Shown: positions 1 to 64,000 of the stretch, piece by piece | How the letters are laid out: each line of letters opens with the position of its first letter | Numbering within the stretch: position 1 is the first letter of the stretch | IMG/VR virus record: IMGVR_UViG_3300036770_006296 | Location: 124,001 to 188,000 of that record | Reading direction: 5' to 3' (one strand) | DNA length: 64,000 nt | The notes under the pieces: model-generated | Database searches by the model: none | What the model was told of the DNA's origin: nothing | Seen by the model: only the letters and a program-made list of their open reading frames with translations | Position numbers and translations under genes: made by a program

Positions 1-153
1 CCTTCTTCTGATAGCTTTTATCCTACTCCTGATCCTCTTGAAGATATTAGTCAAAATCAGATACTTTTAGATATGAACAAGCTTCCTGGAGGATTAGATT
101 CTTTGATACCTTATTCTGTGTATAAGGAAGATCCTTTTTTATATGTTAATTAA
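1..153 (+). CDS. 3' end of hypothetical protein (truncated by window edge)
   Basis: Frame 1 open from base 1 to TAA at 151-153 (PSSDSFYPTPDPLEDISQ...PFLYVN); T-ending codon bias like the next genes. Confidence 0.5.
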   Translation, partial: PSSDSFYPTPDPLEDISQNQILLDMNKLPGGLDSLIPYSVYKEDPFLYVN

Positions 154-155
154 TA

Positions 156-230
156 GGGCCGGGGTCCTAAAATCTGGGTGTGTTCCAAAACGAAATTTTT
201 GCGTGCGTACTGGAATGGGTGTTCCCTCGA
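156..230 (+). repeat. GC-rich degenerate intergenic repeat, copy A
   Basis: Blocks GGGCC..G..CCTAAAATC, AAATTTT.CG.GCG...TGGAA..GG.GTTCC and CCTCGAT shared with 1142-1229. Confidence 0.55.
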
Positions 231-231
231 T

Positions 232-239
232 GATATATA
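232..239 (+). promoter_or_regulatory. Putative late promoter GATATATA (representative of more than 20 copies)
   Basis: (G)GATATATA or AATATATA lies about 4-25 nt upstream of many starts, e.g. 1323, 10781, 13579, 17140, 27685, 28654, 29775, 40911, 49742, 58915 (+) and 7067, 31923, 42657, 52206 (-); analogous to the T4 late promoter TATAAATA. Confidence 0.65.
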
Positions 240-244
240 GATGT

Positions 245-1117
245 ATGAAGTATATTAAGCTATTTGAAAATTTTAATGAGCCTGAACAGTTCTGTGAGTA
301 TTGTTTAGAGCCTGTTGATCTTAAGCTTCTTTCTTATGAAGATAAAAGATCTTTTATAAACACAGGGTTATGCTCTAAGTGTTTAGCTGCAAAGAATGAT
401 AAAAAATTTAATCCCGAGATAGGTTTTGATGACGTTGATGATTACCCTGAAATTGGTAAGAGAGGCAGTGAATTAGATTCTGCAGCTCTTGATGAATTGG
501 AAAGCCTAGTGGAAAGGGCTATGAACTATCCGGTAACTAAGGATGGATATTTTAGGTTTTGGGCAGATTTCTTTAGATGGGAGGTTGCTAATAATTATTA
601 TGGGGGCACACAGTTTTTTACTTTTGAAGTAGGAGGTAAACCATCTAAGGATAGAAAAGAATGGATTTATAAGGAGTATTCTCCTAGAACTTTAAAAGCA
701 AGACCTGCTCTTAGAATAGGGGTTAAGCTTTTGGCTCTTAGAAAAAGATTTGCACCTGTATGGAAGGAATCTTCTGACTCTTCTTTTATGAGAAATACAA
801 ATCCAGACGTTTCACCGAATACTCCATACCAGGATGATCTTAACAGGCTTGAGACATCTATTAAAGGGAACGTAAGAGGAGCCGTTATACATAATTGGAG
901 TAATGCTGACCGTAAGGAATTCCATATGACACTTAGAAGAAATGCGTTGAGAAAAGTTGGATTGGCTAATAGACAAAAATTAATGGCTGATCTTGATTCA
1001 GGTGAATATTTTAAAAACCTTAGCTCTAGAGAACTTGAGGAATTAATGAATAATGCCTTAGATTCTGGTGATTTTAAAACTGTAGAGATTTTAAGAAAAA
1101 TTATGTATCCTGGATAG
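245..1117 (+). CDS. Hypothetical protein with CTS-like N-terminus, CxxC..CxxC zinc-finger-like motif and UVR-like C-terminal helix pair
   Basis: Start moved from 143 to ATG 245 (MKYIKLFENFNE) behind GATATATA; FCEYC...LCSKC; ELEELMNNALDSGDFKTVEIL. Confidence 0.8.
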   Translation: MKYIKLFENFNEPEQFCEYCLEPVDLKLLSYEDKRSFINTGLCSKCLAAKNDKKFNPEIGFDDVDDYPEIGKRGSELDSAALDELESLVERAMNYPVTKDGYFRFWADFFRWEVANNYYGGTQFFTFEVGGKPSKDRKEWIYKEYSPRTLKARPALRIGVKLLALRKRFAPVWKESSDSSFMRNTNPDVSPNTPYQDDLNRLETSIKGNVRGAVIHNWSNADRKEFHMTLRRNALRKVGLANRQKLMADLDSGEYFKNLSSRELEELMNNALDSGDFKTVEILRKIMYPG

Positions 1118-1141
1118 TAATCCTATTTCTTCTATAATGGT

Positions 1142-1314
1142 GGGGCCAGGCCCTAAAAATCATCATTGATTGGTTTTAAAAATTTTACGAGCGCGGTGGA
1201 ACAGGGGTTCCTATGGCTTCGCCTCGATTACATACCTTGCCCTCCGGGCTCCTAGATTTTTCTACAGATCTTAAAAACGGCCCTTGGGGCCTTGAGCCTA
1301 AGAATTCATTGATT
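1142..1314 (+). repeat. GC-rich degenerate intergenic repeat, copy B (1142-1229) and partial copy C (1286-1314)
   Basis: GGGGCC....CCTAA.AA(T)TCATTGATT at both 1142 and 1286; block similarity to 156-230. Confidence 0.55.
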
Positions 1315-1334
1315 AGATCTTGGATATATAAGAT

Positions 1335-1847
1335 ATGAAACATATTAAGCTATTTGAGGGTTTTAACGAGGAGCCTATTGTTATACCACAGTTTGTTAAG
1401 GATAGGTTAAGAGATCTGTGTCAGTACTTACGGTCAAGAGATTTATGGGGTTTGAGTATAGATTGTAATATTTATTATAGGGATGACGGGACCTGGAAAA
1501 GCGATTGGCCTATTAGAATTCAAAATAACGAGGGTAAATATGGAGTTTATATTCACTTTAATAGAACCCCAGAGAATTTAAGTGCTAGTGGGGGTATGTA
1601 CTCTGATAAGAATCCTCATATCTATTTTACTAAGGAGACTAATCCTCGTGAAGTGGGTGAGGATATTTATATCCCTTCAGACAATCCATTGGGTAGAGCG
1701 GCTTCTGGGACTCTATATAAAGGAACATATTTATCTGGACGTGGCTATATCAACCATGTAATTTCTAGAGCTTGCGGAGAGGATGAAGAATTTAAAAAAT
1801 TATTATGGGCTCTAATAACAGATATACAAGGAATTTTACCTTATTAA
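1335..1847 (+). CDS. Hypothetical protein, CTS-like N-terminus
   Basis: MKHIKLFEGFNEE; GGATATATA upstream. Confidence 0.8.
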   Translation: MKHIKLFEGFNEEPIVIPQFVKDRLRDLCQYLRSRDLWGLSIDCNIYYRDDGTWKSDWPIRIQNNEGKYGVYIHFNRTPENLSASGGMYSDKNPHIYFTKETNPREVGEDIYIPSDNPLGRAASGTLYKGTYLSGRGYINHVISRACGEDEEFKKLLWALITDIQGILPY

Positions 1848-1860
1848 TCAAATATATCGT

Positions 1861-2355
1861 ATGATCTTTGTTAATGTATACGAGTACTCTTCAACATCAC
1901 ATGGCGATTATATAGTGTATAGATTTTACTCTGGTGACACCGAGGATTCTGTGAAACGTATGATTATAGAGCATACCATCGATTCGTGGGATGGTGCCGG
2001 TGATGTAGTTGTAGATGCTTTGGAAGAATTGAAAGCATCTTTGAGTTTTAAGGAGATTGCAAGAGAGATAAATGATATCATTAATGATCTAGTTATTAGT
2101 GATAATGGACAATTACAGGAATATGATTTAATAATAGGAGATCCCACTTCTGATATTTCATATGGTTTAGATCTTTATGATGACTATAAGAGTGTAGATG
2201 ATAATGATAATTATCAGGGTGTTGATTTTTATTTCTATGGTGGATATGCTATTAAGGTACAGAAGCTATTTCCTTATGCCTATGATCTCATGAAAAATTA
2301 TGGTGTTGTTATAGACAATAAAATCTTTGACAAGATGGTTAAGGAGTTGCTTTAA
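1861..2355 (+). CDS. Acidic hypothetical protein
   Basis: 164-aa ORF in tandem array, AATATAT upstream. Confidence 0.75.
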   Translation: MIFVNVYEYSSTSHGDYIVYRFYSGDTEDSVKRMIIEHTIDSWDGAGDVVVDALEELKASLSFKEIAREINDIINDLVISDNGQLQEYDLIIGDPTSDISYGLDLYDDYKSVDDNDNYQGVDFYFYGGYAIKVQKLFPYAYDLMKNYGVVIDNKIFDKMVKELL

Positions 2356-2370
2356 TATATAATAAATTCT

Positions 2371-2880
2371 ATGAAACACATTAAGCTATTTGAAAGTTTT
2401 GGTATAAAATACAAGGTGATTGCAGTTAATATGGAAACCAGAGAAGCTGTGGGTGTGTTTCCTTCGTATCGAGATTTAGAGGATAATGCTAAAAAAGGTG
2501 CTTCCATGTTAAGTAGATTTGGAGCGGTAGAAGGAGCCGAAGATATCTATGATAGTCTTAATCCGAAAGCAACTGATCAGAGTTATTATTTTGTTTACCC
2601 TATGATAGATATACCAGATGATCATGACATTGTTGTTTGTAATAACTCTTCAGGAACTCCTGAGATATCTACTATGTCATCTAGGGATTTAAAAGAACCT
2701 GCTGTGGGTGATTCTTCTATGTATAATTGGTATACGAATGATGATGGTAGTGTTCATAATGTTTATTATAGAGTAGACAGAAATTCTGGAAAATTTGTAA
2801 TGGTGGGAGCGTATGGACATGTTGATAGAATGAGTCCAGATGAGATAGTTGAAATGTATAACTACGGCGCATCACTTTAG
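2371..2880 (+). CDS. Hypothetical protein, CTS-like N-terminus, internal KGASMLSRFG motif
   Basis: MKHIKLFESF; KKGASMLSRFG encoded at about 2491-2523. Confidence 0.8.
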   Translation: MKHIKLFESFGIKYKVIAVNMETREAVGVFPSYRDLEDNAKKGASMLSRFGAVEGAEDIYDSLNPKATDQSYYFVYPMIDIPDDHDIVVCNNSSGTPEISTMSSRDLKEPAVGDSSMYNWYTNDDGSVHNVYYRVDRNSGKFVMVGAYGHVDRMSPDEIVEMYNYGASL

Positions 2881-2906
2881 ATATATAGAAAAATAAATAT
2901 AAATAA

Positions 2907-3812
2907 ATGAAAAATAAATTTACATTGTTAGCCGTGGCTCTCTTGATGTTTACAAGCTGCGGTATTTTAAAAAAATCATCCTATTCCCCCCCACCTTCTG
3001 GACAGGTACTTACTGGTGTATTGAACACTGTGATTCAAAGCGAGGCGGTTCAGAACTATCAATTTGTAATTGAGGATGGGTGCACGCCTTCAGTTCTTAA
3101 TGATCTTGAATTTTGTAACTCTGTAAAGAGCAAGAATGATATAACAACATCTGTAGTAGATCAAGCGTGTGTTGATGCTTGTAATGTTGCTTATGATATT
3201 TGTCATGGCGGATGCTCCACTATCGACTGGACTTGTAACAACTGTTGCACTAAGGAGTGTAAGAAAGGAAGGGATCTATGTAAAGATGCCTGTGGCTATT
3301 TAAACGTTAAGATTGGATATTACGAATACCAGGTGATTAATGCTAAGGGGCTAGGAGCTCTTAGAGTTACTAGTGTGACTGATCCGGTTGTTGATCCTAA
3401 TAACGACACTTTGTTTAGCGTGAATATCACTATGGATGTACCCGCTGAGGTGACATCCAAAGTTCATTATGAATTTCAAATTGATGGCACTCCTGCTATT
3501 AAAGGAGATATGACACTTTCCACTACTGGGGTGTCTGCAAAAGGAACTGGAATTCTTAAAGATAGATGTGGTGATGGCTACTACTTGGAGATCACTACAT
3601 TAACTATTGATATACCGGAGAACATATTTGATAGTAACGAGTTAACTAAGATAGCTGAAGAGCTTATGATTGCTGTTTCCGATCTCACATTTGGGACTGT
3701 TGATCTGAGAAAAAAACTGATGGATAAATTAAATGACACTGTAAGTAAGCAAGTGATGAAAGCTCTTAACGAAGTGCTAGATGACACTAAGATTGCTCCT
3801 GCTGGTTGCTGA
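2907..3812 (+). CDS. Cys-rich lipoprotein, possible TULIP/BPI-like C-terminal fold
   Basis: Signal peptide with lipobox LLMFTS-C; dense Cys cluster; beta-rich body ending in long helix (LRKKLMDKLNDTVSKQVMKALNEVL). Confidence 0.7.
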   Translation: MKNKFTLLAVALLMFTSCGILKKSSYSPPPSGQVLTGVLNTVIQSEAVQNYQFVIEDGCTPSVLNDLEFCNSVKSKNDITTSVVDQACVDACNVAYDICHGGCSTIDWTCNNCCTKECKKGRDLCKDACGYLNVKIGYYEYQVINAKGLGALRVTSVTDPVVDPNNDTLFSVNITMDVPAEVTSKVHYEFQIDGTPAIKGDMTLSTTGVSAKGTGILKDRCGDGYYLEITTLTIDIPENIFDSNELTKIAEELMIAVSDLTFGTVDLRKKLMDKLNDTVSKQVMKALNEVLDDTKIAPAGC

Positions 3813-3834
3813 GAAATTCCTTACGTATTTTATG

Positions 3835-3862
3835 AAAATCCCGCACATAGCGGGATTTTTTG
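3835..3862 (+). terminator. Rho-independent terminator
   Basis: AAAATCCCGC-ACATA-GCGGGATTTT followed by further T residues. Confidence 0.8.
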
Positions 3863-3877
3863 TTTGTATATGATTTA

Positions 3878-3915
3878 GAATCATTTTTTTTATCTCTTTG
3901 AATTTTCTATCTTTG
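3878..3915 (+). promoter_or_regulatory. Putative early promoter (representative of 9 copies)
   Basis: GAATCATTTTTTT followed exactly 30 nt later by TATCTTTG (Bacteroidota -7 consensus TAnnTTTG); same geometry at 4281, 18581, 21274, 23699, 24651, 34561, 39148, 56810. Confidence 0.7.
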
Positions 3916-3929
3916 GTAAAAACACAGAT

Positions 3930-4280
3930 ATGGCTTTAAATTATGATCTTAGAGAGATAAAGAGTTATAAGAGACTTTTTGAAAAATCTACAGAAACTGG
4001 AGGATCCAAAATGAAGGATGTTCCAAGGACTATAGTCATGAGCACTATAAGTGTGGGGATGAGAGAAATCACCAAGGATAATTATAGAAAATTCTACAAT
4101 CGGCTTAGTCTGCTTGAGAATGTTTATGGGCATTTTTTCTACGTGAGGAGGAGGGGAGGTAAAATGATTCCTCGACCTATTACTTTAGGTGAAGTGGAGA
4201 GAATGATAGGACTGAAGACTAATGCTTCTGAAATTTCGAGAACTAAGTTCTTAAGTAGAATTGATAAGGATAAATTTTAA
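3930..4280 (+). CDS. Hypothetical protein
   Basis: 116-aa ORF directly behind early-type promoter. Confidence 0.75.
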   Translation: MALNYDLREIKSYKRLFEKSTETGGSKMKDVPRTIVMSTISVGMREITKDNYRKFYNRLSLLENVYGHFFYVRRRGGKMIPRPITLGEVERMIGLKTNASEISRTKFLSRIDKDKF

Positions 4281-4331
4281 GAATCATTTTTTTTAAGGAT
4301 GAAGGATTTCTAACATAGCAAAAAAATAATC

Positions 4332-4673
4332 ATGGAAAAGAAAGAGGTAAGGGTGCTTAACGCAATCCCAGAGAACATGACACTAACTGAATACTTTGAC
4401 TCGTTGGATGTCTTTGGAAAAAGAGAGTTGATTGATGAGCTAAAATACATGGGCGATGTTTATGCTAAGAATTTATCTAGGAATATGATTCTTGCTGGTG
4501 TATCTTGGTTGTGTTCTTTCTTGTGTTATTTTGGAATACAGGAGACTTGGGCAATCTATTACTTGATCGGTATCAATATCCCTTTAACAATCTTCTTTTG
4601 GCTGAATGTTAGAAACTTTACCAACTACAAAGGGGTTGCTAAGCATTTAGAAAAACGAATGGGTGAACAATAA
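4332..4673 (+). CDS. Membrane protein (2 TM)
   Basis: Two hydrophobic segments; behind early-type promoter at 4281. Confidence 0.7.
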   Translation: MEKKEVRVLNAIPENMTLTEYFDSLDVFGKRELIDELKYMGDVYAKNLSRNMILAGVSWLCSFLCYFGIQETWAIYYLIGINIPLTIFFWLNVRNFTNYKGVAKHLEKRMGEQ

Positions 4674-4902
4674 AAATAGCATAATGGTAAAAAGAGGATT
4701 ATCTGGAATTTATTTCAGAGCAAAAAACGAAGAGACGGGGAAATTTGAAAATCTCGTGTTTGAGGACTTATCTGAAGAGCAGCAAGATGAAATGATGAAT
4801 GGGAGATCTGAGGAGTGGCTAAAGAGCTTAGCAAAGCAATTAGCAAATACCCTACGGACCATTGGTGATCAATTTGATATTTCAGTGGGATCAGATGAGT
4901 AA
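4663..4902 (+). CDS. Small hypothetical protein
   Basis: Overlapping operon-style ORF (start may be the downstream ATG GTA AAA). Confidence 0.65.
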   Translation: MNNKNSIMVKRGLSGIYFRAKNEETGKFENLVFEDLSEEQQDEMMNGRSEEWLKSLAKQLANTLRTIGDQFDISVGSDE

Positions 4903-5200
4903 CAAGAAATATAAAAAAATGGAATATAGAATCAAGAGTATCGAATACTTCGACGAACATGGAAAATCTAAATACTTAAATTACTTCATAGAGTATAGAG
5001 TGAAATTTTTATTCTTTTGGGAAAGATGGAAAGAGGTTACTCATTTAAGCTGCGGAATGTGTGATTGTCATAATGTAACAACATACTTTAATAGTTTAGA
5101 GGAAGCAGAAGAATTTGGTAAAAATCATTTGTGTAGTGGAAAAATTTATGACGGGCATGAGATTACCACTATTAAGACTTTAAGTTGTAAATCTGAATAG
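4895..5200 (+). CDS. Hypothetical protein
   Basis: Start moved to ATG 4895 overlapping the previous stop. Confidence 0.65.
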   Translation: MSNKKYKKMEYRIKSIEYFDEHGKSKYLNYFIEYRVKFLFFWERWKEVTHLSCGMCDCHNVTTYFNSLEEAEEFGKNHLCSGKIYDGHEITTIKTLSCKSE

Positions 5201-5201
5201 G

Positions 5202-5516
5202 ATGACTAAAAAGGAAATTGACTTGATAAAACTCAAAGCTCAGTACGAAGTTCTTTCCGAATTAGAAAGTGCATTTCCTGTATCTTCAAAACATGCAGTC
5301 TTCCTATTGATCCAGAAAAAAATGGACCAGCTGATCGCTATCATTGAATCTGATGAAAAAAATCAGAAGAATGAGTTTATTGGTAAATTCTTACAGAAAG
5401 CTATGAAAGATTATAATCTCTCGTATGGTTTACAATATTACAACCTTCTTGCTGAGAAGTCGGATCTTGCTGAAAAAGCCTGGACAAAACACAGAAAAAA
5501 ACAGGTGGTAAAATAG
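5202..5516 (+). CDS. Hypothetical protein
   Basis: 104-aa ORF coupled to previous gene. Confidence 0.7.
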   Translation: MTKKEIDLIKLKAQYEVLSELESAFPVSSKHAVFLLIQKKMDQLIAIIESDEKNQKNEFIGKFLQKAMKDYNLSYGLQYYNLLAEKSDLAEKAWTKHRKKQVVK

Positions 5517-5593
5517 AGAAAGTAAAACACGTTATCGTGGATGTGTGCTAACGTACTGAAACTTTTAATTACTTTTGTATATATAATAAAAAT

Positions 5594-6011
5594 GGGCCCG
5601 CTTTGGATTTGACAGGCGGAGGTAGTTCTTTGAAATGATGCAGGCAGGGTTAGATTGGAAATCCTTAATCACCTATCAAACAATAAACGCAAACGTTTAC
5701 AACGCAGAGGATATGATGAGTATCCCAACTTCTATTACTCGCGTAGCGGTAGCAGAAGAGGCTGAGTTGCTAATGGCAGCTTAACCGGCGGGCCGCACCG
5801 GCCTAGGAACAGAAAGGTGATGGTGGAGTCAGGTCTTACCTTAAAGACCGAAACGGAAATTCGGTTCATCCCGAAGAGTACACAGACCGAGCATTAAGTT
5901 TGTAATAAAAGAAATGCAAAAAAGTTTGTCCGTGTCGAATAACGGAATAAGCCTGTGAATGAGTTTCTTGAGCATTCGATCTGGACGAGGGTTCGACCCC
6001 CTCCGGGTCCA
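5594..6011 (+). ncRNA. ssrA: tmRNA
   Basis: 5' GGGCCCG pairs with 3' CGGGUCC-A (G3.U70 alanine identity); GGAUUUGAC 5' motif; T-arm GAGGG-TTCGACC-CCCTC; resume context AATAAAC-GCA; tag ORF 5689-5784 ANVYNAEDMMSIPTSITRVAVAEEAELLMAA*; CCA not encoded. Confidence 0.95.
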
Positions 6012-6029
6012 CTAGATTTAATCCCACTC

Positions 6030-6482
6030 TTATGGAGTGGGATTTTTTGTGGTTATTGATTTCAACATTTTTTGGTAATCTGGAGAAAGTAATGATGATC
6101 CCTCTATCAGAAACTCCATATAATCATTAGTAGGATTAAGCCCTTCAACTAGATAATCTTTCTGGGCTATGTATGTTATACATTCAATTTTTTTACCATC
6201 GGAGATAACATTAATCTTTTCCCTTCTGTAATGTAAAGGAGCACCCTCGAATTTATCTAGTTTTTCAAGGTGTGATTCACTTATATCAAATATTATCCCC
6301 TCTACTGTATCACCTTCGCTTTCTTCTATGTTTGCAAAAGACCAATCCCCTTTAGAGGATTTTTTATTAAATTTTAATACATAATTGTTAAGGATTCCGT
6401 GAGATCTAGAAAGAGGAGTTACCCCTCTTTTTATCATTCTAGAAACACTCATATTGGAACCGTATGCAAAGTATTTTACCAT
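6030..6482 (-). CDS. Gamma-glutamylcyclotransferase (GGCT/AIG2-like) family protein
   Basis: YFAYGSNM N-terminal motif; LDKFEG..HYRR catalytic-Glu region. Confidence 0.85.
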   Translation of the reverse strand: MVKYFAYGSNMSVSRMIKRGVTPLSRSHGILNNYVLKFNKKSSKGDWSFANIEESEGDTVEGIIFDISESHLEKLDKFEGAPLHYRREKINVISDGKKIECITYIAQKDYLVEGLNPTNDYMEFLIEGSSLLSPDYQKMLKSITTKNPTP

Positions 6483-6493
6483 TATAGATTAGA

Positions 6494-7060
6494 TCATAAT
6501 GATTTCAATCGATCTATTGGAAAATTATCAATAGAATATTTGGTAACTATAGCATGAGAGTTTGGTCCTCTTAGGTTCCGAGTTAAGTTGTTGTATGTGT
6601 CTGTTATATCGGTAGTTTTTGTAACAATCATACCAGCTTCCTGTGCTTTTTTCATTATGAAATGGCCATATATTCGGGATCTTCTATCGTCACCTTCAGA
6701 CTCTGACTTTGCAACAACTATAATGGAAATGAGATTGCCGCCTTTACTTCTTTCTTTAGCCCATTCTTTTACTGCCCACCATACACTCCCCATAACATCT
6801 TGCATATTATTTCTTCCTGTGAGATCGTCCGTATATTGATCTCCTGAGGTTTCTGCTTTAGATGAGAAATGTATTTCGAGTGTTACTGTGTTGTCCTCCC
6901 ATCTTCTAACTAGAATAAAAACACGGTATGGGTATCCGTCTATCTCAAATTCATATGTTATATCCTCATCCCTTGCAGGAATCTTGTTTATAACTTTGAT
7001 GTCTGGGATTGTGTCCCACATCTCATTAAGAAATTGACGGTATTTAAGTAAGGAACTCAT
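6494..7060 (-). CDS. Hypothetical protein, CTS-like N-terminus
   Basis: MSSLLKYRQFLNE; GGATATATA upstream; domain resembles C-terminal half of 14291-15232. Confidence 0.8.
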   Translation of the reverse strand: MSSLLKYRQFLNEMWDTIPDIKVINKIPARDEDITYEFEIDGYPYRVFILVRRWEDNTVTLEIHFSSKAETSGDQYTDDLTGRNNMQDVMGSVWWAVKEWAKERSKGGNLISIIVVAKSESEGDDRRSRIYGHFIMKKAQEAGMIVTKTTDITDTYNNLTRNLRGPNSHAIVTKYSIDNFPIDRLKSL

Positions 7061-7087
7061 TCAATTTATATATCCTTATTTTATAGG

Positions 7088-7891
7088 TCATGATTTTTTA
7101 GAATACCTATTATTATAGTTTTGAGCGTACTTATCTAATTCTTTAGGATTAGATTTTAAATATTGTACCTCCTTAGATGTTAATGGATATATCTCCTTTA
7201 TTAATTCCCCCATTTTTTTAGTAAGAGCCGGGGTGAAATCTTTTTGTGTTCTATACGGAGAAAAATAATCTATGAATCCCAGTAATTTTGCGGGGTGTTC
7301 TTTAGGATCTGTAGAAATACTAGGATCTGATATTTTTCTAGTAAGTATGAAAGTTCCGTATCCTTCTCTTCCTCCGTCTAGAGGGTTTGTGTTTCCCTCT
7401 ATTCCTGTCCATGTTCCTGCTGATTTATCTACCGAAAGAACTATTCCAGTATGGCCCTTTCCTGGATATGCTCCTTTTTTATCTCTGCTTAGATAGCAAA
7501 AGACCATGCCTGGTAATATTTTATTTGCGTCCATTCCTTCTGTATAGACTAATTTTTTACCTTTGGTTGTTTCCCAGTGATATTTAACCGCTGCGCTGCT
7601 TGGTATTTTACTAAGATCCTCTGGTTTAAACTTTGTTTTAGATAGAGCACCTTTAACGAAGCCAACACACCAAGGATTTCCTGGGGTTACATTTACTCCT
7701 TTTAGTAGGGTTTCGACTTCTGGTCCCTTATTGCTTCCCCTCGGCTTTTCCTCTGCTATAGAAGATTTAATTGCAGAATAAAAACTATCTATTAGATTTT
7801 TATTTTCTTGTGAGGTGTTTACAGACTCTTGGAGACTACTTTTTTGTAGATCATTATTTTTAAAATTCTCGAAAAATAATATATGCTTCAT
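7088..7891 (-). CDS. CHAP-family peptidoglycan amidase/endopeptidase, CTS-like N-terminus
   Basis: SNKGPEV...PWCVGFV (Cys), GHTGIV (His), IEGNTN; MKHILFFENF. Confidence 0.8.
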   Translation of the reverse strand: MKHILFFENFKNNDLQKSSLQESVNTSQENKNLIDSFYSAIKSSIAEEKPRGSNKGPEVETLLKGVNVTPGNPWCVGFVKGALSKTKFKPEDLSKIPSSAAVKYHWETTKGKKLVYTEGMDANKILPGMVFCYLSRDKKGAYPGKGHTGIVLSVDKSAGTWTGIEGNTNPLDGGREGYGTFILTRKISDPSISTDPKEHPAKLLGFIDYFSPYRTQKDFTPALTKKMGELIKEIYPLTSKEVQYLKSNPKELDKYAQNYNNRYSKKS

Positions 7892-7894
7892 TGA

Positions 7895-8257
7895 TTATTT
7901 ATCCTTTAGTTTTTGTGTTTTTCTTTTGGATGCTTCACACTTAGATACCGCGTAATCGTGTGCTCTCTTAAGCCTACTTTTAGTGTCCGGATCTTTTGCT
8001 CTTCTCACAGCAACACGCAGTCTTTGTTCTATGAGATTTAGTATTTGTGACTGTCTTTGATGTGATTTGGATTTAAAAGCTTTACTGTTAACTGTTGCTT
8101 GTACGTCTTCTTTTGTACGAAATTTAACTGGAACGGTGTCACTAGGATTCTCATCCGTGTATAGTCTTCTCCCTGATCCTTTAGGTTTTTTTCCTGTGCC
8201 TTTTCTTGGATCATTTCCTTCGTTGATAAAATCATTAAAGTTTGACAGATGCCTCAT
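7895..8257 (-). CDS. Basic hypothetical protein, CTS-like N-terminus
   Basis: MRHLSNFNDFINE; DPRKGTGKKPKGSGRRLYTDENP segment recalled from conserved viral hypotheticals. Confidence 0.8.
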   Translation of the reverse strand: MRHLSNFNDFINEGNDPRKGTGKKPKGSGRRLYTDENPSDTVPVKFRTKEDVQATVNSKAFKSKSHQRQSQILNLIEQRLRVAVRRAKDPDTKSRLKRAHDYAVSKCEASKRKTQKLKDK

Positions 8258-8289
8258 GTGGTATATATTAAAAAAAGAATATATAAAGC

Positions 8290-8757
8290 ATGATACAACA
8301 CTACGAAGAATTTATAGCAGAAAAGAAAAATCCATGCTGGCCTGGTTACAAGCAGATAGGCACAAAAAAGAAGAATGGTAGGATGGTTCCTAATTGCGTA
8401 AAGGAAAGTGAACTTTCTGGTTACTCGCAAGATTCCTATATAAACGAGGAAAGCGAATCCCACCAAGAATTTGCAGAGAATAGATTAGCGGGAGCAACAA
8501 AAATATCCAAAGCGGCAAAGGAGAAGGGTGGCGATGCTCTACTAACATACCATCATTTTCACGTGAAACTTCCATATTATCAAAAAGCCGTTGATGGTGA
8601 ATTAGAGATGGAAGAACTTAAGGGTGAATATGATAAATTACTAACGGATCTTTATGAAGCCACTAGAAATTCTATGAATATCACGCAGGTAAAATTCCAA
8701 GAGCTTGTTGGAAAGATAGAAGTTGTAGGTGAGCTTTTAATTGAAAACAATAAATAA
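8290..8757 (+). CDS. Putative internal head protein
   Basis: MIQHYEEFIAE nearly matches the T4 IPII/IPIII CTS MKTYQEFIAE; followed by CWPGYKQIGTKKKNGRMVPNCV module. Confidence 0.75.
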   Translation: MIQHYEEFIAEKKNPCWPGYKQIGTKKKNGRMVPNCVKESELSGYSQDSYINEESESHQEFAENRLAGATKISKAAKEKGGDALLTYHHFHVKLPYYQKAVDGELEMEELKGEYDKLLTDLYEATRNSMNITQVKFQELVGKIEVVGELLIENNK

Positions 8758-8765
8758 ATGGCATT

Positions 8766-9572
8766 TTGAAATATATTAAACTATTCGAGTCTTTCCTTAA
8801 CGACTCCTCTACTATTATATTATTCGGACCCCAAGGGGTTGGTAAAAGCACACTTGCAAAAGAACTAGGTAAACAACTAAACATGGAAGTAGTTGGATCC
8901 GATGATTTTATTGATCAGGGAAATTGGTCAAAAGAAGAGATATGGAGTAAAGGGTGGCAAGTTAGAAAACAAAACGAATATAAAGGTATGATTAAGTACC
9001 TTAATGATAATTTAGGTAAGCCTGTTATATTGGACGTTGGTGGTAGCCATGGAGTATGGGACGGTAGAATGTTAGAAGATATTATGAATATGCTAGAACC
9101 ATATCCTAATAGATTCTTAATAATACCTTCTAAGAATGAAATAGAAAACCAAGAGTTTTTAAGAGGTAGATTATTGAAAAGAGAATTGGATATGCACCCA
9201 TCCAATATTAAATATTGGGAAGCTGTTTTGAAGGGTGATACAAGCTTTGCAAAAGATTTTGACCAAGAAAAAAGGAATGAATTTTTAGAGAGAGTAGAAC
9301 TAGTAAGGAAAGAAGAAAAATATAGAACAATGGCTATGAATATGCTTAAATCTAGCCAGAACAGATATAACTCTCTAAAAAGCGGGGTTGAGTGGATGGT
9401 TTACGGTAATTCACCAGAACAAAAATTCGATTTTGAAATGAATAAGATTGAGGATTATTCTAAGTTCTTTATAGACACGATGAAAAATTCAGGAATAGCT
9501 AATCACATAATTTATAATAAGGATAAGCCCTCCAATTTGTTAGTTGATGAAATAAAAAAATTATTAAAATAG
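8766..9572 (+). CDS. P-loop kinase (shikimate/nucleotide kinase-like), CTS-like N-terminus
   Basis: IILFGPQGVGKST Walker A, VVGSDDF, ILDVGG; TTG start LKYIKLFESF (an ATG GCA TTT lies 8 nt upstream, out of frame). Confidence 0.8.
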   Translation: MKYIKLFESFLNDSSTIILFGPQGVGKSTLAKELGKQLNMEVVGSDDFIDQGNWSKEEIWSKGWQVRKQNEYKGMIKYLNDNLGKPVILDVGGSHGVWDGRMLEDIMNMLEPYPNRFLIIPSKNEIENQEFLRGRLLKRELDMHPSNIKYWEAVLKGDTSFAKDFDQEKRNEFLERVELVRKEEKYRTMAMNMLKSSQNRYNSLKSGVEWMVYGNSPEQKFDFEMNKIEDYSKFFIDTMKNSGIANHIIYNKDKPSNLLVDEIKKLLK

Positions 9573-9573
9573 A

Positions 9574-10299
9574 ATGAGACATTTAAAATTATTTGAATCG
9601 TTTATAGCTAAGAAAAATCCTAACTATAAAAAACCTGAGTATGAATTTAAAGAGTTCTATAGGGCTTTTAAATCTTATCCAGAGTTAAGAGAGCTTCTCC
9701 CCTCGGAGATAGACCAAGATATATTTGATATTAGAGAAGATGGATTTGGGGGAGAGCCAAAATGGTTAGAAAACCACGTGGATCCGCCTAGCAAACCGGG
9801 CGAAATAACAACTGATGAACTCTTAGATATAGCTGAGGAAAGAGATCCAAGATTTGTTCCTTTTATTCTTTGGTGTCGTGAATTATTTGAATGTGGGGAA
9901 ATGGAAAAGATTCCTCTTGATTATTTAAGGAGAGGATTAGCTACTACATTTAAAAATCATGATTGGGATATTTTAGAGAAAGATCCGGATTATTTAGGTA
10001 AATGTGAGAGCGAATACAATAAAGCAATCGAAGCAGGATTAGACGACTATACCCTTGGTAATACATTAGGGCTTGTAAAAAAATATCCAGACATTGCTAT
10101 AAACATGGCTCAATTCTGGGCGACTTACATAAAAGGATCCATAGCACACTTTAACCGTGTTGAAGAAAGTGGAGGACAATTACCATGTACACAGTTTATA
10201 TTGTATAGAGGTAATTACTACACAATAGGAGGTAGAAGAAGAATGTTCTGGCACTTCTATAATCACATAGATCCCACAGTTTGGATAATGGAACAATAA
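9574..10299 (+). CDS. Hypothetical protein, CTS-like N-terminus, weak ParB/Srx-like C-terminal motif
   Basis: MRHLKLFESF; YYTIGGRRRM. Confidence 0.7.
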   Translation: MRHLKLFESFIAKKNPNYKKPEYEFKEFYRAFKSYPELRELLPSEIDQDIFDIREDGFGGEPKWLENHVDPPSKPGEITTDELLDIAEERDPRFVPFILWCRELFECGEMEKIPLDYLRRGLATTFKNHDWDILEKDPDYLGKCESEYNKAIEAGLDDYTLGNTLGLVKKYPDIAINMAQFWATYIKGSIAHFNRVEESGGQLPCTQFILYRGNYYTIGGRRRMFWHFYNHIDPTVWIMEQ

Positions 10300-10303
10300 G
10301 TGT

Positions 10304-10771
10304 ATGTATTTATTAGAAGCTTCACATTTTGATACCACTTACGGAAGGGCTAGTTATGGCTATTATCTTATCGGATACAAGAGCGACGAGGAATGTAGAA
10401 AAAAAATAGAGGATATCCTTTTCGATCTAGAATTTGAAAGAGAACACGCTCGTATGATTATAGATGGGATACCTGATGTTTCTTTTGTTCAACATGGGGA
10501 GGATGATCATTATGAGGTTAACAAGATTGGAAGAATAAATTCTCCTTGTGAGTTCTATAAAACTATAGCAGATAGCTATTATAGATTTAAGAGTTATATG
10601 GACGATGACACTAACACTGAATATGATGAGTACTACTTTACATATTATGACGAGGATTATTTCGTAAGCGGTGACAGTATAAATAGCAACAACCGCCACT
10701 TCTTTTATAACATAGAATTAATGAGAAGATATAGAATATGTTTTAATCCATTAAAGAATCTTATAAAATAG
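10304..10771 (+). CDS. Acidic Tyr-rich hypothetical protein
   Basis: 155-aa ORF in co-oriented array. Confidence 0.7.
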   Translation: MYLLEASHFDTTYGRASYGYYLIGYKSDEECRKKIEDILFDLEFEREHARMIIDGIPDVSFVQHGEDDHYEVNKIGRINSPCEFYKTIADSYYRFKSYMDDDTNTEYDEYYFTYYDEDYFVSGDSINSNNRHFFYNIELMRRYRICFNPLKNLIK

Positions 10772-10797
10772 GATATATAATAGTAAATAATAAAAAA

Positions 10798-11538
10798 ATG
10801 AAAAAGCACCTTAAATCTTTTGACGATTTCTCTTTAAATGAGGGGATATTTGACATCTTTAGAAGTAAGAAAGAAATGCCTCCTAGCTTTGGTTATTCAC
10901 CGGATAAGAGTAAAGACTCTTATTTAAAATCCGCTACACATTCACAGATAAATATAACTTATGAAACCAGCTGGGATGCTTCTTTTGTTATTGATATTTC
11001 GGGAGATTTAATATCAAAAGGGAGAGATAGCTATGTTATAACACCTAGAAAAATTAAGGTTTTTCCTACATATAAAGGATCAACATACGGTGGTACAGTA
11101 AATAATATTCCTATCGATTTTTATGGACATTATTATAATAGGGGAACGGATCAATATGAGAAAAACCCAATTCCTTTACAACAAAGTCAGCGTTTGAGTG
11201 AAATTGATGATTTGGAGGATGATATTAACAGAGAAATGCAGTCTCATATAGGAAAAGATTTAACACTTAGTTTTTATGAATTGGATCTAGAAGCTTGGGC
11301 AGAAGAACATTCGGACCCTCTGTTTATAATGGGAAAGAAAACTCCTAGTTGGGTAAAAAATGGTGTTAAGCTTCCTTTGATTGAAGGAGGGGAACTTCCA
11401 GAAACAAATTTATTAGACGATAGAAATAGGTTAAAAGAGGCTATTTGGGTAAGCATCTCTGGGATGGGATATGCCTTTGCAAGACCAGGAAATGGTATAT
11501 TGAGAGAAATATCTGTTTATAGCACAGAAATGTGGTAA
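10798..11538 (+). CDS. Hypothetical protein, CTS-like N-terminus
   Basis: MKKHLKSFDDFSLNE; GGATATATA at 10781. Confidence 0.8.
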   Translation: MKKHLKSFDDFSLNEGIFDIFRSKKEMPPSFGYSPDKSKDSYLKSATHSQINITYETSWDASFVIDISGDLISKGRDSYVITPRKIKVFPTYKGSTYGGTVNNIPIDFYGHYYNRGTDQYEKNPIPLQQSQRLSEIDDLEDDINREMQSHIGKDLTLSFYELDLEAWAEEHSDPLFIMGKKTPSWVKNGVKLPLIEGGELPETNLLDDRNRLKEAIWVSISGMGYAFARPGNGILREISVYSTEMW

Positions 11539-11553
11539 AATAAAAGGCAAAAA

Positions 11554-11841
11554 ATGAAAACATTCAATGATTATAAATACGGGAGATTAGATGAATACCA
11601 AGCTCCTTTTTATTCCTCCGCCGAAAAGATCAAGGCAATAGTTTCTAGCGACACTGTTGCTAGTAAAATGGGAATGCAAAGTGTAGATTATATAAATCAA
11701 AAGTCTGAATTAGTTTACGCACTTAAAAGTAATGCTGTTCCTGGATATTATTTTAAGGTCACTTTAAACGAGACGCCAGGAAATCAGTACGGGGAAGGTA
11801 AAAAATATTCCGTACTATCGGTAGAAAAACTCGTACCTTAA
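11554..11841 (+). CDS. Small hypothetical protein, CTS-like N-terminus
   Basis: MKTFNDYKYGRLDE. Confidence 0.7.
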   Translation: MKTFNDYKYGRLDEYQAPFYSSAEKIKAIVSSDTVASKMGMQSVDYINQKSELVYALKSNAVPGYYFKVTLNETPGNQYGEGKKYSVLSVEKLVP

Positions 11842-11844
11842 CAG

Positions 11845-12489
11845 ATGAGATATATTAAATCAATAGATCAATTTATAAACGAGCAGCTATTTTCTGATGC
11901 TAATAGATTTGCTAAATTACTAGGTTTAGGAGGAGGTGAGGCAGGTGCTTCTGGCTCAGACTCTCCCAGCGGACCAGTTTCCACTTCCCGAAATGACGAG
12001 GCATCGTGCCCAAACTACGACTGCTGGACTCACTTTGGTAAGGATGCTTTTTGGAACGGAACAAGTCAAATAGGAGGTAGAACAGTACCAAAGATAACAA
12101 TCCAAAAATCTCCAACATCTTTTAATATTAATTATGATGGACCTGCTTCGGGATTTCTACTTAAACATGCCAAAGGGGGTAAAGGAGATACTATCCATCA
12201 GTTATTAAATGTTCTAACATTAGAGCTTAATGAGTACCTTAAAACTATAAGTGTCAAGCCTGACGTGAAAAATATTAAGATGGAAATGGTGGGAAGTAAA
12301 TTAAGTGTTTCTGTTCCTCTTGTTAAGGTTCCCGAAGGCGTCCACTATCTTATAGCAAGAAGAGGAGGATTAGGTCATGGAGGGGATTTTACTGGACTAA
12401 TGAAATATAAAAAAATGGAAGGATACGAGGAGGCTAAGCACAAATCGGGTAGTCTCACAGAAAAGTTTGTAACGGTAATAAGCAAATAG
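11845..12489 (+). CDS. NEQLF-module protein 1 (unknown C-terminal domain)
   Basis: MRYIKSIDQFINEQLFSDANRFAKLLG then Gly/Ser linker. Confidence 0.8.
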   Translation: MRYIKSIDQFINEQLFSDANRFAKLLGLGGGEAGASGSDSPSGPVSTSRNDEASCPNYDCWTHFGKDAFWNGTSQIGGRTVPKITIQKSPTSFNINYDGPASGFLLKHAKGGKGDTIHQLLNVLTLELNEYLKTISVKPDVKNIKMEMVGSKLSVSVPLVKVPEGVHYLIARRGGLGHGGDFTGLMKYKKMEGYEEAKHKSGSLTEKFVTVISK

Positions 12490-12494
12490 TTTAT
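12417..12494 (+). repeat. 78-bp direct repeat, copy 1
   Basis: 76/78 identical to 13497-13574; covers the 3' end of the 11845 gene. Confidence 0.95.
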
Positions 12495-12500
12495 ACTAGT

Positions 12501-13490
12501 ATGAAAGATCTTAAATATATTTTATTGTTTGAAAATTTTTCTAATGCTATTGATATTAATGAAAATGCTAAAGAAAATTTAAAAACATCCACTAAATTTT
12601 TAAGACTAAAGCCTAGATTTTTATCGAAGATCAAAAAGATCCTTGGTGTATCTAATGATAAAGAACTTGCTAAAGAAGACATCAAGCAATTTCAGAAAAA
12701 AAGAGGAATAAAAGAGGATGGTAATTTAGATCACAGAACTATTCTTTCCGGGTTAAAAGGTGAAGAACCAGATAACACTAATAATCTCTCCAAAGAAACC
12801 CCTACTATACCGGGTGAAAAATCTCCCATAAAAAATGCTAAAGCTAATGAGAATTTTATAAGTGAAGAGAACGAGACCGATTATTTAGCTAAATATACGT
12901 CGCAAAAAAAACAAGTAATAGGGTTCTTAAACTCGATATTTCCTTCAACGTTACCTTTTATAAATGATAAGGTTGATTCCGCTATCCCGCCTAAATTTGA
13001 AAAGTGCTATACAGTAAATTATCTAGTTTCCTCTAAGGAGGTTTGCTTTAGTGCGGGTCTTAGTGTTGAAATTAAATCAATAAAAATAAAAGACGCTACA
13101 TTCACTGCTCCCACAGAGTTTAAAGCAGATGGATATGTTAAAGGTAAACTAAAAGGGACTGTTGATCTTAAATTTTTTGCCCATATTATAGGGGAAAAGG
13201 GAATAGGCGATGATCTTTCGATAGATTTCGAGCAGAACGTTTGGTTTTATAAATTCTCTCAAATACAGATATATCCTCCATTATTAAACATATCAACAAA
13301 GATCTATGATCTTGGGGTTGTTTGGGCTTGGGTTTCTAATAATAATTTCAAAATAGAAAACTCATTAATTGGAACATATAAATGGGATCTTCCTATCCAA
13401 AAGAACGTAAACACATGTTTTGATCCTAAAGGAGGACCTTACATAAAAAATGTATCATCTTCGGATCTTAATAAATGGATATCCATATAA
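12501..13490 (+). CDS. Hypothetical protein, CTS-like N-terminus, PG-binding-like motif
   Basis: MKDLKYILLFENF; IKQFQKKRGIKEDGNLDHRT resembles PG_binding_1; flanked by the 78-bp repeats. Confidence 0.75.
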   Translation: MKDLKYILLFENFSNAIDINENAKENLKTSTKFLRLKPRFLSKIKKILGVSNDKELAKEDIKQFQKKRGIKEDGNLDHRTILSGLKGEEPDNTNNLSKETPTIPGEKSPIKNAKANENFISEENETDYLAKYTSQKKQVIGFLNSIFPSTLPFINDKVDSAIPPKFEKCYTVNYLVSSKEVCFSAGLSVEIKSIKIKDATFTAPTEFKADGYVKGKLKGTVDLKFFAHIIGEKGIGDDLSIDFEQNVWFYKFSQIQIYPPLLNISTKIYDLGVVWAWVSNNNFKIENSLIGTYKWDLPIQKNVNTCFDPKGGPYIKNVSSSDLNKWISI

Positions 13491-13496
13491 AGGCAG

Positions 13497-13574
13497 GGAA
13501 GGATACGAGGAGACCAAGCACAAATCGGGTAGTCTCACAGAAAAGTTTGTAACGGTAATAAGCAAATAGTTTAT
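13497..13574 (+). repeat. 78-bp direct repeat, copy 2 (orphan gene 3' end)
   Basis: Encodes EGYEETKHKSGSLTEKFVTVISK*; exactly 1080 nt from copy 1. Confidence 0.95.
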
Positions 13575-13605
13575 TTTCGGATATATAAAAAATATTAGAT
13601 AAAAA

Positions 13606-14313
13606 ATGAGACACCTTAGATCTTTTGAAGAAATAAACGAACATCTCGGAGGCAGAGATACAAGCAGCATCGATAGAATGAAAGCTAAATATCCTAAAGG
13701 CATAGAAATACCACGGAGTATCACAGCAAAAGGGACGGGAGCTTTTGAAATTGGCGTAGACTCATTAGATCCTAAATCTAAAAAATTCTTAGATATAGTC
13801 CAATTAATTAATGATCTACTTCAAAACTCTAAAGGAACTGTTAACGTTACTGTTAGTGCTGGAGCCTCTGCAGTAGGACAGGGAAGATATGATAATCAAG
13901 GTCTTGCTGAAAGAAGAAGAGATAACACTATAAAAGCTCTTAAAAACTATCCATTCATTGACCCAAGCAGAATTAAATTTACCGCAGGTAAGGCGATTGT
14001 TGGTAAATCTACGGTCAAAGACTCAAAAGAGGCAGAAGCTGAACAATTTGTTAGTGTTGACATTTCTGGAACTGGAAGCTTAAATGTTCCTGTGACTGGA
14101 GTAGAAGGAGATAACACTAACGTTTATCGTCCTGAGCTTTTTAAAAATTCTTTAGATAAGGATGATAACATACCTGTAGATATAAAAAGAATCTGTATCC
14201 AATTACCTAAGCCTTATGTTGAAAAATTTGTTAAAATGTTAGGGGAATTTAGAAAGGAGAATAATTTTAAGACAATACCTTACGGAATCTATGACATCCT
14301 TCCTAAAAAATAA
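13606..14313 (+). CDS. OmpA-like (peptidoglycan-binding) domain protein, CTS-like N-terminus
   Basis: MRHLRSFEEINE; VTVSAGAS...YDNQGLAERRRDNTIKAL resembles the OmpA-C N..L...RA motif. Confidence 0.65.
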   Translation: MRHLRSFEEINEHLGGRDTSSIDRMKAKYPKGIEIPRSITAKGTGAFEIGVDSLDPKSKKFLDIVQLINDLLQNSKGTVNVTVSAGASAVGQGRYDNQGLAERRRDNTIKALKNYPFIDPSRIKFTAGKAIVGKSTVKDSKEAEAEQFVSVDISGTGSLNVPVTGVEGDNTNVYRPELFKNSLDKDDNIPVDIKRICIQLPKPYVEKFVKMLGEFRKENNFKTIPYGIYDILPKK

Positions 14314-15232
14314 TGGTGATTTCCTCAAAAAAAATAAGGACAACTTAAAAATAGATGAGGGTACTTCATTTGAAGGTATAAGACTTGCTTATAAAAGAGC
14401 TAAGGAAATTGCTTATAACGTTTTCAATGCCTTTAAAACTGAGGGAAGAGAAACCACAGAGATGATGAGGGTTTTCAATTATCATCTAAGAAAAAAACTC
14501 AGACTAGATACCAGAGGGGATCAACCAACAGAGGATGAATTTAAAAATGCACTGGAACAATTAAAAGAAATTCCTAAGCTAGCCCCTTATGCTATTATTT
14601 TATTGACTTCTCCTATACCTTTTTCTTCTACTATGTACACAGGTTTAGGTGTATATCTAAGAAAAATTTCTGGAGGATATATTAATTTATTACCTGATTC
14701 ATTCAATGATATTTTCAAAAAGAATGAAATCGCTGGACTGGAAGAAAAACACAAGCATGGGAATATTCTTAAGTACTCTAAATTTTATGACGATTTTTTT
14801 GTTTATGAATCTATGATTAATGAAATAGGTGAAGCAAACATAGAACATCTTCCATGGAACGTTGTATATAGTAACAAAAAAGAAGCTCTCTATAGTTTCT
14901 ATTTTGGGCCAGAACTTTACGAAGTACATATAGAAAGAAAATCTTTAGAAAACATAACTATGTATTTCTCATGCGACGGTAATCGTGACGATATTACTAA
15001 TGCTGGGCATCCATTTACAATAATGGGAACTATTATCGGGATTCTAAAAGATTATCTTAGTAATAATCCAGAGGTTAAAACTTTTTCTTTTGTTCCTAGT
15101 ATATCTTATGAGGATGATAGAAGAAGACTTAATCTTTACAAAGCCTATATAGTAAAGAACTTTCCTGGCGCAAGGATAACGACCGAGAATTTGCCTAGGG
15201 GATATGTTGGGGTTGATGTTACAATAAAGTAA
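14291..15232 (+). CDS. Two-domain hypothetical protein with internal CTS-like peptide
   Basis: Internal NILKYSKFYDDF..MINE precedes a domain similar to 6494-7060 (DDRRRLNLYKAYI vs DDRRSRIYGHFI). Confidence 0.75.
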   Translation: MTSFLKNNGDFLKKNKDNLKIDEGTSFEGIRLAYKRAKEIAYNVFNAFKTEGRETTEMMRVFNYHLRKKLRLDTRGDQPTEDEFKNALEQLKEIPKLAPYAIILLTSPIPFSSTMYTGLGVYLRKISGGYINLLPDSFNDIFKKNEIAGLEEKHKHGNILKYSKFYDDFFVYESMINEIGEANIEHLPWNVVYSNKKEALYSFYFGPELYEVHIERKSLENITMYFSCDGNRDDITNAGHPFTIMGTIIGILKDYLSNNPEVKTFSFVPSISYEDDRRRLNLYKAYIVKNFPGARITTENLPRGYVGVDVTIK

Positions 15233-15663
15233 TGATAGCAAAGAGACCATTAAATATTGGGACTTTCGAGGTTTTACCTAAGGTAAAACAATATGAAAAT
15301 TATCTGGAATTTCTTAATGATTATTCTAGGGATACACCTAATAGCGAAGGAATAAGAATAGCTAAATATAAGGAGGCTAATTATCTTCTGACAGAATTTA
15401 AAAAATTAAAAGTATCCCAATACTTGACTGAATATTATTACACTTTCGTAACTGAAATAGTTGTAAGATATGATCCTTATGGTACTGGAGCTTACAGAGA
15501 AGCCATCATAGATGATCCGATTGAGATTGTTAAATTCCACGAGGGAGAGCCTGCCTTGGGATATGATAACGACGGAGACGAAAGTGAATTCACGAGGGGT
15601 TCTAGTAGAATAGATGACTGGACTAATGAAAGTTCTGTATTTTTTTTAGTTAGATCGTTATGA
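15232..15663 (+). CDS. Hypothetical protein
   Basis: 143-aa ORF coupled by TAATG overlap. Confidence 0.7.
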   Translation: MIAKRPLNIGTFEVLPKVKQYENYLEFLNDYSRDTPNSEGIRIAKYKEANYLLTEFKKLKVSQYLTEYYYTFVTEIVVRYDPYGTGAYREAIIDDPIEIVKFHEGEPALGYDNDGDESEFTRGSSRIDDWTNESSVFFLVRSL

Positions 15664-15690
15664 AAAAAGATCCTAGATAATTTAATTTTT

Positions 15691-16029
15691 ATGAAGGAGC
15701 TGATAATGTTTAAAACCGACAAAGAGGATTATCAGAAATTTATAATCAACTTTGGTATAATCCCTACACTTATACTACTTCAGAAATTTGAAACACTAGA
15801 ACTTTATGAGGAATGCGCAAAAATTTTAGGAGCTATAAATGCTATAAATAAAAAAGCATTAATCTACAAACAAACAAAGCTAACAGACGATCTGATAAGT
15901 GAGGTGGTGGACGATTACAGAAAAATGGGAATGGAAGATATGGATAAAGAAAAATTAATGGTCAGATCTGAACGTTACGCCTCTATGTTTATATCCAATA
16001 ATTCCTTTATGATTTTTAAATCTAAATAG
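15691..16029 (+). CDS. Hypothetical protein
   Basis: 112-aa ORF; FETLELYEECAKI UVR-like helix. Confidence 0.65.
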   Translation: MKELIMFKTDKEDYQKFIINFGIIPTLILLQKFETLELYEECAKILGAINAINKKALIYKQTKLTDDLISEVVDDYRKMGMEDMDKEKLMVRSERYASMFISNNSFMIFKSK

Positions 16030-16393
16030 ATCCTCTTTTTATAGACAGATACCCATCCTCGTGATATTCAGCACCTATACTTTTCCAAAAATCCATACTC
16101 TCCTGTGTGGGCATTGCTAGGAAGTAGTTCACGCTGGGAAATTTATCAAACAATCTTCTTATTGCTAGTCTACCTATCCCTTTCCCTCGAAATTCTTCGT
16201 ATACATGAATCCCTGCGATCTCGGCCTCATCATATCTAAGATTTTCCTTGTAAAACCCGACATCTAATATACCAGCTTTTCTGTTATTAAAATAAATTGC
16301 AAAGGATTTGTATTGTGGTGCTTCTTCCACTAAAACAAGATCGAGATGAGCTAAATCAAGATAGTGTTCTTCGAAAAGTTTAATGTGTATCAT
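16022..16393 (-). CDS. GNAT-family acetyltransferase, CTS-like N-terminus
   Basis: IHVYEEFRGKGIGR acetyl-CoA motif A; FWKSIG motif B; MIHIKLFEE. Confidence 0.85.
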   Translation of the reverse strand: MIHIKLFEEHYLDLAHLDLVLVEEAPQYKSFAIYFNNRKAGILDVGFYKENLRYDEAEIAGIHVYEEFRGKGIGRLAIRRLFDKFPSVNYFLAMPTQESMDFWKSIGAEYHEDGYLSIKRGSI

Positions 16394-16427
16394 TGAGATA
16401 TATATTTTTATCTAATAAATAATCGAC

Positions 16428-16637
16428 TTGAGTATGAGCAGCAATGAGGATTTTTTTTATGATGTGTACCACGATATAAGAGCGAAAGGGATCGTGGATG
16501 ATTTTTATACACAAATTGAAAAAATGAAATTTCAAGATCATCACAAATACAAAAGTGTAAAAGAAACATGGGAATACGCTTATAAAAAACTCACAAGCTC
16601 TAAATTTTCAGAATTCAAGTCTAAAAATCTTATTTAA
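16428..16637 (+). CDS. Small hypothetical protein
   Basis: 69-aa ORF. Confidence 0.55.
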   Translation: MSMSSNEDFFYDVYHDIRAKGIVDDFYTQIEKMKFQDHHKYKSVKETWEYAYKKLTSSKFSEFKSKNLI

Positions 16638-17138
16638 CCATTCAGGAACTTCTGGTATTTCTTCTAGAGAAGATATGGTAAATGGTGTGTTCTTGCCCCA
16701 CTGATACTCCCATTTTTTGAATTTAGAAGGCGTTGTAAAGGCTTTACCGGAGTTTAGAATATCAAACCTTATATCGCCATCTGAAAGTCCTTTAAAACTC
16801 TTTATACGAGATATCTCTTTCCTCCTAAAATACACGTGAATGCCCCTCATGCTTTTTTCCCAGAATAAAGAATCCAGATCTATTTTGTTTGATTCTAATC
16901 TTCTTTTGAATTCTTCTACCGAATTTTTTGTTCCCTCTATATCAAGGCAAGATATACCGGAGTCGCTTAGATCTATCCCAATAAAATTATAAGTGGACCA
17001 TAAGGGATTAATAGGATCTTCTATATCAACTTCGAGTAATCCTTTTGTGTGTTTGATGTTTCCTATTTTTCCTGTGCAATTTGTAAGGTATGTTTTAACC
17101 CCTAGTATCTGCCACCTTAACACAAAGTCTATAATCAT
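16608..17138 (-). CDS. Stand-alone bifunctional primase/polymerase (Prim-Pol) N-terminal domain
   Basis: ISCLDIEG, KSMRGIHVYF, DIRFDI..GKAFTTPS..YQW motifs. Confidence 0.7.
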   Translation of the reverse strand: MIIDFVLRWQILGVKTYLTNCTGKIGNIKHTKGLLEVDIEDPINPLWSTYNFIGIDLSDSGISCLDIEGTKNSVEEFKRRLESNKIDLDSLFWEKSMRGIHVYFRRKEISRIKSFKGLSDGDIRFDILNSGKAFTTPSKFKKWEYQWGKNTPFTISSLEEIPEVPEWLNKIFRLEF

Positions 17139-17164
17139 AGGATATATAATATTATATTTATAAA

Positions 17165-18061
17165 ATGGAAAAAAGAGTAAAGAGTTTCACACAATTTTTT
17201 GAAAGCACCTCCTCTGGAAATAATCAAAGCTATACATATTCTATATTTATAGAAGCAGCTGAGGAGTATGGATATCCAATTTTTGTTTTAAAGGAGAGTG
17301 GAGATCTTTTCGACGTCGATGGGAATCTTCTTGATGCTCCTGATGTGGATGATTTATTTGAAGAGTATATGGATGCTGAACATGGGCCTATGAATGGGAT
17401 TGATGGTTTTGGGGACCTTGTTGATGCAGTTGAATATTATTTAGAGGATAGATCTGAAGAAAATTTGGAAGGTATAGATTCTTGGCTAGACACTTTAGGT
17501 ATAGATGGGACGGATCCAGAGAAACTAGCGGATTCGTATGAGGGGGACAACTCATATTGGAACGAAACAGTATCTAAGTTCAACTCAAATATGAGAATTC
17601 AATTTGATGGTGATTATTTTGGAGAATTCGGAAAAAAAGCATGGAATTTTTTAGTTCTTTCTCCAGAAAGTCTAGATCCTGAACTTTATGGTCAGGATGC
17701 TATACATAACACTTCTCCTTGCTTCGATGATTTCTTCGATGAGTGTCCTTTTAATTTGTGTTATAATAATGATTCTGATATTTTGTATACATGGTCAGAT
17801 GCAGGAAATCATAAATATGAATTCTTAGAGACAGGGTTAATGAAGCAGGATCTACAATTACCAATTATTGATGTCCTATTAAAGATATTAAATAGTGATA
17901 GAACTGAGATAATTACTCAATTAATTAAAAATTTCCTTTCAAAACAAACGGCAAGCCAATTATATAAGGAGATAATACAAAGATTACAAGAAGAAGGAAA
18001 CTCTAAAATAATTAGCACAATAAAGGGAGCGAGAATGCTGGGAAGATTCGGTGTTATTTAA
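17165..18061 (+). CDS. Acidic hypothetical protein, CTS-like N-terminus and C-terminal KGARMLGRFG motif
   Basis: MEKRVKSFTQFFES; GGATATATA at 17140. Confidence 0.8.
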   Translation: MEKRVKSFTQFFESTSSGNNQSYTYSIFIEAAEEYGYPIFVLKESGDLFDVDGNLLDAPDVDDLFEEYMDAEHGPMNGIDGFGDLVDAVEYYLEDRSEENLEGIDSWLDTLGIDGTDPEKLADSYEGDNSYWNETVSKFNSNMRIQFDGDYFGEFGKKAWNFLVLSPESLDPELYGQDAIHNTSPCFDDFFDECPFNLCYNNDSDILYTWSDAGNHKYEFLETGLMKQDLQLPIIDVLLKILNSDRTEIITQLIKNFLSKQTASQLYKEIIQRLQEEGNSKIISTIKGARMLGRFGVI

Positions 18062-18077
18062 AAAATAAAATGAATTA

Positions 18078-18581
18078 ATGAAACATATTAAACTTTTTGA
18101 AAACTTTGATCCTATAAATGAATCCGACTTTGTTGTTGATAACTATAAAATGAGTGCAACAAAAGACGGTGAGATACAAGTAGTGGACACTGCTGCTAAT
18201 AAAACTTATGTTTACGTTGTTAGTGCAGGTGTAGTTGGGATAAAAGTTAAGGATTTCCCAGAGGGTAATTCTATTCTAGTTAGTGCTTTAGGTAAAAGCA
18301 TAACTAGTCCTCTTTCTAAAGAAGGGACAACAATTAAATCCATCAAGGAAAATTTAGGGAAGTCTAAAATAAAGTTCGATCTTCCTGGTGCATCACTCAC
18401 GCTGACATGTAAAACCGGATGTGAAAAATCTGCAGATAATGTTGCTAACATAAAAGTTACTGCGGAAGAAATGGATATAGATTTGAGTGATGTACTCGAT
18501 TCAGCAAAAGAAGCAGGGCACAATGTCATGAAAGCGGTAGAGGGAGGAGCAGATAAATTAAAATCGCTCCTTAAATGGTAA
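18078..18581 (+). CDS. Hypothetical protein, CTS-like N-terminus
   Basis: MKHIKLFENFDPINE. Confidence 0.8.
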   Translation: MKHIKLFENFDPINESDFVVDNYKMSATKDGEIQVVDTAANKTYVYVVSAGVVGIKVKDFPEGNSILVSALGKSITSPLSKEGTTIKSIKENLGKSKIKFDLPGASLTLTCKTGCEKSADNVANIKVTAEEMDIDLSDVLDSAKEAGHNVMKAVEGGADKLKSLLKW

Positions 18582-18632
18582 AATTGTTTTTTTCACTTTA
18601 GTTTAATTTCTACATTTGTAAAAATAAATTAA

Positions 18633-18830
18633 GTGAGAAAAATGAAATTACATCTGATAACCATTCTTGTAGTAGCAACAGTGCTTTCAATTTTGTACTT
18701 TTTGTTAATAAGTCCAACTATAATGTCTTTTATTCTTTTGGTAGGCATAATATCATTAGGCACGTGGGCTTTGATTAAATTTTATAAATTTGTCTACGCG
18801 ACAGTTAAAAATCTAGTTGGAAATGAATAA
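18633..18830 (+). CDS. Small membrane protein (2 TM)
   Basis: Hydrophobic; behind early-type promoter 18581-18618. Confidence 0.65.
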   Translation: MRKMKLHLITILVVATVLSILYFLLISPTIMSFILLVGIISLGTWALIKFYKFVYATVKNLVGNE

Positions 18831-19107
18831 AGATAAAGCATTCGGCAAACTTATTACCTCAGATGGGATCGTTAAGGATTTGCAATTTTCTAAAAAAATG
18901 GTCACACTAAAAGAAATGCAGGATTGTGTTGGCGGATACATTGAATTCGTTTGGCTTAAGGATAATAAAATTCTCGTAGTTAATGAGGATGGAAAAATAA
19001 CAGGATTACCAGATAATCTTACTGCCACTAAGTTAATAAGAGAACAGGGTATAAGCGACCACATAGTAGGCGATGCTCTTTTAATAGATCTTAAATACGT
19101 AGATTAA
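18817..19107 (+). CDS. DUF3846-like phage protein
   Basis: LKEMQDCVGGYIE...VVNEDGK..GLP.N..AT...IVGD pattern. Confidence 0.75.
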   Translation: MEMNKDKAFGKLITSDGIVKDLQFSKKMVTLKEMQDCVGGYIEFVWLKDNKILVVNEDGKITGLPDNLTATKLIREQGISDHIVGDALLIDLKYVD

Positions 19108-19274
19108 TGCACAAGAAGGAAAAAAACAAACAATCTAATTCTTTTTACGCGTACAACAATTTAAAAAGACGAGTGATGGAAAATCCTAATCCAGAAGAAA
19201 AAGACTGGATAAGACTAAAATATGAGGATAAAATGGATTGGATTAACAAACACGGAAAGATCCTAGAGTTCTAG
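19107..19274 (+). CDS. Small hypothetical protein (55 aa, below track cutoff)
   Basis: ATG overlaps previous TAA; MHKKEKNKQ...GKILEF*. Confidence 0.55.
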   Translation: MHKKEKNKQSNSFYAYNNLKRRVMENPNPEEKDWIRLKYEDKMDWINKHGKILEF

Positions 19275-19275
19275 A

Positions 19276-19671
19276 TTATCTTAATTCGTAGTAATCTATT
19301 CCATTCGTTATCACCCCATAGATGTTGTCATCTATTATAAAATTATACGCTCTTCCTATTATAGATTCGGGAAGTCTTGAAAGATCTCTTTTAGAGACAA
19401 GAACCGCTATAGGCTTTTCCCTCACGTATCCACTAGGACTCATTACTATCTCTCTATTTAATATTTTAGAAAATTGATTAACTGAAGCCATCGAAACAGA
19501 TCCTGGATATTTCCATTCCTCTTGGGATATTAAATAGGGATCAATTAAATCATCAATAGCAAAAATAAAAGGAGTTTTACCGGTTTTTGTAATCAGGTAT
19601 TCTAGCTCACTTCTTGTTATAGGAGCAGGATCTTTCGTAAAGAAATTTTCAAATAATATTAAATTTTTCAT
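19276..19671 (-). CDS. Hypothetical protein, CTS-like N-terminus
   Basis: MKNLILFENF. Confidence 0.75.
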   Translation of the reverse strand: MKNLILFENFFTKDPAPITRSELEYLITKTGKTPFIFAIDDLIDPYLISQEEWKYPGSVSMASVNQFSKILNREIVMSPSGYVREKPIAVLVSKRDLSRLPESIIGRAYNFIIDDNIYGVITNGIDYYELR

Positions 19672-19675
19672 TTTT

Positions 19676-21271
19676 TCATTTCTTTAATTTCCAGCTTATT
19701 GCTCCAGCCCATGAGTCTTCCAGAGTTCTGAGATCGAAAGGAATAGTAATCTTTCCTGTTGCACTACCAGAAGTTCCCATTACTCTGTACGTCCCCCTTT
19801 GTCTATCTAAGTCGTGGATTACTCCTTCGGAATTTCCTGAACTTACTCTATCCCCTATTTTTATGTAATCTAAATGTGGGTATTTAGAAGAGATTTCTTT
19901 CTCTGGCTCTTCCTCTACAACTAGTAAAATTTTATTTATTTTATTTTTTAATATTTTCTCTAGATCTGCTCTTATTTCCACTTCTGGATCCTGGGATATT
20001 TTTTTCAATTCATTTGTAGCATAGTCAAGTACTGAGTTCAATAATATTTTTTTCTCGCCAGCATTAATAATTATTGGGGTTGGTTCTTTTAATAAATAAC
20101 CTCCTGGTCTCCACATTCTTCTCTCTATGCTTTCCGCTGATGTTCCCTGCATATCTGCTACTGCATCTAAGAAAGATTTTTTAAGGAGATTAACTTTATA
20201 TCTTTCGTCCGGCTCGTATTTTTTACCGCTTGGTCCAAAATTGTATAGGGCGTAACAAAATATATTTTCATTTATTTTTTTTATTGATTCTTTGGCGATT
20301 TTAGAGAAGATGTCAGATCCTTTTAATCTTTCCTCAGTTATATTTTTTGTTATGTCTACAATGCCTGATAGAATTTCAACTATTTTATTGGAGATATCTC
20401 TTAGGTCTACTCCTTGATTTATATTATCGTCTATGATGATCATTTTTCCGAAGTTGCCAGCATTATCCCCTAATCCACAATGGTGTACAGCGCTTATAAA
20501 TGCTTCTGTTGCTGTGTTATATTTTGGTCTTAGCGAGCTTCTTATTCCTCCCATTTCCCCGGAGGATCTTATTTCAAAGCTAGGATCTTTCCCTTCTTGT
20601 GCTTGTATTGATAGATTAGCTATCATTCCATCTATCCATGGCTCTACCCTTCGCATAGTGGGTGAATATCTAGGTTTCTCGTCTCCTTTTCTGTGTATTA
20701 CTTTGCCAGTCCTTTTATTGATTACATCTTTCTCGTAGTATCCTCTGGGTATATCAAGCTCTGATTCTATTTTTCTGTTATATGAATCCCAGTCTACAGC
20801 CTGCATAACATCTGTATATTTTATTTTTGGTATACTGATTACTGTAGCATTTGGATAGATATTTAAAAAAGATCCCTCCATTTTCTTAACAAGATCCCTG
20901 CTACTTCCTATGGTTACTATGTAGTCTATATTTCCCTCTATATTATTTGTGAAGGTGTATCTAAAAAAATCCTCCAAGGTTTCACCAGGAGCCATCGAAA
21001 AACGGTCATCTTTTAAAGGATCCATTATAAATTTCTTAGCATTATCACCTTCCTCTGTGTCAGCAACATATGGAGTTCTTGGATAAAGACCAAAATATAT
21101 TTTTATATTTGCTATACCTCTTTCCGAAAAATTAAGATTGTTTGGATTTATTGTTTTTAGTAGCTCATTGGGGTTACTTGGATCGTTTTTTACAGATAAA
21201 TATGTTTTCCCCTCACTATCGTACCAAGCACCCTCGTTTATAAACTGTAGGAAATTTTTAAGATGATTCAT
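19676..21271 (-). CDS. Phosphoribosyltransferase-like protein with C-terminal SH3/KOW-like domain, CTS-like N-terminus
   Basis: MNHLKNFLQFINE; KMIIIDDNINQGVDL resembles the type I PRTase PRPP-binding loop; IKIGDRV..GVI..L...GTYRV. Confidence 0.6.
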   Translation of the reverse strand: MNHLKNFLQFINEGAWYDSEGKTYLSVKNDPSNPNELLKTINPNNLNFSERGIANIKIYFGLYPRTPYVADTEEGDNAKKFIMDPLKDDRFSMAPGETLEDFFRYTFTNNIEGNIDYIVTIGSSRDLVKKMEGSFLNIYPNATVISIPKIKYTDVMQAVDWDSYNRKIESELDIPRGYYEKDVINKRTGKVIHRKGDEKPRYSPTMRRVEPWIDGMIANLSIQAQEGKDPSFEIRSSGEMGGIRSSLRPKYNTATEAFISAVHHCGLGDNAGNFGKMIIIDDNINQGVDLRDISNKIVEILSGIVDITKNITEERLKGSDIFSKIAKESIKKINENIFCYALYNFGPSGKKYEPDERYKVNLLKKSFLDAVADMQGTSAESIERRMWRPGGYLLKEPTPIIINAGEKKILLNSVLDYATNELKKISQDPEVEIRADLEKILKNKINKILLVVEEEPEKEISSKYPHLDYIKIGDRVSSGNSEGVIHDLDRQRGTYRVMGTSGSATGKITIPFDLRTLEDSWAGAISWKLKK

Positions 21272-21324
21272 CGGAATCTTTTTTTTATTTACTTTATAAT
21301 CTCTACCTTTACAAAAAATAGAAT

Positions 21325-21801
21325 ATGACTTATATATCCTTTACTAAAGTAGATCTACCTTATGGATGGCTAGGAAACATGTCACCTTATCCAGTAAAAT
21401 ACGATGGTAAGATCTGGAGGACAACAGAAGCTCTCTTTCAGGCTCTTCGGTTCAACGATGATTCTATAAAAGAAGCTATAAGAAACGAGAAAAGTCCAAT
21501 GGGGGCTAAATTAAAAGCTAAGTCTCTTATGAAATTAGATCCATCTAAGGTTTGCGTTTCCCCTCTTTCTGATACTGATTTGGAAAATATGAGAATGTGT
21601 ATTAGACTTAAATTGGAACAGCACCCTCATTTACTTAGCGAGTTATTAAAGACTGGAGGCTCCAAAATATACGAGGATGTTACTTCACGTGGTAAAAGAG
21701 GTAGTAATCTATTCTGGGGAGCTCTAATGGAGAATGGGGCATGGATAGGAGAAAATCATTTGGGAAAAATATGGGAGGATATTAGAGAATCTTACAGATA
21801 A
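21325..21801 (+). CDS. NADAR (YbiA/gp30.3-like) family protein
   Basis: GWLGNMSPYP, TTEALFQALRF, FWGA...GENHLGKIWEDIRE. Confidence 0.9.
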   Translation: MTYISFTKVDLPYGWLGNMSPYPVKYDGKIWRTTEALFQALRFNDDSIKEAIRNEKSPMGAKLKAKSLMKLDPSKVCVSPLSDTDLENMRMCIRLKLEQHPHLLSELLKTGGSKIYEDVTSRGKRGSNLFWGALMENGAWIGENHLGKIWEDIRESYR

Positions 21802-21871
21802 TTTTCTCCCTCGTATTTTTATTTTTGTGTTTATTTTTGTATTATAATTAAAATCAATAAAAAGTTCAATT

Positions 21872-22213
21872 ATGGCTGTTAAAATGGAATCAGCAGATTT
21901 GCTGAAAGAGTACTTTAATGGGGTTCTAAGTAGAGCCGATCATCACGCTCAGGGTGTTCAAGAAATTTCACTAGCTCTATTAGGTGCTGTCATCTGGAAA
22001 GCTGATGGCGACATAGAAGTTAAGTCTGTTAAAAACGAGGGGATGGGTAATATCCTTTGGTTCAACACTAGCGGTAGTAGGTATGCAATGTACTACAATC
22101 ATGCTAATGTTAAGATAGAACTTCGTGAGAGAACTATGAATGGTGACACTCTCCATGAGTTCGACAACACTACGCCTATTTCTGAGGTGTTTACTGTTTT
22201 TAAGGATCTGTAA
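21872..22213 (+). CDS. Integron-cassette-protein-like (VCH_CASS14-like) protein
   Basis: EYFNGVLSRADHHA..V.EI.LAL.GA.IW...NILWF..SG.RYA..YNH...IELRE....G..LH.FDN.TP pattern, recalled and not searched. Confidence 0.65.
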   Translation: MAVKMESADLLKEYFNGVLSRADHHAQGVQEISLALLGAVIWKADGDIEVKSVKNEGMGNILWFNTSGSRYAMYYNHANVKIELRERTMNGDTLHEFDNTTPISEVFTVFKDL

Positions 22214-22222
22214 AAGATCTTT

Positions 22223-22348
22223 AGTCAGGTGGCGGAATTGGTAGACGCATAAATAAAGGTTAACAGTAAGGATAACGTAGAGTAACCTTGAAATACCCAT
22301 AAGTATAGCTCATAAGTTATCATACAGGTTCGAATCCTGTCCTGACTA
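22223..22348 (+). ncRNA. tRNA-like RNA with non-canonical, expanded central region
   Basis: Acceptor AGTCAGG/CCTGACT plus discriminator A; D-arm GCG-GAATTGGTAGA-CGC; T-arm ACAGG-TTCGAAT-CCTGT; 126 nt total with 75-nt centre. Confidence 0.75.
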
Positions 22349-22362
22349 CTAAATTAAATATT

Positions 22363-22488
22363 ATGTGGGTAAGAAAAACACCAAACAAATGGCAAAATGT
22401 AGTTGAGATAATAATAATTTTATTATTAATGATAACCTGGTCATTATTAGTCAAAAGTATAACAAATGAAATACTTCCAATAAAATAA
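22363..22488 (+). CDS. Possible small membrane peptide (41 aa)
   Basis: MWVRKTPNKWQNVVEIIIILLLMITWSLLV...; single TM segment. Confidence 0.35.
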   Translation: MWVRKTPNKWQNVVEIIIILLLMITWSLLVKSITNEILPIK

Positions 22489-22534
22489 GTATTTAATGAA
22501 TCAGAAAAAAGTGTGAATTTTTAAAACATTTAGT

Positions 22535-22873
22535 ATGAGATCAAGAGTTGAATACATTTTTCATAGGGAATTTAAAAACGATAAATCCTTTATGGATAAG
22601 CCATCCTTACTAGGGGCAATTTTCCCTAGAAAATATTCCGATACTGACATGCGAGAAACATTTCATAGGGGTGCTAGAATTGGCATTGAAATAGGATTAA
22701 ACGAAGCATCCCCACAGGGGCAGAGAATACAATTGGACAATAATACTGATCTTAAACATAGAGAGTTTCTCGAAAAAATGTATGCACTTTGCGAAGAATA
22801 CGAATGCTCCATTGAATATCATCCCGAAGTTGGTATGATCGTTTTAGATAAAATGAATAGTTATGAAAGATAA
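22535..22873 (+). CDS. Hypothetical protein
   Basis: 112-aa ORF, first of an overlapping series. Confidence 0.7.
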   Translation: MRSRVEYIFHREFKNDKSFMDKPSLLGAIFPRKYSDTDMRETFHRGARIGIEIGLNEASPQGQRIQLDNNTDLKHREFLEKMYALCEEYECSIEYHPEVGMIVLDKMNSYER

Positions 22874-23066
22874 TAAACAAAGTCCAGTAGAAAGAATATT
22901 TGAACAATTCAATCTACTATCTGATGCTGAATTTAAATCCTGGATGTTAAACCAGCATGATAATTTACACGAAGCGGAAAGAAAAATTCTTGCAGAAGAA
23001 TATATGAAAGGCAAAAAGAAGGGTAAAAGATTAACCACAACAAGCACTTTAGTAAGGGGAAAATGA
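22863..23066 (+). CDS. Small hypothetical protein
   Basis: Overlapping series. Confidence 0.6.
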   Translation: MKDNKQSPVERIFEQFNLLSDAEFKSWMLNQHDNLHEAERKILAEEYMKGKKKGKRLTTTSTLVRGK

Positions 23067-23302
23067 ATAGATTAATTATAATTTTATTAGTAGCAATTTT
23101 TGCCTCTTGCTCAGAAAGAAGAGGATCTAAAGCTCCTGATTCAAAAAGAATGGAATTAGATTCTACATCCCAATACTACGACCAGAACTACAAAGTTTAT
23201 ACACTTGAAGGGTGTGAATATATTGTAGTTGGATATGGAAATACTAGATGGGGATCTCATAAAGGTAATTGTAAAAATCCTATTCATAATGGAAACAAAT
23301 AG
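23063..23302 (+). CDS. Small lipoprotein
   Basis: MNRLIIILLVAIFAS-C lipobox. Confidence 0.7.
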   Translation: MNRLIIILLVAIFASCSERRGSKAPDSKRMELDSTSQYYDQNYKVYTLEGCEYIVVGYGNTRWGSHKGNCKNPIHNGNK

Positions 23303-23495
23303 AATAGTAACATTCAGCTGTAGTAATAAGATACACATCTACGAAAGAGGATGTGGAAAATTACCTAATCCCCCATATAAAAAACACGATAACATAGATT
23401 CAGCTGTTTTTTATATGTCCCAGGTTTTAGGTGTTAATGATATAGAGATAGTAATAGAAAAAAAATTAAAAAGAGAGAGTGATGAAATTAACTGA
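23289..23495 (+). CDS. Small hypothetical protein
   Basis: Start moved to ATG 23289. Confidence 0.55.
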   Translation: METNRIVTFSCSNKIHIYERGCGKLPNPPYKKHDNIDSAVFYMSQVLGVNDIEIVIEKKLKRESDEIN

Positions 23496-23691
23496 TGATC
23501 AGAAGGAATTTATAATAAAAAAGTATGAATCAGCAGATATGGAAGGTTTTCCTTTCGAAGAAAAAGTTGAAATCATAGTAGATTACATGTTGGATGAGGA
23601 TATTGAAGATATTTCGGACGACGAGGACGGAGACGCGCATGAAGATCTATATAACACAGTTTGGGAATATCTAGAATCTCTTCCTGAATAA
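23479..23691 (+). CDS. Small acidic hypothetical protein
   Basis: Very D/E-rich 70 aa. Confidence 0.6.
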   Translation: MMKLTDDQKEFIIKKYESADMEGFPFEEKVEIIVDYMLDEDIEDISDDEDGDAHEDLYNTVWEYLESLPE

Positions 23692-23747
23692 AATTAATAA
23701 ATCCTTTTTTATAAATATCATTTTTCTCTATCTTAGTAGAAAACAGA

Positions 23748-24041
23748 ATGATAGATTATCTAAAATCCCAGGGATACTACGAAATAAGAGAAATTAATTC
23801 CAGGGGAATCTGCGGATTGATGGATTTTATGTTCACTACAGGACTTGTGATAGGAATGGACAGGATTGGCTATTTCGGAAGGTACTGTTATAAAACTAGG
23901 CAAGAGGCTCTAGATGCCCTTAATAAATGGGATGGATCAGGAGATCCTCCCGGAAATTGGATAAAATACAAAGGATCTGGCGGGGAAAGAGAGAATCCCA
24001 ATAATACTAATGGATGTTTAAATTGTTCTAAAAATGGATAA
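23748..24041 (+). CDS. Hypothetical protein
   Basis: Behind early-type promoter 23699-23736. Confidence 0.7.
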   Translation: MIDYLKSQGYYEIREINSRGICGLMDFMFTTGLVIGMDRIGYFGRYCYKTRQEALDALNKWDGSGDPPGNWIKYKGSGGERENPNNTNGCLNCSKNG

Positions 24042-24648
24042 GATTTTTTTACCCGAGGATCTAATTGATATGGTTTCTAAACAAAGAGATTCTTTTTCTC
24101 ATCTTATGGCTTTAAGAGATAAAGGAATGGAGCTCTACAAAAGATACGATTCTAGAGAAAAATTTAGGAGCGGTGTTTCTTGGCATGTTCCAACTCAATC
24201 TCTTGTAGATTTACTTAAATTACATTCTCCTTTAGTTTCTGTGGGAAGTGGATTTGCATACACAGAAAGTATAGCCAAAGAACAAGGGGCAGATATTATA
24301 GCAACGGATTTAAAACCGAACAAAGAAAATGCGTGGTGTAGAGATGGCGAGTTCTTTTGTGATGTCGAAGAAATAGATGCAGTTTCTGCAGTCAAGAAAT
24401 ATAAAGAACGGAATGTATTTATGGCTTGGCCTCCTTATGATACAGACATGGCTTATAATGTAGCTTTAAATATGATGCCCGGATCAGTCTTGATATATGT
24501 CGGAGAAGGATGGGGAGGATGCAACGGAGACGACGAATTTTTCCAATATCTTAGCGATCAATTTGAGGAGATTGATGATCTAGCGATTCCTAAATGGTTC
24601 GGATTGAATGATTATTGTTCAGTTTATCGAAAAAAAGACAAAAAATAA
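24034..24648 (+). CDS. Class I SAM-dependent methyltransferase-like protein
   Basis: LVSVGSGFAY motif I, DIIATD, DAVSAV, FMAWPPY, LIYVGE. Confidence 0.65.
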   Translation: MDKIFLPEDLIDMVSKQRDSFSHLMALRDKGMELYKRYDSREKFRSGVSWHVPTQSLVDLLKLHSPLVSVGSGFAYTESIAKEQGADIIATDLKPNKENAWCRDGEFFCDVEEIDAVSAVKKYKERNVFMAWPPYDTDMAYNVALNMMPGSVLIYVGEGWGGCNGDDEFFQYLSDQFEEIDDLAIPKWFGLNDYCSVYRKKDKK

Positions 24649-24716
24649 AGAAATCCTTTTTTTATAAAGATCCAATATTCTAACTTAGCAGACAATTTAA
24701 ATTAAAAATATAAAGA

Positions 24717-25577
24717 ATGAGACAACTTAAGATCACATCGAGTATTACAAGTAGGGAAGATAAAGCTTTAGAAAAATATTTACAAGATATTTCAAAGGAG
24801 GAAATGATTACTGCCGACGAGGAAACACATTTAACCAGAAGAATAAAAGATGGGGACCAGGAGGCTTTAGATAAAATGGTTAGAGCAAACTTAAGATTCG
24901 TTGTGTCAGTTGCCAAGCAATATCAACATCAAGGTCTTCCCCTGGTTGATCTAATAAACGAGGGAAATGTTGGACTGATAAAAGCTGCTAAAAAATTCGA
25001 TGAGACAAGGGGATTTAAGTTTATATCGTATGCTGTTTGGTGGATTAGACAAGCAATAATGGAAGCTCTTTCAGAGAAAGCGAGAGTTATAAGAATACCT
25101 TTAAATCAAGTTGGTGTTTTAAGTAAAATAAACAAGGCATATGCTAGATTAGAGCAGGATCTAGGTAGAGCTCCATCCTCTGAAGAGATAGCAGATGAAC
25201 TGGATCTCCCAGAACAGAAAGTCAAAGACACTTTAAGCAGTTCGAGAAATCATGTATCCTACGACGCTCCAATGGGGGGTGACCAAGAAAACTCCTCAAT
25301 GATAGAAGTACTAAGCAACGATTTCCCCTCAACAGATTCTATAATGATAGAGGAATCCTTAAGGGTTGATATTGAAAGAAGTCTCTCCGCCTTAGATCCT
25401 AAATGTAGAGAGATAATAAAATTAAACTACGGAATAGGATACACACATCCTAAATCATTAGATGAGATTGGTGAAAAATACTCTCTGACTAAGGAAAGAG
25501 TAAGACAGATTAGAGAAAAGGGTCTTAGAAAGCTAAGGGTTGAATCTAGAAGCAAAACACTAAAACAATATCTCTAG
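24717..25577 (+). CDS. rpoD: RNA polymerase sigma-70 factor, Bacteroidota primary-sigma type
   Basis: MRQLKITSSIT.RE..LEKYLQDI; NLRFVVSVAKQY; DLINEGNVGL; KFISYAVWWIRQ; LTKERVRQIREK; no region 1.1. Confidence 0.95.
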   Translation: MRQLKITSSITSREDKALEKYLQDISKEEMITADEETHLTRRIKDGDQEALDKMVRANLRFVVSVAKQYQHQGLPLVDLINEGNVGLIKAAKKFDETRGFKFISYAVWWIRQAIMEALSEKARVIRIPLNQVGVLSKINKAYARLEQDLGRAPSSEEIADELDLPEQKVKDTLSSSRNHVSYDAPMGGDQENSSMIEVLSNDFPSTDSIMIEESLRVDIERSLSALDPKCREIIKLNYGIGYTHPKSLDEIGEKYSLTKERVRQIREKGLRKLRVESRSKTLKQYL

Positions 25578-25589
25578 GATAAATAATAT

Positions 25590-25790
25590 GTGAAAGATTT
25601 TTTAAAATATCTAGTGGTGTGGATAAGTGAGAACTTATCCATTCCTTTTTGGATAGTTGGACATATACATCTTACCATGAACATTTACGGGGATCTCTAT
25701 GAGGTCCTTTGTTCTTTAGGGATGAATATTATTGTTGGTGCTGGTTTTTACCTATCTTATAAAGAATGGAAAAAGAATAAAGATATATAG
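25590..25790 (+). CDS. Small membrane protein
   Basis: Two hydrophobic segments, GTG start. Confidence 0.6.
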   Translation: MKDFLKYLVVWISENLSIPFWIVGHIHLTMNIYGDLYEVLCSLGMNIIVGAGFYLSYKEWKKNKDI

Positions 25791-25810
25791 AAAGAACAAA
25801 AAAAATAAAT

Positions 25811-27415
25811 ATGAATTACATAGAAACTTTCGAATCCTTCTACAACTTTGCTCCTAATGATGGAGGTGCTAACATTAACGAATTATTCTCTTTAAATCAG
25901 AGCTGTATGCCTAAATATACATGCGAAGAATTCAAGAATTTATTTTCTTCCTATCTAAACGAGTCAGAAGAATATATGGATGATGATTCTTTAAATGAAG
26001 CTCACGCATACTACGAAATCGCAATGCTTTCTGAAGCTAGATCTTCGTGGGGAGAAACCGAAGGGGATATTCATTATGTAGACGCAGAAACACACGTTAT
26101 ACTAGTTAAAAATTCAGAGGCTTTTATTATAGAAAAGAAAACTTTAGACTATGTACAGAATAACAATCTTAATGAGTTTAAAATGTTTTCGTTTAGTGAT
26201 CTTAAAAAAGCATATCACAAATTAAAGGATAAAGCTGTTGATTATGCTAAGAAAAAAATAAGCAACGCTAAGGAATTTGTTGCTAAGTCTTGGGATAAAA
26301 TGTCAGATGGTGCTAAAAAAGCATGGGAATGGATGAAAACAGCAGTATCGGCCAGCGCTAAATTTGTAGGAGATAACTTAGAAACAATAACGATTGTTCT
26401 TACTGTACTTGGTTCAGTTTTAGGAATAGCTGGAGGACTTTTAACAGCAGTAGGAATAGGACCTATACTTACAGCAATTGCTGGGGGTATTATGGCTATA
26501 AATGGTGGTATACACATATATGAAGGATTCCATAAAATTCATCACGCAACTGAGATATCTAAGGATGTACCGGTAGATCCTATTGCTAAATTTGCGGCAG
26601 GTATGATTAAAGCTGGTCCTGATCTTTTCCTAGGATTATTATTTCTTCCTCTTGGATTTTATGATATAAGCCACGGATTAACAGAAGCACTAGCAAATCC
26701 AGCAGCAGGATCTATTGCCGCAGGGGTTAAAGAAACTGCTAAAGCTGCTTCAAAATCTTGGTTAGGAAATCTGGGCCACACTATAGAAAAAGTATTAGGT
26801 GGATTTCTTAAAAATTTCTTTGCTAATCCTAAAGTTGGCGCAGCAGTTGGCGCGGGTGTAGTCGGGGGAATTACAATCCTTGGTGCTAAATTCTTTACCG
26901 ATGTTTGTGGGTGGCTTTATGAATTTATGCTTAAAAGTAGTGATTCGATACTTAAAGGAATAAATTGGCTTCTCGACATACCTAAAAAATTAACGGATGC
27001 GATTGATAAATTTTCTAAAGTTGCAGATGGATTTTTATCGAAGATAATAGCTAAAGGGTTAAGTGCTATAGTTAAGCCTATGACATCTTATTTAGCTAAA
27101 ATATGTGAAAAATATTTTAAACCATTAGTTGATAAATCACGAAAATTTATACAAAGACAGATTGCTGCTAAAAAACTCTTAGATGCAGAAATGGAAAAAG
27201 CACACGGGGGTCATGGAAAAGGGGCGGACAATAAAAAACACGGAGAAATTCCAAAATCTAAAGGCAAGCCCTTATTTAAAATGGGAACTGTAGAGATTGA
27301 AAAAAAGGATGCCAAATATGCTTCTAAGGTAAATAAAGGAATTAAAAAAGTTAAAGAATCACAAGTCTGGGAAAATAAATATATTGGTTCTTTTGATGAT
27401 TTAGAATTCATCTAG
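25811..27415 (+). CDS. Large Gly/Ala-rich multi-TM protein, CTS-like N-terminus
   Basis: MNYIETFESF; repeated INE/LNE/LSE sites in the first ~125 aa; several long hydrophobic Gly/Ala helices. Confidence 0.8.
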   Translation: MNYIETFESFYNFAPNDGGANINELFSLNQSCMPKYTCEEFKNLFSSYLNESEEYMDDDSLNEAHAYYEIAMLSEARSSWGETEGDIHYVDAETHVILVKNSEAFIIEKKTLDYVQNNNLNEFKMFSFSDLKKAYHKLKDKAVDYAKKKISNAKEFVAKSWDKMSDGAKKAWEWMKTAVSASAKFVGDNLETITIVLTVLGSVLGIAGGLLTAVGIGPILTAIAGGIMAINGGIHIYEGFHKIHHATEISKDVPVDPIAKFAAGMIKAGPDLFLGLLFLPLGFYDISHGLTEALANPAAGSIAAGVKETAKAASKSWLGNLGHTIEKVLGGFLKNFFANPKVGAAVGAGVVGGITILGAKFFTDVCGWLYEFMLKSSDSILKGINWLLDIPKKLTDAIDKFSKVADGFLSKIIAKGLSAIVKPMTSYLAKICEKYFKPLVDKSRKFIQRQIAAKKLLDAEMEKAHGGHGKGADNKKHGEIPKSKGKPLFKMGTVEIEKKDAKYASKVNKGIKKVKESQVWENKYIGSFDDLEFI

Positions 27416-27487
27416 TCTAGCTTATCTATTATCCGCATTGTAATAGATAGCGATAACAAGATTATTAATGACCCCGTTTAATTATAT

Positions 27488-27694
27488 ATGATAGCATATA
27501 CAATTTCTGTCATCTTATTTACCCTTATAATAGCATCTGGAATTTTCTTTTGGGTAGTATCGATGTTTACTGGAAAGGTAGAAAAGCCAATTCTATCCCT
27601 AATAGGATATGTATTTTGGCCAATAAGTCTTGTTTTTATATGGATTTATGCCTATTTTTACAATAAATACCAGAAGGGAAGAAAGGATATATAA
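27488..27694 (+). CDS. Small membrane protein (2 TM)
   Basis: Hydrophobic; YVFWPISL motif. Confidence 0.65.
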   Translation: MIAYTISVILFTLIIASGIFFWVVSMFTGKVEKPILSLIGYVFWPISLVFIWIYAYFYNKYQKGRKDI

Positions 27695-27698
27695 ATCT

Positions 27699-28382
27699 AT
27701 GAAGAGGATAAAACTTTTTGAAAATTTTGACAATGAAGGGAAGTACTTATGGCCTGAAGCGGCGCTGTGGATAGAAGAACTTCATCCAGAAGAAATATGT
27801 TTTTTAGCTCTTTATGTTTCAATTGTAGAATACAACAAAAATCTTCCCTATAACAGAAGTACAGAAGATCTGCTTTTTCCTATAAAAACCGATTATAAAA
27901 GTTATGAATTAGAACCGGATTCTTATGACGATGAAGATGGAATTTCTAATTTTGAACTCTATTATGAAATACCATCAAAGAACAAAGAAAATTGTATATT
28001 TTCTATTGATGTTACAGGCAAAGGACATTTCACCCAAATTAGAAGAGGTGGATATATGGAGCCAGACGAAGGGGGTGAACCTATCCTTGATTCAATAGAA
28101 TTTGATTCTGCTTACTATTTAGATTCCAAAGAGGAGACGGAAATAAATTTTTCTGATAACTCTTATATTTTTAAATCTGACATTCTAACAAAAAAAGATC
28201 TAACTAACATAATAGAGTATGCCGCAGCTCAAAGAATAGAAGCTGATGATAATACGGATACTCATAAGCCTTTTATTCCACAAAGATTAATGGACAAGTG
28301 TCAAGAAATTAGAAAGAATCATCCGGATTCAGTAAAAGGTGGTAATTTGCTGAACAGATTTGGAATTTTGGGAACAAACTAG
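27699..28382 (+). CDS. Acidic hypothetical protein, CTS-like N-terminus and C-terminal KGGNLLNRFG motif
   Basis: Start moved to ATG 27699 (MKRIKLFENF) behind GGATATATA. Confidence 0.8.
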   Translation: MKRIKLFENFDNEGKYLWPEAALWIEELHPEEICFLALYVSIVEYNKNLPYNRSTEDLLFPIKTDYKSYELEPDSYDDEDGISNFELYYEIPSKNKENCIFSIDVTGKGHFTQIRRGGYMEPDEGGEPILDSIEFDSAYYLDSKEETEINFSDNSYIFKSDILTKKDLTNIIEYAAAQRIEADDNTDTHKPFIPQRLMDKCQEIRKNHPDSVKGGNLLNRFGILGTN

Positions 28383-28416
28383 AATTTATTAGTATAAGGA
28401 TAGTTAAATCCTTAAA

Positions 28417-28674
28417 ATGAAAAATATATTTTTAGCTCTATCTTTATTTGTTTCTTTATTATCTTTTTCGCAAGATTATAAATTCAACAAATTATCTGTT
28501 GTTTCCCCTAATAGGGATACTCTCTGGCTTCTAAATGACCCGTCGGGAAGGCTAATTGCTTATTCTTGGGAGCTAGAACAAAATCTACCTGAGAAAAAAC
28601 CAGTAATTATTCTTGTTGAATCATTACCAACTATCGAGAAAAAAAAGAAAAAAGGATATATAGAAGGTAATTAA
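28417..28674 (+). CDS. Small secreted protein
   Basis: MKNIFLALSLFVSLLSFSQ, Bacteroidota-like signal peptide. Confidence 0.65.
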   Translation: MKNIFLALSLFVSLLSFSQDYKFNKLSVVSPNRDTLWLLNDPSGRLIAYSWELEQNLPEKKPVIILVESLPTIEKKKKKGYIEGN

Positions 28675-28682
28675 AAACCTTT

Positions 28683-29075
28683 ATGAGACATATACGATTA
28701 TTTGAAAATTTCGACCAGGATAAAACAGTAGACTCATCTGGATTATTATTTGATTGGATTCCCTTTGATACGGAAGTTAATAATCCAATTAATTCTTCAG
28801 TCCCTACAGAAATAACTCCACAGAAACTTATAGAGTATTGCAACGCTAATCCGGAGATAGGTAAAGTAGGTTTGTATATTGCGCATAAAAAAAATCCTGC
28901 TGGGGGATTTACTAGATATGTAACCACTTCAACAAATCCTTTGTTATTAGAATCGGCAATGTTTGATAGCGAGTTTAACAAGATTAATGATGTGAAAGGA
29001 ATAAGTGCAGCATCTCTTGATTCATTTGGGAAGGGAGCTTCAATGATGAACAGATTCGGATTATTCGACAAGTAA
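28683..29075 (+). CDS. Hypothetical protein, CTS-like N-terminus and C-terminal KGASMMNRFG motif
   Basis: MRHIRLFENF; GGATATATA at 28654. Confidence 0.8.
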   Translation: MRHIRLFENFDQDKTVDSSGLLFDWIPFDTEVNNPINSSVPTEITPQKLIEYCNANPEIGKVGLYIAHKKNPAGGFTRYVTTSTNPLLLESAMFDSEFNKINDVKGISAASLDSFGKGASMMNRFGLFDK

Positions 29076-29103
29076 TTATAAGTTATACATATTAAAAAAT
29101 ATT

Positions 29104-29127
29104 AAAACCCGGTAACGGGTTTTTTTT
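29104..29127 (+). terminator. Rho-independent terminator (possibly bidirectional)
   Basis: AAAACCCG-GTAA-CGGGTTTTTTT. Confidence 0.8.
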
Positions 29128-29225
29128 ATGAATTTTTTTTCCTATTTTTTCAAAAAAATATAAACTTTTTTAAAACCCCTGCATATAATATAAGTATAAA
29201 ATAAAAACAATTTAAATTTTTAATT

Positions 29226-29699
29226 ATGGAAAAAAGAGAAGCAAAAATTGAAGCACTTTTGGCTTTAAAGAATGACAAGTCAGTAAAAGCATGGATTGGT
29301 CCTAATCATGTTCTTTTCAAGGACAGTGACGAAAATAGGGACATGTTCCTTACTACTTATCGAATTAGAAATGCCTATGAGGAACTGCTATTAAAATTAG
29401 AAGTTAATGAGGAAGTTACAGAAGAAAGAGATCTTCTATTAATCAAAAGGTTTTTTGAAATGATGTTTTATCCACCTAGAAAAATGAGCATCAGCGATTG
29501 GAAAAACGGAAGAGATCCTATTGTTAAAATAGTAAAGGCTTATAAGGATGTTAGATGGAAAGGTAACAGAAGAAGAAAACATGAAATAACTCTTTTATTA
29601 GATGACGGAAAAAAGATACAAATTAATCCAGGGGATGTTTTGAATAAGTTTTTCCATATATGGGGAAATTTCGATTCACTTATAAATTCTAAGTTATAA
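29226..29699 (+). CDS. Hypothetical protein
   Basis: 157-aa ORF between two terminators. Confidence 0.75.
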   Translation: MEKREAKIEALLALKNDKSVKAWIGPNHVLFKDSDENRDMFLTTYRIRNAYEELLLKLEVNEEVTEERDLLLIKRFFEMMFYPPRKMSISDWKNGRDPIVKIVKAYKDVRWKGNRRRKHEITLLLDDGKKIQINPGDVLNKFFHIWGNFDSLINSKL

Positions 29700-29723
29700 G
29701 TATTTTCTTGTTAATAAAATATT

Positions 29724-29753
29724 AGCCGGCTTCACATTAAGCCGGCTTTTTTT
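29724..29753 (+). terminator. Rho-independent terminator
   Basis: AGCCGGCTT-CACATT-AAGCCGGCT plus T tract. Confidence 0.85.
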
Positions 29754-29805
29754 GCGGGTTTTTTTAAGGCGGGGGGATATATAACCAGTAAATAATTACT
29801 AATTG

Positions 29806-30177
29806 ATGGAAGAATTTGGCCCTCACATAACTATTGATCTAAAAGGATGTCCTAAAGAAACATTATCTAACTACGAGTTACATTTTAATTATCTTAAGAA
29901 TCTTCCGGAATTAATAAGTATGACACCAATAACACAGCCTTATGTGTTTCCTTATTCTGGATTGGTTCCAGAGGATAAAGGTATAACTGGAATAGTTATA
30001 ATAGCCGAGAGCCATATATCTGTACATTCATTTGAAGAGAAAGGATATTGCTTTATTGATATTTTCTCTTGTAAAGATATGGATGTAGAAAGAGCTATAC
30101 AAATAACATTGGATACTTTTAAACCTACTGACTCAGAAATTAATATAGTTAAAAGGGGAAAAGATTTTCCTAGATAG
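29806..30177 (+). CDS. speD: Pyruvoyl-dependent S-adenosylmethionine decarboxylase proenzyme (class 1B) homologue
   Basis: FGPHITIDL; GITGIVIIAESHISVHSF (E-S self-cleavage site); IDIFSCK. Confidence 0.88.
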   Translation: MEEFGPHITIDLKGCPKETLSNYELHFNYLKNLPELISMTPITQPYVFPYSGLVPEDKGITGIVIIAESHISVHSFEEKGYCFIDIFSCKDMDVERAIQITLDTFKPTDSEINIVKRGKDFPR

Positions 30178-30636
30178 TTATTTTTTAAATTTTCTTTTCA
30201 TCTCTTCAATCTCGCTTATGATATTTTTCATATCATTCTTAACTATCACTGTTGATGTGTTTCTTACCGAAGTGGAGGAGGAGTCAACTTTTTTCAATGT
30301 TTCCATATTCATTTGACTTAATATCTTGTTATCCTCTTTTTTAGCTTTGTCCTTTAGATAGTCGAGCATTGTCACAAATTCTTTTTCCCTTTCTAATATT
30401 TCGTTGGTACAACTTTTTTGTTCTTCCCTTATCTTAGTATCTTTTTCGTTTAATTCAGTCTCTAATGACTTTATTTTATTTGTTTTTGCCTCTACTTCCT
30501 CCTTTAGTTCATCTTTACTTTCTATTATAGAAGGACCTATCGTGATTACCACTATGGAGAATAAAATAAGTGAAAGAGCTATCACCTTTTGCGGGGTTGA
30601 AAACTGGGCTAAGATCTCTGCAATATATTTAAACAT
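30178..30636 (-). CDS. Single-TM coiled-coil protein
   Basis: N-terminal TM followed by heptad-rich region. Confidence 0.7.
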   Translation of the reverse strand: MFKYIAEILAQFSTPQKVIALSLILFSIVVITIGPSIIESKDELKEEVEAKTNKIKSLETELNEKDTKIREEQKSCTNEILEREKEFVTMLDYLKDKAKKEDNKILSQMNMETLKKVDSSSTSVRNTSTVIVKNDMKNIISEIEEMKRKFKK

Positions 30637-30676
30637 ATTTTTAGTTGTTATTTGCTGATTCTTAATATATACTCAT

Positions 30677-30985
30677 ATGGCCAATATAATTAAAGGAAAT
30701 TTAGAAATAATGGGACAGGATCTTCCTGGTAAGATGTCATGGACCAGTGTTCCTGCTCAATTAGAGTTATTAGGGGGAAATGGATGGAGACTTCCTTATG
30801 AAAGTGAATTTTTAGAGATCTTCCAGCTATATAAACTTGGTATTGGTGGATTTAAGCCATCACGATATTGGTCATACTCATCGTATCTTAATAAAGCTTG
30901 GTATTATGATCTTAGCGTGGGATATTCTCCACACATCATAGATAAAACTAACCTGTATTACGTTAGACTTGTTAGAGACATCTAG
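30677..30985 (+). CDS. DUF1566 (Lcl C-terminal-like) protein
   Basis: GWRLP..SE...YWS...AWY.D...YYVRLVR. Confidence 0.8.
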   Translation: MANIIKGNLEIMGQDLPGKMSWTSVPAQLELLGGNGWRLPYESEFLEIFQLYKLGIGGFKPSRYWSYSSYLNKAWYYDLSVGYSPHIIDKTNLYYVRLVRDI

Positions 30986-31002
30986 AAATAGATAACAGAT
31001 CC

Positions 31003-31218
31003 TTAACTTGAATTCCTCATACGGAAAAGATTTTTTCTGACTGACTTATCTAAATCCTCAGAAGTTGTTCTTAATCCTTTATCGTATATGTTAGAAAGGG
31101 ATCTTGCTACTTTGTTTTGATCGAGAATTATCTCCCATCTGGGATCTTTTTCCTTGTTGATGATTTCCTCTGCTATTTCTTTGCCTAGCTCTTCAACTTT
31201 TTTTTCGTATGCTCTCAT
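31003..31218 (-). CDS. Small hypothetical protein
   Basis: 71-aa ORF co-oriented with neighbours. Confidence 0.6.
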   Translation of the reverse strand: MRAYEKKVEELGKEIAEEIINKEKDPRWEIILDQNKVARSLSNIYDKGLRTTSEDLDKSVRKNLFRMRNSS

Positions 31219-31245
31219 AATATTTTATACCAGATGATTCTGGTT

Positions 31246-31560
31246 TTATTTCATCTGGTTGTATATTTTTTGCAAATCCCCAACAATCCAGTCTTCGGGG
31301 TATCCATCATCTTTAGAATTTTCTATAGCATCACTTATTATTGAGATGTATTTATACTCCTCGCTTCTACGATTAAATTTAGGAGTGTTTTCTTGACCAT
31401 TATAGTAGTTTAGTATATCTTTGATTGTGGATTTTAAAACATAAAGATCCGCGCCAAGTTCTATAGCTTTATTTATTTTTTTAGAAATAGCTGTGTAAGG
31501 ATCTTCTGATCCTGGATGGAATTCGTATAATTTTAAAAATTCTTTGTATTTAGTTAGCAT
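31246..31560 (-). CDS. Hypothetical protein, CTS-like N-terminus (paralog of next gene)
   Basis: MLTKYKEFLKLYEFHPG. Confidence 0.75.
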   Translation of the reverse strand: MLTKYKEFLKLYEFHPGSEDPYTAISKKINKAIELGADLYVLKSTIKDILNYYNGQENTPKFNRRSEEYKYISIISDAIENSKDDGYPEDWIVGDLQKIYNQMK

Positions 31561-31561
31561 T

Positions 31562-31918
31562 TTAAAATGAGTATTCTTTTATAATATTCTCTATCTCCTT
31601 CATTATTAGATCCTCGTCGTACCAATCTTCCTCAGCTAATATAAATTTTTGTCTTAGTGAATTTATGGCGGAGTTTAAGTCCGTTCCTATAGAAATACCT
31701 TTTTTTTCTTTAAAATCCATAATGTCTCTGTCACTATAAGCTGTTGCTTTATTTATTTTATAAAAATCTAAATAGAAAGATAAAGCCTCCATAATAACTG
31801 GTATAGTAAATCCTCCATCCATCAATTTTTTTATACCTTCTCGTATCATATCTTGGACAGGAATAGCACCGGGGTGATGTTCATTTATTGACAAGAAATC
31901 CTTGTATTTTTTTATCAT
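31562..31918 (-). CDS. Hypothetical protein, CTS-like N-terminus
   Basis: MIKKYKDFLSINEHHPG; GATATATA upstream on minus strand. Confidence 0.75.
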   Translation of the reverse strand: MIKKYKDFLSINEHHPGAIPVQDMIREGIKKLMDGGFTIPVIMEALSFYLDFYKINKATAYSDRDIMDFKEKKGISIGTDLNSAINSLRQKFILAEEDWYDEDLIMKEIENIIKEYSF

Positions 31919-31974
31919 AGATTATATATCAAGAAATAAAAACCAATTATTAACTATAATTAAATAAAAATAGA

Positions 31975-32955
31975 ATGGTAAAGAAAAAAGGACCTATCAG
32001 TATGTTTATAGAAAGAAACTATAAACACTTTAATGCAGCAGCTCTAAAAGATGCTGCTATAGGATATGAAACACACATCGACGGTGGAGGAAAAATGCTG
32101 GTCTCTCTTGCTGGTGCAATGAGCACAGCAGAACTTGGTATTTCTCTTGCTGAAATGATTAGAGCTGGTAAAGTTGATATTATTTCTTGTACTGGTGCCA
32201 ACCTAGAAGAAGATCTCATGAATCTTGTAGCACATTCACATTACAAGAGAATACCTAATTACAGAGATCTTACCCCAAAAGAGGAGCGTGATTTATTAGA
32301 CAATGGACTTAATAGAGTTACAGATACTTGCATTCCGGAGGAAGAAGCATTCAGAAGACTACAGAATCACATATATGATATATGGAAAAAAGCAGAAAGC
32401 AGAGGAGAAAGACACTTTCCACACAAATACATGTACGAATTAATAAATAGCGGAGTGTTAGAGCAGTACTATGAAATTGATCCTAAGGATTCATGGATGG
32501 TTGCAGCAGCAGAGGTGAATTTACCTATGGTTGTTCCAGGGTGGGAAGATTCCACCTTAGGAAACATCTTTGCTTCGTATGTAATAAAAGGTGACTTGAA
32601 GCACGACACTGTAAAAAACGGGATAGAGTATATGGTTTCTTTAAGCCATTGGTACAGGGAAAATTGTCAAGAGCCAGGAATAGGATTCTTCCAGATAGGT
32701 GGGGGAATTGCCGGGGATTTTCCTATCTGTGTTGTACCTATGATGTACCAAGATCTTGAATGGGAGGATGTACCATTTTGGTCTTATTTCTGTCAAATTT
32801 CGGATTCAACAACATCTTATGGTTCTTATTCAGGAGCAGTACCAAATGAAAAGATTACTTGGGGCAAATTGGACGCAGACACCCCTAAATTTATTGTAGA
32901 ATCGGATGCCACAATAGTTGCTCCCCTGATTTTTTCATGGATATTAAATAAATAG
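31975..32955 (+). CDS. Deoxyhypusine-synthase-like protein (bacterial type)
   Basis: HFNAAAL; ISCTGANLEED; IGGGIAGDF; SYSGAVPNEKITWGK with catalytic Lys position. Confidence 0.9.
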   Translation: MVKKKGPISMFIERNYKHFNAAALKDAAIGYETHIDGGGKMLVSLAGAMSTAELGISLAEMIRAGKVDIISCTGANLEEDLMNLVAHSHYKRIPNYRDLTPKEERDLLDNGLNRVTDTCIPEEEAFRRLQNHIYDIWKKAESRGERHFPHKYMYELINSGVLEQYYEIDPKDSWMVAAAEVNLPMVVPGWEDSTLGNIFASYVIKGDLKHDTVKNGIEYMVSLSHWYRENCQEPGIGFFQIGGGIAGDFPICVVPMMYQDLEWEDVPFWSYFCQISDSTTSYGSYSGAVPNEKITWGKLDADTPKFIVESDATIVAPLIFSWILNK

Positions 32956-33051
32956 AGTTTGAATATATATTAGATGAAAGAGATATACGGCCTATTGATA
33001 TTCTCTATAGTTATTTTATTAGCAGGCTATATCAACATAAAAAAAGAAAAA

Positions 33052-33783
33052 ATGAAGCATCTTAAAAGTATAGATGAATTTAAAATAGCAAATGAACAGC
33101 TTTTTTCTGACGCTAATAAATTTTCTAAGCTCTTCGGATTAGATTCACCATCTAAAGACTCAAGTGATAATAAAGATTCATCTTCAGGAGGGACAGATTC
33201 TTCTGGAGCATCCTCATCAATTTCTGCCAAAACAGAACTTGGTAATTATGGTAAATTTAGTGAAGCATCTAAGAAAAATGCTCCTCTAATTATGGTTTAT
33301 GGAGGTATAGATGTAGGAGGCAAAAAGAGTGGAGAATATATGTATGACTATTTAGGAAAAATAGGAAGCTCCGCTAATATTTTTGTGGCAAAGGATCACA
33401 AAGTAGATGGCAAAGGATCATACAAAGCAGTCAAAGATAAATTGTCTGAAAAATCGATATCGCCTTCTAAAAAAATATTATATCTTTTTTCTGGAGGATA
33501 TAAACCAGGAATGGAATTATTAAATAGTGTTTCGGCTTCAGAGTTCGACTTAATATATCTAGTTGATATTTGGATGGGTAATTCAAAAGTTGCTTCCTTT
33601 TATAAAAATTTAGCAGAGAATAATAGAGGTAAGGTTAGGTATTTTTATAGCGGAGACGGAGCTCAAAATGCAGATGCAAAAAACAGTTTAATTAAAACTC
33701 TGAACTTCTACAAGTCAAATGATCAAAACAATCATATGGCAACAAACACAGATGCCGTCTCTGATCTATCAAATAAATTATAA
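33052..33783 (+). CDS. NEQLF-module protein 2, alpha/beta-hydrolase-like C-terminal domain
   Basis: MKHLKSIDEFKIANEQLFSDANKFSKLFG; Ser linker; LYLFSGG, IYLVD, late His; an in-frame ATG at 32974 would add a 26-aa TM leader. Confidence 0.7.
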   Translation: MKHLKSIDEFKIANEQLFSDANKFSKLFGLDSPSKDSSDNKDSSSGGTDSSGASSSISAKTELGNYGKFSEASKKNAPLIMVYGGIDVGGKKSGEYMYDYLGKIGSSANIFVAKDHKVDGKGSYKAVKDKLSEKSISPSKKILYLFSGGYKPGMELLNSVSASEFDLIYLVDIWMGNSKVASFYKNLAENNRGKVRYFYSGDGAQNADAKNSLIKTLNFYKSNDQNNHMATNTDAVSDLSNKL

Positions 33784-33784
33784 A

Positions 33785-34561
33785 ATGAAACACATAAAGA
33801 ACATACAAGAATTTAATCACCTTTATGAACAGTTATTTGCTGCTGATATTGCAAAATTTAACAAATTGATGGGTATATCAGTGGAAGAAACCGGTATGGA
33901 GGAACCAAATATATCTCCTGCTGAAAATCCTTCTGGTTCAGGGTCAGCCTTTGCTTCTGTTGTTAAACTTAACACCAGTCAGTTAGATGAATATGGATCA
34001 ACTGTTGGGATTAGTGAAAAAGGAGATAATGCTCCATTACAGCAGCCAGCAAGAGGGCCTTTAGGAAATATAGTAAATTCAGCTTATGCTAACTTAAATG
34101 TTTCAACTAGAAAAATACCAGGGACTCTCGGAGGTAATTTAGGTTGTGCAGCAGCAGTTTCCATTATATTTTATAGAGCTACTGGATACGCAATAGCTGG
34201 TTCTGGAGCTATCACACTAGGCACCGCTCACATGTGGAACCATTTTGAAAAAGAAAGCAGAAATCCCAGCGGAGTTTGGCAGAAAATAACTAATTGGAAG
34301 ACTGACTCACAGCCTGGAGATATAATATTAACATCTAGAGGGTCTAAAGCAGGACACGTGGGTGTTGTTGTAGAGGGAGGTAACATTATATCAAATTCTT
34401 CTGGAGGATTCCAAGGAGATAAAAAAGGACAGATCGAGCTAAACTATAATCTAAACACATGGCAAAGTGTTGCTAATAGAAATCCACAGCAAACTGCTTC
34501 TTTTAGATATAAAGGACCCTATAAAAACACCTGGGGTAAAACGGAAAAACCAGTAGCATAG
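33785..34561 (+). CDS. NEQLF-module protein 3, NlpC/P60-like papain-fold domain
   Basis: Start moved to 33785 (MKHIKNIQEFNHLYEQLF); GGNLGCAAAVS (Cys), QPGDIIL, GHVGVV (His), ISNSS. Confidence 0.75.
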   Translation: MKHIKNIQEFNHLYEQLFAADIAKFNKLMGISVEETGMEEPNISPAENPSGSGSAFASVVKLNTSQLDEYGSTVGISEKGDNAPLQQPARGPLGNIVNSAYANLNVSTRKIPGTLGGNLGCAAAVSIIFYRATGYAIAGSGAITLGTAHMWNHFEKESRNPSGVWQKITNWKTDSQPGDIILTSRGSKAGHVGVVVEGGNIISNSSGGFQGDKKGQIELNYNLNTWQSVANRNPQQTASFRYKGPYKNTWGKTEKPVA

Positions 34562-34612
34562 AATCATTTTTTTATTGGTGCTTTAATCTCTATATTTGGA
34601 CAAAAATCATTT

Positions 34613-34837
34613 ATGGGAGAAAAAGTAATCAAGGTAAAAGACAATTACCGAACGAATCCGGAAAGCCACATTCCTGGCGGATCCGTAGTGGAAACCTTTA
34701 ACGATAAAGGTATAAGATTAGTTTACGATAAGATTAAAAATCCGGGCGCATATATCAGGAGAATTACTAAGGATGAATCTATAATCAGGGTATATGTAGA
34801 CGGGGAACTTAAATTCGATAGGAATGGAGAACAGTAA
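34613..34837 (+). CDS. Small hypothetical protein
   Basis: Behind early-type promoter 34561-34598. Confidence 0.7.
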   Translation: MGEKVIKVKDNYRTNPESHIPGGSVVETFNDKGIRLVYDKIKNPGAYIRRITKDESIIRVYVDGELKFDRNGEQ

Positions 34838-35171
34838 ATTTACGGATCTGGTCTACTTTGGACATGATCACTATGGGGAAAAAGCAAACAATGCACAGAA
34901 GGAGGAAAAAGAATTTATAGAAACCCTTAGAGAAAGATTTCCTTCCGTTCAATTTAAGGATGCTTACGATGAGATCAAAGGATTTAGGCAAGAAGTCATT
35001 TTAGAGAAGTCTTTTCAGGACGAATATTATTCGTGGGTATTTGCATTCGGATGGATGGACTACTCACTTAGTACTTGTTTAATGGTTGCAAATATAGACG
35101 GGAAAGATGATGCGAAAAAATACATCAATTTAGCAAAGGCCGAATATCCAGAAAATTTTAAAACCCAATAA
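34824..35171 (+). CDS. Hypothetical protein
   Basis: Overlapping series. Confidence 0.7.
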   Translation: MENSKFTDLVYFGHDHYGEKANNAQKEEKEFIETLRERFPSVQFKDAYDEIKGFRQEVILEKSFQDEYYSWVFAFGWMDYSLSTCLMVANIDGKDDAKKYINLAKAEYPENFKTQ

Positions 35172-35178
35172 AATTAAA

Positions 35179-35685
35179 ATGAAATATCTAGATTATAAAG
35201 TAACAGAGCTACCAGATAGCATAGAGAATCTTTTTTGTAAGCCTCTGGATGAAAGAGGAGAAAGAGTTGGATTAGATGATATACAAATCCAGATTATAAC
35301 TCTAGCAATGGTTTCGTCTAAAGAGAAAACCGACTACATGTACGAGAAGCTAAAGAGCGATAACTATCTCTCACTTATACTGGAGGACCGTCTAAAATCT
35401 ATTAACTGCAAAACTGATAATGGGGTTAAGATATTAATTACATACTCATGTAAATCCCCAGGAGAAGTTGTGATGTACACTTACTACTTAGCATACAAAA
35501 TGAAGGAATTAGGAATAGAATTTTTAGATATGGAGGCACTGTGCTTAGAAGTTTTTCCTAAGGGATTTTTTTCTAGTGAGACATTAGAAAAATATTGGTA
35601 CACACAAAAAGTGGATACAGGGGGTAAAAAGGGCGGAGACAATTTGTTGGACTATAATAAAGCAGCCGAAAGTCTCGTGAAATAA
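35179..35685 (+). CDS. Hypothetical protein
   Basis: 168-aa ORF. Confidence 0.7.
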   Translation: MKYLDYKVTELPDSIENLFCKPLDERGERVGLDDIQIQIITLAMVSSKEKTDYMYEKLKSDNYLSLILEDRLKSINCKTDNGVKILITYSCKSPGEVVMYTYYLAYKMKELGIEFLDMEALCLEVFPKGFFSSETLEKYWYTQKVDTGGKKGGDNLLDYNKAAESLVK

Positions 35686-35720
35686 ATTCTAACTCCTACT
35701 CTATAATAAGTAAAGTCTAT

Positions 35721-35861
35721 ATGGAAAAAGATAAAGACGTTATTAAAGATATTACCAATCTTATTAAGAAGTATCCAAACGATTACGAGCTTGGTAAGAA
35801 AATAAGGGAGATGTTTAGTTCTGTAGTAAAAGACGGGGAAAATAATGAACATCGTAAATGA
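35721..35861 (+). CDS. Small hypothetical protein (46 aa, below track cutoff)
   Basis: MEKDKDVIKDITNLIKKYPNDYELGKKIREM...; stop overlaps next start. Confidence 0.55.
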   Translation: MEKDKDVIKDITNLIKKYPNDYELGKKIREMFSSVVKDGENNEHRK

Positions 35862-36370
35862 TTAAATATTATGCTGGGATAGGCTCAAGAGAAACCCCTC
35901 CGGGTATTGAACCTATGATAGAGGAAATAGTTAAGATCCTTACTAAATTTGGATATGTTCTCCGCTCTGGTGGAGCAGATGGATCTGATTTTATGTTCGA
36001 AAAATATTGTGAGGGTGAAAAAGAAATATATCTTCCCTGGAAAGGATTTAATAAAAACACCTCAGATCTTTATTTAGATAATATGGATCCTGGAATTATA
36101 GAGAGATCCAAAGAGATCGCAAAGAAATTTCATCCCTCTTGGAACTTTTTATCCGATGGAGGAAGAAAACTTATGATCAGGAACACTTTTCAGATTCTAG
36201 GTAAAGATCTAGAAAGTCCAGCTTCTTTTGTTGTGTGTTGGACACCAGGAGGAAAGATATCAGGGGGCACAGGACAAGCTTTAAGGATCGCAAAAAGCTT
36301 ATCCATACCTATATTTAACTTATATGAAAAAGACTGCTTATACAAGCTAAAAATACAAATAAATAAATAA
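35858..36370 (+). CDS. SLOG-superfamily (DprA/Smf/YspA-like) protein
   Basis: YAGIGSRETP; LRSGGADGSD; RN..QILG; GGTGQALRIA. Confidence 0.8.
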   Translation: MIKYYAGIGSRETPPGIEPMIEEIVKILTKFGYVLRSGGADGSDFMFEKYCEGEKEIYLPWKGFNKNTSDLYLDNMDPGIIERSKEIAKKFHPSWNFLSDGGRKLMIRNTFQILGKDLESPASFVVCWTPGGKISGGTGQALRIAKSLSIPIFNLYEKDCLYKLKIQINK

Positions 36371-36943
36371 ATGGCAGACACAATTAACTTACCAAACCCT
36401 AAAGAAAGAAACCTTTTCTTTGACAAACAGGTCTCACAAAGTTCTGTAAATACCCTTTCGAAAGATATCATAGAAATTAACGAGCATGACGAATACATTA
36501 AAAAAATCTATGATGCTCACGACTTAAACTATACTCCTAAACCAATTAAGATCTATATCGATTCTTATGGAGGATATGTTTACCAGTGTCTAGGTTTAGT
36601 TGGTATAATGAGATCCTCTAAAACTCCTATTCATACAATAGTTACTGGGTGTGCAATGTCTTCGGGATTTTTGATAGCTATATCGGGACACAAAAGATTT
36701 GGACATCTTAGATCTACATATTTATATCACCAAGTTGCAGGAGGTGCTTTTGGAAAGGTGAAGGACATGGAAGAAGAACTTGCTGAGATTTTAAGATTAC
36801 AGCAAGCAGTGGAGGAGATAACACTAGAAAGTACTGCTATAACAAAAAAGATGCTAGAGAAAGCATATAGAGGGAAAAAAGACTGGTATATTACATCAGA
36901 ACAAGCAATTAAATTAAAAATAATAGATGAAATAATATCTTAA
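36371..36943 (+). CDS. clpP: ClpP-family protease proteolytic subunit
   Basis: IKIYIDSYGG; GCAMSSG (Ser); YLYHQ (His); KDWY..EQA...IIDEI. Confidence 0.9.
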   Translation: MADTINLPNPKERNLFFDKQVSQSSVNTLSKDIIEINEHDEYIKKIYDAHDLNYTPKPIKIYIDSYGGYVYQCLGLVGIMRSSKTPIHTIVTGCAMSSGFLIAISGHKRFGHLRSTYLYHQVAGGAFGKVKDMEEELAEILRLQQAVEEITLESTAITKKMLEKAYRGKKDWYITSEQAIKLKIIDEIIS

Positions 36944-38370
36944 TGGAAGAACCTAAAATAATTCCTAAGCCTATTATAGATCTTTCGTCTTTAAATAAAG
37001 ATCAGAAAGAAGCTTTTGATAAGCTTAAGAATTTTATATACAATAGAAAAGATGATGATATTTATGTCCTAAAAGGTTGGGCAGGAACGGGAAAGACCTA
37101 TTGTGTTAGTGTACTTGTTAGATATGTTCTTGATGTTATTTATCCCGATAAAAATTGGTATAAGATAGCAGTTACTGGGCCAACTAATAAGTCTGTTAGG
37201 GTAATTAAGAAAACAACTGGGATAAAAAATCCTAGAGTTATTTTCCAGACTGTTCATAAAATGCTCGGTCTAACAGAAAGAATAACACAGGACGGGCAAC
37301 AGGAATTTGTTAATCAAGGGGATTTTGTTCCTCAAATAGAAAAAGTCAAACTTCTTATTATAGATGAAGTGTCTATGCTTAATGATGACTTGTTTCATGA
37401 AATATTAAGATATAGAGACAGAGTCAAGATTATATGTATGGGTGATCCCGCACAAATCCCTCCAGTCGGAAAACCTGATTGTATTCCCTTTAGAGACGAA
37501 TTTGCTGAAATGTATGGAATAAAAACTATAGAGCTTAAAACAATAATGAGGCAAAAAGGAGATAATCCTATTATAGACACTTCAGTTAATATAAGAAATG
37601 ATTTAGAAAATCCCTATGTTGACACAGGTAACACATCTAAATTAAATGATAGGGGGGAAGGAATAGAGATAATAAATATAAACTCTAGCGATCGAAGGGT
37701 TACTTTCTCGGATATACTTTCTAGCTATTTTAAAACTGAAGAGTTTAAGGAGGATTCCGAATACTCTAAAATAATAGCTTGGAGGAATAAAACAGTAGAA
37801 ACTATGAATAATCTTGTTAGGAAGGTTATTTACGGAGAAGAAAATATCGGATCTAAAATATTAATAGGAGAAAAGCTTATAGCCAATAATCCTATTATGG
37901 ATATGAATCAGATACTTTTTAATACCAATGACGAGTTTAGTGTGGAGAACTTCGAAATAAAAAAAGAAAAAGTTAAGGTAGATGGCGAGGAAGGCACTTT
38001 GAAGTATTATGAAACTAGAGTTACCTATTTAAATGATGACGACAAGAAAGTTTGTTATTATATAGACATACTACACGAAGACAGCGAATCATATTTTAAT
38101 GTTTTAGCGAGTAAGCTTAAAAAGATAGCTATAGAAAAAAGAGGCAAAGAAAAATCGTGGATAAAATATTATGATTTTCTTAGAAGGTTCGCAGATGTTA
38201 GTTATGCCTATGCTATAACTGCCCATAAATCTCAAGGGAGTACGTATAACACTGCTTTCGTTCTCGAAGATGATATAGATGTCAACACTAATATCGTGGA
38301 GAGAAATAGAATAAAATACACAGCATACACAAGATCAAGTAAAAAATTATATGTACTTAAACGATTCTAA
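36943..38370 (+). CDS. dda: SF1B DNA helicase, Dda/RecD-like
   Basis: GWAGTGKT; LIIDEVSM; GDPAQIPPV; TAHKSQGST; KYTAYTR. Confidence 0.88.
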   Translation: MEEPKIIPKPIIDLSSLNKDQKEAFDKLKNFIYNRKDDDIYVLKGWAGTGKTYCVSVLVRYVLDVIYPDKNWYKIAVTGPTNKSVRVIKKTTGIKNPRVIFQTVHKMLGLTERITQDGQQEFVNQGDFVPQIEKVKLLIIDEVSMLNDDLFHEILRYRDRVKIICMGDPAQIPPVGKPDCIPFRDEFAEMYGIKTIELKTIMRQKGDNPIIDTSVNIRNDLENPYVDTGNTSKLNDRGEGIEIININSSDRRVTFSDILSSYFKTEEFKEDSEYSKIIAWRNKTVETMNNLVRKVIYGEENIGSKILIGEKLIANNPIMDMNQILFNTNDEFSVENFEIKKEKVKVDGEEGTLKYYETRVTYLNDDDKKVCYYIDILHEDSESYFNVLASKLKKIAIEKRGKEKSWIKYYDFLRRFADVSYAYAITAHKSQGSTYNTAFVLEDDIDVNTNIVERNRIKYTAYTRSSKKLYVLKRF

Positions 38371-38695
38371 AATAAAACACCTATTAGCAATATTTTTTGC
38401 GATAGGCATATCTCACGAACTGGTTGTTTTATTGAGATTTTCTATACCTGAATTATCCTTAATTTATACGGTGGGTTTATTGATATTAATATTTAATTTT
38501 TCCGCAGTAAAAAGATATGTCTGGCCTCCTGGATTGGGCATCATAGGTATTTTTTCTTTACTCTATTTTGTATTTCTTTTGATAGGATATGGAGCTGAAT
38601 TTTTTAGAGATTTATCATCTGTCATATCTATAGCAGTCTGGCTTAAATGTATATCATGTCTAAATAATGAAATAGATATGGATGATTATGAATAA
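38351..38695 (+). CDS. Membrane protein (about 4 TM)
   Basis: Hydrophobic throughout. Confidence 0.65.
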   Translation: MYLNDSKIKHLLAIFFAIGISHELVVLLRFSIPELSLIYTVGLLILIFNFSAVKRYVWPPGLGIIGIFSLLYFVFLLIGYGAEFFRDLSSVISIAVWLKCISCLNNEIDMDDYE

Positions 38696-39149
38696 TGTAA
38701 AAATAAAAAAGAGGATGAAGACATCGGAAAAATATAGACATATAGGGTATTCGTATCCTGGAGTACCTAGCGGATGGAAGCCTATAGTTGAGAAGACAAT
38801 AGTAGAGATAGAAAGAAAAATGTGGCCTAGATGGATTCCATTGTTTGTTAAAAGATGGATACACTATCTAGCTACAGGAAACAGTGTGGTTAGGGTTAGA
38901 AGTAGATTTTGGTATAAGATAAGAACTAAGCTAACAAGGGGTCAAATGGTAACTGATATTAAAGACAAGTTTGCTACTCTTAGAATATATGGACATTTTC
39001 ATGAGGAGATAGAAAAGATAATAGAGAAAGCAGAGGATAACTGTTACCGCACTTGTGAAAAATGTGGGGGAAAAGAAAAAGTTAGAAGCGTAGGGAAAGG
39101 ATGGATATACAATCTTTGTAAACCTTGTAGATTTTCTAAATCTAAATAA
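38682..39149 (+). CDS. Hypothetical phage protein with C-terminal Cys cluster
   Basis: IKDKFATLRIY...TCEKCG...LCKPC. Confidence 0.7.
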   Translation: MIMNNVKIKKRMKTSEKYRHIGYSYPGVPSGWKPIVEKTIVEIERKMWPRWIPLFVKRWIHYLATGNSVVRVRSRFWYKIRTKLTRGQMVTDIKDKFATLRIYGHFHEEIEKIIEKAEDNCYRTCEKCGGKEKVRSVGKGWIYNLCKPCRFSKSK

Positions 39150-39189
39150 ATCCTTTTTTATTCTTTAGTAGAATTTCTATTTTTATATC

Positions 39190-40008
39190 ATGAAAGTATT
39201 GACGTTGGGAGATGTGCACGGAAGAGATAGATGGATGTTTCACACCCATGGAAGCCCTTATGAGTTTAATAATTGGATGACTATGATTGGAAAAGGGGTC
39301 CCCGCGGATGATGTAGAATTCTGGAAAGAAATGCCATATTTACAATATGACAAAATTGTTTTTATTGGAGACTATGTTGACAGCTTTGATATTAGCAATG
39401 TTACAATCCTAGACAATCTTAAAAAGATATTGTTTTTTAAAAAAGCATTACCAGATAAAGTAGTTCTTTTATTGGGAAATCATGATATTCAATATTTTGT
39501 TCCTAATGAAATATGCAGCGGATATAGAGCAGAAATGAAACCGGATCTTTATCAGTTATTTACAGAGAATAAAGAATGTTTTAAAGTTGCTCATTTAGAA
39601 AAAGATAATACCGGTATTAAGTATCTTTGGACACATGCAGGTGTTACTAATGGATGGCTAAAAGATGTTTGTAAGGATATTAATAATCCAAGATATAGGC
39701 ACTATGAAATAGCTAAAGACTTTGATCCTAATGATCTGGAGAAATTTATAAACGATCTATTTGAACTCAGAGTTGATAATATATTTAATGTAGATGCACA
39801 TAGTGGTGGTTATAGCTTGTGGGCTGGTCCTTTTTGGGTTAGACCAACAATTCTAAATAATTATCCTCTAGAAGGTATTAATCAGATAGTTGGACACACA
39901 CCGCAAAAAACTGTCGAGCATATTAAGTGTGGAGATGTTACTCATTATTTAGTAGACTGCCTTTTTGACGATTGTGATGATGTTTTAGTTCTAGATATAG
40001 AAAAATGA
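39190..40008 (+). CDS. Metallophosphoesterase (calcineurin-like)
   Basis: GDVHG, GDYVD, LLGNHD, THAG, VGHT; behind early-type promoter. Confidence 0.9.
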   Translation: MKVLTLGDVHGRDRWMFHTHGSPYEFNNWMTMIGKGVPADDVEFWKEMPYLQYDKIVFIGDYVDSFDISNVTILDNLKKILFFKKALPDKVVLLLGNHDIQYFVPNEICSGYRAEMKPDLYQLFTENKECFKVAHLEKDNTGIKYLWTHAGVTNGWLKDVCKDINNPRYRHYEIAKDFDPNDLEKFINDLFELRVDNIFNVDAHSGGYSLWAGPFWVRPTILNNYPLEGINQIVGHTPQKTVEHIKCGDVTHYLVDCLFDDCDDVLVLDIEK

Positions 40009-40325
40009 CAAGAAAGTTTAAGTTCGATAAGGAAGACAATAGATGGTTTGTAGAATTACCCGAGTGGGAGGGGGAAAAAGAAGATCTTGAAATGGTAATG
40101 GGTGCAGACATTCTATTAGACATTCTTTCTGGAGGTTCTGACTATTGCTATGTTACTTTTAGTGACGAGCCATTTGACGAAGCTAAGATTCTTTCTTATG
40201 ACTATAACGAATCTACTGCGGGCTATTACAACAATGACGCTTGGCACGGGCCATCAACGGTTTGGCTTTGTTATGTTACTGAATTTGTTTTTGGTAAATA
40301 TCCAGAAAAAATATATTACAAATGA
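40005..40325 (+). CDS. Conserved phage hypothetical (DUF6717-like)
   Basis: WFVELPEW...LEMVMGAD.LLD...WLC.VT.FVFG.YP pattern, recalled. Confidence 0.6.
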   Translation: MTRKFKFDKEDNRWFVELPEWEGEKEDLEMVMGADILLDILSGGSDYCYVTFSDEPFDEAKILSYDYNESTAGYYNNDAWHGPSTVWLCYVTEFVFGKYPEKIYYK

Positions 40326-40393
40326 AAGCCGGGGTGGTTGCGATTTCCCCGGCTTTCGATGATACTTGCGTAACATCACGGTCCTAAGCCGTG
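40324..40393. other. Three-hairpin structured intergenic element
   Basis: GAAAGCCGGGG/CCCCGGCTTTC 11-bp stem; GATG-A-TAC/GTA-A-CATC; (C)ACGG-TCCTAAG-CCGT(G). Confidence 0.55.
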
Positions 40394-40445
40394 TAATATT
40401 TTTGAAATTTTTGTTTTTAGTTAGCCTATAATATATTTATTCGCT

Positions 40446-40652
40446 ATGAAAAAAAAACAAGAAATCATCAGGGAAAAAGAGATAGATATTCCTACCTTAG
40501 CTGGTAAAAGAAAACAGCTTTTCGATAATATGAGAATTCTATATCCTAAAGGAAAAAAAGAGGCACAAATGGATCTTTGTCAAGAATTACATGAAAGTAG
40601 GATCGATTATTATCTTGAAAGTATCTTTAGCTTAAAAATTAAAAACAAATGA
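40446..40652 (+). CDS. Small hypothetical protein
   Basis: 68-aa ORF. Confidence 0.6.
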   Translation: MKKKQEIIREKEIDIPTLAGKRKQLFDNMRILYPKGKKEAQMDLCQELHESRIDYYLESIFSLKIKNK

Positions 40653-40891
40653 GAAAAACATTATTTATTCCTGCTATCGTATCTGTTCTTTGTTCGTGTG
40701 CTATTAAAAACGGAACTAAGGAGATAGATTGCGTTGTCACTAAATCTGAGGCGATACCAAAGAAATCTATTCATGACGAGATGAATCCTACTAAATATAT
40801 GATCGAAACAGATTGTGGAAAATTTTTTAGCTCTAGAGAAAATTATCAAGTTGGTGACACAGTTAAAATGACTATAGTCTATTACAAGTAA
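40649..40891 (+). CDS. Small lipoprotein
   Basis: AIVSVLCS-C lipobox. Confidence 0.65.
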   Translation: MRKTLFIPAIVSVLCSCAIKNGTKEIDCVVTKSEAIPKKSIHDEMNPTKYMIETDCGKFFSSRENYQVGDTVKMTIVYYK

Positions 40892-40937
40892 AATTTAGGT
40901 TTTTATTTTGGGATATATAATGTAAAAATTATATCCC

Positions 40938-41750
40938 ATGATACTTAAATTAGGCTCCAAAGGTACAGCGGTAGAAAAACTACAGAATTTTTTAGGTGTA
41001 CCGATCAATGGAAATTTCGACGAAAGCGTAGATAAAGCTTTAAAAACTTGGCAAAAATCAAACGGATTAAAAGATGATGGTATAGCAGGACCAATCACTC
41101 TTAAAAAAATGGGTATAATCCTAGAATCCGATATCCCTGTTCCTACTTCTTCTTTTAAACTTGATAAGTTAAAAGGACATATTCCCGATTCTGTTATAGC
41201 TCAAATACCAGATACCGCAGCTAAATTTGGAATAACAAACGTGCTTAGACTTTCGCATTTTCTTGCACAGTGTGGGCACGAGTCTGGAGGTTTTAAGGCA
41301 GTATCAGAAAATCTTAACTATTCAGCCGATGGTTTAAAAAAGATATTTGGAAAATATTTCCCTGGTAATCTTAATGAGTCATATGCTAGACAACCAGAAA
41401 AAATTGCTGCTAGAGTTTACGGAAGTAGAATGGGAAATGGCGATGAAGCTTCCAAAGACGGATGGAAATTTAGAGGAAGAGGATACATCCAATTAACAGG
41501 AAAATCTAATTACGAAGCATTCGACAAATTTGTAGATGATGACATATTAGGTAATCCAGATTTAGTTGCAACCAAATACCCTCTAATGTCAGCAGCTTGG
41601 TTTTTCAATAAAAATGGTCTATGGACTATTTGTGATAAGGGCGCGGATGATGCAACGGTTACTGCTGTTACAAAAAGAGTAAACGGAGGAACTATAGGAT
41701 TATCTGATAGGATTAAACATTTTAAAGAGTATTATTCTTTGCTTAAATAA
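40938..41750 (+). CDS. Endolysin: PG-binding domain plus GH19 (chitinase-like lysozyme) domain
   Basis: LKLGSKG.AV..LQ...WQK.NGL..DGIAGP.T; HFLAQCGHESG; FRGRGYIQLTGKSNY; VTKRVNGG; behind GGATATATA. Confidence 0.9.
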   Translation: MILKLGSKGTAVEKLQNFLGVPINGNFDESVDKALKTWQKSNGLKDDGIAGPITLKKMGIILESDIPVPTSSFKLDKLKGHIPDSVIAQIPDTAAKFGITNVLRLSHFLAQCGHESGGFKAVSENLNYSADGLKKIFGKYFPGNLNESYARQPEKIAARVYGSRMGNGDEASKDGWKFRGRGYIQLTGKSNYEAFDKFVDDDILGNPDLVATKYPLMSAAWFFNKNGLWTICDKGADDATVTAVTKRVNGGTIGLSDRIKHFKEYYSLLK

Positions 41751-41775
41751 TATATACAGTAAAATAATTTATAAT

Positions 41776-42384
41776 ATGTGTTATACTAGAGAACAAATAG
41801 AAAAGGCTGTTAAAGCAAAAGGATATGTTTGGTTCGCGGATGATGCAAACAAAACATACGACGTAAACATAGTTGGTGTTAGAAATAATGCACCAAGTGT
41901 TGCTGATAAGGTAACTAATGTTTTTGATGACTGTTTAACAATCTCTTATAAAGACGAAGCTGCTGCATGGCAATTCTTCTGCTGGATGGGAACTTGTGAC
42001 CCGGGTAAAAAAGGGGTTATGGAGTTTCATAACAATAAAGGAGTTGCTAGATTAGTACCCGGTCAATATAGAGGGGTTTGGAAAATAGACAAACACCAGG
42101 GCAAATACGATGCTCTTTGTCAAAGAAACGGAAACGTAACTGTTTGGAGAGATGCTAATAGAGATTTGCTTTTTGAAGAAAAAGTAACAGACACTGGTAT
42201 GTTTGGTATTAACATACACAAAGCAGGACAAGATTCTACATGGGTAGAAAATTGGTCAGAGGGGTGTCAAGTATTTAAAAGAGTTAAGGATTTTGATGCT
42301 TTTATGGCTATTTGTAGAAAAGCTTCTAAAATTCACGGGAATAAGTTCTCTTATACTCTATTAGAATCTACGGATATAGTTTAA
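41776..42384 (+). CDS. L,D-transpeptidase (YkuD)-like cell-wall enzyme
   Basis: GINIHKAG......NWSEGCQV (His...Ser-x-Gly-Cys motif). Confidence 0.6.
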   Translation: MCYTREQIEKAVKAKGYVWFADDANKTYDVNIVGVRNNAPSVADKVTNVFDDCLTISYKDEAAAWQFFCWMGTCDPGKKGVMEFHNNKGVARLVPGQYRGVWKIDKHQGKYDALCQRNGNVTVWRDANRDLLFEEKVTDTGMFGINIHKAGQDSTWVENWSEGCQVFKRVKDFDAFMAICRKASKIHGNKFSYTLLESTDIV

Positions 42385-42385
42385 T

Positions 42386-42652
42386 CTATATTCTTTTTAT
42401 CAATATTTTAAGATCTTTAGATCCTTTTATGAGGCGATGATATTCGCCTCTTTTTATTTGTATAGGCCCTTTTAGTTCGATCGGGAGAAGATTATCAAAT
42501 TGAAATTTCCAATCAGTTTCTCCTATAGCTTCTATTATCCTGTCCTCTTCATCGAAGTGCCATTTAAGCTCCTCGTCAAATAAAGATTCTTTAAATATCC
42601 TGATGGATTCTTTCTCTGAAATCCATTCCTCTCCGAAGGGTAAATCTTCCAT
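42386..42652 (-). CDS. Cupin-like conserved phage protein
   Basis: ELKWHFDEEDR...WKFQFDN.LP...YHRLIKG; GATATATA upstream. Confidence 0.65.
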   Translation of the reverse strand: MEDLPFGEEWISEKESIRIFKESLFDEELKWHFDEEDRIIEAIGETDWKFQFDNLLPIELKGPIQIKRGEYHRLIKGSKDLKILIKRI

Positions 42653-42705
42653 AATTTATATATCTTTTTTAAGGCCACGAAGGAATATATAATACAACTA
42701 ACACT

Positions 42706-44472
42706 ATGTCTACTCTATCTAAAATCTCTCTGGTATTATCTGCTTTAATAATGTCTATTTATTTTAGTATACAATCTCTATTAGTTTTCAATTATATCGA
42801 TTATACGGAATCTTTGGGTAGATTTGAATATGGATGTTTCGTTTTATTTGTCCCACTTTTTTCGATAGTTGTTAGAGAGTTTATAATAAAAAATAAGAGG
42901 AGTATTAAATTAAATATCTATGGTAAAAAATTAAATGACGTTCTTGTGAAGCAGTCGCATAATAGATTATTCTATAATGGAAATCTATCAGAGGCTGCTA
43001 AAGAATTAACTAAAGAGGTCACACAATCCATTAATGTTGAGAGATGCTCAGTTTGGCTATACAATAGGGATAAAACATCAATAGTTTGCCAACAGCTTTA
43101 TATTAAGTCAGAGTACACTTGGTATCAGGGATCTGAATTACTCGAGAAAGACTTTAGGCCCTATTTTGATGCTTTGAAAAATAATCCTGTCATTGTAGCA
43201 AATAATGCAGAGAAACATCCCTCTACATCTTGCTTTAGTGAAGTTTATTTAAAACCATTGGGCATAAAATCGATGTTAGATGTACCTATCCTGTTTAAAG
43301 GTGATGTAATAGGAGTAATATGTATAGAGAGCTTAGTAAAAAAAGAATGGTGTGAATTCGAGATTAATTTTTCCAAGTTGCTCTCTTCCTTATATACTTT
43401 TTCTTATTCAGTAAAAGAAAACAAAAAACAAGATCAAAAAATAGATGACATTAATAATTTTATAGATGAAGCTGCCCTTGTTTCTAAAACAGACGCAAAG
43501 GGAAAAATTGTATATGTGAATAAAAAATTCGAGGAGGTATCAGGATGGAGTCTGAAAGAAGTAATAGGTAAGGACCACAATATAGTTAATTCAGGTGAAC
43601 ATCCCAAGGAAATGTGGGCAGAAATGTATAAGAGTGTTTTAGTAGATAAAAATATTTGGAATAGGGTTATTACAAACAAAGCAAAAGATGGACATTTATA
43701 CCATGTGGACACTTATATAAAAGCGGAATTCGACACGGAGACTGGAGATCTAATAGGATTTATTTCTATCAGGCAGGATGTAAGTAAAATAGTATATACA
43801 TTACAAGAGATAGACAAGAAAAATACTTATTTAGAACATGCTGCTAAAATAATTAGACATGACATGCACTCGGGAATAAACACCTATATTCCAAGGGGGA
43901 TTAGCTCACTAGAAAGAAGACTTTCCGACGAAGATATAAAAAATCTTAAAATAGAAGCTCCATTAAAAATGATTAAAGAAGGGCTTAGACATACTCAAAA
44001 GGTATATAAAGGAGTTTATGAGTTTACTAATCTTGTTAAAAAGGACGCAGCCCTTAACAAGGATGAAATAGATCTAAAGTATATCCTCGACGATTATCTT
44101 TCTTCGACTGCTTATAAAAGCCAGGTTGATATATCAAACTTAGGAAAGTTTAGTGTCAATGAGGCTCTTTTTTGCACTGCAATTGATAATTTAATAAGGA
44201 ACGGACTTAAATATAATGATAGTAACAACAAATCTGTAAAAATATCAAGAATAGGAAATATTATTTATGTTGAAGACAATGGTAGAGGCTTAACATCTGA
44301 AGAATTTAAGACTCTTTCTAAACCATATACTAGGAAGGAGGGTCAAAAAGAAACCGGTACTGGCTTAGGATTAAATATATGTATATCAATACTCAAAGAA
44401 CACGGATTTTCAGTCGATTGTGAAAAAAAGGTTGAAGGCGGATCTAGAATAAAAATAAAGTTAGATAAATGA
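42706..44472 (+). CDS. Sensor histidine kinase (2 TM-GAF-PAS-HisKA-HATPase)
   Basis: GAF ERCSVWL...LDVPI...IGVICIE; PAS VNKKFEEVSGW...HNIVNSGEH...NKAKDG; H box IIRHDMHSG; N box DNLIRNGLKY; G1 VEDNGRG; G2 GTGLGL. Confidence 0.92.
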   Translation: MSTLSKISLVLSALIMSIYFSIQSLLVFNYIDYTESLGRFEYGCFVLFVPLFSIVVREFIIKNKRSIKLNIYGKKLNDVLVKQSHNRLFYNGNLSEAAKELTKEVTQSINVERCSVWLYNRDKTSIVCQQLYIKSEYTWYQGSELLEKDFRPYFDALKNNPVIVANNAEKHPSTSCFSEVYLKPLGIKSMLDVPILFKGDVIGVICIESLVKKEWCEFEINFSKLLSSLYTFSYSVKENKKQDQKIDDINNFIDEAALVSKTDAKGKIVYVNKKFEEVSGWSLKEVIGKDHNIVNSGEHPKEMWAEMYKSVLVDKNIWNRVITNKAKDGHLYHVDTYIKAEFDTETGDLIGFISIRQDVSKIVYTLQEIDKKNTYLEHAAKIIRHDMHSGINTYIPRGISSLERRLSDEDIKNLKIEAPLKMIKEGLRHTQKVYKGVYEFTNLVKKDAALNKDEIDLKYILDDYLSSTAYKSQVDISNLGKFSVNEALFCTAIDNLIRNGLKYNDSNNKSVKISRIGNIIYVEDNGRGLTSEEFKTLSKPYTRKEGQKETGTGLGLNICISILKEHGFSVDCEKKVEGGSRIKIKLDK

Positions 44473-45074
44473 AAAAAATATTTTTAATTATTATCCTATT
44501 GGGGATAAGGGGATTTTGCTTTTCTCAAAACTTTTATCCGATACAAACAATTTTAAAAGGAGATTCTGTTGTTATATACACGCTAGAACAGTCTCAAGAT
44601 ATAAATCTAATGATACAGAATCAAAAATCATTAAATGTAAGCTATAAGAGCAAATATGAGCACTATCTAGGAAAAACAGACAGTTTAGAAAAAATAGTAG
44701 CTGCGCAACTGTACTTGATTGATAGCTTAAGATTAGTTCAAAAAAATCAAGATAGCTTGGAAAAAAAATTACACACAATAGAAAGTTGGTTAGTAAAAGC
44801 ATCAATCGATAACTCTTACCTCTATATGTCATGGCAGGATTCTAAAATTAAATCGGTGGACCTAACATTATATACTGTTCATTGCAGTATGCAAACAGGA
44901 ACGATAAGAATGGTTAGGAGAGGTCCTAATGATGAATTTTATACCTGGAAAGGAATAAACCACACAAGAAGAGAAAGCCCCTCCATTAACTGGGAATTAA
45001 AATATCCAGAGGAAGATAGGCCGATAGTTAATAATTTACCAGTAGATATCAAAATAAGTCAATATGTAAGATGA
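44469..45074 (+). CDS. Secreted/periplasmic hypothetical protein in two-component cluster
   Basis: Signal peptide ending FCFSQ; overlaps both kinase genes. Confidence 0.75.
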   Translation: MKKIFLIIILLGIRGFCFSQNFYPIQTILKGDSVVIYTLEQSQDINLMIQNQKSLNVSYKSKYEHYLGKTDSLEKIVAAQLYLIDSLRLVQKNQDSLEKKLHTIESWLVKASIDNSYLYMSWQDSKIKSVDLTLYTVHCSMQTGTIRMVRRGPNDEFYTWKGINHTRRESPSINWELKYPEEDRPIVNNLPVDIKISQYVR

Positions 45075-46510
45075 AAAAAATAGTGCTTTTAGTAGTAATA
45101 CTATTCTCTTTCCAGAGCTTTTCTACCGCTCAAGGAATAACCCCGAATAAAAAATCTATAGTTGAAGCTGTTTGGGATCAAGGAATACCAGTTTGTCCTG
45201 ATGACAAATACATATCTTCACTTATCGACAAAGTTGGATTTGATAATCTAAGAAATAATAAAAAACCTATTGATAAGAATGAAGCTAAATTGTGTAGGGA
45301 GATAGGGATTGCTTTTTACAATAGGGGAATGTATGAAGCTGCTGACTGGTATTTAGAAAGAGTCAGAGGATACGTTGAGGTTGTAGAACTCGAGCCGGAG
45401 GTGGTTTTTGAAACACCCAAGCAGGAAGAGGAAGAGGAGGATGTTTCTATAGATGATATAAAAAGTCTAGAAGCGGACAAGGAATTTTTACAAAATCTTC
45501 CTAAAAGTTACGACAACGTTTCTCCCGGTGACATGAAAAAGTTAGCGGACCAAATTGAAGACCAAATAAAAAAGCTCATTGCAGAAAAAGAAGCTTTATT
45601 AAAAAGAAATGCTCCTAAATCTGTTATAGATGCTAAGGATGCTGCTATAGGATCTTTAGGAAAAGAAAAAGAAATCATAGACCTATCTATAGAAAAAGAA
45701 GATTTAGAGGTAGAAGTAGTTGACTTAGAAGACGATAAAAAAGTATTAAGGAAATATTTAATAGGATCCGTTATAGGAATTATTATAGCTATTTTAGCAA
45801 TAATAGCTCTACTACAAAGGAAAACAATAAGAGTAAAAGACGTAGAGCTAGAAAAGCAGTTAGATGATATCAATAAGAAAAATACTTATCTTGAATATGC
45901 TGCTAGAATTATTAGACATGATATGCACAGTGGTATTAATACTTATATGCCTAGAGGCCTTTCCTCTCTACAGAAAAGAATGGATCAGGAAAAAATCGAT
46001 GAACTAAAGATCGGTCCTTCTTTAAAGATGATTTCAGAGGGATTAGCACACACCCAAAAGGTATATAAAAATGTATATGAATTTACAAATCTCGTAAAAG
46101 TTAAGGCAGATTTTAGTACTAAAGAAATAGATCTAAAGGAGGCTTTGGAGAAATATCTAGCTAACACCTCATACAGAAATCAAGTTGTAATAGATGATCT
46201 TGGTTTGGTAAATGCTAATGAGCAATTGTTTTGTAATGCAATAGATAATCTGATTAAAAATGGCCTCAAATACAACGAGAAAAACGACAAATGTGTTAAG
46301 ATATATAAGGAAGTAGATGTAATAGTTGTTGAAGATAATGGTATAGGATTAACGTCTAAAAAATTCGAAGAATTAATCAAAAAAGGCATTGATACAGAAT
46401 CTGATACCGGTATTGGATTAAGTATTACAAAAGCAATTATTGAAGAACATGGCTATTCCATCTTTTGTGAGAAAGTTGAGAATGGCACAAAAATGAAAAT
46501 AAAAATATAA
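45071..46510 (+). CDS. Sensor histidine kinase (signal peptide, coiled coil, TM, HisKA, HATPase)
   Basis: IIRHDMHSGINTY; DNLIKNGLKY; VEDNGIG; GIGLSI; kinase core closely similar to 42706 gene. Confidence 0.9.
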   Translation: MKKIVLLVVILFSFQSFSTAQGITPNKKSIVEAVWDQGIPVCPDDKYISSLIDKVGFDNLRNNKKPIDKNEAKLCREIGIAFYNRGMYEAADWYLERVRGYVEVVELEPEVVFETPKQEEEEEDVSIDDIKSLEADKEFLQNLPKSYDNVSPGDMKKLADQIEDQIKKLIAEKEALLKRNAPKSVIDAKDAAIGSLGKEKEIIDLSIEKEDLEVEVVDLEDDKKVLRKYLIGSVIGIIIAILAIIALLQRKTIRVKDVELEKQLDDINKKNTYLEYAARIIRHDMHSGINTYMPRGLSSLQKRMDQEKIDELKIGPSLKMISEGLAHTQKVYKNVYEFTNLVKVKADFSTKEIDLKEALEKYLANTSYRNQVVIDDLGLVNANEQLFCNAIDNLIKNGLKYNEKNDKCVKIYKEVDVIVVEDNGIGLTSKKFEELIKKGIDTESDTGIGLSITKAIIEEHGYSIFCEKVENGTKMKIKI

Positions 46511-46511
46511 A

Positions 46512-46943
46512 ATGATTAATTCTATACTATTAGTTGATGATGAGGATTTATTCCACTTAGTTTTTGAAGATGCCTGCAGTCTTTTGGATATAACACTTTC
46601 TCTTGAAAGTCTAACTTCTGCTGATGAAGCAGAGAAACTGTTTAAAGCATGGCACAAAGAAGCCGATGGAAAACCTGAGTGTGTGTTTGTAGATCTTAAT
46701 ATAATAGGTTCTTCTTTCGATGGCATAGAGCTAATAAGAAAAATAAATTTTGAATACGGTAATCATGTTGTTATCGGTATTATCTCCTCATCAAACGAAC
46801 CAGAGGAACAATCAAAAGCTTTACAGGCCGGAGCTCAGTTTTGGATAATAAAATCCGACGACATAGAACCTAGGTTAGAGGATTTTAAAAAAGATTATGA
46901 GGGATATAAAAACAGAACAAATTCGTTCAAGGTTTATAAATAG
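46512..46943 (+). CDS. Single-domain response regulator (receiver)
   Basis: ILLVDDE; VFVDLNI phospho-Asp; IISSS; IIKS; no output domain. Confidence 0.9.
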   Translation: MINSILLVDDEDLFHLVFEDACSLLDITLSLESLTSADEAEKLFKAWHKEADGKPECVFVDLNIIGSSFDGIELIRKINFEYGNHVVIGIISSSNEPEEQSKALQAGAQFWIIKSDDIEPRLEDFKKDYEGYKNRTNSFKVYK

Positions 46944-46948
46944 AATAT

Positions 46949-47626
46949 ATGAAGCTAAACAAAGAAACTAGGGGACAGCTTCTAGATTTATGGAAGAAAA
47001 GAAAAATAAGTCTAAGTGGTAATATCCTAAAGGTTATAGATGCTGATGGTGACGAGGAGCTGAAAAAATATTTAGACGAATCTATCCAAAGAGACAACGA
47101 AGTTAGAAGAAAAAGACTGGATGTTACTAAGAAGGTGCAATCACAAAATGATGAGCTAATAGTTTGGAAAGAAGAGAATGAAAAGATACAAAAAGAACTT
47201 CTAGATTCTCTTAAAAAAACTGAGGAGTCAATGCAGGAGTCAGAAAGACTCAGAGAAGAAGCAGAAAAAGCCAAAGAAGAAGCAGAAGCTTCAATGTTAG
47301 AAGCTCAATCTGCTAAAGAAGAAGCTGAAATAGCTAGAGAAGAAGCAGAAAATGCTAAAAACGCTGCAGAAAATGATCTAGATCTGATACAGAAAAAAAC
47401 GCAGTTTGAATTAATAGGAACTATTATTAGAGTTGCTCTTTGGGTAATTCTTGGAGTAGGTGTTGTAACAACTATGGTTTATCTTATAGCTCTTTTTACT
47501 GGAGTTGATACTGCAGTTATTGGATCAACTTGGTCAAATATAGTTGGTATACTATTGACCAACTCATTTAGCATAGTTGGTACTATAATGGGTGTAAAAT
47601 ACGCATCTGAAAAGGAAAGTAAATAG
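46949..47626 (+). CDS. Coiled-coil protein with two C-terminal TM helices
   Basis: EAEKAKEEAE-type repeats then two hydrophobic segments; co-oriented with the two-component genes. Confidence 0.8.
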   Translation: MKLNKETRGQLLDLWKKRKISLSGNILKVIDADGDEELKKYLDESIQRDNEVRRKRLDVTKKVQSQNDELIVWKEENEKIQKELLDSLKKTEESMQESERLREEAEKAKEEAEASMLEAQSAKEEAEIAREEAENAKNAAENDLDLIQKKTQFELIGTIIRVALWVILGVGVVTTMVYLIALFTGVDTAVIGSTWSNIVGILLTNSFSIVGTIMGVKYASEKESK

Positions 47627-48196
47627 TTATTCAAATCTTTTTTCTTCCGCTATAGAATTTAAATATTCGTTCAGTTCTAGTTCTTTTCCTCCTTTACTTA
47701 CAAACAGAGTATATTTATTATTATCCGCTTCCTCATCGGTCGTTCTATCTATGACATCGTCAGCTCCTAGTTTGAATTTTATTCTATTTGCTAAATCTGA
47801 TCTTGTTTTTTCGTCATTGAATTCCCATTGATATTCAGAAATAATGTTTGTTATTTCCTCTCTAATTATATCCGATTCAACACTAGAGGGAAGCAAATTA
47901 TTAAGATATACTACATTTGATAAATGCGATGCAATAGTAGGAACTAGATACATTTTCATCATAAGAACCGGGGTCATAGAAACTTCATCTATCCAAGACT
48001 CAAATTCAAAATCCATGATCTTGTCTTTGTGTGTATGTATGTAATCCTCGATAACTTCGATACATCCCTCATAGTCCTCTATAAGATCCTCTATAGTAAA
48101 AGGAAAAAACTTTTTAATTGTTTTTGGTCCTCTCTGAAGAGATTCTATTTTTTCAAATATTGAATCTCTAATATCAACTTTTATATTTTTTTCCAT
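47627..48196 (-). CDS. Hypothetical protein
   Basis: 189-aa ORF; WEFNDEKTR segment. Confidence 0.7.
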   Translation of the reverse strand: MEKNIKVDIRDSIFEKIESLQRGPKTIKKFFPFTIEDLIEDYEGCIEVIEDYIHTHKDKIMDFEFESWIDEVSMTPVLMMKMYLVPTIASHLSNVVYLNNLLPSSVESDIIREEITNIISEYQWEFNDEKTRSDLANRIKFKLGADDVIDRTTDEEADNNKYTLFVSKGGKELELNEYLNSIAEEKRFE

Positions 48197-48258
48197 ATTA
48201 TTTCTAGATATTTATTGTAAAAAAATTTCGTTCTCAATAGGATAAATAAAGATAAAAT

Positions 48259-48459
48259 ATGGACTATAGAGAATACCTTGAAAACATAAAAAAGAAACTA
48301 GACTCTTTAAATAAAGTTGCTGGAGTTAACCCAGAAGCAGACAGGGAGCTTAAAAAACAAATGCAACAATCTCAGATGCCATCCGATGAGATATTCGATA
48401 TGTTAGGGCACGGTGCTAAAATGTGGATGGATAAGAATAAAAATCAAAATCCTTTGTAA
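48259..48459 (+). CDS. Small hypothetical protein
   Basis: 66-aa ORF. Confidence 0.6.
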   Translation: MDYREYLENIKKKLDSLNKVAGVNPEADRELKKQMQQSQMPSDEIFDMLGHGAKMWMDKNKNQNPL

Positions 48460-48510
48460 CTAATCTGGCTTTAGACCGTAAGAAGTTTATAATCCATTAA
48501 AAATGTATTA

Positions 48511-49392
48511 ATGCGGGATTTTAAAATAATTAACCGGATAACAAATACCTCTGATAATCTAAACCGATACTTCAATGAAATATCAAAATATGAATTATTA
48601 AGTGCTGAGAAAGAGGCTGAACTTGCTTTTAAAGCTAAGGCTGGTGACGAAAAAGCTAAAGAAGCAATATTAAAATCTAATCTAAGATTTGTTATTTCTG
48701 TTGCAAAATCGTATGTTTCTGGCAACTCCCCACTGGAAGATCTTATATCTGAAGGAAACAAAGGATTAGTAGAAGCAGTCGAAAATTTCGATCCGACTAC
48801 CGGATTCAAATTTATTAGTTATGCTGTTTGGCATATTAGGAAAAACATACTTGTATATCTTAATAATCACACAAGATCCATAAGAATCCCTTCTAACGTA
48901 AATAATGAGATGCGAAAATATCATGCTATAGAGGAATCTTTTATCTCTTATAATGGTAGGGAACCTTCAATAGATGAGATGCTAGAGATAATAGAAAATC
49001 CTGAATATGGGATCCAGATTTCTAACGCCACAATAGATACAATTAAAAACACCCCGTTATCTATTCCTCTCGAAAATTACGGAAAAGAAAATGACGAGAT
49101 TGGCTCTCCTCTAAGTTGGTTGCAATCATCTGAAAATAGTGATGGTATAACATTGAGTGACGATATCAGGAATATTATCTTGCGAGTTCTTTCAGAGTTA
49201 AAGCCTATGGAAAGGGAAGTTACTATTTTAAAATACGGACTTGGAGACTCAAAAGAACCTATGAGCTATAAAGCTATAGGGGAGAAGCTAGAAAAAACAA
49301 CAGAATGGGCTAGGATTATTTCTAAGAAAGCTGAAATGAGGATGAAGGCTATTATTAGGAGAAGAAAAATAAAAGAATTATTCTTCGATTAA
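48511..49392 (+). CDS. Second, divergent sigma-70 family factor
   Basis: NLRFVISVAKSY; DLISEGNKGL; FKFISYAVWHIRK; region 4 TTEWARII. Confidence 0.9.
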   Translation: MRDFKIINRITNTSDNLNRYFNEISKYELLSAEKEAELAFKAKAGDEKAKEAILKSNLRFVISVAKSYVSGNSPLEDLISEGNKGLVEAVENFDPTTGFKFISYAVWHIRKNILVYLNNHTRSIRIPSNVNNEMRKYHAIEESFISYNGREPSIDEMLEIIENPEYGIQISNATIDTIKNTPLSIPLENYGKENDEIGSPLSWLQSSENSDGITLSDDIRNIILRVLSELKPMEREVTILKYGLGDSKEPMSYKAIGEKLEKTTEWARIISKKAEMRMKAIIRRRKIKELFFD

Positions 49393-49706
49393 GCTAGTTC
49401 CATTTCCTCTATTCTAAAAGGCAATTTAGTTCCGTATCTGTACATACAAAAATGATCAAATTCTTCTTCGTTCATTTTGTCAGTGTGGAACTCCATTTCA
49501 TCCCACAGAACTTTATTATTCTTGTCTTTTAAATAGAGATCGAAAACATCTTTGCCTTTCTCTATCTTTTTTACGAGAGAGTTATTTAGATCTTTTTTTA
49601 TTTTTTCCGCTCTTTCTTTAGAGATTGTTATTTTTTCAATCCACTCTTTTCTAGACCCTTCTTCAATTACAGATCCTCTTATTATGTAAGCTTTCTTATT
49701 ATTCAT
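49389..49706 (-). CDS. Hypothetical protein
   Basis: Start moved to ATG 49706 (MNNKKAY). Confidence 0.65.
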   Translation of the reverse strand: MNNKKAYIIRGSVIEEGSRKEWIEKITISKERAEKIKKDLNNSLVKKIEKGKDVFDLYLKDKNNKVLWDEMEFHTDKMNEEEFDHFCMYRYGTKLPFRIEEMELA

Positions 49707-49768
49707 ATCTGCTAATTTAATAAATAAATTAAAAAGCAAAAGGATATATAAAGATAATAGAGACAAAA

Positions 49769-50596
49769 ATGAGACATCTTAAATCATTAGAAGAGTTTAG
49801 AATAGTTAATGAGCAGCTATTTAAAGATGGCGAAGCATTAATGAAACTCTTAAGCGGAGGTAAACTTCAGGATTCTCCTGTAGAAGGATCAGTAACAATA
49901 AAAGGAGGAGCTATATCAGGGGATAAAGCCAAAAATGCACAAGCAGTGATAAATTCTATGAATAAGCATGGAATAACAAACCCTTACACACAAAAAGCAA
50001 TACTAGGTGTAATTGGTAAAGAGTGCGGGTTCATACCTCAAAATGAGACATCATACTCTACCACTTCTTCTGCTAGAATAAGAAGTATATTTGGTGAAAG
50101 AGTTAGTAAAATGACTGATGCACAGATTGATCAGTTAAAAAAGAACGATGAAGCTTTCTATAATTACCTGTACGGCGGAAGATACGGAAATGCTCCTAAT
50201 GAGGGATACAAATATAGAGGTAGAGGATTTAATGGTATAACATTCAAAGGGGTTTACCAAAAAATGAATGATCTCATGAATCGGATTGGAAAGCTGGATA
50301 GAAAGGTTGATCTAGTGGCTAATCCAGATGTCATTAATGATATAGATGTTGCTGCAGAATCTGCAGTGCTTTATTTTATAGACAGGGCTTCTTCCCCAGA
50401 AATGAACAAGAAATATGGTGTTAAGGATCTAAACGGATTCAAAGACGAGGAAACAGCAGTTAAAGCTATGGTTCATGCAAATGCTGGATGGGGATCTAAT
50501 ATGAATTCTCCGTTTCTAGCAACTAGCTTAAATAAGGCTAAGGATATGGCTAAGCAATTTAGTATTGCAGATTTAGGTCAAAATAATTTAGCTTAA
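49769..50596 (+). CDS. NEQLF-module protein 4, GH19/lysozyme-like domain
   Basis: MRHLKSLEEFRIVNEQLFKDGEALMKLLSG; AILGVIGKECG...QNE; YRGRGFNGITFKGVY. Confidence 0.8.
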   Translation: MRHLKSLEEFRIVNEQLFKDGEALMKLLSGGKLQDSPVEGSVTIKGGAISGDKAKNAQAVINSMNKHGITNPYTQKAILGVIGKECGFIPQNETSYSTTSSARIRSIFGERVSKMTDAQIDQLKKNDEAFYNYLYGGRYGNAPNEGYKYRGRGFNGITFKGVYQKMNDLMNRIGKLDRKVDLVANPDVINDIDVAAESAVLYFIDRASSPEMNKKYGVKDLNGFKDEETAVKAMVHANAGWGSNMNSPFLATSLNKAKDMAKQFSIADLGQNNLA

Positions 50597-50597
50597 A

Positions 50598-50939
50598 TTA
50601 TCTTCTAAATTTATTAGGAAACATTCTTCTCCACTCGTGACCTTGTGGAATGTCCTTTGCTCTTACACCGAATATCTTTTCTTCTGGGCATGGATCCATT
50701 TCTCTAACCATTCGATTGTTCATCCAGGTCTCTATTTTAACAAAGTTATTATTACAAGCCCAAGATTCTATTGATCTGTTCCATGATGAACCTGTCATAA
50801 ACGGAAAATTTGTATTTGAGTTATTAACGACATCCGTTATTTGACTTCCTTGAAGTTCAACTTTTATCTCACCAAAATTCCTATGCTTAAGAATCATAGT
50901 CCTTTGGTTGAAATTTTCGTATAGTTCTATATAATTCAT
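50598..50939 (-). CDS. Hypothetical protein, CTS-like N-terminus
   Basis: Start moved to 50939 (MNYIELYENFNQ). Confidence 0.75.
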   Translation of the reverse strand: MNYIELYENFNQRTMILKHRNFGEIKVELQGSQITDVVNNSNTNFPFMTGSSWNRSIESWACNNNFVKIETWMNNRMVREMDPCPEEKIFGVRAKDIPQGHEWRRMFPNKFRR

Positions 50940-50940
50940 T

Positions 50941-51615
50941 TTATTTTTTACATCTTCCTGTTTTAAAACCATCTGGTATTTTTTCCCCCTCGGGTATTCT
51001 TTTGTTTTCTAGCAATACAGGATTGTAATACCATTTATAATTCTTTTTTCTCATTGGATTATTATCGCCTGAAAATCTTTCCCTATATCCATTTATTATA
51101 CTTTCGTAATTTTCACCGAATCTTTGTCTTTCGTTTTTATATTTGGATCTTGATTTTTTTAAATTTATTTTTATATTTTCTGCTTTTTCTAAACCGTATA
51201 TTTCTTCTAAAGATTTTCCTTTTTTCCTTTTTGTGCTGTCGTGATTCTTTGATAATTTTTCCTTGTGGTCTAAAGAGAATTCCCTATTTTTAAGTGCTTT
51301 ACTAATTTTATTTTTTATTTCATCCAATTTAGGATTATTGCTCATTGTATCTCCTCCGTCGCCGCCTTTAGATATATTATATCCTATATTCCTATCATTA
51401 GATTTATAAAATTCTATCCAATATTTTTCAGAATTAGATAGATCCTCGTAATTATCTGTTTCGTATATTATTTCTTTTTGAAAATATTCTATTCCATATT
51501 TTTTTATAGCTCTTTTAATTAATACACCCGAACCCATATAATTTTTATTAGAAAGTGTATCTTTACCTATGTATATTTTGCCGTCTAATATATTAGTTAT
51601 TATATAAACCTGCAT
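50941..51615 (-). mobile_element. Free-standing GIY-YIG homing endonuclease (Seg-like, NUMOD3-type tail)
   Basis: VYIITN...KIYIGK; YMGSG; E.YWI; GYNISKGGDGG; KISKALK...DHKEKLS. Confidence 0.88.
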
Positions 51616-51626
51616 ATTTTATATTT

Positions 51627-52199
51627 TTACCAAGGATTGCTAGATTTAATACCTATCAATTTACGATAACGTGAGATATTGCACGACCAGTATTTAGCTT
51701 TCCATTTAGGCCCAGGTTGATCACAGCGCATTCTTTTTTGAAACGATCTTGCTTTTTTAGGATCTGCATTATTAACTCTCATTCCTGGTTCACCGAATCC
51801 AACCTTAACAATGTTACCGCTTTGATTTTTTGTGTATACACCAAATTTCCTAGGACCTGAAGGTGTTCTGAAAGGTCTATTGAGGTTTACTTTTCTACCC
51901 CTATATTCTGCCTCATGTAGCTCTTCTACATCTTCAAAAGGTATGTCGAGAAAAACCTCTCTTCCCTCATATATTCCCCTTTTGCCAGCATCAGTACCAA
52001 CCAACCAGATTTCATCTTCAGTTAGTCCAATATTTCCTTCATTAAATAATATTCTAGCTTCGTTAACAAGATCTAACCACGCTTCTGATTCCACCCTAAA
52101 AACGCTTTCTAGTAAGCCTATACCGTTGTTAAAGTGATAAGATAAGTTCTCAGATAAGGAATTATTATTAAATGCGTTAAAATCGCTTATATGCTTCAT
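51627..52199 (-). CDS. Basic conserved viral hypothetical, CTS-like N-terminus
   Basis: MKHISDFNAF; AEYRGRKVNLNRPFR...KFGVY...VGFG...KAKYWSC; GGATATATA upstream. Confidence 0.8.
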   Translation of the reverse strand: MKHISDFNAFNNNSLSENLSYHFNNGIGLLESVFRVESEAWLDLVNEARILFNEGNIGLTEDEIWLVGTDAGKRGIYEGREVFLDIPFEDVEELHEAEYRGRKVNLNRPFRTPSGPRKFGVYTKNQSGNIVKVGFGEPGMRVNNADPKKARSFQKRMRCDQPGPKWKAKYWSCNISRYRKLIGIKSSNPW

Positions 52200-52214
52200 A
52201 TAAATTATATATCC

Positions 52215-52937
52215 TTATTTGATTAGATCATTCTGAAACATAATATCACATATGTATCTTGAGATTTTTGTATCCGATGGATAGTGGATGCCAACCACCT
52301 CCCTGCTTCTTGCAATTTTTTCTCCTACTTCTCTAACCTCGGACGCAATTTCAGGATGTTTTCTTGCATAATGCTCTGCCATTGTAAATGCAGTGAGTGC
52401 GTGCCCGCTCGGGTAAGCTGCGGTCATGGCATCAGTTCTTATTAATGGATACAATGGAATGTCATAAGCTTTAGCTAACTGATATGGCCTAGGCCTATTA
52501 ATGACGTCCTTCAAATAATTAAGAATCGCGTCCGTTTGGTTGTCTATCCTAAAATATCCATCCATAGTCTCTTCGTATCCTTTTGAATTTAAAAAATCTA
52601 TAAAAATGTTTGGTAGATTGCTCTGGTCATCAGCGTATCTAGCAAATGTAACATCATCTCCCGTTGCATTTGATGTTAATTCTAGTAATTCTTCTAGGTC
52701 TTTTCTTGTAGTTTCGCTGTCGTTCAAAGGAGCTTCTTTTATGATCTTTTCTATTAGCCCCTCTTTTTCGAACCATTTTCTTATGGGATCATTCTTATCT
52801 TCTATGATCTCCTTGAATTCAATCGGTGCATTTCCATAAACTATTTGATTAATATCAACGGTTTTTTCTGACTTATTTAAAGATTGCTCAAGAATTATAG
52901 AATTATTTAATTCTTTAAAATAGCTTATATACTTCAT
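52215..52937 (-). CDS. PAP2-superfamily phosphatase, CTS-like N-terminus
   Basis: K....RPRP, YPSGH, SR...GIHYPSD; MKYISYFKE. Confidence 0.88.
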   Translation of the reverse strand: MKYISYFKELNNSIILEQSLNKSEKTVDINQIVYGNAPIEFKEIIEDKNDPIRKWFEKEGLIEKIIKEAPLNDSETTRKDLEELLELTSNATGDDVTFARYADDQSNLPNIFIDFLNSKGYEETMDGYFRIDNQTDAILNYLKDVINRPRPYQLAKAYDIPLYPLIRTDAMTAAYPSGHALTAFTMAEHYARKHPEIASEVREVGEKIARSREVVGIHYPSDTKISRYICDIMFQNDLIK

Positions 52938-52964
52938 ATAGCTATATATCGATCCTAGATATTC

Positions 52965-53741
52965 TTAATCTCTAAACCACCAAATCATTCCGTCCCAAAG
53001 AGCATCCCCGTGATTGATCCAAGGAGCACGTTCTTCTTCGAAATATTCTTTATCTAATATATCATCCTCGTCTTTTCTATAATCGCTAGGAGTTATTCTT
53101 TCTTTTTTCTTTTTTAATTCTTTCCACCAATCTTTTTTATCAATATAAGAGTAATCAGGAACTATTCCTATTTCTCCAGGATATGAATCATTGAGTCTAA
53201 CTGTTGCAGGTAGTCCATAATACCAGATCTTTCTACCGTTTTCCTTTTCTTGGTTTAAGAAATCGAATGGGTGTTCTAATAGTATAGTTTCTAAAGATTG
53301 AGCGCGGGAGAGAGCATATCCGATTTCTCTAGAAAAGAATGAGTATACCAATTTTCCGTTTGCATACATCTCACATTTTCCACCATTTCTCATATCCCAC
53401 TCATCCCATTTATATTTCATGGTGTTGTATTGACGATATCTGATTTCCCAGCATATTCTATGAGCTCCTTTATCTATATAAGGAATTAGCTCTCTTATAC
53501 AAGGCTCGTGAATATCTCCATCCTCGTCAGAAATAGCTTCGTAGTCTGACCAATCTAACCACCATGTATCTGGACATCCATTGGATTTACCAAGTTCGTG
53601 TTCGTATCCAGGGATGGAATATACTGGATATAGTTTTCCGTCTATCGCTACATCAAATATTTTGTGTAGTCTTTGAAATGGTGCTCCTTCGGATTTTCCG
53701 TATTTCTCCTGAGCTTGAGCTAATGTTAATGTTTCTTTCAT
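52965..53741 (-). CDS. Hypothetical protein
   Basis: 258-aa Trp-rich ORF. Confidence 0.75.
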   Translation of the reverse strand: MKETLTLAQAQEKYGKSEGAPFQRLHKIFDVAIDGKLYPVYSIPGYEHELGKSNGCPDTWWLDWSDYEAISDEDGDIHEPCIRELIPYIDKGAHRICWEIRYRQYNTMKYKWDEWDMRNGGKCEMYANGKLVYSFFSREIGYALSRAQSLETILLEHPFDFLNQEKENGRKIWYYGLPATVRLNDSYPGEIGIVPDYSYIDKKDWWKELKKKKERITPSDYRKDEDDILDKEYFEEERAPWINHGDALWDGMIWWFRD

Positions 53742-53824
53742 TTATTTTTATTTTTATAAATCCCAAATACTTTTTCTCTTCTTTTTTGGAAATTTAAAAG
53801 AAATCCAGAGTAAAAATTTTTGGA

Positions 53825-53977
53825 TTATTCTTCCCATGTTTCTTCTTTGTCCATCTCTTTTAATTCAGATTGAATTTTCTTATCATTGATAAATTTAGCA
53901 TCTTCCCATGCTTCTTTTCTGTCTCTCCATTTAATCCAGAGTCTAAAGAAATCGTATATTAATTTTATCTTGCTCAT
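53825..53977 (-). CDS. Small hypothetical protein (50 aa, below track cutoff)
   Basis: MSKIKLIYDFFRLWIKWRDRKEAWEDAK...; ATG overlaps previous stop. Confidence 0.55.
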   Translation of the reverse strand: MSKIKLIYDFFRLWIKWRDRKEAWEDAKFINDKKIQSELKEMDKEETWEE

Positions 53978-54222
53978 TTTTTAAATACGATATCCCAGTT
54001 TTTATCAAACATTTTATCAATAGTTTCCTTATGATTTGGATCATCTTCTAACAATCCCATTAGATCCTTATACATAAGATAAGCAAATTTTAGATCCTTT
54101 AGATATCCCTCGCAATAATCCCCATTTGGACTTTGCTTACAAGAAATTGCTGAACAGCATCCGTCTTCTCCACAAGCATCACAAACTGAACAATATGGAG
54201 ATTTATATTTCTCTGGATTCAT
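53974..54222 (-). CDS. Small Cys-rich hypothetical protein
   Basis: CSVCDACGEDGCCSAISC. Confidence 0.65.
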   Translation of the reverse strand: MNPEKYKSPYCSVCDACGEDGCCSAISCKQSPNGDYCEGYLKDLKFAYLMYKDLMGLLEDDPNHKETIDKMFDKNWDIVFKK

Positions 54223-54228
54223 AATTTA

Positions 54229-54585
54229 TTAATAAAGATCCTCACTATATAAAGTTCTACTTCCACCTCTTGATCTGTCATTCAGTTGACCCGCGGATTC
54301 AGCAATATTATATCCTTCTTCTCTATCAACAAAACGATTTTTATTAGTTAGAAATCCTTGGATTGATTCTCCAACTTCACCTGGTATGTCTCTTAACCCT
54401 GTAATTGCAACCATTTGATATATGCAATTGCCGTGTCTCCACCCGGATACAACAACACCCCTATCGACATTGTATGGTCTAAAACCTCTATGTTCTAAAA
54501 TATCTGGTTTCTTTAAGGGAAGATCCTTGTACCAAACAGCAGCACATAAAATATACTCGTCCATTATTTTATCTTTAAAAGCCAA
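54229..54585 (-). CDS. Hypothetical phage protein
   Basis: YILCAAVWY...GWRHG...QGFLTNKNRFVDR...LYSEDL. Confidence 0.75.
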   Translation of the reverse strand: MAFKDKIMDEYILCAAVWYKDLPLKKPDILEHRGFRPYNVDRGVVVSGWRHGNCIYQMVAITGLRDIPGEVGESIQGFLTNKNRFVDREEGYNIAESAGQLNDRSRGGSRTLYSEDLY

Positions 54586-54839
54586 TTAGCTAAATGTTCA
54601 TCAATAGTTAATTCGTCCCACTCATAATCAGTGAAACCTTTCCTGCAATATTCACCAAAGTTTATAAGATCTACTGCAGTAAAACCCGGAGTTCTTTTTA
54701 AAACATCCTCGACAACTTCGGGAGATGCCTCCTCACCTTTTGCCTCTATATCTTTCCATTCTTTTTCTATAGATTCAGAATCCATAGAGTTAAATTTCTC
54801 TGCTAACATAGCAGTTAGCTTCATTTCATTTAGGTTCAT
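54564..54839 (-). CDS. Hypothetical protein
   Basis: Overlapping series. Confidence 0.65.
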   Translation of the reverse strand: MNLNEMKLTAMLAEKFNSMDSESIEKEWKDIEAKGEEASPEVVEDVLKRTPGFTAVDLINFGEYCRKGFTDYEWDELTIDEHLANWLLKIK

Positions 54840-55305
54840 ATTCTTTTATTTGTTTTATGTATGCTTCGTATACTGTTGTTCTAGTTGATCCGGTGTTTTC
54901 GTATTTGTCTACAGGAATCCATCTTGTCTCCATAGTGTCTCCTTCTTTTCTTTCACATGGAAATGCTACTATATTCGTGTCTTCTATGTCAGGTCCTTGA
55001 CAAAAAAGCTCTTTCCAAGTTGATTTCTCTAGATAATTTCTTAGAGCGCTCCATGCTTCCATATCGTGTGAGAGCCACATGTTGTCGTCGTGATTCATCG
55101 CATAATCAATCTGTCTTTGTATCTCCTCTGCTAGAGATTTCCCTTGTTGTTCTGAAAGTCTTTTACCAAAGTTTCTAACTAGATCCGACGGGTACATTGC
55201 AGATGCTATTGTGTATCTTCCGCAGAAGTATCTCAGAGAAGACCAAGTAAGATCCCATTCCCAGTCGCTCAATGGTTTAATCTTTTGCTTTTCCTTTGTT
55301 TTCAT
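54826..55305 (-). CDS. Hypothetical protein
   Basis: SLRYFCGRYTIAS motif; overlapping series. Confidence 0.7.
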   Translation of the reverse strand: MKTKEKQKIKPLSDWEWDLTWSSLRYFCGRYTIASAMYPSDLVRNFGKRLSEQQGKSLAEEIQRQIDYAMNHDDNMWLSHDMEAWSALRNYLEKSTWKELFCQGPDIEDTNIVAFPCERKEGDTMETRWIPVDKYENTGSTRTTVYEAYIKQIKEYEPK

Positions 55306-55366
55306 AAAATTTATACTAAAAATGAAGGTTTAAGTTTCTTCTGTAAAAATAAGAGATAAATATAAG

Positions 55367-55693
55367 ATGGAAGGATATGTTTATCTGATTGTTGAGGGTG
55401 ATCATAATGGGGAAGAGAAGTACAAGATAGGAGTAACTAAGAACGACCCCCAGAAAAGACTTAAGAAATTAAAAACGGGTAATTCAAATCAGCTAGATAT
55501 CCTTAAACTTTATAAGAGCAAGCACTATAAAAAGGTGGAAAAAATTCTACACCGAAAATTTATAAGTCAAAGGACATTATCAGGGAACGAGTTTTTTTAT
55601 CTAAGTGACGAACAGGTGTTTGGATTTATAAAGTATTGTGAAGAAGCAGAACACATTATAGAGTCGCTTCAGGATAATCCATTTTTTAAGTAG
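55367..55693 (+). CDS. T5orf172/MUG113-like GIY-YIG-fold protein
   Basis: GYVYLI...YKIGVT...KRLKKL.TGN...E.ILH...EFF.L. Confidence 0.8.
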   Translation: MEGYVYLIVEGDHNGEEKYKIGVTKNDPQKRLKKLKTGNSNQLDILKLYKSKHYKKVEKILHRKFISQRTLSGNEFFYLSDEQVFGFIKYCEEAEHIIESLQDNPFFK

Positions 55694-56153
55694 AGCTAAG
55701 TCCAAAACGGTTAAGTAAAGCCGCACCTTTACATCTTAGTGCTTCTAATATTTTTTCGTCTAGCACTTTATCTAGTTCTTCCCTCGGATTTTCCCTATAT
55801 AGCCTAGCCATTTCTAAAGGATATTCATTAAACGATTTTATAAGATCACATAGGCGATCATATATTTCTGTGCTTCTGCCATCATTTCTATCTGCTATGA
55901 TTTCTCTCCAATTTTCTAGGCAGTCTAGTAATTCTGCCCTTTCATATAGATTAGAGTTTTCCTCCTCTAGGTCTTCAAATTTTGATTTTAGATTATCGAG
56001 GTCTCGCTCTAAATACTCAATCCTCTCCTTTGCTTCCAAAAGTTCAGATAGGTAGTCTTCTTTTGTTTGATTTAATTCTTGATTCTCGTCTTCGAGGCCC
56101 TCTATATAAAGAATAAGCTCCTCAACCTTTTTTTCTTCTAATTTATTAGTCAT
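55686..56153 (-). CDS. Coiled-coil protein with C-terminal KGAALLNRFG motif
   Basis: Heptad-rich acidic N-terminal half; no CTS-like N-terminus. Confidence 0.75.
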   Translation of the reverse strand: MTNKLEEKKVEELILYIEGLEDENQELNQTKEDYLSELLEAKERIEYLERDLDNLKSKFEDLEEENSNLYERAELLDCLENWREIIADRNDGRSTEIYDRLCDLIKSFNEYPLEMARLYRENPREELDKVLDEKILEALRCKGAALLNRFGLSST

Positions 56154-56202
56154 AAAGAATTTTATGCAAATTTAGAAAAAATTTAGAGGAATAAAAAAAG
56201 AT

Positions 56203-56787
56203 TTATTTTCTTTTCTTTCTATTAGCTTTAGCTTGTTGGTAGAGTTTTTTGTCGTGCATTTTTGTAGTCTTTCCTCCAGTTACGAAAGAGTTTACTCTAG
56301 CCATTGCCCATTGCTGTGGATTTGTTCCTGGAATGTGACCAGTTTTCCAAGCAGCATATCCTCTCTTCCAAACTTGTGTGAGTATTCCCTGTGGGAATCC
56401 TGTTTTATCTGACTTCTTTTTAAGTGCTTTTCTGACAGGACTAGTTGGAGAAGATACCCCTTCATTTAAAAAGCCCTCGAATTCTAATAGTTCTGATTCT
56501 GTTAAATGATCGAGGAACTCTATAAATTCATTTTCTAGATCCTCTAATATACTCATGAATTCGTAAGGATCTGTAATTAGGTTTTCTCCAAACATTTGTT
56601 TGTATTTTTTTGTGTATTTGCTGGTTTTAGTCCCCACCTTCTTACCCACGCCCGCTTTGCGCGATTTATAATCTGCATCCCATGGGCCATAAGCGGAAGA
56701 ATCATCGTCTCTTTTATGAGCGTGTTTTTTTATTTCCCTCCGCATCACGTTAGGATTTTTAGTAAGATACTTCTTGGGTAATTTCAT
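56203..56787 (-). CDS. Basic conserved viral hypothetical (DUF5824-like)
   Basis: Start moved to 56787; GILTQVWKRGYAAWKTGH.PG...QQWAMARVNSF. Confidence 0.7.
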   Translation of the reverse strand: MKLPKKYLTKNPNVMRREIKKHAHKRDDDSSAYGPWDADYKSRKAGVGKKVGTKTSKYTKKYKQMFGENLITDPYEFMSILEDLENEFIEFLDHLTESELLEFEGFLNEGVSSPTSPVRKALKKKSDKTGFPQGILTQVWKRGYAAWKTGHIPGTNPQQWAMARVNSFVTGGKTTKMHDKKLYQQAKANRKKRK

Positions 56788-56848
56788 AATGTATTTATCC
56801 AACTCTATAAAAACATTTTTTTTAAACAAATGAATTTTCTAGGTTTGC

Positions 56849-57406
56849 ATGACTATAAAAAATATGAAAAGAAAAAAAGATTATCCAACTCTAATTCATG
56901 GCTCTATCTTTAGCCCTTGCTTTATGACAGAGGAAGAATTCGAGAATGGATATAAGTCTTCAATATTTTATATAGAAAAAGATTTCCGCGAGGAATACGA
57001 AAAACACATAGCAGCAATGTCTCACATTTCAAATATAGCAAAGAGCTACATTTTTAATAACTGGGAAAAGGTTAAGGATTGGAGTGATTTAGAAGTGGTT
57101 GTTAAACATGGGCCAACTGGAGAAAAAACATACTATTACTCTTACAAAGAAAAAATAAGAAAGAAAGAATACGGCAGAGGTATGATTTCGGAGCTACTTA
57201 TGAAGTCCGATAAAAAAAAGAAAAGAAACCAAAACCCTGTTTTAACTATAAATAATGTGGTACTAGATCCAACCGATGGCGATTTTTCAATCACTATAAA
57301 CGGAAAAGAACATTGGTGGATACAAGACGAGGCTGTTATAATTATAGCAGACTATATAGAAAAAAGATTAAAAAAAGAAAATAGCCCTGATGAAAAGGAG
57401 ATATAA
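56849..57406 (+). CDS. Hypothetical protein
   Basis: Behind early-type promoter 56810-56847. Confidence 0.7.
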   Translation: MTIKNMKRKKDYPTLIHGSIFSPCFMTEEEFENGYKSSIFYIEKDFREEYEKHIAAMSHISNIAKSYIFNNWEKVKDWSDLEVVVKHGPTGEKTYYYSYKEKIRKKEYGRGMISELLMKSDKKKKRNQNPVLTINNVVLDPTDGDFSITINGKEHWWIQDEAVIIIADYIEKRLKKENSPDEKEI

Positions 57407-57887
57407 AATGTATGGAATTGTTTGTAACAATATAAGTTCTTTACAGAAGGGTATCCAATTTGGTAAATCTATTGTTGAATATGCAACTAAGTATGGCAGC
57501 AATGACCAGTATAAAAAATGGGCTAGCGGGGATAAACAAGTAATGCTCTATGATGGTGGAAGTACTAATTCAAGAAGATTCGATGGAAAATATATTGGAT
57601 CAATGAACAGATACTTAGATGAGTTAGATAAACATAAAATAGAATTGGTTTCTTTTTATGAGAAAGATTTAGGAGACCAACTAACTTGTATTTGTTTATT
57701 ACTAGATGAAAGGATATGGGACACCGAAAAATTTAATGACTACGACGGGCCATTTATAGACAAGCATGGAAAAGAGCCTTCTCAGATTCCCTATAATTAC
57801 TGGAGATCAAAATTTGGTAACAGTGAAGAAGAAATAAATAAAATATTTTTTCTTAGAAAATTTTTTAAAGAATTAAAAATCTTATAG
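57390..57887 (+). CDS. Possible Pth2-fold (peptidyl-tRNA hydrolase-like) phage protein
   Basis: MYGIV...ISSLQKGIQ.G...KQVMLYDGG...FYEKDLGDQLTCIC; weak similarity recalled. Confidence 0.45.
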   Translation: MKRRYKMYGIVCNNISSLQKGIQFGKSIVEYATKYGSNDQYKKWASGDKQVMLYDGGSTNSRRFDGKYIGSMNRYLDELDKHKIELVSFYEKDLGDQLTCICLLLDERIWDTEKFNDYDGPFIDKHGKEPSQIPYNYWRSKFGNSEEEINKIFFLRKFFKELKIL

Positions 57888-57890
57888 TTT

Positions 57891-58910
57891 ATGTCAGAAA
57901 AATCCAATTCGGATGTTAGGAAAAGAATAAAAAATTTAATTAATATATCAAATAGAATGATGAAAAGAAACGAGAACAGATACGTTGACATGACAGATGA
58001 CGATGATGATTTAGGATTAGTTGATACGCATAAACATACCCAATGGTCAGTTCTTCAAAACGATCAATTTGCGCCATCATATGTTTCAGTTTCTAGAGTT
58101 CCTAGTGGTTTATATGAGATGAAATGGAACTCTCCTATGCAAACTTGGGTTTTAGCAAAGCAAGCTCTAAATATAGACGAGCTATATGAACTACCATCCC
58201 CTGAAATAGAAAGTATACTTAACGATATTAGGCTTTTTTGGAAAAAGAGAGGAGTTTATAGGGATTACAATTTTGTTCATAAGAGGGGTATACTTCTTTA
58301 CGGAGATCCAGGATGTGGAAAATCCGGAATCATACAGCTTTGTGTTAAAAGCTTAATAGAGGAAGAATCCGGAATCGTAATAAACATAAAAGAGGATGAG
58401 GATTTTAAAGCCTTCTTAGAATTTGTTCCTACTATAAGAACAATAGAGCCAGAAAGACCTCTTATTGTTATATTAGAGGATATCGACTCCCTAGCTGGAG
58501 AGGACCGGTACTCAACAACTAAACTCTTAAACATACTAGACGGTGTTAAACAGATAGAGAATGTTGTTTATATAGCAACAACAAATTACCCTGAAAAATT
58601 ACAGGAAAGAATTACCAACAGACCTTCCAGATTTGATAGAAGGTATGAGGTTCAAATGCCATCGAGAGAAATTAGAGAAGCATACATCAAAAACAAGCTA
58701 ACTGATGATGACTTAAAGACAATTAACATGGAGGAATGGCTAGACGCATCAGAGAACATGTCATTATCACATTTAAAAGAGATGGTGATTTCTGTTATTG
58801 TGATGGGAAAAGACTTTGATGAATCACTATCTGCTTTAGATGCACTCTCGGAGAGACCTAAAATTAAAGGAGGGAAAAGAAAATCTGGAATAGGTTTCGG
58901 AAAATCATAA
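57891..58910 (+). CDS. AAA+ ATPase (FtsH/BCS1-like module)
   Basis: RGILLYGDPGCGKS; IVILEDID; ATTNYPE; NRPSRFDR. Confidence 0.9.
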   Translation: MSEKSNSDVRKRIKNLINISNRMMKRNENRYVDMTDDDDDLGLVDTHKHTQWSVLQNDQFAPSYVSVSRVPSGLYEMKWNSPMQTWVLAKQALNIDELYELPSPEIESILNDIRLFWKKRGVYRDYNFVHKRGILLYGDPGCGKSGIIQLCVKSLIEEESGIVINIKEDEDFKAFLEFVPTIRTIEPERPLIVILEDIDSLAGEDRYSTTKLLNILDGVKQIENVVYIATTNYPEKLQERITNRPSRFDRRYEVQMPSREIREAYIKNKLTDDDLKTINMEEWLDASENMSLSHLKEMVISVIVMGKDFDESLSALDALSERPKIKGGKRKSGIGFGKS

Positions 58911-58938
58911 TGCGGGATATATAATCTAAGACTAACAA

Positions 58939-60003
58939 ATGAAGAGTTTTAGAGATAAATTTCCAGGGCTTACTGAAGAACAGATAAGAATCAAGTATAA
59001 AATCTGGGAGAAAGAGAAAGAGAGAGAAAAACAACTCAGGGAGTCTATCGAGAGAAGAAGACGAAATCCTTTTAAAGAGGATGATGAGGGAGACGAGGGG
59101 GCATCTTATTCGGGTAGCTTAGATATAGATGGAACGCATGGGATAGTTTCCGACGCCGCTTTAATTGGCTCCAATGTCACATTTTTTTACCAAAACGGAA
59201 ATAAAACATTTACTAAAACTGATTCGAAGGGAGCATTTAATGTTCCGAGAAGTTTCGGAGATGGTTATATTATTGTTGACGGAGGTATAGATTCGGTCAA
59301 CGGTCTTCCTTATATGGGACAATACAGAATAGACTCCGCATTTTTTCATAAGTATAGAGCAATAACCCCAATCACACACATTGCCAGTCATATTTGGGAC
59401 TGCACACCTACCAGAACTCCAGAAGAAGCGATGGATCTAGTTATCGATAATATATCGCACCTTACAAATATAAGTATACCTAATATAGACAAGGGATTTT
59501 TATTTAATAGCGATCATGTTAGGATCACATTGGACGACGTAGAAGGAGCTAAGGAGGTCCAAGCAATAAATACCATTATAGAAATATATTCTGATCTTAT
59601 AGGGGCTTTAAAATCAAATATGGAGGGGGAAATAATACCTAATAAAACCCAAACATATAAGGAAATAGCAAATTATCTTCTCACTAAAGTGAATGGGCAG
59701 GAATCAATAAATTACACAGATGATTTCTTTAAATTTCACGTGACTAATCAGCAAAAAAACCATGAGACTTGCTGTTCTTATTTAATAAACAAAGCCATAA
59801 AAAGTATAAACAAAGCTTTAGTAAAAGATTCAATACAAGCAACTAAAGAAATACAGGCTTTAAATTTTATAGTTAAGAGCGAATGGTGTGATAAATCTCT
59901 ATATATGACTAATGATTCTAGCGCAAGCCCACAAAAAATATGGGATAGCATTGAAAGAAAAAATCCAGTTAACCTGATAGATTCTATAAACCTAGAGATT
60001 TAA
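58939..60003 (+). CDS. Hypothetical late protein
   Basis: GGATATATA at 58915; central segment TKTDSKGAF...GGID...ITPIT suggests an Ig/carboxypeptidase-regulatory-like beta domain (weak). Confidence 0.7.
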   Translation: MKSFRDKFPGLTEEQIRIKYKIWEKEKEREKQLRESIERRRRNPFKEDDEGDEGASYSGSLDIDGTHGIVSDAALIGSNVTFFYQNGNKTFTKTDSKGAFNVPRSFGDGYIIVDGGIDSVNGLPYMGQYRIDSAFFHKYRAITPITHIASHIWDCTPTRTPEEAMDLVIDNISHLTNISIPNIDKGFLFNSDHVRITLDDVEGAKEVQAINTIIEIYSDLIGALKSNMEGEIIPNKTQTYKEIANYLLTKVNGQESINYTDDFFKFHVTNQQKNHETCCSYLINKAIKSINKALVKDSIQATKEIQALNFIVKSEWCDKSLYMTNDSSASPQKIWDSIERKNPVNLIDSINLEI

Positions 60004-60597
60004 TTATTTGTGGTGATCAAGGTCAGTCGGATAGTCTTTTAGCTTTTCCATTATTCTCTTAAGATCTTCATAAGAATATGGCTTATAATTATTGGTGTCT
60101 ACACCTACATCCATAGTTCTTCTTCTTTTTGATTTAGTCCACCATTCATCATCTTTAAGATTGTTGTGACAGTGTCCGTGCAATTGCCAGGTTCCTTTAT
60201 GGTAGTTGTTCCATATTTTCATTGGCCAATGACTAAGTACAATATGGTCGTCATCTATTTTTATTTCTAAATAAGAGCTCACGCTCTCAAAAACCTCGTG
60301 GCATCCGTCCCTATTTTTATAGATATTCTCGTCGTGATTTCCCAGTATAATATGAACATTCTGACATATGATTCTCTCCCTGAATCTAAAAATGTTTTCA
60401 GCCCCCCCAAAACTCCAATCTCCTAAATGGTATAAAGTGTCCTCTTGTCCAACTACTGAGTTTATTGAATCAACAATTTTATTATTGTGATCTTCTAGAT
60501 TTTTAAAATCTCTACATCTGGATTTATCATCCCATTTGCTTATTCCCGAAACTATGTTTTTATGCCCATAGTGGGTATCTGAAGTAAAATATATCAT
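60004..60597 (-). CDS. Metallophosphoesterase (calcineurin-like)
   Basis: Start moved to 60597: FTSDTHYGH, HLGDWS, LGNHD, LSHWP, LHGHCH, DVGVD. Confidence 0.9.
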   Translation of the reverse strand: MIYFTSDTHYGHKNIVSGISKWDDKSRCRDFKNLEDHNNKIVDSINSVVGQEDTLYHLGDWSFGGAENIFRFRERIICQNVHIILGNHDENIYKNRDGCHEVFESVSSYLEIKIDDDHIVLSHWPMKIWNNYHKGTWQLHGHCHNNLKDDEWWTKSKRRRTMDVGVDTNNYKPYSYEDLKRIMEKLKDYPTDLDHHK

Positions 60598-60643
60598 AAT
60601 GCTTATATTACGGAACTTTTGTAAGATTTCATGTAAAATTAAT

Positions 60644-60964
60644 ATGGTTTTCCACAAATTTAAAGAGTGCATAGATATTTTAATATCAATACACAATAAA
60701 AATATGGAAGCATATAAGTTGGGTATAGACATATTAGACTATCATGATTCTTACGATAAAGCTATTAATATTTTATTTGAAGAGATATTGACTGAAGAGG
60801 GAATGGATTGGTTAGGCTGGTATCTTTATGAAAAAGATGGCATATCGGGAAACCCAAAAAAAGATATGAAAGCGTGGGACAATAAAAAAGAGATTTGTAA
60901 AAATTTAAAGGATCTTCATGTTTATCTCACTAAAAATAACTATTTTAAGCGGAATGAAAGATAA
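60644..60964 (+). CDS. Hypothetical protein
   Basis: Start moved to ATG 60644. Confidence 0.65.
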   Translation: MVFHKFKECIDILISIHNKNMEAYKLGIDILDYHDSYDKAINILFEEILTEEGMDWLGWYLYEKDGISGNPKKDMKAWDNKKEICKNLKDLHVYLTKNNYFKRNER

Positions 60965-61154
60965 AACAAATTCTATAATTAATTGGGAACTGCACCAAAA
61001 GCTTTCTCCTAAAAGAAAAATAGATACCGAATACAAATATAAAAAGCCTAATGGAAAAAAACCAGGATGGTTCAAAAGATTTGTGTCCTACATAAAGAAG
61101 ACTCTACAAGGATTAAATGAAATGTTAAGAAATGGGTACTCATCTAGAAGCTAA
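60954..61154 (+). CDS. Small basic hypothetical protein
   Basis: Start moved to ATG 60954. Confidence 0.5.
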   Translation: MKDKTNSIINWELHQKLSPKRKIDTEYKYKKPNGKKPGWFKRFVSYIKKTLQGLNEMLRNGYSSRS

Positions 61155-61335
61155 ACCTAGCCCTAAAATAGTTATCGATGGCGAAATCTATAGGGTTGAA
61201 AAATTTTATATATCGGAGCTTGGCTATCTTATGATGAGATTATACTCAGAAGATAGAAAAGTCTACACCACACATAATCTGGGAACCCACAACCCCGAAG
61301 AAAATATATTTAAAGATGCAATCGAAAAAAGATAA
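61132..61335 (+). CDS. Small hypothetical protein
   Basis: Overlapping series. Confidence 0.6.
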   Translation: MGTHLEAKPSPKIVIDGEIYRVEKFYISELGYLMMRLYSEDRKVYTTHNLGTHNPEENIFKDAIEKR

Positions 61336-61825
61336 AGATCTGGTTCTCATAAATGTAGAAGGCCCAATACTGAAGGTTAAAAGAGCTGATGAGGGTGACT
61401 ATGTTTTATATGACAACGAAGATTCAATAGTAGATATACTGAATCCCAAAAAATTTGTAGACTTCATATTTAATGATTATCCCCTGGTCTATACAGATGG
61501 AAAGGAAATTAAATATAAAAACTATGCTCCTAAAGACAGGGCAAACAGAGGGGAGTTAGCTAGGTTTATGTTTGGTGGAGGGGTAAGTAAAGGATTTTTA
61601 GAATTTAGTAAAATTGATGGACAATGGCTATCACCAATTCCAGAGGAAAGGGAATGGCAGGAGGATGTTTTAAAAGAGATATTTCCGAGCTATCCAGAAG
61701 CCGCTCCCAAATGGCAGTATATGAATGGTCTATTACAGATAGCATTGAGATATAAAGAACAAATGGAGGTAGATCATGGCATTAGCTCTGGTGAAGAAGA
61801 ACTAGAAGACGATGAAAATGGGTAA
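61316..61825 (+). CDS. Hypothetical protein
   Basis: Overlapping series. Confidence 0.7.
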   Translation: MQSKKDKDLVLINVEGPILKVKRADEGDYVLYDNEDSIVDILNPKKFVDFIFNDYPLVYTDGKEIKYKNYAPKDRANRGELARFMFGGGVSKGFLEFSKIDGQWLSPIPEEREWQEDVLKEIFPSYPEAAPKWQYMNGLLQIALRYKEQMEVDHGISSGEEELEDDENG

Positions 61826-62162
61826 AAAATTAATTTATATTGCATCCCCCTATACCAATCCGGATGAGAGGGTGAGACACGAGAACTATTTAATAGTTAC
61901 TAAAATTGCAGGAGATCTAGTATCCAGAGGAGCTGTTGCAATATCGCCTATAACTTATGGACACATATTAGCTGAGCACACTAAAATGTCAACAGATTGG
62001 GATTTCTGGATGGATTTCTGTCTTGTGCTTCTAGCTAAATGCGACGAGATTCTGGTCTGTAATACTATGGTTGGTTGGGAAGAATCTAAAGGAGTTACTG
62101 CAGAAATTGAATTTGCTAAGAAGAATGGAATAGAGATAAAATATTTAAATCCCATAAAATAA
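61812..62162 (+). CDS. DUF1937 / nucleoside 2-deoxyribosyltransferase-like protein
   Basis: IYIASPYT; SPI..GH; KCDE; GWEESKGV..EIEFA. Confidence 0.75.
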   Translation: MKMGKKLIYIASPYTNPDERVRHENYLIVTKIAGDLVSRGAVAISPITYGHILAEHTKMSTDWDFWMDFCLVLLAKCDEILVCNTMVGWEESKGVTAEIEFAKKNGIEIKYLNPIK

Positions 62163-62170
62163 AGGGAAAT

Positions 62171-62527
62171 ATGACAAATACAATTGCTTTAATAATCGGT
62201 ATTTTATTTGGATTCATTGCACAGGTTATGACTTTTTTTCAACTACAGGGACCGATTAAATATGATTGGTTTAAAAATCACTACTGGTTAACTGTTTTAA
62301 TGGGAATTCCGATATCAATGTTATTCATGTATTCAGTAAAGAATATGATTATAGCATTTGATGGACAGATGTGGCCATCCAGATTAATAGGATTTAGCAT
62401 AGGAGCAATGGTTTTTACTTGGCTTAGCTGGAAGGTATTTAATGAACCAATAACTTTAAAAACTCTAGTGTGTCTTTTGTTATCTGCTGGTATATTAATA
62501 ATACAACTTGTATGGAAAACACCTTAG
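62171..62527 (+). CDS. Small 4-TM membrane protein (DMT/SMR-like)
   Basis: Four hydrophobic helices; EPITLKTLVCLLL. Confidence 0.65.
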   Translation: MTNTIALIIGILFGFIAQVMTFFQLQGPIKYDWFKNHYWLTVLMGIPISMLFMYSVKNMIIAFDGQMWPSRLIGFSIGAMVFTWLSWKVFNEPITLKTLVCLLLSAGILIIQLVWKTP

Positions 62528-62823
62528 ATATCATAATAGAAAGCATGACTGATGCTGAATGGGAGAAAGTAAAGCATAAAGCTGAAACTAACAGAGCTCA
62601 TAGAGCAGCAAAAACATTTAGGGATAAGAGAGAATCCGCTATTAAGTTTGGTGATTGGATACTAAAAAAGAATCTAGTAAATGGATATGACACGGATGGA
62701 TCTTCTTGTTGGGTAGTTCCTGACGGAAAGGGAAATACCTATACAACGGTTGAGATTTATAATATTTATTTAAGAGGAGATTGGGAAGAAATAGAGGATG
62801 ACGATATAGAAGATGAAATATGA
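62512..62823 (+). CDS. Hypothetical protein
   Basis: Start moved to ATG 62512. Confidence 0.65.
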   Translation: MENTLDIIIESMTDAEWEKVKHKAETNRAHRAAKTFRDKRESAIKFGDWILKKNLVNGYDTDGSSCWVVPDGKGNTYTTVEIYNIYLRGDWEEIEDDDIEDEI

Positions 62824-63083
62824 CGGAAAGAGAACTACAACTTTTAGGATTTGAGCAAAAAGTCCAAAATGACCCAGATTGGGGAATTTATCACTATTAC
62901 ACCTATGAAGTAACTAAAGGATTAGATTTTATATCTAATGCTAGTGATGAAATTAAGGAAGGTGAAGAATGGTACGTAGAATTTTTTGAATCCACACCAG
63001 CTATCAGATTTTATGGCTTTGGTGAGGTTCAAGCATTAATAAATCTTTTAGAAAAACATAAAATAAATGAACAACCTGGATAA
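62820..63083 (+). CDS. Hypothetical protein
   Basis: ATG overlaps previous stop. Confidence 0.7.
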   Translation: MTERELQLLGFEQKVQNDPDWGIYHYYTYEVTKGLDFISNASDEIKEGEEWYVEFFESTPAIRFYGFGEVQALINLLEKHKINEQPG

Positions 63084-64000
63084 AGATTATCAGGATCTAC
63101 TAAGAGACATAATTAGTAGTGGAGTTGTAAAACAGGATCGTACCGGCACTGGAACATTATCTGTTTTTGGTAGACAAATAAGACATAAAATGTCAGACGG
63201 ATTTCCGTTACTCACCACAAAGAAAATGTATTGGAAGGGAATTGTAACCGAACTACTATGGTTCTTACGGGGAGATACGAACATTAAGTTTCTAGTTGAC
63301 AATGACTGTCATATTTGGAATGGTGATGCGTATAAAAGATTTACGTACTATACGGACGAGGAAACCTCAATGGAAAGATTTATAGAACTTATTAAAACAG
63401 ATGATGAGTTTGCTAAGAAGTGGGGTGATTTAGGCCCCGTGTATGGTAAGCAATGGAGAGATTGGGGTGGTAAAGAAATAAAGGTAATAGATGGAAAAGT
63501 AATGACAGTAATAAACGATCAAATCCAAAACCTAATCAATGACCTTAAAACAAACCCAGACTCAAGACGATTAATGGTTTCAGCTTGGAATGTAGGTGAA
63601 TTAGACCAAATGGTTCTTCCACCTTGTCATTATGGATTTCAAGTTTACACAAGAGATTTAACTTTAGAAGAAAGAAGAAAACTCGTTAGCCCTGATATGT
63701 TTAATCAGATTTATAACGGAGGCGGACCTGAATCGTTATCTAATTCTGAAATAAATCAATGGAATGTTCCAACTAAAGCGATATCTCTGATGTGGAACCA
63801 GCGTTCTGTTGACGTTTTTTTAGGACTTCCTTTTAATATAGCTTCCTATGGATTACTTCTGGAAATCATTGCTAAGGAGGTTAATATGATTCCTGATGAG
63901 TTGATTGGTAACTTAGGTGATACGCATTTGTATTTTAATCACATTGATCAGGCGAAAGAGCAGATCGGTAAAAAATACACACCACAGGAAAGAGAATCAA
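63067..64000 (+). CDS. thyA: Thymidylate synthase (3' truncated by window edge; absent from ORF track)
   Basis: Hand-translated open frame: DRTGTGT, FPLLTTKK, ELLWFL, LGPVYGKQW, LPPCH, QRSVD, GLPFNIASY, GDTHLY. Confidence 0.95.
   Translation, partial: MNNLDKDYQDLLRDIISSGVVKQDRTGTGTLSVFGRQIRHKMSDGFPLLTTKKMYWKGIVTELLWFLRGDTNIKFLVDNDCHIWNGDAYKRFTYYTDEETSMERFIELIKTDDEFAKKWGDLGPVYGKQWRDWGGKEIKVIDGKVMTVINDQIQNLINDLKTNPDSRRLMVSAWNVGELDQMVLPPCHYGFQVYTRDLTLEERRKLVSPDMFNQIYNGGGPESLSNSEINQWNVPTKAISLMWNQRSVDVFLGLPFNIASYGLLLEIIAKEVNMIPDELIGNLGDTHLYFNHIDQAKEQIGKKYTPQERES

Follow-up and report, generated by a model that had tools for sequence, protein, structure and literature searches.

What links the many unrelated genes of a large uncultured phage of Bacteroidota that share the same few bases ahead of their starts and the same few residues at their N-termini? 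To answer this, we analyzed a 64,000-nt stretch of DNA (the window), which lies inside a 206.6-kb IMG/VR phage contig (G001), and compared it with related contigs. The initial annotation had described an AT-rich motif about 4–25 nt before many tagged starts on both strands, and had interpreted it as a T4-like late promoter forming, with the tag, a reusable expression-and-packaging cassette. Our analysis confirmed the observation, which is stronger than first described, whereas the interpretation received only partial support.

The (G/A)ATATATA motif upstream of phage genes

The frequency of the motif relative to AT-rich background had been named beforehand as a point on which the observation could fail, and we counted it against dinucleotide shuffles. 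GATATATA occurs 22 times in the window, against 7.1 +/- 2.9 in the shuffles (maximum 15), and none of 100 shuffles reached the observed count. The first and last copies lie where the initial annotation had placed them. In the 86-kb record, 22 of 25 GATATATA copies and 11 of 18 AATATATA copies lie within 40 nt upstream of a same-strand start. Of the 103 genes called in the window, 25 have [GA]ATATATA within 45 nt upstream, 24 are tagged and 15 have both. In G001, GATATATA is the most enriched 8-mer upstream of genes (16-fold), and 40 of its 49 copies lie within 60 nt of a start, in sense. Independently, AATATATA is the top-enriched 8-mer (15-fold) in a complete 482-kb relative (G002), and the pattern is also found in other contigs. 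Sense orientation dominates, since 53 genes have the sense motif upstream and 14 have its reverse complement. The genome is 34% G+C and TA-repeats are common in intergenic DNA, but these data refute the possibility that the pattern is a chance product of AT-rich intergenic sequence. The features of the window are listed in the table.

Positions of the motif, the tagged genes and related features in the window
Position	Strand	Feature
232..239	+	GATATATA, 5 nt before tagged gene 245-1117 (MKYIKLFENF)
1323..1330	+	GATATATA, 4 nt before tagged gene 1335-1847 (MKHIKLFEGF)
2354..2361	+	AATATATA, 9 nt before tagged gene 2371-2880 (MKHIKLFESF)
2880..2887	+	GATATATA, 19 nt before untagged lipoprotein-like gene 2907-3812
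3878..3930	+	example of the contrasting early class: AATCATTTTTTT, a palindromic spacer, then a TAnnTTTG-type box, ahead of an untagged gene; others start at 4281, 23699, 24651, 34561 and 39148
7067..7074	-	GATATATA, 6 nt before tagged gene 6494-7060 (MSSLLKYRQFLNE)
7088..7891	-	tagged gene (MKHILFFENF) with no motif of its own; downstream of 7895-8257 in the same operon
8262..8269	-	AATATATA, 4 nt before tagged gene 7895-8257 (MRHLSNFNDFINE); one half of a divergent pair in a 32-nt gap
8278..8285	+	AATATATA, 4 nt before 8290-8757 (MIQHYEEFIAEKK, nearly the T4 CTS core YQEFIAE); other half of the divergent pair
9574..10299	+	tagged gene (MRHLKLFESF), no motif of its own
10772..10779	+	GATATATA, 18 nt before tagged gene 10798-11538 (MKKHLKSFDDFSLNE)
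11845..12489	+	tagged gene (MRYIKSIDQFINEQLF), within an operon
12501..13490	+	tagged gene (MKDLKYILLFENF) with a weak PG_binding_1 match
13580..13587	+	GATATATA, 18 nt before tagged gene 13606-14313 (MRHLRSFEEINE)
16397..16406	.	overlapping palindromic pair: AATATATA (-), 5 nt before tagged gene 16022-16393 (MIHIKLFEEH); GATATATA (+), 29 nt before 16434-16637
17141..17148	+	GATATATA, 16 nt before tagged gene 17165-18061 (MEKRVKSFTQFFES)
18078..18581	+	tagged gene (MKHIKLFENFDP), second gene of the 17165 operon
19276..21271	-	two tagged genes, 19676-21271 (MNHLKNFLQFINE, 531 aa) and 19276-19671 (MKNLILFENF); GATATATA at 21331-21338 lies 59 nt upstream
24717..25577	+	RpoD-like sigma factor gene, a candidate reader of one promoter class
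25782..25789	+	GATATATA, 21 nt before tagged gene 25811-27415 (MNYIETFESF, 534 aa)
27686..27693	+	GATATATA, 5 nt before tagged gene 27699-28382 (MKRIKLFENF)
28655..28662	+	GATATATA, 20 nt before tagged gene 28683-29075 (MRHIRLFENF)
29776..29783	+	GATATATA, 22 nt before untagged speD 29806-30177
30664..30671	+	AATATATA, 5 nt before untagged gene 30677-30985
31923..31930	-	GATATATA, 4 nt before tagged gene 31562-31918 (MIKKYKDFLSINE), followed by its paralog 31246-31560 (MLTKYKEFLKLYE); this pair is absent from two ~90% relatives
32962..34561	+	AATATATA at 32962-32969, then two tagged genes starting at 33052 (MKHLKSIDEFKIANEQLF) and 33785 (MKHIKNIQEFNHLYEQLF)
40912..40919	+	GATATATA, 18 nt before untagged endolysin 40938-41750
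41749..41756	+	AATATATA, 19 nt before untagged gene 41776-42384
42657..42691	.	divergent motif pair in a 53-nt gap: GATATATA (-), 4 nt before 42386-42652; AATATATA (+), 14 nt before histidine kinase 42706-44472
48511..49392	+	second RpoD-like sigma factor gene; a third lies left of the window at about -11925
49743..49750	+	GATATATA, 18 nt before tagged gene 49769-50596 (MRHLKSLEEFRIVNEQLF), whose body is related to the endolysin
52206..52213	-	GATATATA, 6 nt before tagged gene 51627-52199 (MKHISDFNAF)
52943..52950	-	GATATATA, 5 nt before 52215-52937 (MKYISYFKELNN, a weak tag variant)
58916..58923	+	GATATATA, 15 nt before untagged gene 58939-60003

Among the genes named in the initial annotation as preceded by the motif, we confirmed the endolysin (PG_binding_1 and Glyco_hydro_19 domains), speD (AdoMet_dc) and a histidine kinase, while the cupin gene could not be identified. 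The motif has no -35 partner and no conserved position upstream of the G. Its distance to the ATG is bimodal (4–7 nt or 16–22 nt) in G001, and the distance is also bimodal in G002 and in other contigs. In addition, four divergent gene pairs have one motif per direction inside gaps of 32–82 nt. We also detected a separate class of host-type early promoters, 6 in the window by a strict pattern and 59 in G001, and none of them precedes a tagged gene, in agreement with the initial annotation. In relatives, the motif lies ahead of head genes: it precedes the protease-scaffold gene, with the capsid gene behind it, in the related contig G010 (GATATATA, 15 nt), the capsid genes of the relatives G003, G004 and G005 (AATATATA in two, TATATATA in one), the large terminase gene of G005 and the protease genes of G002, G003 and G005. 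In G001 it also precedes tail-fibre-like genes.

The proposal of a single-element late promoter analogous to T4 TATAAATA is thus well supported, although only by sequence and comparison, since no TSS data could be obtained. An alternative is that the motif acts at the RNA level, as a processing site or translation enhancer in polycistronic transcripts. It lies very close to start codons, many copies lie between co-oriented genes where read-through transcripts are possible, and Bacteroidota lack strong Shine-Dalgarno use and favour A/U-rich leaders. However, we consider this unlikely, because the bimodal spacing does not fit a fixed-distance ribosome signal, divergent pairs inside 32–53-nt gaps leave no room for any other promoter, the motif heads operons after long gaps and strand switches, and it does not overlap the early promoter class.

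The N-terminal leader and its cargo

About 48 of 276 proteins in G001, or one in six, carry an N-terminal leader (MKHIKLFENF, M+HLKxFxxFINE); 44–48 N-termini match, against 0 of 1240 internal control windows. The tag family is much wider than the initial annotation recognized, with variants including MRHLSNFNDFINE, MNHLKNFLQFINE, MIKKYKDFLSINE and MIQHYEEFIAEKK. The motif is directly upstream of 31 of 48 tagged genes, against 22 of 228 untagged genes (odds ratio 17, p = 4e-15), and 40 of 48 tagged genes lie downstream of a motif along their operon. In G002 the figures are 52 of 72 tagged against 139 of 571 untagged. The exact 10-residue tag was found in 54 viral loci but in only one 2-kb MAG contig among 596 Gb of prokaryote genomes, indicating that it is virus-specific. 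The 735-kb relative LR756501 has no exact MKHIKLFE.

As the initial annotation had claimed, the first 24 nt of the neighbouring genes at 245, 1335 and 2371 are nearly identical, reading ATG AAR YAY ATT AAG CTA TTT GAR. All of them, and the gene just left of the window, use ATT and CTA, which are minority codons (31% and 18% genome-wide). Nevertheless, synonymous codons vary within the tag and orthologues in relatives keep it, showing that the leader is under protein-level selection. Tagged proteins share nothing but the tag and carry unrelated Pfam folds (CHAP, AAA/MoxR ATPase, GNAT, PAP2, OmpA and a DUF2201 metallopeptidase). The tagged genes could instead be one old, highly diverged paralog family, in which the leader is the only surviving trace of common descent and neighbouring identical leaders reflect recent tandem duplication. 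Tagged genes do cluster in arrays (245–2880 and 7–14 kb in the window; 147–160 kb and 457–470 kb in G002), some are true paralogs (31246/31562; 33052/33785/11845/49769, which share an extended NEQLF region) and neighbours share rare codons in the tag. This reading is nonetheless improbable given the diversity of the cargo, and homologues of the MoxR cargo in other phages align only from about residue 105–135 onward.

The idea of a promoter-plus-tag module recombined in front of new cargo is only partly supported. The genes at -464 and 245 share about 110 nt of upstream sequence, with a GC-rich stem-forming element, plus the promoter and the tag, and the homology stops abruptly about 33 nt into the coding sequence, which also argues against common descent of the cargo. 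Tagged genes with their own motif are, moreover, scattered among replication genes. However, 17 of 48 tagged genes have no promoter of their own, most tags in G002 sit in promoter-less arrays and many untagged genes use the motif. The promoter and the tag are therefore two separable elements that often travel together, and not one obligate cassette.

A possible capsid-targeting role

Relatives encode a T4-type Gp23 capsid protein and an S77 prohead protease fused to a scaffold of 9–14 tandem 14-residue repeats, each with the heptad [FY]xx[FY][LIV]xE. The same heptad is present in the tags, in 38 of 72 tagged against 6 of 571 untagged N-termini in G002 and in 13 of 48 against 2 of 228 in G001, with a background of about 0.4 per 1000 residues, and also in the T4 capsid-targeting sequence (CTS) MKTYQEFIAE (PMC8442874). 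[LIVMF]xE lies within residues 4–18 in 46 of 48 tagged proteins against 79 of 228 untagged, although the short form MKHIKLFE-x-F has only the LFE site and not the full heptad. T4-family proteases cut after Glu, and T4 internal proteins share only the leader (PMC5694885, PMC12373910). These data support, by analogy and now much more specifically, the packaging role suggested in the initial annotation, but cleavage and packaging are not shown, and a complex prediction gave no verdict.

Our best reading, to which we assign a probability of about 55%, is that two elements work together. In this view, (G/A)ATATATA is a single-element, -10-like promoter of the late class, probably read by host RNA polymerase carrying a phage-encoded sigma factor, and transcription probably starts about 5–7 nt downstream of the motif. 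Genes with the motif 4–7 nt from the ATG would then give leaderless mRNAs, and those with the motif 16–22 nt away would have a short A-rich leader. The N-terminal leader (M-[KR]-H-[IL]-K-x-F-E-x-F, often extended to F-[LIV]-N-E) would be a T4-type capsid-targeting sequence, greatly expanded in use, that is, a short amphipathic helix imitating one repeat of the scaffold. It would co-assemble with the prohead core and be cut off after the glutamate of [LIVF]-x-E by the S77 protease, leaving the cargo inside the head for injection, so that the phage probably makes and packages dozens of unrelated proteins. Proteins made late and carried into the next cell would explain why the two elements go together. 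Our analysis directly established the position, orientation and enrichment of the motif, its presence ahead of head genes in relatives, the statistics, protein-level conservation and viral restriction of the tag, and the heptad shared with the T4 CTS and the scaffold repeats, whereas the timing, the TSS, the sigma factor involved, cleavage, packaging and injection are inferences. No transcript or proteome evidence exists, and no cultured relative was found. G001 itself lacks the head module, and protease, scaffold and capsid are known only from relatives. No gp55-like late sigma factor was identified, the three sigma genes of G001 being full-length RpoD-like. In addition, one protein in six being packaged is far more than in T4, and some cargo, such as the MoxR-type AAA ATPases, is not an obvious ejection protein.

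A tentative alternative is that the motif is a late promoter but the leader is a docking or regulatory peptide with another role, such as binding a phage chaperone or hub protein, membrane association of an amphipathic helix, or control of the stability or translation of late proteins. Many cargo domains act on the cell envelope (CHAP, OmpA, PAP2, PG-binding), which could equally fit a lysis-time or membrane role, and 17% of genes is a large share for capsid contents; the absence of the head module from G001 also leaves room for this reading. A second, unrelated short motif (KGxSMLxRFG) is reused at C-termini in this genome, indicating that short linear motifs are common here. On the other hand, the heptad shared with the scaffold repeats and the T4 CTS is hard to explain otherwise, the acidic residues argue against binding to anionic membranes, the synonymous variation argues against an RNA-level translation signal and the absence from host genomes argues against a general N-terminal optimum.

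Comparison with known phage systems

The closest systems are the T4 CTS and the polymorphic internal proteins Ip1-3 of T-even phages, in which a leader of roughly 10 residues at the extreme N-terminus is shared by otherwise unrelated proteins. The core heptad ends in the Glu after which the S77-type prohead protease cuts (FENFLNE, FNDFINE and YEEFIAE here), and the genes vary between close relatives. The main difference is scale, with about 48 of 276 genes here and 72 or more of 643 in G002, against 3 in T4 and some tens across all T-evens. Furthermore, the genes are scattered over the whole genome rather than held in two loci, the leader reads K-H-I-K-L-F-E rather than K-T-Y-Q-E-F-I-A-E, the scaffold is fused to the protease and built of tandem repeats that the tag resembles, the hosts are Bacteroidota and nothing has been tested experimentally. 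The T4 late promoter, read by gp55, gp33 and the sliding clamp, is likewise a single A/T-rich 8-mer at the -10 position with no -35 element, ahead of head, tail and lysis genes and of packaged proteins, but its sequence differs and about half the sites here lie within 4–7 nt of the ATG.

In the giant phages phiKZ, 201phi2-1 and SPN3US, dozens of head proteins are found together with a T4-related protease that cuts after Glu, and paralogs with identical N-terminal 15 residues have been noted (PMC5694885). No shared promoter-plus-leader arrangement has been described for them; their cleavage motif is S/A/G-x-E and their propeptides are long and not one common short leader. The PeSL cassettes of T4-type phages (Arbiol et al. 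2010, PMC2839356; Comeau et al. 2014, PMC4122927) are repeated composite regulatory sequences that flank variable ORFans, and are proposed as substrates for homologous recombination that moves genes together with their own expression signals. The -464/245 pair resembles them, but only one clear shared-module pair was found and no minicircles or breakpoints were mapped. PeSLs are early sigma70-type promoters with stem-loops and carry no coding leader, whereas the module shared here reaches into the coding sequence, and the 59 early promoters of this genome, with their palindromic spacer, are the closer formal analogue of PeSLs.

Genomic setting and features of the sequence

The window is part of an 85,958-bp virus record, which is contained at 99.99% identity in a 206,617-bp IMG/VR contig (G001; window coordinate = G001 coordinate - 124000) with a G+C content of about 34% and an estimated completeness of 81% according to CheckV. 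The genes were called with a heuristic caller of our own that under-calls small early genes, so the gene totals used here are approximate. Among the genes identified are three RpoD-like sigma factors, two histidine kinases and a response regulator, deoxyhypusine synthase, speD, a Dda-like helicase, tail-fibre-like proteins, a DNA polymerase and a replicative helicase, as well as a tmRNA. Nucleotide and protein searches of the phage collection found no close cultured phage, the best hits being uncultured huge phages (LR7565xx) and Lak phages, so that no virion proteome was consulted. Host-type promoters with a TAnnTTTG box, together with the single cellular hit of the leader described below, on a Cytophagales MAG contig, point to Bacteroidota hosts; the hosts are likely Flavobacteriia or Cytophagia. 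The positions of the features discussed in the text are collected in the table.

Positions of features in the window, in G001 and in relatives (coordinates are those of the window unless G001 or a locus label is given)
Location	Strand	Feature	Observation
150-231, 1130-1320; G001 123410-123535		GC-rich, strongly folding elements (GGGCC..GGNCC type)	Just upstream of three neighbouring motif-plus-tag genes
-464 and 245		Genes with shared upstream sequence and tag
1335 and 2371		Genes sharing the same rare codons in the tag
5594-6014	+	Phage-encoded tmRNA	Rfam RF00023, 85 bits; ARAGORN gives a tag peptide ending in LLMAA
8257/8290 and 42652/42706		Divergent gene pairs with one motif per direction	Two examples of four
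8290		Gene start	Begins MIQHYEEFIAEKK
12405-12494 and 13485-13574		90-bp direct repeat, 93% identical	Covers the last ~28 codons and the stop of two consecutive, otherwise unrelated tagged genes
22223-22348	+	tRNA match spread over 126 nt	Too long for a plain tRNA, may hold an intron or insertion; not called by ARAGORN
24717-25577, 48511-49392; G001 112075-112920		Three paralogous full-length RpoD-like sigma factors	31-38% identical to each other
29806-30177 and 31975-32955		speD (AdoMet decarboxylase) and deoxyhypusine/homospermidine synthase	2 kb apart, forming a polyamine module; the synthase is conserved in 20 viral contigs at 50-91% identity
42706-47626		Two-component-like block	GAF-PAS histidine kinase, a second kinase 59% identical in the catalytic part, and a receiver-domain protein, behind an AATATATA motif
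G001 about 85-122 kb (window -39000 to -1800), plus window 3878, 4281, 23699, 24651, 34561, 39148	nearly all on one strand	59 copies of the early-type composite promoter	Each ahead of a small ORF
Genes ending at 18061, 28382 and 29075		C-terminal K-G-x-S-M-L-x-R-F-G-hydrophobic motif	11 more in G001 outside the window
Gene starting at 56153	-	Same motif, C-terminal
2371-2880		Same motif, internal
G001 77253-81444 (outside the window)	-	Eight tandem paralogs of 115-231 residues	Followed by a tagged gene
L131 (locus of the relative G010), L109:8286-10328 (locus of the relative G002), L068, L069		Prohead protease fused to a scaffold-like region	9-14 perfect-period 14-residue repeats (YSEYLAENLDKNIS type)

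The upstream motif and its genomic distribution

To test whether the motif exceeds its AT-rich background, a condition on which the initial annotation had made its claim depend, we counted GATATATA in the window and found 22 occurrences against 7.1 +/- 2.9 in shuffled sequences. In G001, [GA]ATATATA occurs 79 times on both strands, and 53 genes have it within 45 nt upstream in sense, while only 14 have its reverse complement there. An unbiased count of all 8-mers in 60-nt upstream windows placed GATATATA first, with 16-fold enrichment and 40 of 49 copies, and the same analysis of the complete 482-kb relative G002 placed AATATATA first at 15-fold. The observation that this motif recurs ahead of tagged genes held. 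One detail was not confirmed, since the initial annotation had also listed a cupin gene among those preceded by the motif, and no cupin was identified by Pfam among the motif-led genes that we scanned.

The alignment of 33 sites on the motif showed information only at G-[GA]-ATATATA, with nothing conserved from -50 to -2, as in a T4-type late promoter, which is a single -10-like A/T-rich octamer without a -35 element. The distance to the ATG is bimodal, 4–7 nt or about 12–22 nt, in G001, in G002 and in unrelated contigs. Four divergent gene pairs have one motif per direction in gaps of only 32–82 nt, which leaves little room for any other promoter. A second, very different class is repeated 59 times, mostly in a one-strand block of small genes left of the window, and reads AATCATTTTTTT, then a palindromic spacer TAGAAnTTTCTA, then a TAnnTTTG-type box. 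It never precedes a tagged gene and formally resembles the PeSL promoter/stem-loop cassettes of T4-type phages. A sub-variant of this class (AAATCCTTTTTT ... CTTAG) precedes one sigma gene and may be a middle class. Each of the three sigma genes lies behind a different upstream sequence, which suggests a sigma cascade.

The assignment of the motif to late genes rests on comparison, since transcripts were not examined and timing was not measured. In G010, a 175-kb contig whose endolysin region is 72% identical in DNA to the window, GATATATA lies 15 nt before the protease-scaffold gene, and the T4-type capsid gene follows it directly. The capsid genes of the relatives G003 and G004 have AATATATA upstream and that of the relative G005 has TATATATA, and the terminase of G005 and the protease genes of G002, G003 and G005 have the same family of motifs upstream. 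In G001 itself the motif precedes tail-fibre-like genes, the endolysin and speD. The motif thus heads head, tail and lysis genes, as expected of a T4-type late promoter. In T4 such promoters are recognised by a gp55-type factor with gp33 and the sliding clamp; a search with the Sigma70_r2 model found only the three full-length RpoD-like sigma genes, and no search with a gp55 model was made. We infer that transcription starts about 5–7 nt after the motif, as for -10 elements generally, with the bimodal spacing as only indirect support; start sites were not mapped. The 4–7-nt class would then give leaderless mRNAs, and the empty range between 7 and about 12 nt fits the known poor translation of very short leaders, which was not tested here.

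The N-terminal leader and its proposed link to head assembly

A position matrix trained on the N-termini found 44–48 tagged proteins among about 276 and none in 1240 internal control windows, and the window holds 24 by the strict score and several weaker variants. The association of the motif with gene class, proposed beforehand as a check, was strong in G001, where 31 of 48 tagged genes have the motif directly upstream against 22 of 228 untagged genes (odds ratio 17, p = 4e-15) and 40 of 48 tagged genes can be traced to a motif along their operon. In G002, which has at least 72 tagged genes, mostly small and with the consensus MKHIKLFExFLNE, the direct association is not significant (10 of 72 against 44 of 571, p = 0.11), because the tags there sit in long promoter-less arrays, and only the operon-level comparison holds.

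Tagged proteins do not resemble one another beyond the leader, and they carry CHAP (2), MoxR-type AAA (2), DUF2201 metallopeptidase, GNAT, PAP2 and OmpA domains, although most have no match and one is related to the endolysin. In this respect the leader behaves as the T4 capsid targeting sequence (CTS) does, a short sequence at the extreme N-terminus of otherwise unrelated proteins; the folds of the tagged cargo were not predicted. Codons inside the tag vary synonymously (AAA/AAG, CAT/CAC, ATT/ATA, six Leu codons, with Lys/Arg exchanges), so selection acts on the peptide, and orthologues in ~90% relatives keep the tag while its residues drift. The exact ten residues MKHIKLFENF, back-translated, occur in 54 viral loci, many on contigs of 330–597 kb, and once in 596 Gb of prokaryote genomes. 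The exact MKHIKLFE pattern is absent from the 735-kb phage LR756501, where variant leaders were not sought, nor were leader variants and the repeat scaffold counted by profile across the IMG/VR huge-phage genomes. A different reused motif, K-G-x-S-M-L-x-R-F-G-hydrophobic, is usually the last 10 residues of the protein and occurs on tagged and untagged proteins, early and late (15 proteins), but is absent from G002. Its function is unknown and it may be a docking peptide.

The huge relatives, and the nearer relatives G010 and G007, encode a Gp23-type capsid protein, and G002, G003, G005 and G010 also have an S77 prohead protease. The protease is the N-terminal part of a 640–680-residue protein whose middle consists of 9–14 tandem 14-residue repeats of the type I-S-Y-S-E-Y-L-A-E-N-L-D-K-N, and which sits immediately upstream of the capsid gene, as the scaffold does in T4. 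Full-length matches occur only in the Al-Shayeb huge phages LR756500–LR756504. Each repeat holds the heptad [FY]xx[FY][LIV]xE, and the same heptad is present in 38 of 72 tagged but 6 of 571 untagged N-termini of G002 and in 13 of 48 against 2 of 228 in G001, over a background of about 0.4 per 1000 residues. The S77 protease, its scaffold and the Gp23-type capsid protein were not found on G001, which leaves it undecided whether this incomplete genome encodes them, and the relatives used for the head module are 50–91% identical in single proteins and are not the same phage. The T4 CTS, MKTYQEFIAE (PMC8442874), has the heptad too, and [LIVMF]xE, the kind of site expected for the prohead protease, lies within residues 4–18 in 46 of 48 tagged proteins against 79 of 228 untagged.

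In T4, the internal proteins join the scaffold core through the CTS, and gp21 then cuts after Glu (PMC5694885). We therefore read the tag as a CTS of this clade that imitates a scaffold repeat. The analysis itself demonstrates the placement, orientation and enrichment of the motif, the frequency and peptide-level conservation of the leader, and the heptad that it shares with the scaffold repeats and the T4 CTS, while late timing, the transcription start, cleavage, packaging and injection are our inferences. A complex prediction of the G002 protease-scaffold with the first 40 residues of a tagged G002 protein gave a score of 0.00 without controls and is evidence neither for nor against binding, and neither cleavage nor the presence of tagged proteins in mature heads was assayed. 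The principle of a late promoter without a -35 element and a CTS on polymorphic internal proteins is already known from T4. What differs here is the promoter sequence, the likely leaderless class, the leader sequence, the scaffold-repeat mimicry with the scaffold fused to the protease, the genome-wide spread and the scale, at one gene in six. In the literature that we searched, no paper mentions these leaders, or a CTS in huge phages.

A broader reading, which we hold tentatively and consider somewhat less likely than not (probability about 0.4), is that a clade of large to huge Bacteroidota phages (about 0.2–0.6 Mb, related to the largest known phages) has expanded the T4 internal-protein principle. 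In this view one sixth of the proteome, made up of enzymes and small proteins of unrelated folds, would be made late from a minimal promoter, partly on leaderless mRNAs, loaded into the prohead by a leader that mimics one repeat of a protease-fused scaffold, trimmed, and injected as a ready-made takeover and anti-defence arsenal, and new cargo would be recruited simply by acquiring the roughly 30-nt leader. If the leader is a capsid-targeting signal, it works as a sequence-only label for the injected proteome of an uncultured clade of very large phages, about 50 proteins here and 70 or more in the 482-kb relative, nearly all of unknown function and the most likely candidates for host-takeover and anti-defence proteins. 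It would also extend the T4 CTS rule across phyla, suggests how the rule works (mimicry of a scaffold repeat) and offers a compact tag for loading foreign proteins into capsids of Bacteroidota phages. The motif gives a simple way to split these genomes into early and late regulons, and the 4–7-nt spacing class predicts widespread leaderless late mRNAs in a Bacteroidota system.

Promoter and leader as proposed portable elements

The genes at -464 and 245 share about 110 nt of upstream sequence, consisting of a GC-rich, stem-forming element and the identical run GATATATAGATGT, followed by the tag, and similarity ends abruptly about 33 nt into the coding sequence. The GC-rich element is a local repeat limited to three neighbouring intergenic regions, not a genome-wide element, and may act as a terminator or insulator. 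In the left third of G001, tagged genes, each with its own motif, are dotted among replication genes that lack it. A comparison of relatives at one locus had also been suggested in advance, and at the deoxyhypusine synthase locus tagged genes are gained and lost between ~90% relatives, but untagged genes are too. With a single such pair and breakpoints that were not resolved, these observations do not decide whether the shared sequence is a mobile regulatory cassette of the PeSL kind.

Against a strict unit, 17 tagged genes have no promoter of their own, most G002 tags lie in arrays, and 22 untagged genes use the motif. The interpretation in the initial annotation is supported in part: a T4-like late promoter is well supported, but only by sequence and comparison, and a promoter-plus-tag module recombined in front of new cargo is only partly supported. 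The promoter and the leader are best seen as two portable elements that selection keeps together, comparable in spirit to the PeSL cassettes of T4-type phages (PMC2839356). The 90-bp direct repeat at the ends of two consecutive tagged genes may be a recombination scar or a shared C-terminal module. Outside the window, seven of the eight tandem paralogs in G001 begin MT(R/Q)E(E/A/K)FI..L and one begins MNVTKKFLGEIEELGY, which is a different reused N-terminus.

Follow-up and report, generated by a model that had tools for sequence, protein, structure and literature searches.

The window analysed here is a 64,000-nucleotide stretch of DNA (positions 124,001 to 188,000 of IMG/VR virus record IMGVR_UViG_3300036770_006296) with a GC content of 33%, and it belongs to a roughly 200-kb uncultured Bacteroidota phage. 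Between positions 245 and 52,937, about thirty otherwise unrelated open reading frames (ORFs) begin with variants of the same short peptide. These ORFs, one weak additional candidate and one example of an associated upstream motif are as follows.

245..1117 (+), tagged ORF, 290 aa, MKYIKLFENFNE; TGATATATA ends 5 nt before the ATG; no Pfam or PHROG hit
1335..1847 (+), tagged ORF, 170 aa, MKHIKLFEGFNE; GGATATATA at 1322-1330, 4 nt before the ATG
2371..2880 (+), tagged ORF, 169 aa, MKHIKLFESF; no hydrophobic-x-Glu after the core
4919..5200 (+), weak additional candidate, 93 aa, MEYRIKSIEYFDE; matrix score 8.1, the best of the starts outside the initial annotation
6494..7060 (-), tagged ORF, 188 aa, MSSLLKYRQFLNE, T4-CTS-like variant; GGATATATA at 7067-7075, 6 nt before the ATG
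7088..7891 (-), tagged ORF, 267 aa, MKHILFFENF; CHAP peptidase domain (PF05257, E=1.3e-5)
7895..8257 (-), tagged ORF, 120 aa, MRHLSNFNDFINE; very basic body
8290..8757 (+), tagged ORF, 155 aa, MIQHYEEFIAE, near-identical to the T4 CTS core YQEFIAE
8766..9572 (+), tagged ORF, 268 aa, TTG start, (L)KYIKLFESF; the P-loop kinase-like domain starts at residue 17
9574..10299 (+), tagged ORF, 241 aa, MRHLKLFESF
10798..11538 (+), tagged ORF, 246 aa, MKKHLKSFDDFSLNE; GGATATATA at 10771-10779
11554..11841 (+), weakly resembling tagged ORF, 95 aa, MKTFNDY...LDE
11845..12489 (+), tagged ORF, 214 aa, MRYIKSIDQFINE
12501..13490 (+), tagged ORF, 329 aa, MKDLKYILLFENF...INE
13606..14313 (+), tagged ORF, 235 aa, MRHLRSFEEINE; GGATATATA at 13579-13587
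16022..16393 (-), tagged ORF, 123 aa, MIHIKLFEE; GNAT acetyltransferase (PF00583, E=3e-8)
17165..18061 (+), tagged ORF, 298 aa, MEKRVKSFTQFFE; very acidic body; GGATATATA at 17140-17148
18078..18581 (+), tagged ORF, 167 aa, MKHIKLFENFDPINE; identical copy in another IMG/VR locus (L035)
19276..19671 (-), tagged ORF, 131 aa, MKNLILFENF
19676..21271 (-), tagged ORF, 531 aa, MNHLKNFLQFINE; GGATATATA at 21331-21339, 59 nt upstream
25811..27415 (+), tagged ORF, 534 aa, MNYIETFESF...INE; the only tagged protein with a transmembrane-like segment
27699..28382 (+), tagged ORF, 227 aa, MKRIKLFENF; GGATATATA at 27685-27693, 5 nt before the ATG
28683..29075 (+), tagged ORF, 130 aa, MRHIRLFENF; GGATATATA at 28654-28662
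31246..31560 (-), tagged ORF, 104 aa, MLTKYKEFLKLYE, T4-CTS-like variant
31562..31918 (-), tagged ORF, 118 aa, MIKKYKDFLSINE, T4-CTS-like variant; TGATATATA ends 4 nt before the ATG
33052..33783 (+), tagged ORF, 243 aa, MKHLKSIDEF..ANE
33785..34561 (+), tagged ORF, 258 aa, MKHIKNIQEF..LYE; CHAP domain (PF05257, E=3.4e-6)
40911..40919 (+), the motif GGATATATA before an untagged late-type gene (GH19 + PG_binding endolysin, 40938-41750)
49769..50596 (+), tagged ORF, 275 aa, MRHLKSLEEF..VNE; endolysin-like body (phrog_181, E=5e-19); GGATATATA at 49742-49750
50598..50939 (-), tagged ORF, 113 aa, MNYIELYENF
51627..52199 (-), tagged ORF, 190 aa, MKHISDFNAF..LSE; GGATATATA at 52206-52214, 6 nt before the ATG
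52215..52937 (-), tagged ORF, 240 aa, MKYISYFKEL..ILE; PAP2-like (PF01569, E=8e-8), no transmembrane segment

The observation made in the initial annotation, that about 30 unrelated ORFs share this N-terminal peptide, is confirmed: all 30 of its N-termini are present at the stated places as the starts of ORFs of 95-534 aa, and the candidate at 4919 is our addition. Five of the tags (245, 27699, 33052, 33785 and 50939) begin at an internal ATG of a longer mechanically called ORF, although at 245 and 27699 a promoter-like motif lies 5 nt upstream, which supports the tag ATG as the true start. A 9-column weight matrix separates 24 starts (11.8-28.9 bits) from all 520 other Met-initiated ORF starts in six frames (at most 8.1 bits); however, this matrix was trained on the tags themselves and the test is circular, and as such we rely on the independent tests that follow. 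The protein bodies are unrelated, in that among the 31 proteins cut after residue 16 no BLASTP pair scores better than E=0.02. Codon choice at the conserved K, H, I, L, F, E, N, S, R and Y positions does not differ from genome-wide synonymous usage (all p>0.05), so that the synonymous variation is real and selection acts on the peptide. Four members (8290, 31560, 31918 and 7060) are T4-CTS-like rather than of the main type, and the member at 11554 is weak.

The initial annotation did not recognize that the tag is a widespread feature of a viral clade, that it is linked to a class of promoter, or that it is not unique to this genome. A scan with the back-translated pattern for M[KR]H[ILM]KLFE gave at least 155 matches in 120 IMG/VR stretches, in contrast to only 28 matches, which is chance level, in 596 Gb of bacterial and archaeal genomes. 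Furthermore, a 32-position profile found 144 proteins at E<=0.001 among 1.84 billion representatives, and in 131 of the 144 the match starts at residue 1. The consensus of the tag is MKHIKLFEQF[IVL]NE, and conservation stops after Glu13. In 130 distinct IMG/VR tags selected only on residues 1-8, F10 is present in 78%, I/V/L11 in 65% and E13 in 67% (against 7% in controls), while a hydrophobic-x-Glu site at positions 11-13 occurs in 55% against 3% in controls, and positions 14 onward are unconserved. By our reading of the translations, about 22 of the 31 window tags have such a site ending at residues 9-24; about 9 (for example 2371, 8766, 9574 and 28683) lack one after the core, other than the LFE inside the tag.

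Tag-bearing relatives encode T4-type head machinery, namely Portal_T4 (E=8e-72), a Peptidase_S77 prohead protease (E=9e-14) and the Gp23 capsid protein (E=1e-28), and tagged genes flank these directly in four of the related loci (L107, L106, L091 and L052). The conserved gene just after the capsid gene in 80 related loci starts M.KLKTYsEFVNE or MKRVKSYNeFIAE. The site that closes the tag is also found at the start of capsid proteins of the clade: MYANQLINE|AEV, MIKLINE|AEI in LR756500.1, and ...SEFINE|A in the cultured Chryseobacterium phage MA9V-2, in which small ORFs beside the portal and protease genes start MKTFTYFINE|A and MKNFFSFINE|A. The PolB of the window phage is closest to that of Mahaphage LR756500.1 (41% identity), a genome that has portal, protease and capsid genes and about 20 tags of the variant MKYIKEYEEF[IL]xE. 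T4-type head genes do not by themselves imply the tag, however, as the T4-like pelagiphage HTVC008M has none. Nor did we find the head module of the window phage itself: no portal, protease or capsid hit was returned anywhere in the 206-kb contig, which was seen almost end to end, nor in about 50 kb of tail-module sequence mostly from related contigs.

Within the window, tagged genes are preferentially preceded by GGATATATA, of which there are 13 exact copies against 1.4 expected. The sequence ATATATA lies 3-30 nt upstream of 17 of 31 tagged genes against 9 of 80 untagged genes (odds ratio 9.6, p=4e-6), and most of the other tagged genes follow one in the same operon. As the same motif precedes portal, protease and post-capsid genes in relatives, and tail-fibre-like genes of this phage, we read it as a late promoter, a label that rests on which genes it precedes rather than on expression data. 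It had been proposed beforehand that the packaging reading would fail were the tag equally common on metabolic and early genes, and this condition did not refute it: about 30 consecutive early-type genes of the same phage, which carry a host-type promoter cassette (Bacteroidota TAnnTTTG type), have no tag. With respect to the tagged proteins themselves, 30 of 31 have no transmembrane-like segment, and several are peptidoglycan hydrolase-like (CHAP twice and the endolysin phrog_181), which is a typical role of ejected virion proteins; a separate untagged GH19 endolysin exists.

The initial annotation interpreted the peptide as a capsid-targeting label directing dozens of proteins to prohead loading, maturation cleavage at [ILV]-x-E and injection, as a modular delivery code with engineering value, and this interpretation is partly supported. 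The explanation that we favor, with moderate confidence, is that the shared N-terminus is a cleavable prohead-targeting propeptide of the T4 capsid targeting sequence (CTS) kind, present on dozens of soluble late proteins. In T4 the sequence MKTYQEFIAE is cut once, and any protein fused to it is packaged (PMC8442874; PMC5694885; PMC3012670); the window holds MIQHYEEFIAE as well as KY[KR][EDQ]FL..E variants beside the main type. In this view, a roughly 13-residue, probably amphipathic-helical tag (M-K/R-H/Y-I/L-K-L/S-F-E/D-x-F, ending in hydrophobic-x-Glu) would dock late proteins on the scaffolding core while the prohead assembles, a T4-gp21-type (Peptidase_S77) prohead protease would then clip it off after the Glu, and the cargo would stay in the head with the DNA, available for ejection into the next cell. 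The existence of the tag, its N-terminal position, its selection at the peptide level, its restriction to viruses and to a clade, its conserved terminal Glu, its association with the promoter motif of head genes, its absence from early-type genes and its proximity to T4-type head genes in relatives are established by the analysis, whereas scaffold binding, cleavage, retention in the virion and injection are inferred without proteomic or structural evidence for any tagged protein, and the delivery code and its engineering value likewise remain inference. Lineage-specific variants of the tag fit co-evolution with a partner protein. An AlphaFold model of one tagged family was too poor (pLDDT 46) to say more than helix at residues 2-13, then coil. 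If the reading is correct, the protein cargo of a virion might be readable from sequence alone.

It remains possible, though we consider it doubtful, that the tag is a protein-level module of late proteins with another role and is not packaged, such as a docking peptide for a phage chaperone or assembly factor, an oligomerisation helix, or an N-terminal degron read by the phage's own ClpP/AAA+ system to time protein turnover. Peptide-level selection and an N-terminal position fit any peptide signal, the window encodes ClpP (36371, + strand), AAA+ ATPases and a tmRNA, and about 9 of its tags lack a clear cleavage site. Furthermore, the at least 37 tagged genes in one genome, far above the handful in T4, include 500-700-aa proteins and MoxR-type ATPases in the replication region, which are odd cargo for a capsid, and the transmembrane-like segment of the tagged protein at 25811 also counts against the packaging reading. 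Such a role, however, does not explain the conserved Glu boundary, the same ...INE|A on capsid proteins, the T4-CTS-like N-terminus of the conserved post-capsid gene, or why tagged genes lie beside portal and protease genes in relatives.

An RNA-level requirement appears unlikely. The gap from motif to ATG is bimodal (4-6 or 14-22 nt); the many tagged genes starting 4-6 nt after the promoter motif probably have leaderless mRNAs, and the first 10 codons, which are A/U-rich, could be postulated to act as a translation-initiation ('downstream box'-like) element. Yet Leu, Ser and Ile codons vary freely within the tag, tags also occur on genes with leaders, inside operons and in phages with other upstream sequences, untagged genes (30677, 32974 and 42652) use the same promoter at the same spacing, and what is conserved is a pattern of hydrophobic and charged residues that ends in Glu. 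That the pattern is an artefact, whether through chance similarity of AT-rich N-termini (in which MK... starts are common), paralogy from gene duplication or wrong start calls, is very unlikely. Some neighbours do share a little sequence beyond the tag (33052, 33785, 49769 and 11845 read ..NEQLF..), but the contrast between viral and cellular matches, the placement of profile matches at residue 1, the clean separation of the (tag-trained) matrix scores, the lack of similarity between bodies and the different Pfam domains behind the tag all argue against this.

[quoted passage not shown] There also, a 10-20-residue N-terminal peptide is the only thing shared by otherwise diverse proteins, with the pattern aromatic-x-x-Phe-hydrophobic-x-Glu, and the clade described here has, in addition to its T4-type portal, S77 protease and gp23 capsid protein, a gp55-like small sigma factor. 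The main tag nonetheless is 3 residues longer (MK-HIK-LFEQFINE) and not alignable by standard searches, occurs at an unprecedented multiplicity (at least 37 times per genome against about 6-8 in T4), is carried by putative cargo that includes many enzymes up to 700 aa, and is found in jumbo or mega phages of Bacteroidota. The propeptides of the ejection/inner-body proteins of phiKZ, 201phi2-1 and SPN3US (PMC5694885; PMC10052503) are likewise thought to target proteins to the prohead, in jumbo phages that load about 50 head proteins, and are cut after Glu; however, they are cut by an S80-type protease at A/S-x-E, with Ala or Ser rather than Ile/Leu/Val/Phe at P3, are mostly longer than 100 residues, do not form a shared short consensus, and belong to a different phage lineage. 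The phage P1 Dar system and encapsulin cargo-loading peptides also use short or modular signals to load enzymes into a protein shell, but P1 loading depends on DarA/Hdf and on N-terminal regions without a shared consensus, and encapsulin signals are usually C-terminal, are not removed and have no sequence likeness to this tag. Last, the hypervariable internal-protein loci of T-even phages encode diverse anti-restriction proteins that share only the CTS (reviewed in PMC3012670). The labelled genes here fill tens of kilobases and have no detectable relation to T-even internal proteins, but the notion of a constant address label on rapidly changing, possibly anti-defence, cargo is common to both, and an Acb1-like 2H phosphoesterase carries the tag in other phages.

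The N-terminal peptide under study is present at the start of all 30 of the open reading frames for which the initial annotation had claimed it, and one further weak candidate begins at position 4919, and as such the observation itself is confirmed. A weight matrix separates 24 of these starts from every other Met-initiated ORF start in the window, although this matrix was trained on the tags themselves and the test is therefore circular. However, three independent controls agree with it. The pattern M[KR]H[ILM]KLFE occurs at least 155 times in 120 IMG/VR stretches, whereas it occurs only 28 times in 596 Gb of cellular genomes, which is about the number expected by chance, and a profile search of 1.84 billion representatives returned 144 significant hits, of which 131 start at residue 1. 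The bodies of the 31 tagged proteins are unrelated by BLASTP, with no pair scoring better than E=0.02, and different Pfam domains lie behind the tag (P-loop kinase, CHAP twice, GNAT and PAP2). Codon choice at the conserved residues equals genome-wide synonymous usage, and selection therefore acts on the peptide and not on DNA or RNA.

The window has a GC content of 33-36%, is densely packed with small ORFs, and lies at about positions 124,001-188,000 of a metagenome contig of 206,617 bp, Ga0310126_0000076 (= IMGVR_UViG_3300036770_006296). A megablast search with 20 kb of sequence against 50,697 phage records gave no match, and neither did tblastn searches of the phage records with the tagged bodies of 33785, 21271 and a further tagged family (L018), or with a 20-residue tag. 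The family-B DNA polymerase of the contig is closest to that of the 462-kb 'Mahaphage' LR756500.1 (41% identity), followed by other Mahaphages and Lak phages, and the contig also carries gp32, a UvsW-like helicase and a split PolB. The source is therefore an uncultured jumbo phage of Bacteroidota from the T4-related PAU/PTm1/Lak/Mahaphage assemblage. Apart from the tagged genes, the identifiable genes of the window include a Dda-like helicase, a GH19 endolysin with a PG_binding domain, NADAR and GGACT, together with an accessory set that is unusual for a phage and two structural RNA features:
24717-25577, 48511-49392, 42706-44472, 45071-46510, 46512-46943, 36371-36943, 29806-30177 and 31975-32955: two full sigma-70 factors with Bacteroidota-style N-termini (a third lies upstream, at position 2871 of locus L156), two histidine kinases plus a response regulator, ClpP, AdoMet decarboxylase and deoxyhypusine synthase
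5594-6014 (+): phage-encoded tmRNA (ARAGORN; Rfam RF00023, 85 bits)
22223-22348 (+): tRNA-like gene of 126 nt with an insertion of roughly 55 nt (Rfam tRNA, 40.6 bits), which was not called by ARAGORN and may be an intron-containing or otherwise unusual tRNA

To define the extent of the tag, we examined 130 distinct IMG/VR tags that had been chosen only on residues 1-8. Beyond residue 8 the conservation continues, with Phe10 in 78% (aromatic residues in 95%), Ile/Val/Leu11 in 65%, Asn12 in 38% and Glu13 in 67%, the last against 7% in untagged N-termini, after which it stops abruptly. A hydrophobic-x-Glu site at positions 11-13, which is the form of a prohead-protease site cut after Glu, is found in 55% of these tags against 3% of controls, and the consensus reads MKHIKLFEQF[IVL]NE. 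The copies in the window are looser, and by our reading about 22 of 31 have a hydrophobic-x-Glu site ending between residues 9 and 24. Other lineages have their own version of the peptide, such as LR756500.1, which uses MKYIKEYEEF[IL]xE about 20 times. With respect to the T4 capsid targeting sequence (CTS), MKTYQEFIAE (PMC8442874), four window variants and the gene that follows the capsid gene in the clade match Y/F-x-E/Q-F-I/V/L-x-E closely, whereas the main type needs a 3-residue insertion to align, and 10 residues are too few to permit a statistical test of homology.

A link to head assembly of the T4 type emerges from the relatives. A tblastn search with the core proteins of pelagiphage HTVC008M against the tag-bearing loci found gp32, gp61, UvsW and gp43 in many of them, and portal, gp21-type protease and gp23 capsid protein in several. 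Pfam confirms Portal_T4, Peptidase_S77 and Gp23, as well as a small, region-2-only sigma factor like gp55. In four of these loci (L107, L106, L091 and L052) tagged genes sit directly between or beside portal, protease and capsid genes. In 80 loci fetched with the capsid protein, the capsid protein starts MYANQLINE|AEV, and the conserved next gene starts M.KLKTYsEFVNE|A or MKRVKSYNeFIAE|S, which is almost the T4 CTS. In the cultured Chryseobacterium phage MA9V-2, the capsid protein has ...SEFINE|A at residue 24, and small ORFs beside the portal and protease genes begin MKTFTYFINE|A and MKNFFSFINE|A. The Chryseobacterium phage MA9V-1 likewise carries FINE|A N-termini on the capsid protein and on small head-module ORFs. 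The ending of the tag thus equals the likely maturation site of the clade's own capsid proteins. In T4, all head-internal proteins use CTS propeptides of 10-20 residues that gp21 removes after Glu (PMC5694885, PMC3012670). It should be noted that T4-type head genes are not always accompanied by the tag, as HTVC008M, examined over its whole genome, has such head genes but no tag. The head region of Tenacibaculum phage pT24 shows no clear tags. Furthermore, no portal, protease or capsid gene of the window phage itself was found in the 206-kb contig, which was seen almost end to end across its replication, early and accessory regions, or in about 50 kb of tail and baseplate sequence taken mostly from related contigs, and its head module lies outside the sequence that was reached. 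A tail module lies on the contig IMGVR_UViG_3300035670_008749 (77,632 bp), which is 97% identical to a close relative over the one 293-aa protein compared. Giant ORFs with weak tail-fibre matches lie at the break of the contig, and they may be the reason that the assembly stops there:
L264:8075-13381 (-): ORF of more than 1,768 aa
L275:4043-10816 (+): ORF of 2,257 aa

The upstream sequences suggest that the tagged genes are expressed together with head genes, although this is by promoter inference only. The motif GGATATATA occurs 13 times in the window against 1.4 expected, and the looser NNATATATA lies 4-6 or 14-22 nt before about 30 ORFs, about 20 of which are tagged. When ATATATA was counted at 3-30 nt upstream, it was found before 17 of 31 tagged genes against 9 of 80 untagged genes (odds ratio 9.6, p=4e-6), and the tagged genes without a motif of their own mostly follow a motif-bearing gene on the same strand. 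The same motif precedes portal, protease and the post-capsid gene in the 80 related loci, protease and capsid genes in LR756500.1, and tail-fibre-like giant ORFs of this phage, while a TATATATA motif ends 8 nt before the 5' end of the tmRNA, which suggests that it is transcribed from the late-type promoter. We read the motif as the late promoter of the clade, an analogue of T4's TATAAATA, and this reading is an inference. The late-type motif ends only 4-6 nt before the ATG of 12 genes (e.g. at 1322-1337, 8277-8292, 27685-27701, 31918-31931 and 52199-52214), which suggests leaderless late mRNAs, whereas a second class has a spacing of 14-22 nt.

By contrast, about 30 consecutive small genes at record positions of about 99-119 kb (L239:1-20543 of the 206-kb contig) are each preceded by a different, near-identical cassette, AATCATTTTTTT..TAGAAnnTTCTAyATTTG/TTAGC..AACCAATTAAA, which is also seen in the window at about 3880, 4280 and 23700. 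The cassette ends in TAnnTTTG-like boxes, which are of the Bacteroidota housekeeping type, and looks like an early, host-sigma-type promoter. None of these genes has a tag. The initial annotation had held that its reading would fail if the motif were equally common on metabolic and early genes, and on this evidence the tag is not on early-type genes. It does, however, occur on some enzymes, among them MoxR-type AAA+ ATPases of the replication region, which sit next to untagged VWA/DUF2201 genes and start with CTS-like tags (MGKRIYNFNEFVNE, MSKRIKNFSDFVNE):
L247:1441-3045 and L245:6507-8000: the MoxR-type AAA+ ATPases

With regard to the putative cargo, 30 of 31 tagged proteins have no transmembrane-like segment, and the secreted and membrane proteins of the window are untagged. 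At least three tagged proteins look like peptidoglycan hydrolases (the CHAP proteins at 33785 and 7891 and the phrog_181 endolysin at 49769), which would suit ejected entry enzymes, while the untagged GH19 protein at 40938 is the likely lysis enzyme. In another phage, a 2H-phosphoesterase / Acb1-like protein (anti-CBASS family) carries the MKHIKLFEDFVVE tag, and two further loci, L102 and L046, have similar N-termini:
L085:1897-2439 (-): the Acb1-like protein

Several other explanations for a shared N-terminus accord poorly with these data. Sec, Tat or lipoprotein signal peptides would possess a hydrophobic core of 7-15 residues, with or without a lipobox or twin-arginine motif, but the tag alternates charged and hydrophobic residues, and the real signal-peptide-like N-termini of the window (2907, 28417, 44469 and 45071) are untagged. 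Mobile promoter or DNA cassettes, such as the PeSL-type repeats of T4-type phages, would be conserved at the nucleotide level, whereas synonymous sites within the tag vary as they do in the rest of the genome, and paralogy and chance are likewise rejected by the unrelated bodies and by the counts in viral and cellular sequence. The propeptides of phiKZ/SPN3US-type ejection proteins are long (often more than 100 aa) and are cut at A/S-x-E by an S80-type protease, while the tags are about 13 aa with Ile/Val/Leu/Phe at P3, and the protease of the clade matches S77 best and S80 more weakly. An AlphaFold2 model of a conserved 178-aa tagged family was too weak (pLDDT 46.5) to inform any of these readings.

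Given these observations, we consider a capsid-targeting propeptide to be the best explanation and somewhat more likely than not, on evidence that is coherent but indirect. The interpretation given in the initial annotation, that the tag directs proteins to prohead loading, maturation cleavage and injection, is as such supported in part. What the analysis itself establishes is the existence of the tag, its N-terminal position, the selection upon the peptide, its sharp end at Glu, its association with the ATATATA motif and its proximity to T4-type head genes in relatives, whereas the packaging of the tagged proteins, the cleavage of the tag, the injection of the cargo and the late timing of expression are inferred. 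In this view the tag would work like the T4 CTS, although 10-13 residues do not suffice to settle membership in that family. The CTS of T4 is established, and what is different here is the multiplicity of the tag, with at least 37 copies in about 195 kb of this genome, and its spread across a large uncultured clade. No paper in the searched library mentions the tag, and no virion proteomics was found there for any tag-bearing phage, the MA9V-1 paper containing SDS-PAGE only.

A broader proposal, which is possible but which we regard as less likely than not, is that a whole clade of Bacteroidota jumbo and mega phages (the window phage, Mahaphage-like genomes and hundreds of IMG/VR contigs) uses a 13-residue, sequence-readable address label to load dozens of different soluble enzymes into the capsid. 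Such cargo would include peptidoglycan hydrolases, kinases, acetyltransferases, phosphatases, ATPases and Acb1-like anti-defence enzymes, delivered ready-made with the DNA, and the 'injected proteome' of uncultured phages could then be predicted from genomes alone and would be an order of magnitude richer than in T4. If the tag is indeed a packaging label, it gives a sequence-only means to list the virion cargo and ejected proteins of uncultured jumbo and mega phages, which include relatives of the largest phage genomes known, and would show that such phages carry a large pre-made enzyme set into the cell. It would also offer a second, independent capsid-loading peptide beside the T4 CTS for studying how scaffolds pick their cargo. 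Two by-products of the analysis stand irrespective of this reading, namely the separation of the early and late promoter classes of this phage group, as inferred from sequence, and the indication of leaderless late mRNAs.

The head region of Prevotella phage Lak-A2 (locus L274) has its own recurrent N-terminus, where MNK[LQ]I[KR]xL[IL]E[NS]LFDD[IY]DD begins three ORFs of about 350-390 aa. These may be paralogues or may carry a different tag, and ORFs in this region close only if TAG is read through:
L274:8554-9717 (+), 37988-39034 (-) and 39118-40167 (-): the three ORFs of Lak-A2

Within the window, two genes that are probably mobile genes of the homing-endonuclease type lie between tagged genes:
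50941-51615 (-): GIY-YIG-like gene (MQVYIITNILDGKIYIGKD)
55367-55693 (+): T5orf172/MUG113 gene

What the first reader, a model, noticed from the sequence alone, without database searches (positions are those of the whole stretch)
2494..55730. Recurrent KG[AG]x[ML][ML]xRFG motif, four times at the extreme C-terminus
Seen: KGARMLGRFGVI* (18023-18061), KGGNLLNRFGILGTN* (to 28382), KGASMMNRFGLFDK* (to 29075), KGAALLNRFGLSST* (minus strand, to 55686), and internal KGASMLSRFG (2494-2523) in otherwise unrelated, mostly acidic proteins. Four of the five also carry the N-terminal tag. I recognise no named family. Inference: a second sorting or docking signal, for example a basic amphipathic membrane- or capsid-binding helix, a common partner-binding motif or a degron.
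Basis: partly seen in the sequence, partly recalled or inferred. Interest (0 to 1): 0.72.

Follow-up and report, generated by a model that had tools for sequence, protein, structure and literature searches.

The report
Shared docking tail on phage proteins
A ten-residue peptide, KG-x-x-(M/L/I)-L-x-(R/K/N)-F-G, sits at the very end of many unrelated proteins of one clade of T4-like jumbo phages. It behaves like a portable address label read by one common, still unidentified partner.

Summary
All five window sites are confirmed (5 found, 0.13 expected by chance). The window is part of a 206.6-kb IMG/VR contig with 15 canonical copies. Related contigs have 4 and 7. About 4 Mb of more distant relatives and 2.6 Mb of huge phages have none. 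Fifteen of 19 copies lie within 6 residues of the stop codon (P about 6e-19). Two sit 10 residues from the N-terminus. Two are internal, and one of those is a 23-residue loop insertion that the orthologues lack. Codons differ synonymously, so selection acts on the peptide. With the motif masked, the 19 carriers fall into at least 14 groups unrelated by BLAST, none with a named family. In orthologues the tail is better conserved than the rest of the protein. Each genome has its own "dialect" of the motif. I read it as a short helical docking motif for one shared receptor. It is carried both by late, N-tagged (probably head-packaged) proteins and by untagged proteins made from a second promoter class. 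The receptor is unknown and the single complex prediction gave no answer. Direct membrane binding (MinD-like), prohead cargo loading (encapsulin or T4 CTS-like) and clamp binding (T4 gp43-like tail) remain rivals. I rate it a new variant of a known kind.

The parts
2371..2880 (+). Carrier A (169 aa, pI 4.7), N-tag MKHIKLFESF. It carries the motif internally at residues 42-51.
   Evidence: no Pfam, PHROG or NCBIfam hit
2494..2523 (+). Internal motif copy KGASMLSRFG, flanked by acidic, polar sequence (DLEDNAK / AVEGAEDIY).
   Evidence: HMM score 25.4
17141..17148 (+). GATATATA late-promoter-like box, 16 nt before the ATG of carrier B.
17165..18061 (+). Carrier B (298 aa, pI 4.1), loose N-tag MEKRVKSFTQFFES.
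18023..18052 (+). C-terminal motif KGARMLGRFG, 2 residues before the stop.
27686..27693 (+). GATATATA box 5 nt before ATG 27699. This supports 27699 as the start of carrier C rather than the TTG at 27630.
27699..28382 (+). Carrier C (227 aa, pI about 4.7), N-tag MKRIKLFENF. Its 42%-identical G2 homologue ends in the decayed form KGHGLLNRF*.
28335..28364 (+). C-terminal motif KGGNLLNRFG, 5 residues before the stop.
28655..28662 (+). GATATATA box 20 nt before the ATG of carrier D.
28683..29075 (+). Carrier D (130 aa, pI 5.3), N-tag MRHIRLFENF. The G015 orthologue (34% identical) ends KGASLLKNFGISSLDDDAQG*. The antisense ORF 28631-29071 is spurious.
29031..29060 (+). C-terminal motif KGASMMNRFG, 4 residues before the stop.
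55686..56153 (-). Carrier E (155 aa, pI 4.4): coiled-coil protein with no N-tag. A TAAATTTG box (Bacteroidota-type -7 box TAnnTTTG) lies about 13 nt upstream of its ATG.
55701..55730 (-). C-terminal motif KGAALLNRFG, 4 residues before the stop.

Best explanation
The motif K-G-(A/G/S)-x-(M/L/I)-L-x-(R/K/N)-F-G, usually followed by a hydrophobic residue and then F or I, is a portable short linear docking motif. It is a one-and-a-half-turn helix bounded by two glycines. It is displayed on a flexible terminus, or occasionally a surface loop, of many unrelated accessory proteins. Its M/L/F face, flanked by K1 and R8, would plug into a groove of one common protein receptor and so bring a varied set of proteins to the same place.

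The phage is a T4-like jumbo phage, probably of a Bacteroidota host. Two sets of proteins carry the label. The first set is late proteins with a GATATATA promoter box and an N-terminal tag that resembles the T4 capsid-targeting sequence with an [L/I]-x-E protease-type site; these are probably packaged in the head and injected. The second set is untagged proteins expressed from a second promoter-like element that ends in a host-type -7 box. I therefore place the receptor most probably in the cytoplasm, or at the inner face of the membrane, of the infected cell. There, injected and newly made proteins would converge.

Shown: the motif exists, is selected at the peptide level, is portable, is restricted to one clade, evolves in concert within genomes, and spans two promoter classes. 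Inferred: helical docking, a single receptor, the timing of the two classes, packaging of tagged proteins, and the place of action. The receptor itself is not identified.
For: Enrichment and position: there are 15, 4 and 7 canonical copies in G1, G2 and G015, and none in about 4 Mb of relatives with 74% or lower polB identity, in 2.4 Mb of four huge phages (three uncultured, one Lak) or in a 0.2-Mb Chryseobacterium phage. Reversed-pattern controls gave 0-2 hits. Fifteen of 19 copies are within 6 aa of the C-terminus, binomial P 6e-19.

Peptide-level selection: synonymous codon differences. In orthologues, motif identity is 0.82, against 0.54 for the rest of the protein and 0.27 for the preceding 30 aa. 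In the G1_079 family (75 clusters, 39-95% identity) nearly every full-length member keeps ...GKGxx[MIL]LKRFG[AG]F....

Portability: at least 14 groups unrelated by BLAST. There are N-terminal copies in G1_151 and G1_169. The copy in G1_119 is a 23-aa insertion absent from the G2, G015 and G030 orthologues. AlphaFold2 gives a confident core (most of it pLDDT 80-95), a low-confidence inserted loop, and a short helix exactly on KGERMLKR. LRR homologues in G015 lack the tail; those in G030 and G033 match only the LRR part and those genomes hold no motif copy.

Concerted dialects: R at position 8 in 17/19 copies of G1+G2 against 0/7 in G015 (p 5e-5). M at position 5 in 13/15 copies of G1 against 1/11 elsewhere (p 1.7e-4). 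G at position 4 in 5/7 copies of G015 against 0/19 (p 3e-4). At least five orthologous carriers changed in parallel. A further genome (L502) lost K1 and R8 in 3 of 3 orthologous carriers.

Amphipathicity alone does not explain the conservation: the hydrophobic moment is no better than that of the motif's own shuffles.

Two expression classes. T4-like head genes gp23 and gp21 are present in G2. The N-tag resembles the T4 CTS (PMC8442874, PMC9026906).
Against: No receptor was found. The one complex prediction (G1_080 GAF protein + G1_077 + tail of G1_079) gave 'no answer'. A host-specific property other than a protein, such as membrane lipid composition, could also drive genome-wide dialects. 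The dialect statistics rest on three genomes plus one partial replicate, and copies within a genome are not fully independent. The 'late' and 'early' labels come from sequence motifs only; no transcript or virion data were used. The motif does resemble the experimentally proven membrane anchor of B. subtilis MinD (KGMMAKIKSFFG, PMC13537761). Packaging and injection of the tagged proteins is an analogy with T4, not an observation. ORF calls in G1, G2 and G015 are my own simple calls.
Confidence: 0.4

Rival explanations
1. Direct membrane anchor. The tail is a MinD-type membrane-targeting sequence: a short basic amphipathic helix that lies in the cytoplasmic leaflet of the inner membrane and brings the carriers to the membrane without any protein receptor.
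For: The proven B. subtilis MinD anchor is KGMMAKIKSFFG followed by VRS at the C-terminus, and it can be transplanted onto GFP (PMC13537761; PMC8155659). It has the same KG start, hydrophobic pair, basic residue, FG end and extreme C-terminal position. The hydrophobic moment of the 10-residue core averages 0.50, against 0.52 for the MinD anchor, with net charge +1 to +3. One carrier (E) is a coiled coil, which could give the avidity a weak anchor needs. The oldest carrier family is always encoded next to a membrane-anchored GAF protein.
Against: Mean hydrophobicity is lower than in MinD (about 0.25 against 0.43). The moment is not better than that of each motif's own shuffles, and sits only at the 40th-90th percentile of all proteome 12-mers. 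Near-invariance of G2, F9 and G10, and genome-specific preferences for M, I or L at position 5, are not expected for lipid binding. In L502 both basic residues K1 and R8 are lost in 3 of 3 carriers.
Confidence: 0.2
2. Prohead cargo-loading peptide. The tail docks on the scaffolding core or on the inner face of the T4-like major capsid protein and loads the carriers into the head. This would be a second capsid-targeting signal, analogous to encapsulin targeting peptides.
For: The lineage has a gp23-type capsid protein and a gp21-type prohead protease. About half of the carriers also carry the CTS-like N-tag and a late-type promoter box shared with the head genes. Encapsulin targeting peptides are about 10-residue C-terminal peptides, rich in G, S and L with a basic residue, that bind HK97-fold shells: PLTVGSLRRGG, consensus DGSLGIGSLKG (PMC7925596). 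Compare KGGSMLRRFG in G1_088. In T4, Alt has propeptides at both ends (PMC9026906). The N-terminal copies sit where other proteins have the N-tag.
Against: Six carriers have the other promoter class and no N-tag. Tagged proteins would not need a second packaging signal. No [L/I]-x-E site is consistently placed before the tail (read directly). No motif occurs in the head and replication module contigs. The capsid protein is not specific to the motif-bearing clade, although the motif is.
Confidence: 0.15
3. Sliding-clamp-binding tail. The motif is this lineage's version of the C-terminal clamp-interaction peptide of T4 gp43, gp55 and gp33, and tethers many proteins to the phage clamp on DNA.
For: T4 gp43 ends ...EEKASLDFLFG* and gp55 ends ...SPSLDFLYEAND*. 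A-S-(L/M)-x-x-x-F-G at the extreme C-terminus is shared with KGASMLSRFG. The distribution (mostly C-terminal, some N-terminal, few internal) is typical of PIP and clamp-binding motifs, which is established knowledge. Relatives encode gp44-type clamp loaders and a gp55-type sigma factor.
Against: The proteins expected to carry a clamp tail do not have the motif. polB ends ...NLLLVRALF*, the flap endonuclease ends ...GFDPFDLFK*, and the gp55-like sigma ends ...ENSVYNV*. No carrier has a DNA-metabolism domain. No clamp gene could be identified.
Confidence: 0.08
4. Degron or quality-control tag. The tail is recognised by a host or phage protease or unfoldase, so that early-acting proteins are removed on schedule.
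For: Terminal, exposed, portable peptides are the usual form of bacterial degrons, which is established knowledge. The genome encodes several AAA+ ATPases and even a tmRNA.
Against: There is no resemblance to known ClpX, ClpA or Lon tags. Conservation of an internal helix-like core, rather than of the last residues, is atypical. The distance to the C-terminus varies from 0 to 8 residues, and internal copies exist.
Confidence: 0.07

Closest known systems
T4 capsid targeting sequence (CTS, MKTYQEFIAE) of internal proteins IPI-III
   Same: It is a ~10-residue portable terminal peptide shared by otherwise unrelated, fast-evolving accessory proteins of a T4-type phage. It addresses them to one site (PMC3012670, PMC8442874, PMC9026906).
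   Different: The CTS is N-terminal and is cut off after Glu by the gp21 protease. It is the window's N-terminal tag (MKHIKLFENF) that resembles it, with hydrophobic residues at positions 4 and 7 and an L-x-E site. The KG..FG motif does not: it is mostly C-terminal, has no Glu, is also found on untagged proteins and is younger than the N-tag.
Encapsulin cargo-loading / targeting peptides
   Same: They are C-terminal peptides of about 10 residues after a flexible linker, built from small residues, two hydrophobic anchors and a basic residue. They are transplantable and system-specific in sequence (PMC7925596). The shell shares the HK97 fold with phage capsids.
   Different: The consensus differs (GSLxIGSLK/R against KGxxMLxRFG). 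No genetic linkage of the carriers to the capsid gene was seen. No evidence of encapsidation was obtained here.
MinD membrane-targeting sequence
   Same: It has the same KG...(K/R)-x-F-G architecture at the extreme C-terminus, is amphipathic and basic, and is transplantable (PMC13537761, PMC8155659).
   Different: The MinD anchor is a feature of one orthologous ATPase family and works through dimer avidity. Here one peptide sits on at least 14 unrelated families, is less hydrophobic and shows genome-specific dialects.
T4 gp43/gp55 clamp-interaction tails (and PIP / clamp-binding motifs in general)
   Same: They are extreme C-terminal A-S-L-x-x-x-F-G-like peptides on several different proteins of a T4-type phage, all binding one hub.
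   Different: This lineage's polymerase, flap endonuclease and late sigma factor lack the motif. The carriers have no DNA-related domains.
phiKZ early phage infection (EPI) vesicle recruitment
   Same: Injected virion proteins and specific early proteins converge on one site at the start of a jumbo-phage infection (bioRxiv 10.1101/2024.03.24.586471).
   Different: No linear signal is described there. The phage lineage is unrelated (chimallivirus) and so is the host.

Membership tests
T4-type capsid targeting sequence (CTS) | Located in the first ~10 residues of the precursor | tested here: not met
   15 of 19 copies are within 6 aa of the C-terminus. Only 2 are near the N-terminus, starting at residue 11.
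T4-type capsid targeting sequence (CTS) | Ends in a gp21-type cleavage site, (L/I)-x-E | tested here: not met
   The motif core has no Glu at a fixed position, and no consistent L/I-x-E lies just before it. The separate N-tag does have L-F-E, I-N-E or L-N-E.
T4-type capsid targeting sequence (CTS) | Directs the protein into the prohead core | not testable with these tools
   This needs virion proteomics or packaging assays.
MinD-type membrane targeting sequence | C-terminal amphipathic helix with basic residues at the interface | tested here: inconclusive
   Core hydrophobic moment is 0.50, against 0.52 for B. subtilis MinD, and charge is +1 to +3. However, it is not above the motif's own shuffles and its hydrophobicity is lower. 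A helix is predicted on the motif in G1_119, at low confidence.
MinD-type membrane targeting sequence | Carried by a MinD/ParA-type ATPase whose dimerisation provides avidity | tested here: not met
   The carriers tested have no ATPase or any named domain except LRR-like and coiled-coil segments.
MinD-type membrane targeting sequence | Binds lipid bilayers directly | not testable with these tools
   This needs liposome binding or localisation experiments.
Encapsulin targeting peptide | Short C-terminal peptide after a flexible linker on unrelated cargo proteins | tested here: met
   The 30 aa before the motif are the least conserved part (identity 0.27 and 0.23).
Encapsulin targeting peptide | GSL-type consensus (e.g. 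DGSLGIGSLKG, PLTVGSLRRGG) | tested here: not met
   The consensus here is KG[AGS]x[MLI]Lx[RKN]FG. Only the composition is similar (PMC7925596).
Encapsulin targeting peptide | Cargo genes in an operon with the shell gene, and binding to the shell interior | tested here: not met
   Operon linkage was tested and is not met: the carriers are scattered, none lies in the G2 head module or in the portal/sigma module contigs. Binding to the shell interior cannot be tested here.
T4-type clamp-interaction tail | Present at the C-terminus of the DNA polymerase and the late sigma factor | tested here: not met
   polB C-terminal fragment ends NLLLVRALF*. The gp55-like sigma ends ...ENSVYNV*. The FEN ends GFDPFDLFK*.
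T4-type clamp-interaction tail | A gp45-type clamp encoded by the phage | tested here: inconclusive
   PF02916 and T4 gp45 searches found nothing convincing in G1 or G2, and T4 gp45 found nothing convincing in G015. The clamp-loader module lies on other contigs, and a 197-aa candidate there is not gp45-like.
Curated C-terminal sorting signals (NCBIfam / Pfam, e.g. PEP-CTERM, LPXTG, T9SS CTD) | Match to a curated model; a transmembrane or beta-sandwich sorting domain | tested here: not met
   No Pfam, PHROG or NCBIfam hit covers the tails. The tail has no hydrophobic span.

The most novel reading that the evidence does not exclude
A tailed phage runs its own short-linear-motif addressing system. 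A clade-specific 10-residue label was acquired repeatedly by unrelated ORFan proteins, including by insertion into a loop, and it co-evolves with one receptor. It gathers capsid-injected and newly made effector proteins at a single hub in the freshly infected Bacteroidota cell. Alternatively, it is an encapsulin-style cargo-loading peptide working inside a T4-type capsid, which would link phage internal-protein packaging and encapsulin cargo loading mechanistically.
Probability: 0.25. Interest if true: 0.85.

Novelty: new variant of a known kind. Interest (0 to 1): 0.66.

Why it matters
Most genes of jumbo phages are ORFans with no handle for study. A shared address label groups about 15-20 such proteins per genome into one functional set. 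It also gives a direct experimental handle: a tail peptide can be used as bait, as a localisation tag, or as a tool to load or recruit foreign proteins. If the receptor is a host hub, the set is probably a host-takeover or anti-defence arsenal aimed at one site. If the receptor is the prohead, this would be a second capsid-targeting signal and a natural parallel to encapsulin cargo loading. The genome-specific dialects offer a rare case of motif-receptor co-evolution in phages that swap experiments could test.

Tried and rejected
**DNA or RNA repeat instead of a peptide.** Rejected: the codons differ synonymously.

**Chance.** Rejected by shuffles and reversed-pattern controls.

**Carriers are paralogues sharing a C-terminal domain.** Rejected: with the motif masked, BLAST links only three small families.

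**Named families.** None found in Pfam, PHROGs or NCBIfam. ESM Atlas look-alikes were uninformative.

**Mimicry of a cellular C-terminal motif.**
- A strict back-translated scan of 185,579 species genomes gave 108 hits. None lay at the end of a long ORF. They are off-frame or internal, for example in conserved Massilia proteins and recombinase-like proteins (my reading).
- The metagenome scan returned, as convincing C-terminal copies, only members of the phage's own clade.
- A tail-restricted protein search found only the LRR family's own relatives.

**My first DNA pattern required Arg at position 8.** It wrongly suggested that G015 lacks the motif. This was corrected with orthologue tails and a relaxed pattern.

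**Clamp hypothesis.** The clamp was not found and the polymerase, FEN and sigma tails differ.

**Receptor search by presence and absence.** This left 62 clade-specific G1 proteins, too many to resolve. Pfam on the ten best conserved gave SLT, CHAP, DUF4326 and a weak GAF.

**Complex prediction** of the syntenic TM+GAF protein plus the G1_077 nuclease-like protein (my reading of a PD-(D/E)xK-like motif; no database hit) with the G1_079 tail: no answer, so it counts as evidence neither way.

**AlphaFold2 of carrier D.** The model was too poor to use (pLDDT 46).

**Fold search with G1_119.** It found only uncharacterised relatives.

Full report
**1. What is in the window**

Four of them lie 2-5 residues before a stop codon, at the end of ORFs of 130-298 aa. 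One is internal, at residues 42-51 of a 169-aa protein. The carriers are acidic, with pI 4.1-5.3. Three start with M(K/R)(H/R)I(K/R)LFE(N/S)F, one with a looser version, and one has no tag.

Residue shuffles of the translated window give 0.13 matches to the loose pattern against 5 observed. The strict pattern never appeared in 300 shuffles. The five copies use different synonymous codons for K, G, A, L, R and F. What is conserved is therefore a peptide, not a nucleic-acid element.

**2. Genome context**

The window's own record is an 86-kb virus contig. A back-translated pattern search of IMG/VR found a 206,617-bp contig, called G1 here. Its positions 124001-188000 are 100% identical to the window.

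G1 has a family-B DNA polymerase split into two genes, topoisomerase II, ribonucleotide reductase, primase, helicases and tail-fibre proteins. The closest annotated relatives by polymerase are the 0.46-0.74-Mb "uncultured phage" genomes LR756500-4, the Lak megaphages of Prevotella and Chryseobacterium phages. A related 248-kb contig, G2, has a T4-type major capsid protein (Pfam Gp23) and a T4-type prohead protease (Peptidase_S77). More distant relatives have gp44, gp46/47 and gp55 homologues.

This is therefore a T4-like jumbo phage, most probably of a Bacteroidota host. The host is inferred from the relatives and from promoter-like boxes; it is not shown.

**3. Extent of the motif**

G1 holds 15 canonical copies:
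- 11 are C-terminal.
- 2 are internal.
- 2 are N-terminal. These read RKG(E/K)(A/S)ML(T/V)KFGVI and start at residue 11.

G2 holds 4 copies, all C-terminal.

A profile built from these copies separates 19 canonical hits (at least 19.8 bits) from a halo of decayed, mostly C-terminal variants. Examples are ...KGASMLAKFESF*...KGGSLLSRVGIY* and ...KGHGLLNRF*. Fifteen of the 19 lie within 6 residues of the C-terminus, with binomial P 6e-19.

With the motif masked, BLAST links only three small families among the 19. That leaves at least 14 unrelated groups. None matches a Pfam, PHROG or NCBIfam family. The only exceptions are sub-threshold LRR hits (three paralogues) and coiled-coil hits (carrier E).

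**4. Phylogenetic range**

My first pattern required Arg at position 8. It suggested that only genomes with at least 88% polB identity carry the motif.

Orthologue tails in contig G015 (84% polB identity, 191 kb) showed this was an artefact. G015 carries KGAGLLNKFGLFD*, KGAGMLKNFGVFGDDED*, KGASLLKNFGISS...*, KGSSLLGKFGIE*, KGIGLLGNFGI* and others.

A relaxed pattern (K-G-x-x-[MLI]-L-x-x-F-G) gives these counts:
- 14, 4 and 7 hits in G1, G2 and G015.
- 1-3 hits in four partial contigs of the same subclade.
- None except one out-of-frame match (it spans a stop codon) in about 4 Mb of relatives with 74% or lower polB identity.
- None in 2.4 Mb of huge phages or in the 0.2-Mb Chryseobacterium phage.
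- 2 reversed-pattern control hits in total.

The N-terminal tag is found in a wider set of relatives and is therefore older.

A strict scan of one genome per prokaryotic species found no copy at the end of a long ORF. The metagenome scan added only members of the same clade.

**5. Selection and portability**

In orthologue alignments the motif is better conserved than the rest of the protein, and much better than the 30 residues before it. The values are 0.82 / 0.54 / 0.27 for the G1_079 family and 0.60 / 0.32 / 0.23 for carrier D.

The G1_079 family has 75 sequence clusters down to 39% identity. Nearly every full-length member ends ...PPSLKxxDxGKGxx(M/I/L)LKRFG(A/G)F followed by an acidic tail. 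This is probably the oldest carrier.

Gains can also be seen directly. G1_119 has the motif inside a 23-residue insertion that its G2, G015 and G030 orthologues lack. AlphaFold2 models most of the core at pLDDT 80-95, the insertion below 50, and a short helix exactly on KGERMLKR. The LRR homologue in G015 ends after the repeats, without the tail; those in G030 and G033 align only over the repeats, and those genomes hold no motif copy.

Losses and decay are visible too.

**6. Genome-specific dialects**

- G1 prefers M at position 5 (13/15 copies), against 1/11 in G2+G015 (p 1.7e-4). In G2, 3 of 4 copies have I.
- G015 prefers G at position 4 (5/7 against 0/19, p 3e-4) and has no Arg at position 8 (0/7 against 17/19, p 5e-5).

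Arg8 is ancestral in the G1_079 family, present in 41 of the 43 members whose tail matched the motif pattern. At least five orthologous carriers therefore changed in parallel in the G015 lineage.

An independent partial replicate is contig L502. There, three orthologous carriers end QGSSILKGFGLF..., SGGSLLRTFGF* and RGANTLRKFGFN*. Both K1 and R8 are lost in all three.

Within a genome the copies differ in codon usage, so recent gene conversion is unlikely. Concerted change of many unrelated proteins points to one common selective partner.

**7. Two expression classes**

GATATATA lies 4-23 nt before the ATG of most of its roughly 50 occurrences per genome. These include the G2 head genes and the tail-fibre gene. 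It is tightly coupled to the N-terminal tag (odds ratio 11, p 1.6e-22). By analogy with the T4 late promoter TATAAATA, and given the gp55-type sigma factor in relatives, I take it as the late promoter.

The tag resembles the T4 capsid targeting sequence MKTYQEFIAE. It has hydrophobic residues at positions 4 and 7, the positions important for targeting in T4. It also has an (L/I)-x-E site of the gp21 type (L-F-E, I-N-E or L-N-E) (PMC8442874, PMC9026906, PMC3012670).

A second element is about 40 nt long and highly conserved: AATCATTTTTTTCTTTAAnTAGAATTTTCTAYATTTG. It ends in the Bacteroidota -7 box TAnnTTTG, a consensus I know from the established literature. It precedes 20 genes in G1. Six of these are carriers, none of them tagged.

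Among the window carriers, B, C and D have the late box, A has a variant (AATATATAA), and E has a TAAATTTG box. The label therefore spans both classes.

**8. Mechanism**

The peptide has helix propensity between two glycines, with M5, L6, F9 and the residue at +2 on one face and K1 and R8 beside it.

Its hydrophobic moment (0.50 for the core) equals that of the proven B. subtilis MinD anchor KGMMAKIKSFFG (0.52). However, it is not higher than that of its own shuffles, and its hydrophobicity is lower (PMC13537761). Amphipathicity alone therefore does not explain why G2, F9, G10 and the hydrophobic pair are nearly invariant.

Together with the dialects, this favours docking into a groove of one protein receptor. 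Late, tagged proteins (probably packaged and injected, as in T4) and untagged proteins of the other promoter class share the label. I therefore place the receptor most probably in the infected cell, where both sets would meet. phiKZ offers a precedent for such convergence at its early infection vesicle (bioRxiv 10.1101/2024.03.24.586471).

All of this paragraph is inference.

**9. Search for the receptor**

Sixty-two G1 proteins are shared with G2 and G015 but absent from three large motif-less relatives.

The most striking is a 202-aa protein with one N-terminal transmembrane helix and a GAF-like domain. By the positive-inside rule the domain would be cytoplasmic. This protein directly follows the G1_079 carrier in every genome examined. 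It stays 74-82% identical even where the carrier has dropped to 39%.

I tested it, together with the neighbouring G1_077, which I read as nuclease-like (a PD-(D/E)xK-like motif, no database hit), against the G1_079 tail. The tool returned "no answer", which is evidence neither way. The receptor remains unknown.

**10. Rivals**

*Lipid anchor (MinD-like).* See section 8. It remains plausible, because host lipid differences could also produce dialects.

*Prohead cargo loading.* The composition resembles encapsulin targeting peptides such as PLTVGSLRRGG and DGSLGIGSLKG (PMC7925596), and T4 Alt has propeptides at both ends (PMC9026906). Against this, the untagged second-class carriers, the redundancy with the N-tag and the absence of a protease site all count.

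*Clamp binding.* T4 gp43 ends KASLDFLFG* and gp55 ends SLDFLYEAND*, a striking likeness. But this lineage's polymerase, flap endonuclease and late sigma factor have other tails, and no clamp was found.

*Degron.* There is no positive evidence.

**11. Caveats**

- Gene calls in G1, G2 and G015 are my own longest-ORF calls.
- Promoter classes and their timing are inferred from sequence.
- The assignment of the portal/sigma/clamp-loader contigs L485 and L446 to the G2-like and G1-like genomes rests on sample of origin and on complementary gene content.
- The dialect tests treat copies as independent.

**12. Verdict**

The feature is real, strongly non-random and under selection. It is a portable terminal docking or sorting peptide specific to one jumbo-phage clade. 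Its kind is known (CTS, encapsulin peptides, clamp tails, MinD anchors), but this motif, its breadth of carriers and its concerted evolution are new. The receptor is the open question.

Noticed in passing
window 5594-6014 (+): A phage-encoded tmRNA gene. Rfam RF00023 scores 85 bits (gathering score 47) over the full-length model. ARAGORN predicts the tag peptide ANVYNAEDMMSIPTSITRVAVAEEAELLMAA.
   Followed up: partly
window 22223-22348 (+): A tRNA match (Rfam 40.6 bits) spanning 126 nt, which is longer than a normal tRNA, so it may contain an intron. ARAGORN did not call it.
   Followed up: no
window 232, 1323, 2880, 10772, 13580, 17141, 25782, 27686, 28655, 49743, 58916 and others (+ strand starts): GATATATA boxes lie 4-23 nt before start codons and are coupled to the N-terminal tag M(K/R)xI(K/R)xFExF or ..F..F.NE (odds ratio 11, p 1.6e-22). 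The same box precedes the T4-like head genes in G2. This is a probable late promoter with very short leaders. The tag resembles the T4 capsid targeting sequence with an (L/I)-x-E protease-type site.
   Followed up: partly
window 4083-4096 (-) and 31314-31327 (+); 18 more copies in G1, mostly at 85-117 kb: A roughly 40-nt, almost invariant element, AATCATTTTTTTCTTTAAnTAGAATTTTCTAYATTTG, lies 8-31 nt before start codons. It ends in a Bacteroidota-type -7 box (TAnnTTTG). This is a second promoter class, probably early or middle.
   Followed up: partly
window 31975-32955 (+): A deoxyhypusine synthase homologue (Pfam DS, E 6e-40), which is unusual in a phage.
   Followed up: no
window 42706-46943 (+): Two histidine kinases with signal-peptide-like N-termini, the first with GAF and PAS domains. 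They are followed by a small ORF whose N-terminus looks like a response-regulator receiver (my reading, not scanned), and they are separated by a 201-aa ORF. This is a phage-encoded two-component system, specific to the motif-bearing clade.
   Followed up: no
G1 68674-70010 (outside the window; loci L026, L040, L376, L367, L364, L494, L499, L502): A conserved two-gene module: the oldest carrier family (G1_079) is always followed within 15-50 nt by a 202-aa TM+GAF protein that evolves much more slowly (74% identity where the carrier is at 39%). A protein I read as PD-(D/E)xK nuclease-like (G1_077, no database hit) lies upstream on the opposite strand in G1, G2, G015 and G010, with a 335-aa ORF in the same place in L502.
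   Followed up: partly
G1 77597-81444 (-), outside the window: Eight tandem paralogues of about 150 aa (MTREEFI...KRLLNLMIKRGLFI*). They are present in G1, G2 and G015 and absent from the three motif-less relatives.
   Followed up: no
G1 28919-30325 and 46516-47685, outside the window: The family-B DNA polymerase is split into two genes 16 kb apart. The same arrangement is seen in G2.
   Followed up: no
window 28631-29071 (-): A 146-aa antisense ORF fully overlaps carrier D. It is very probably spurious, but it displaced the real gene in a longest-ORF gene call.
   Followed up: yes
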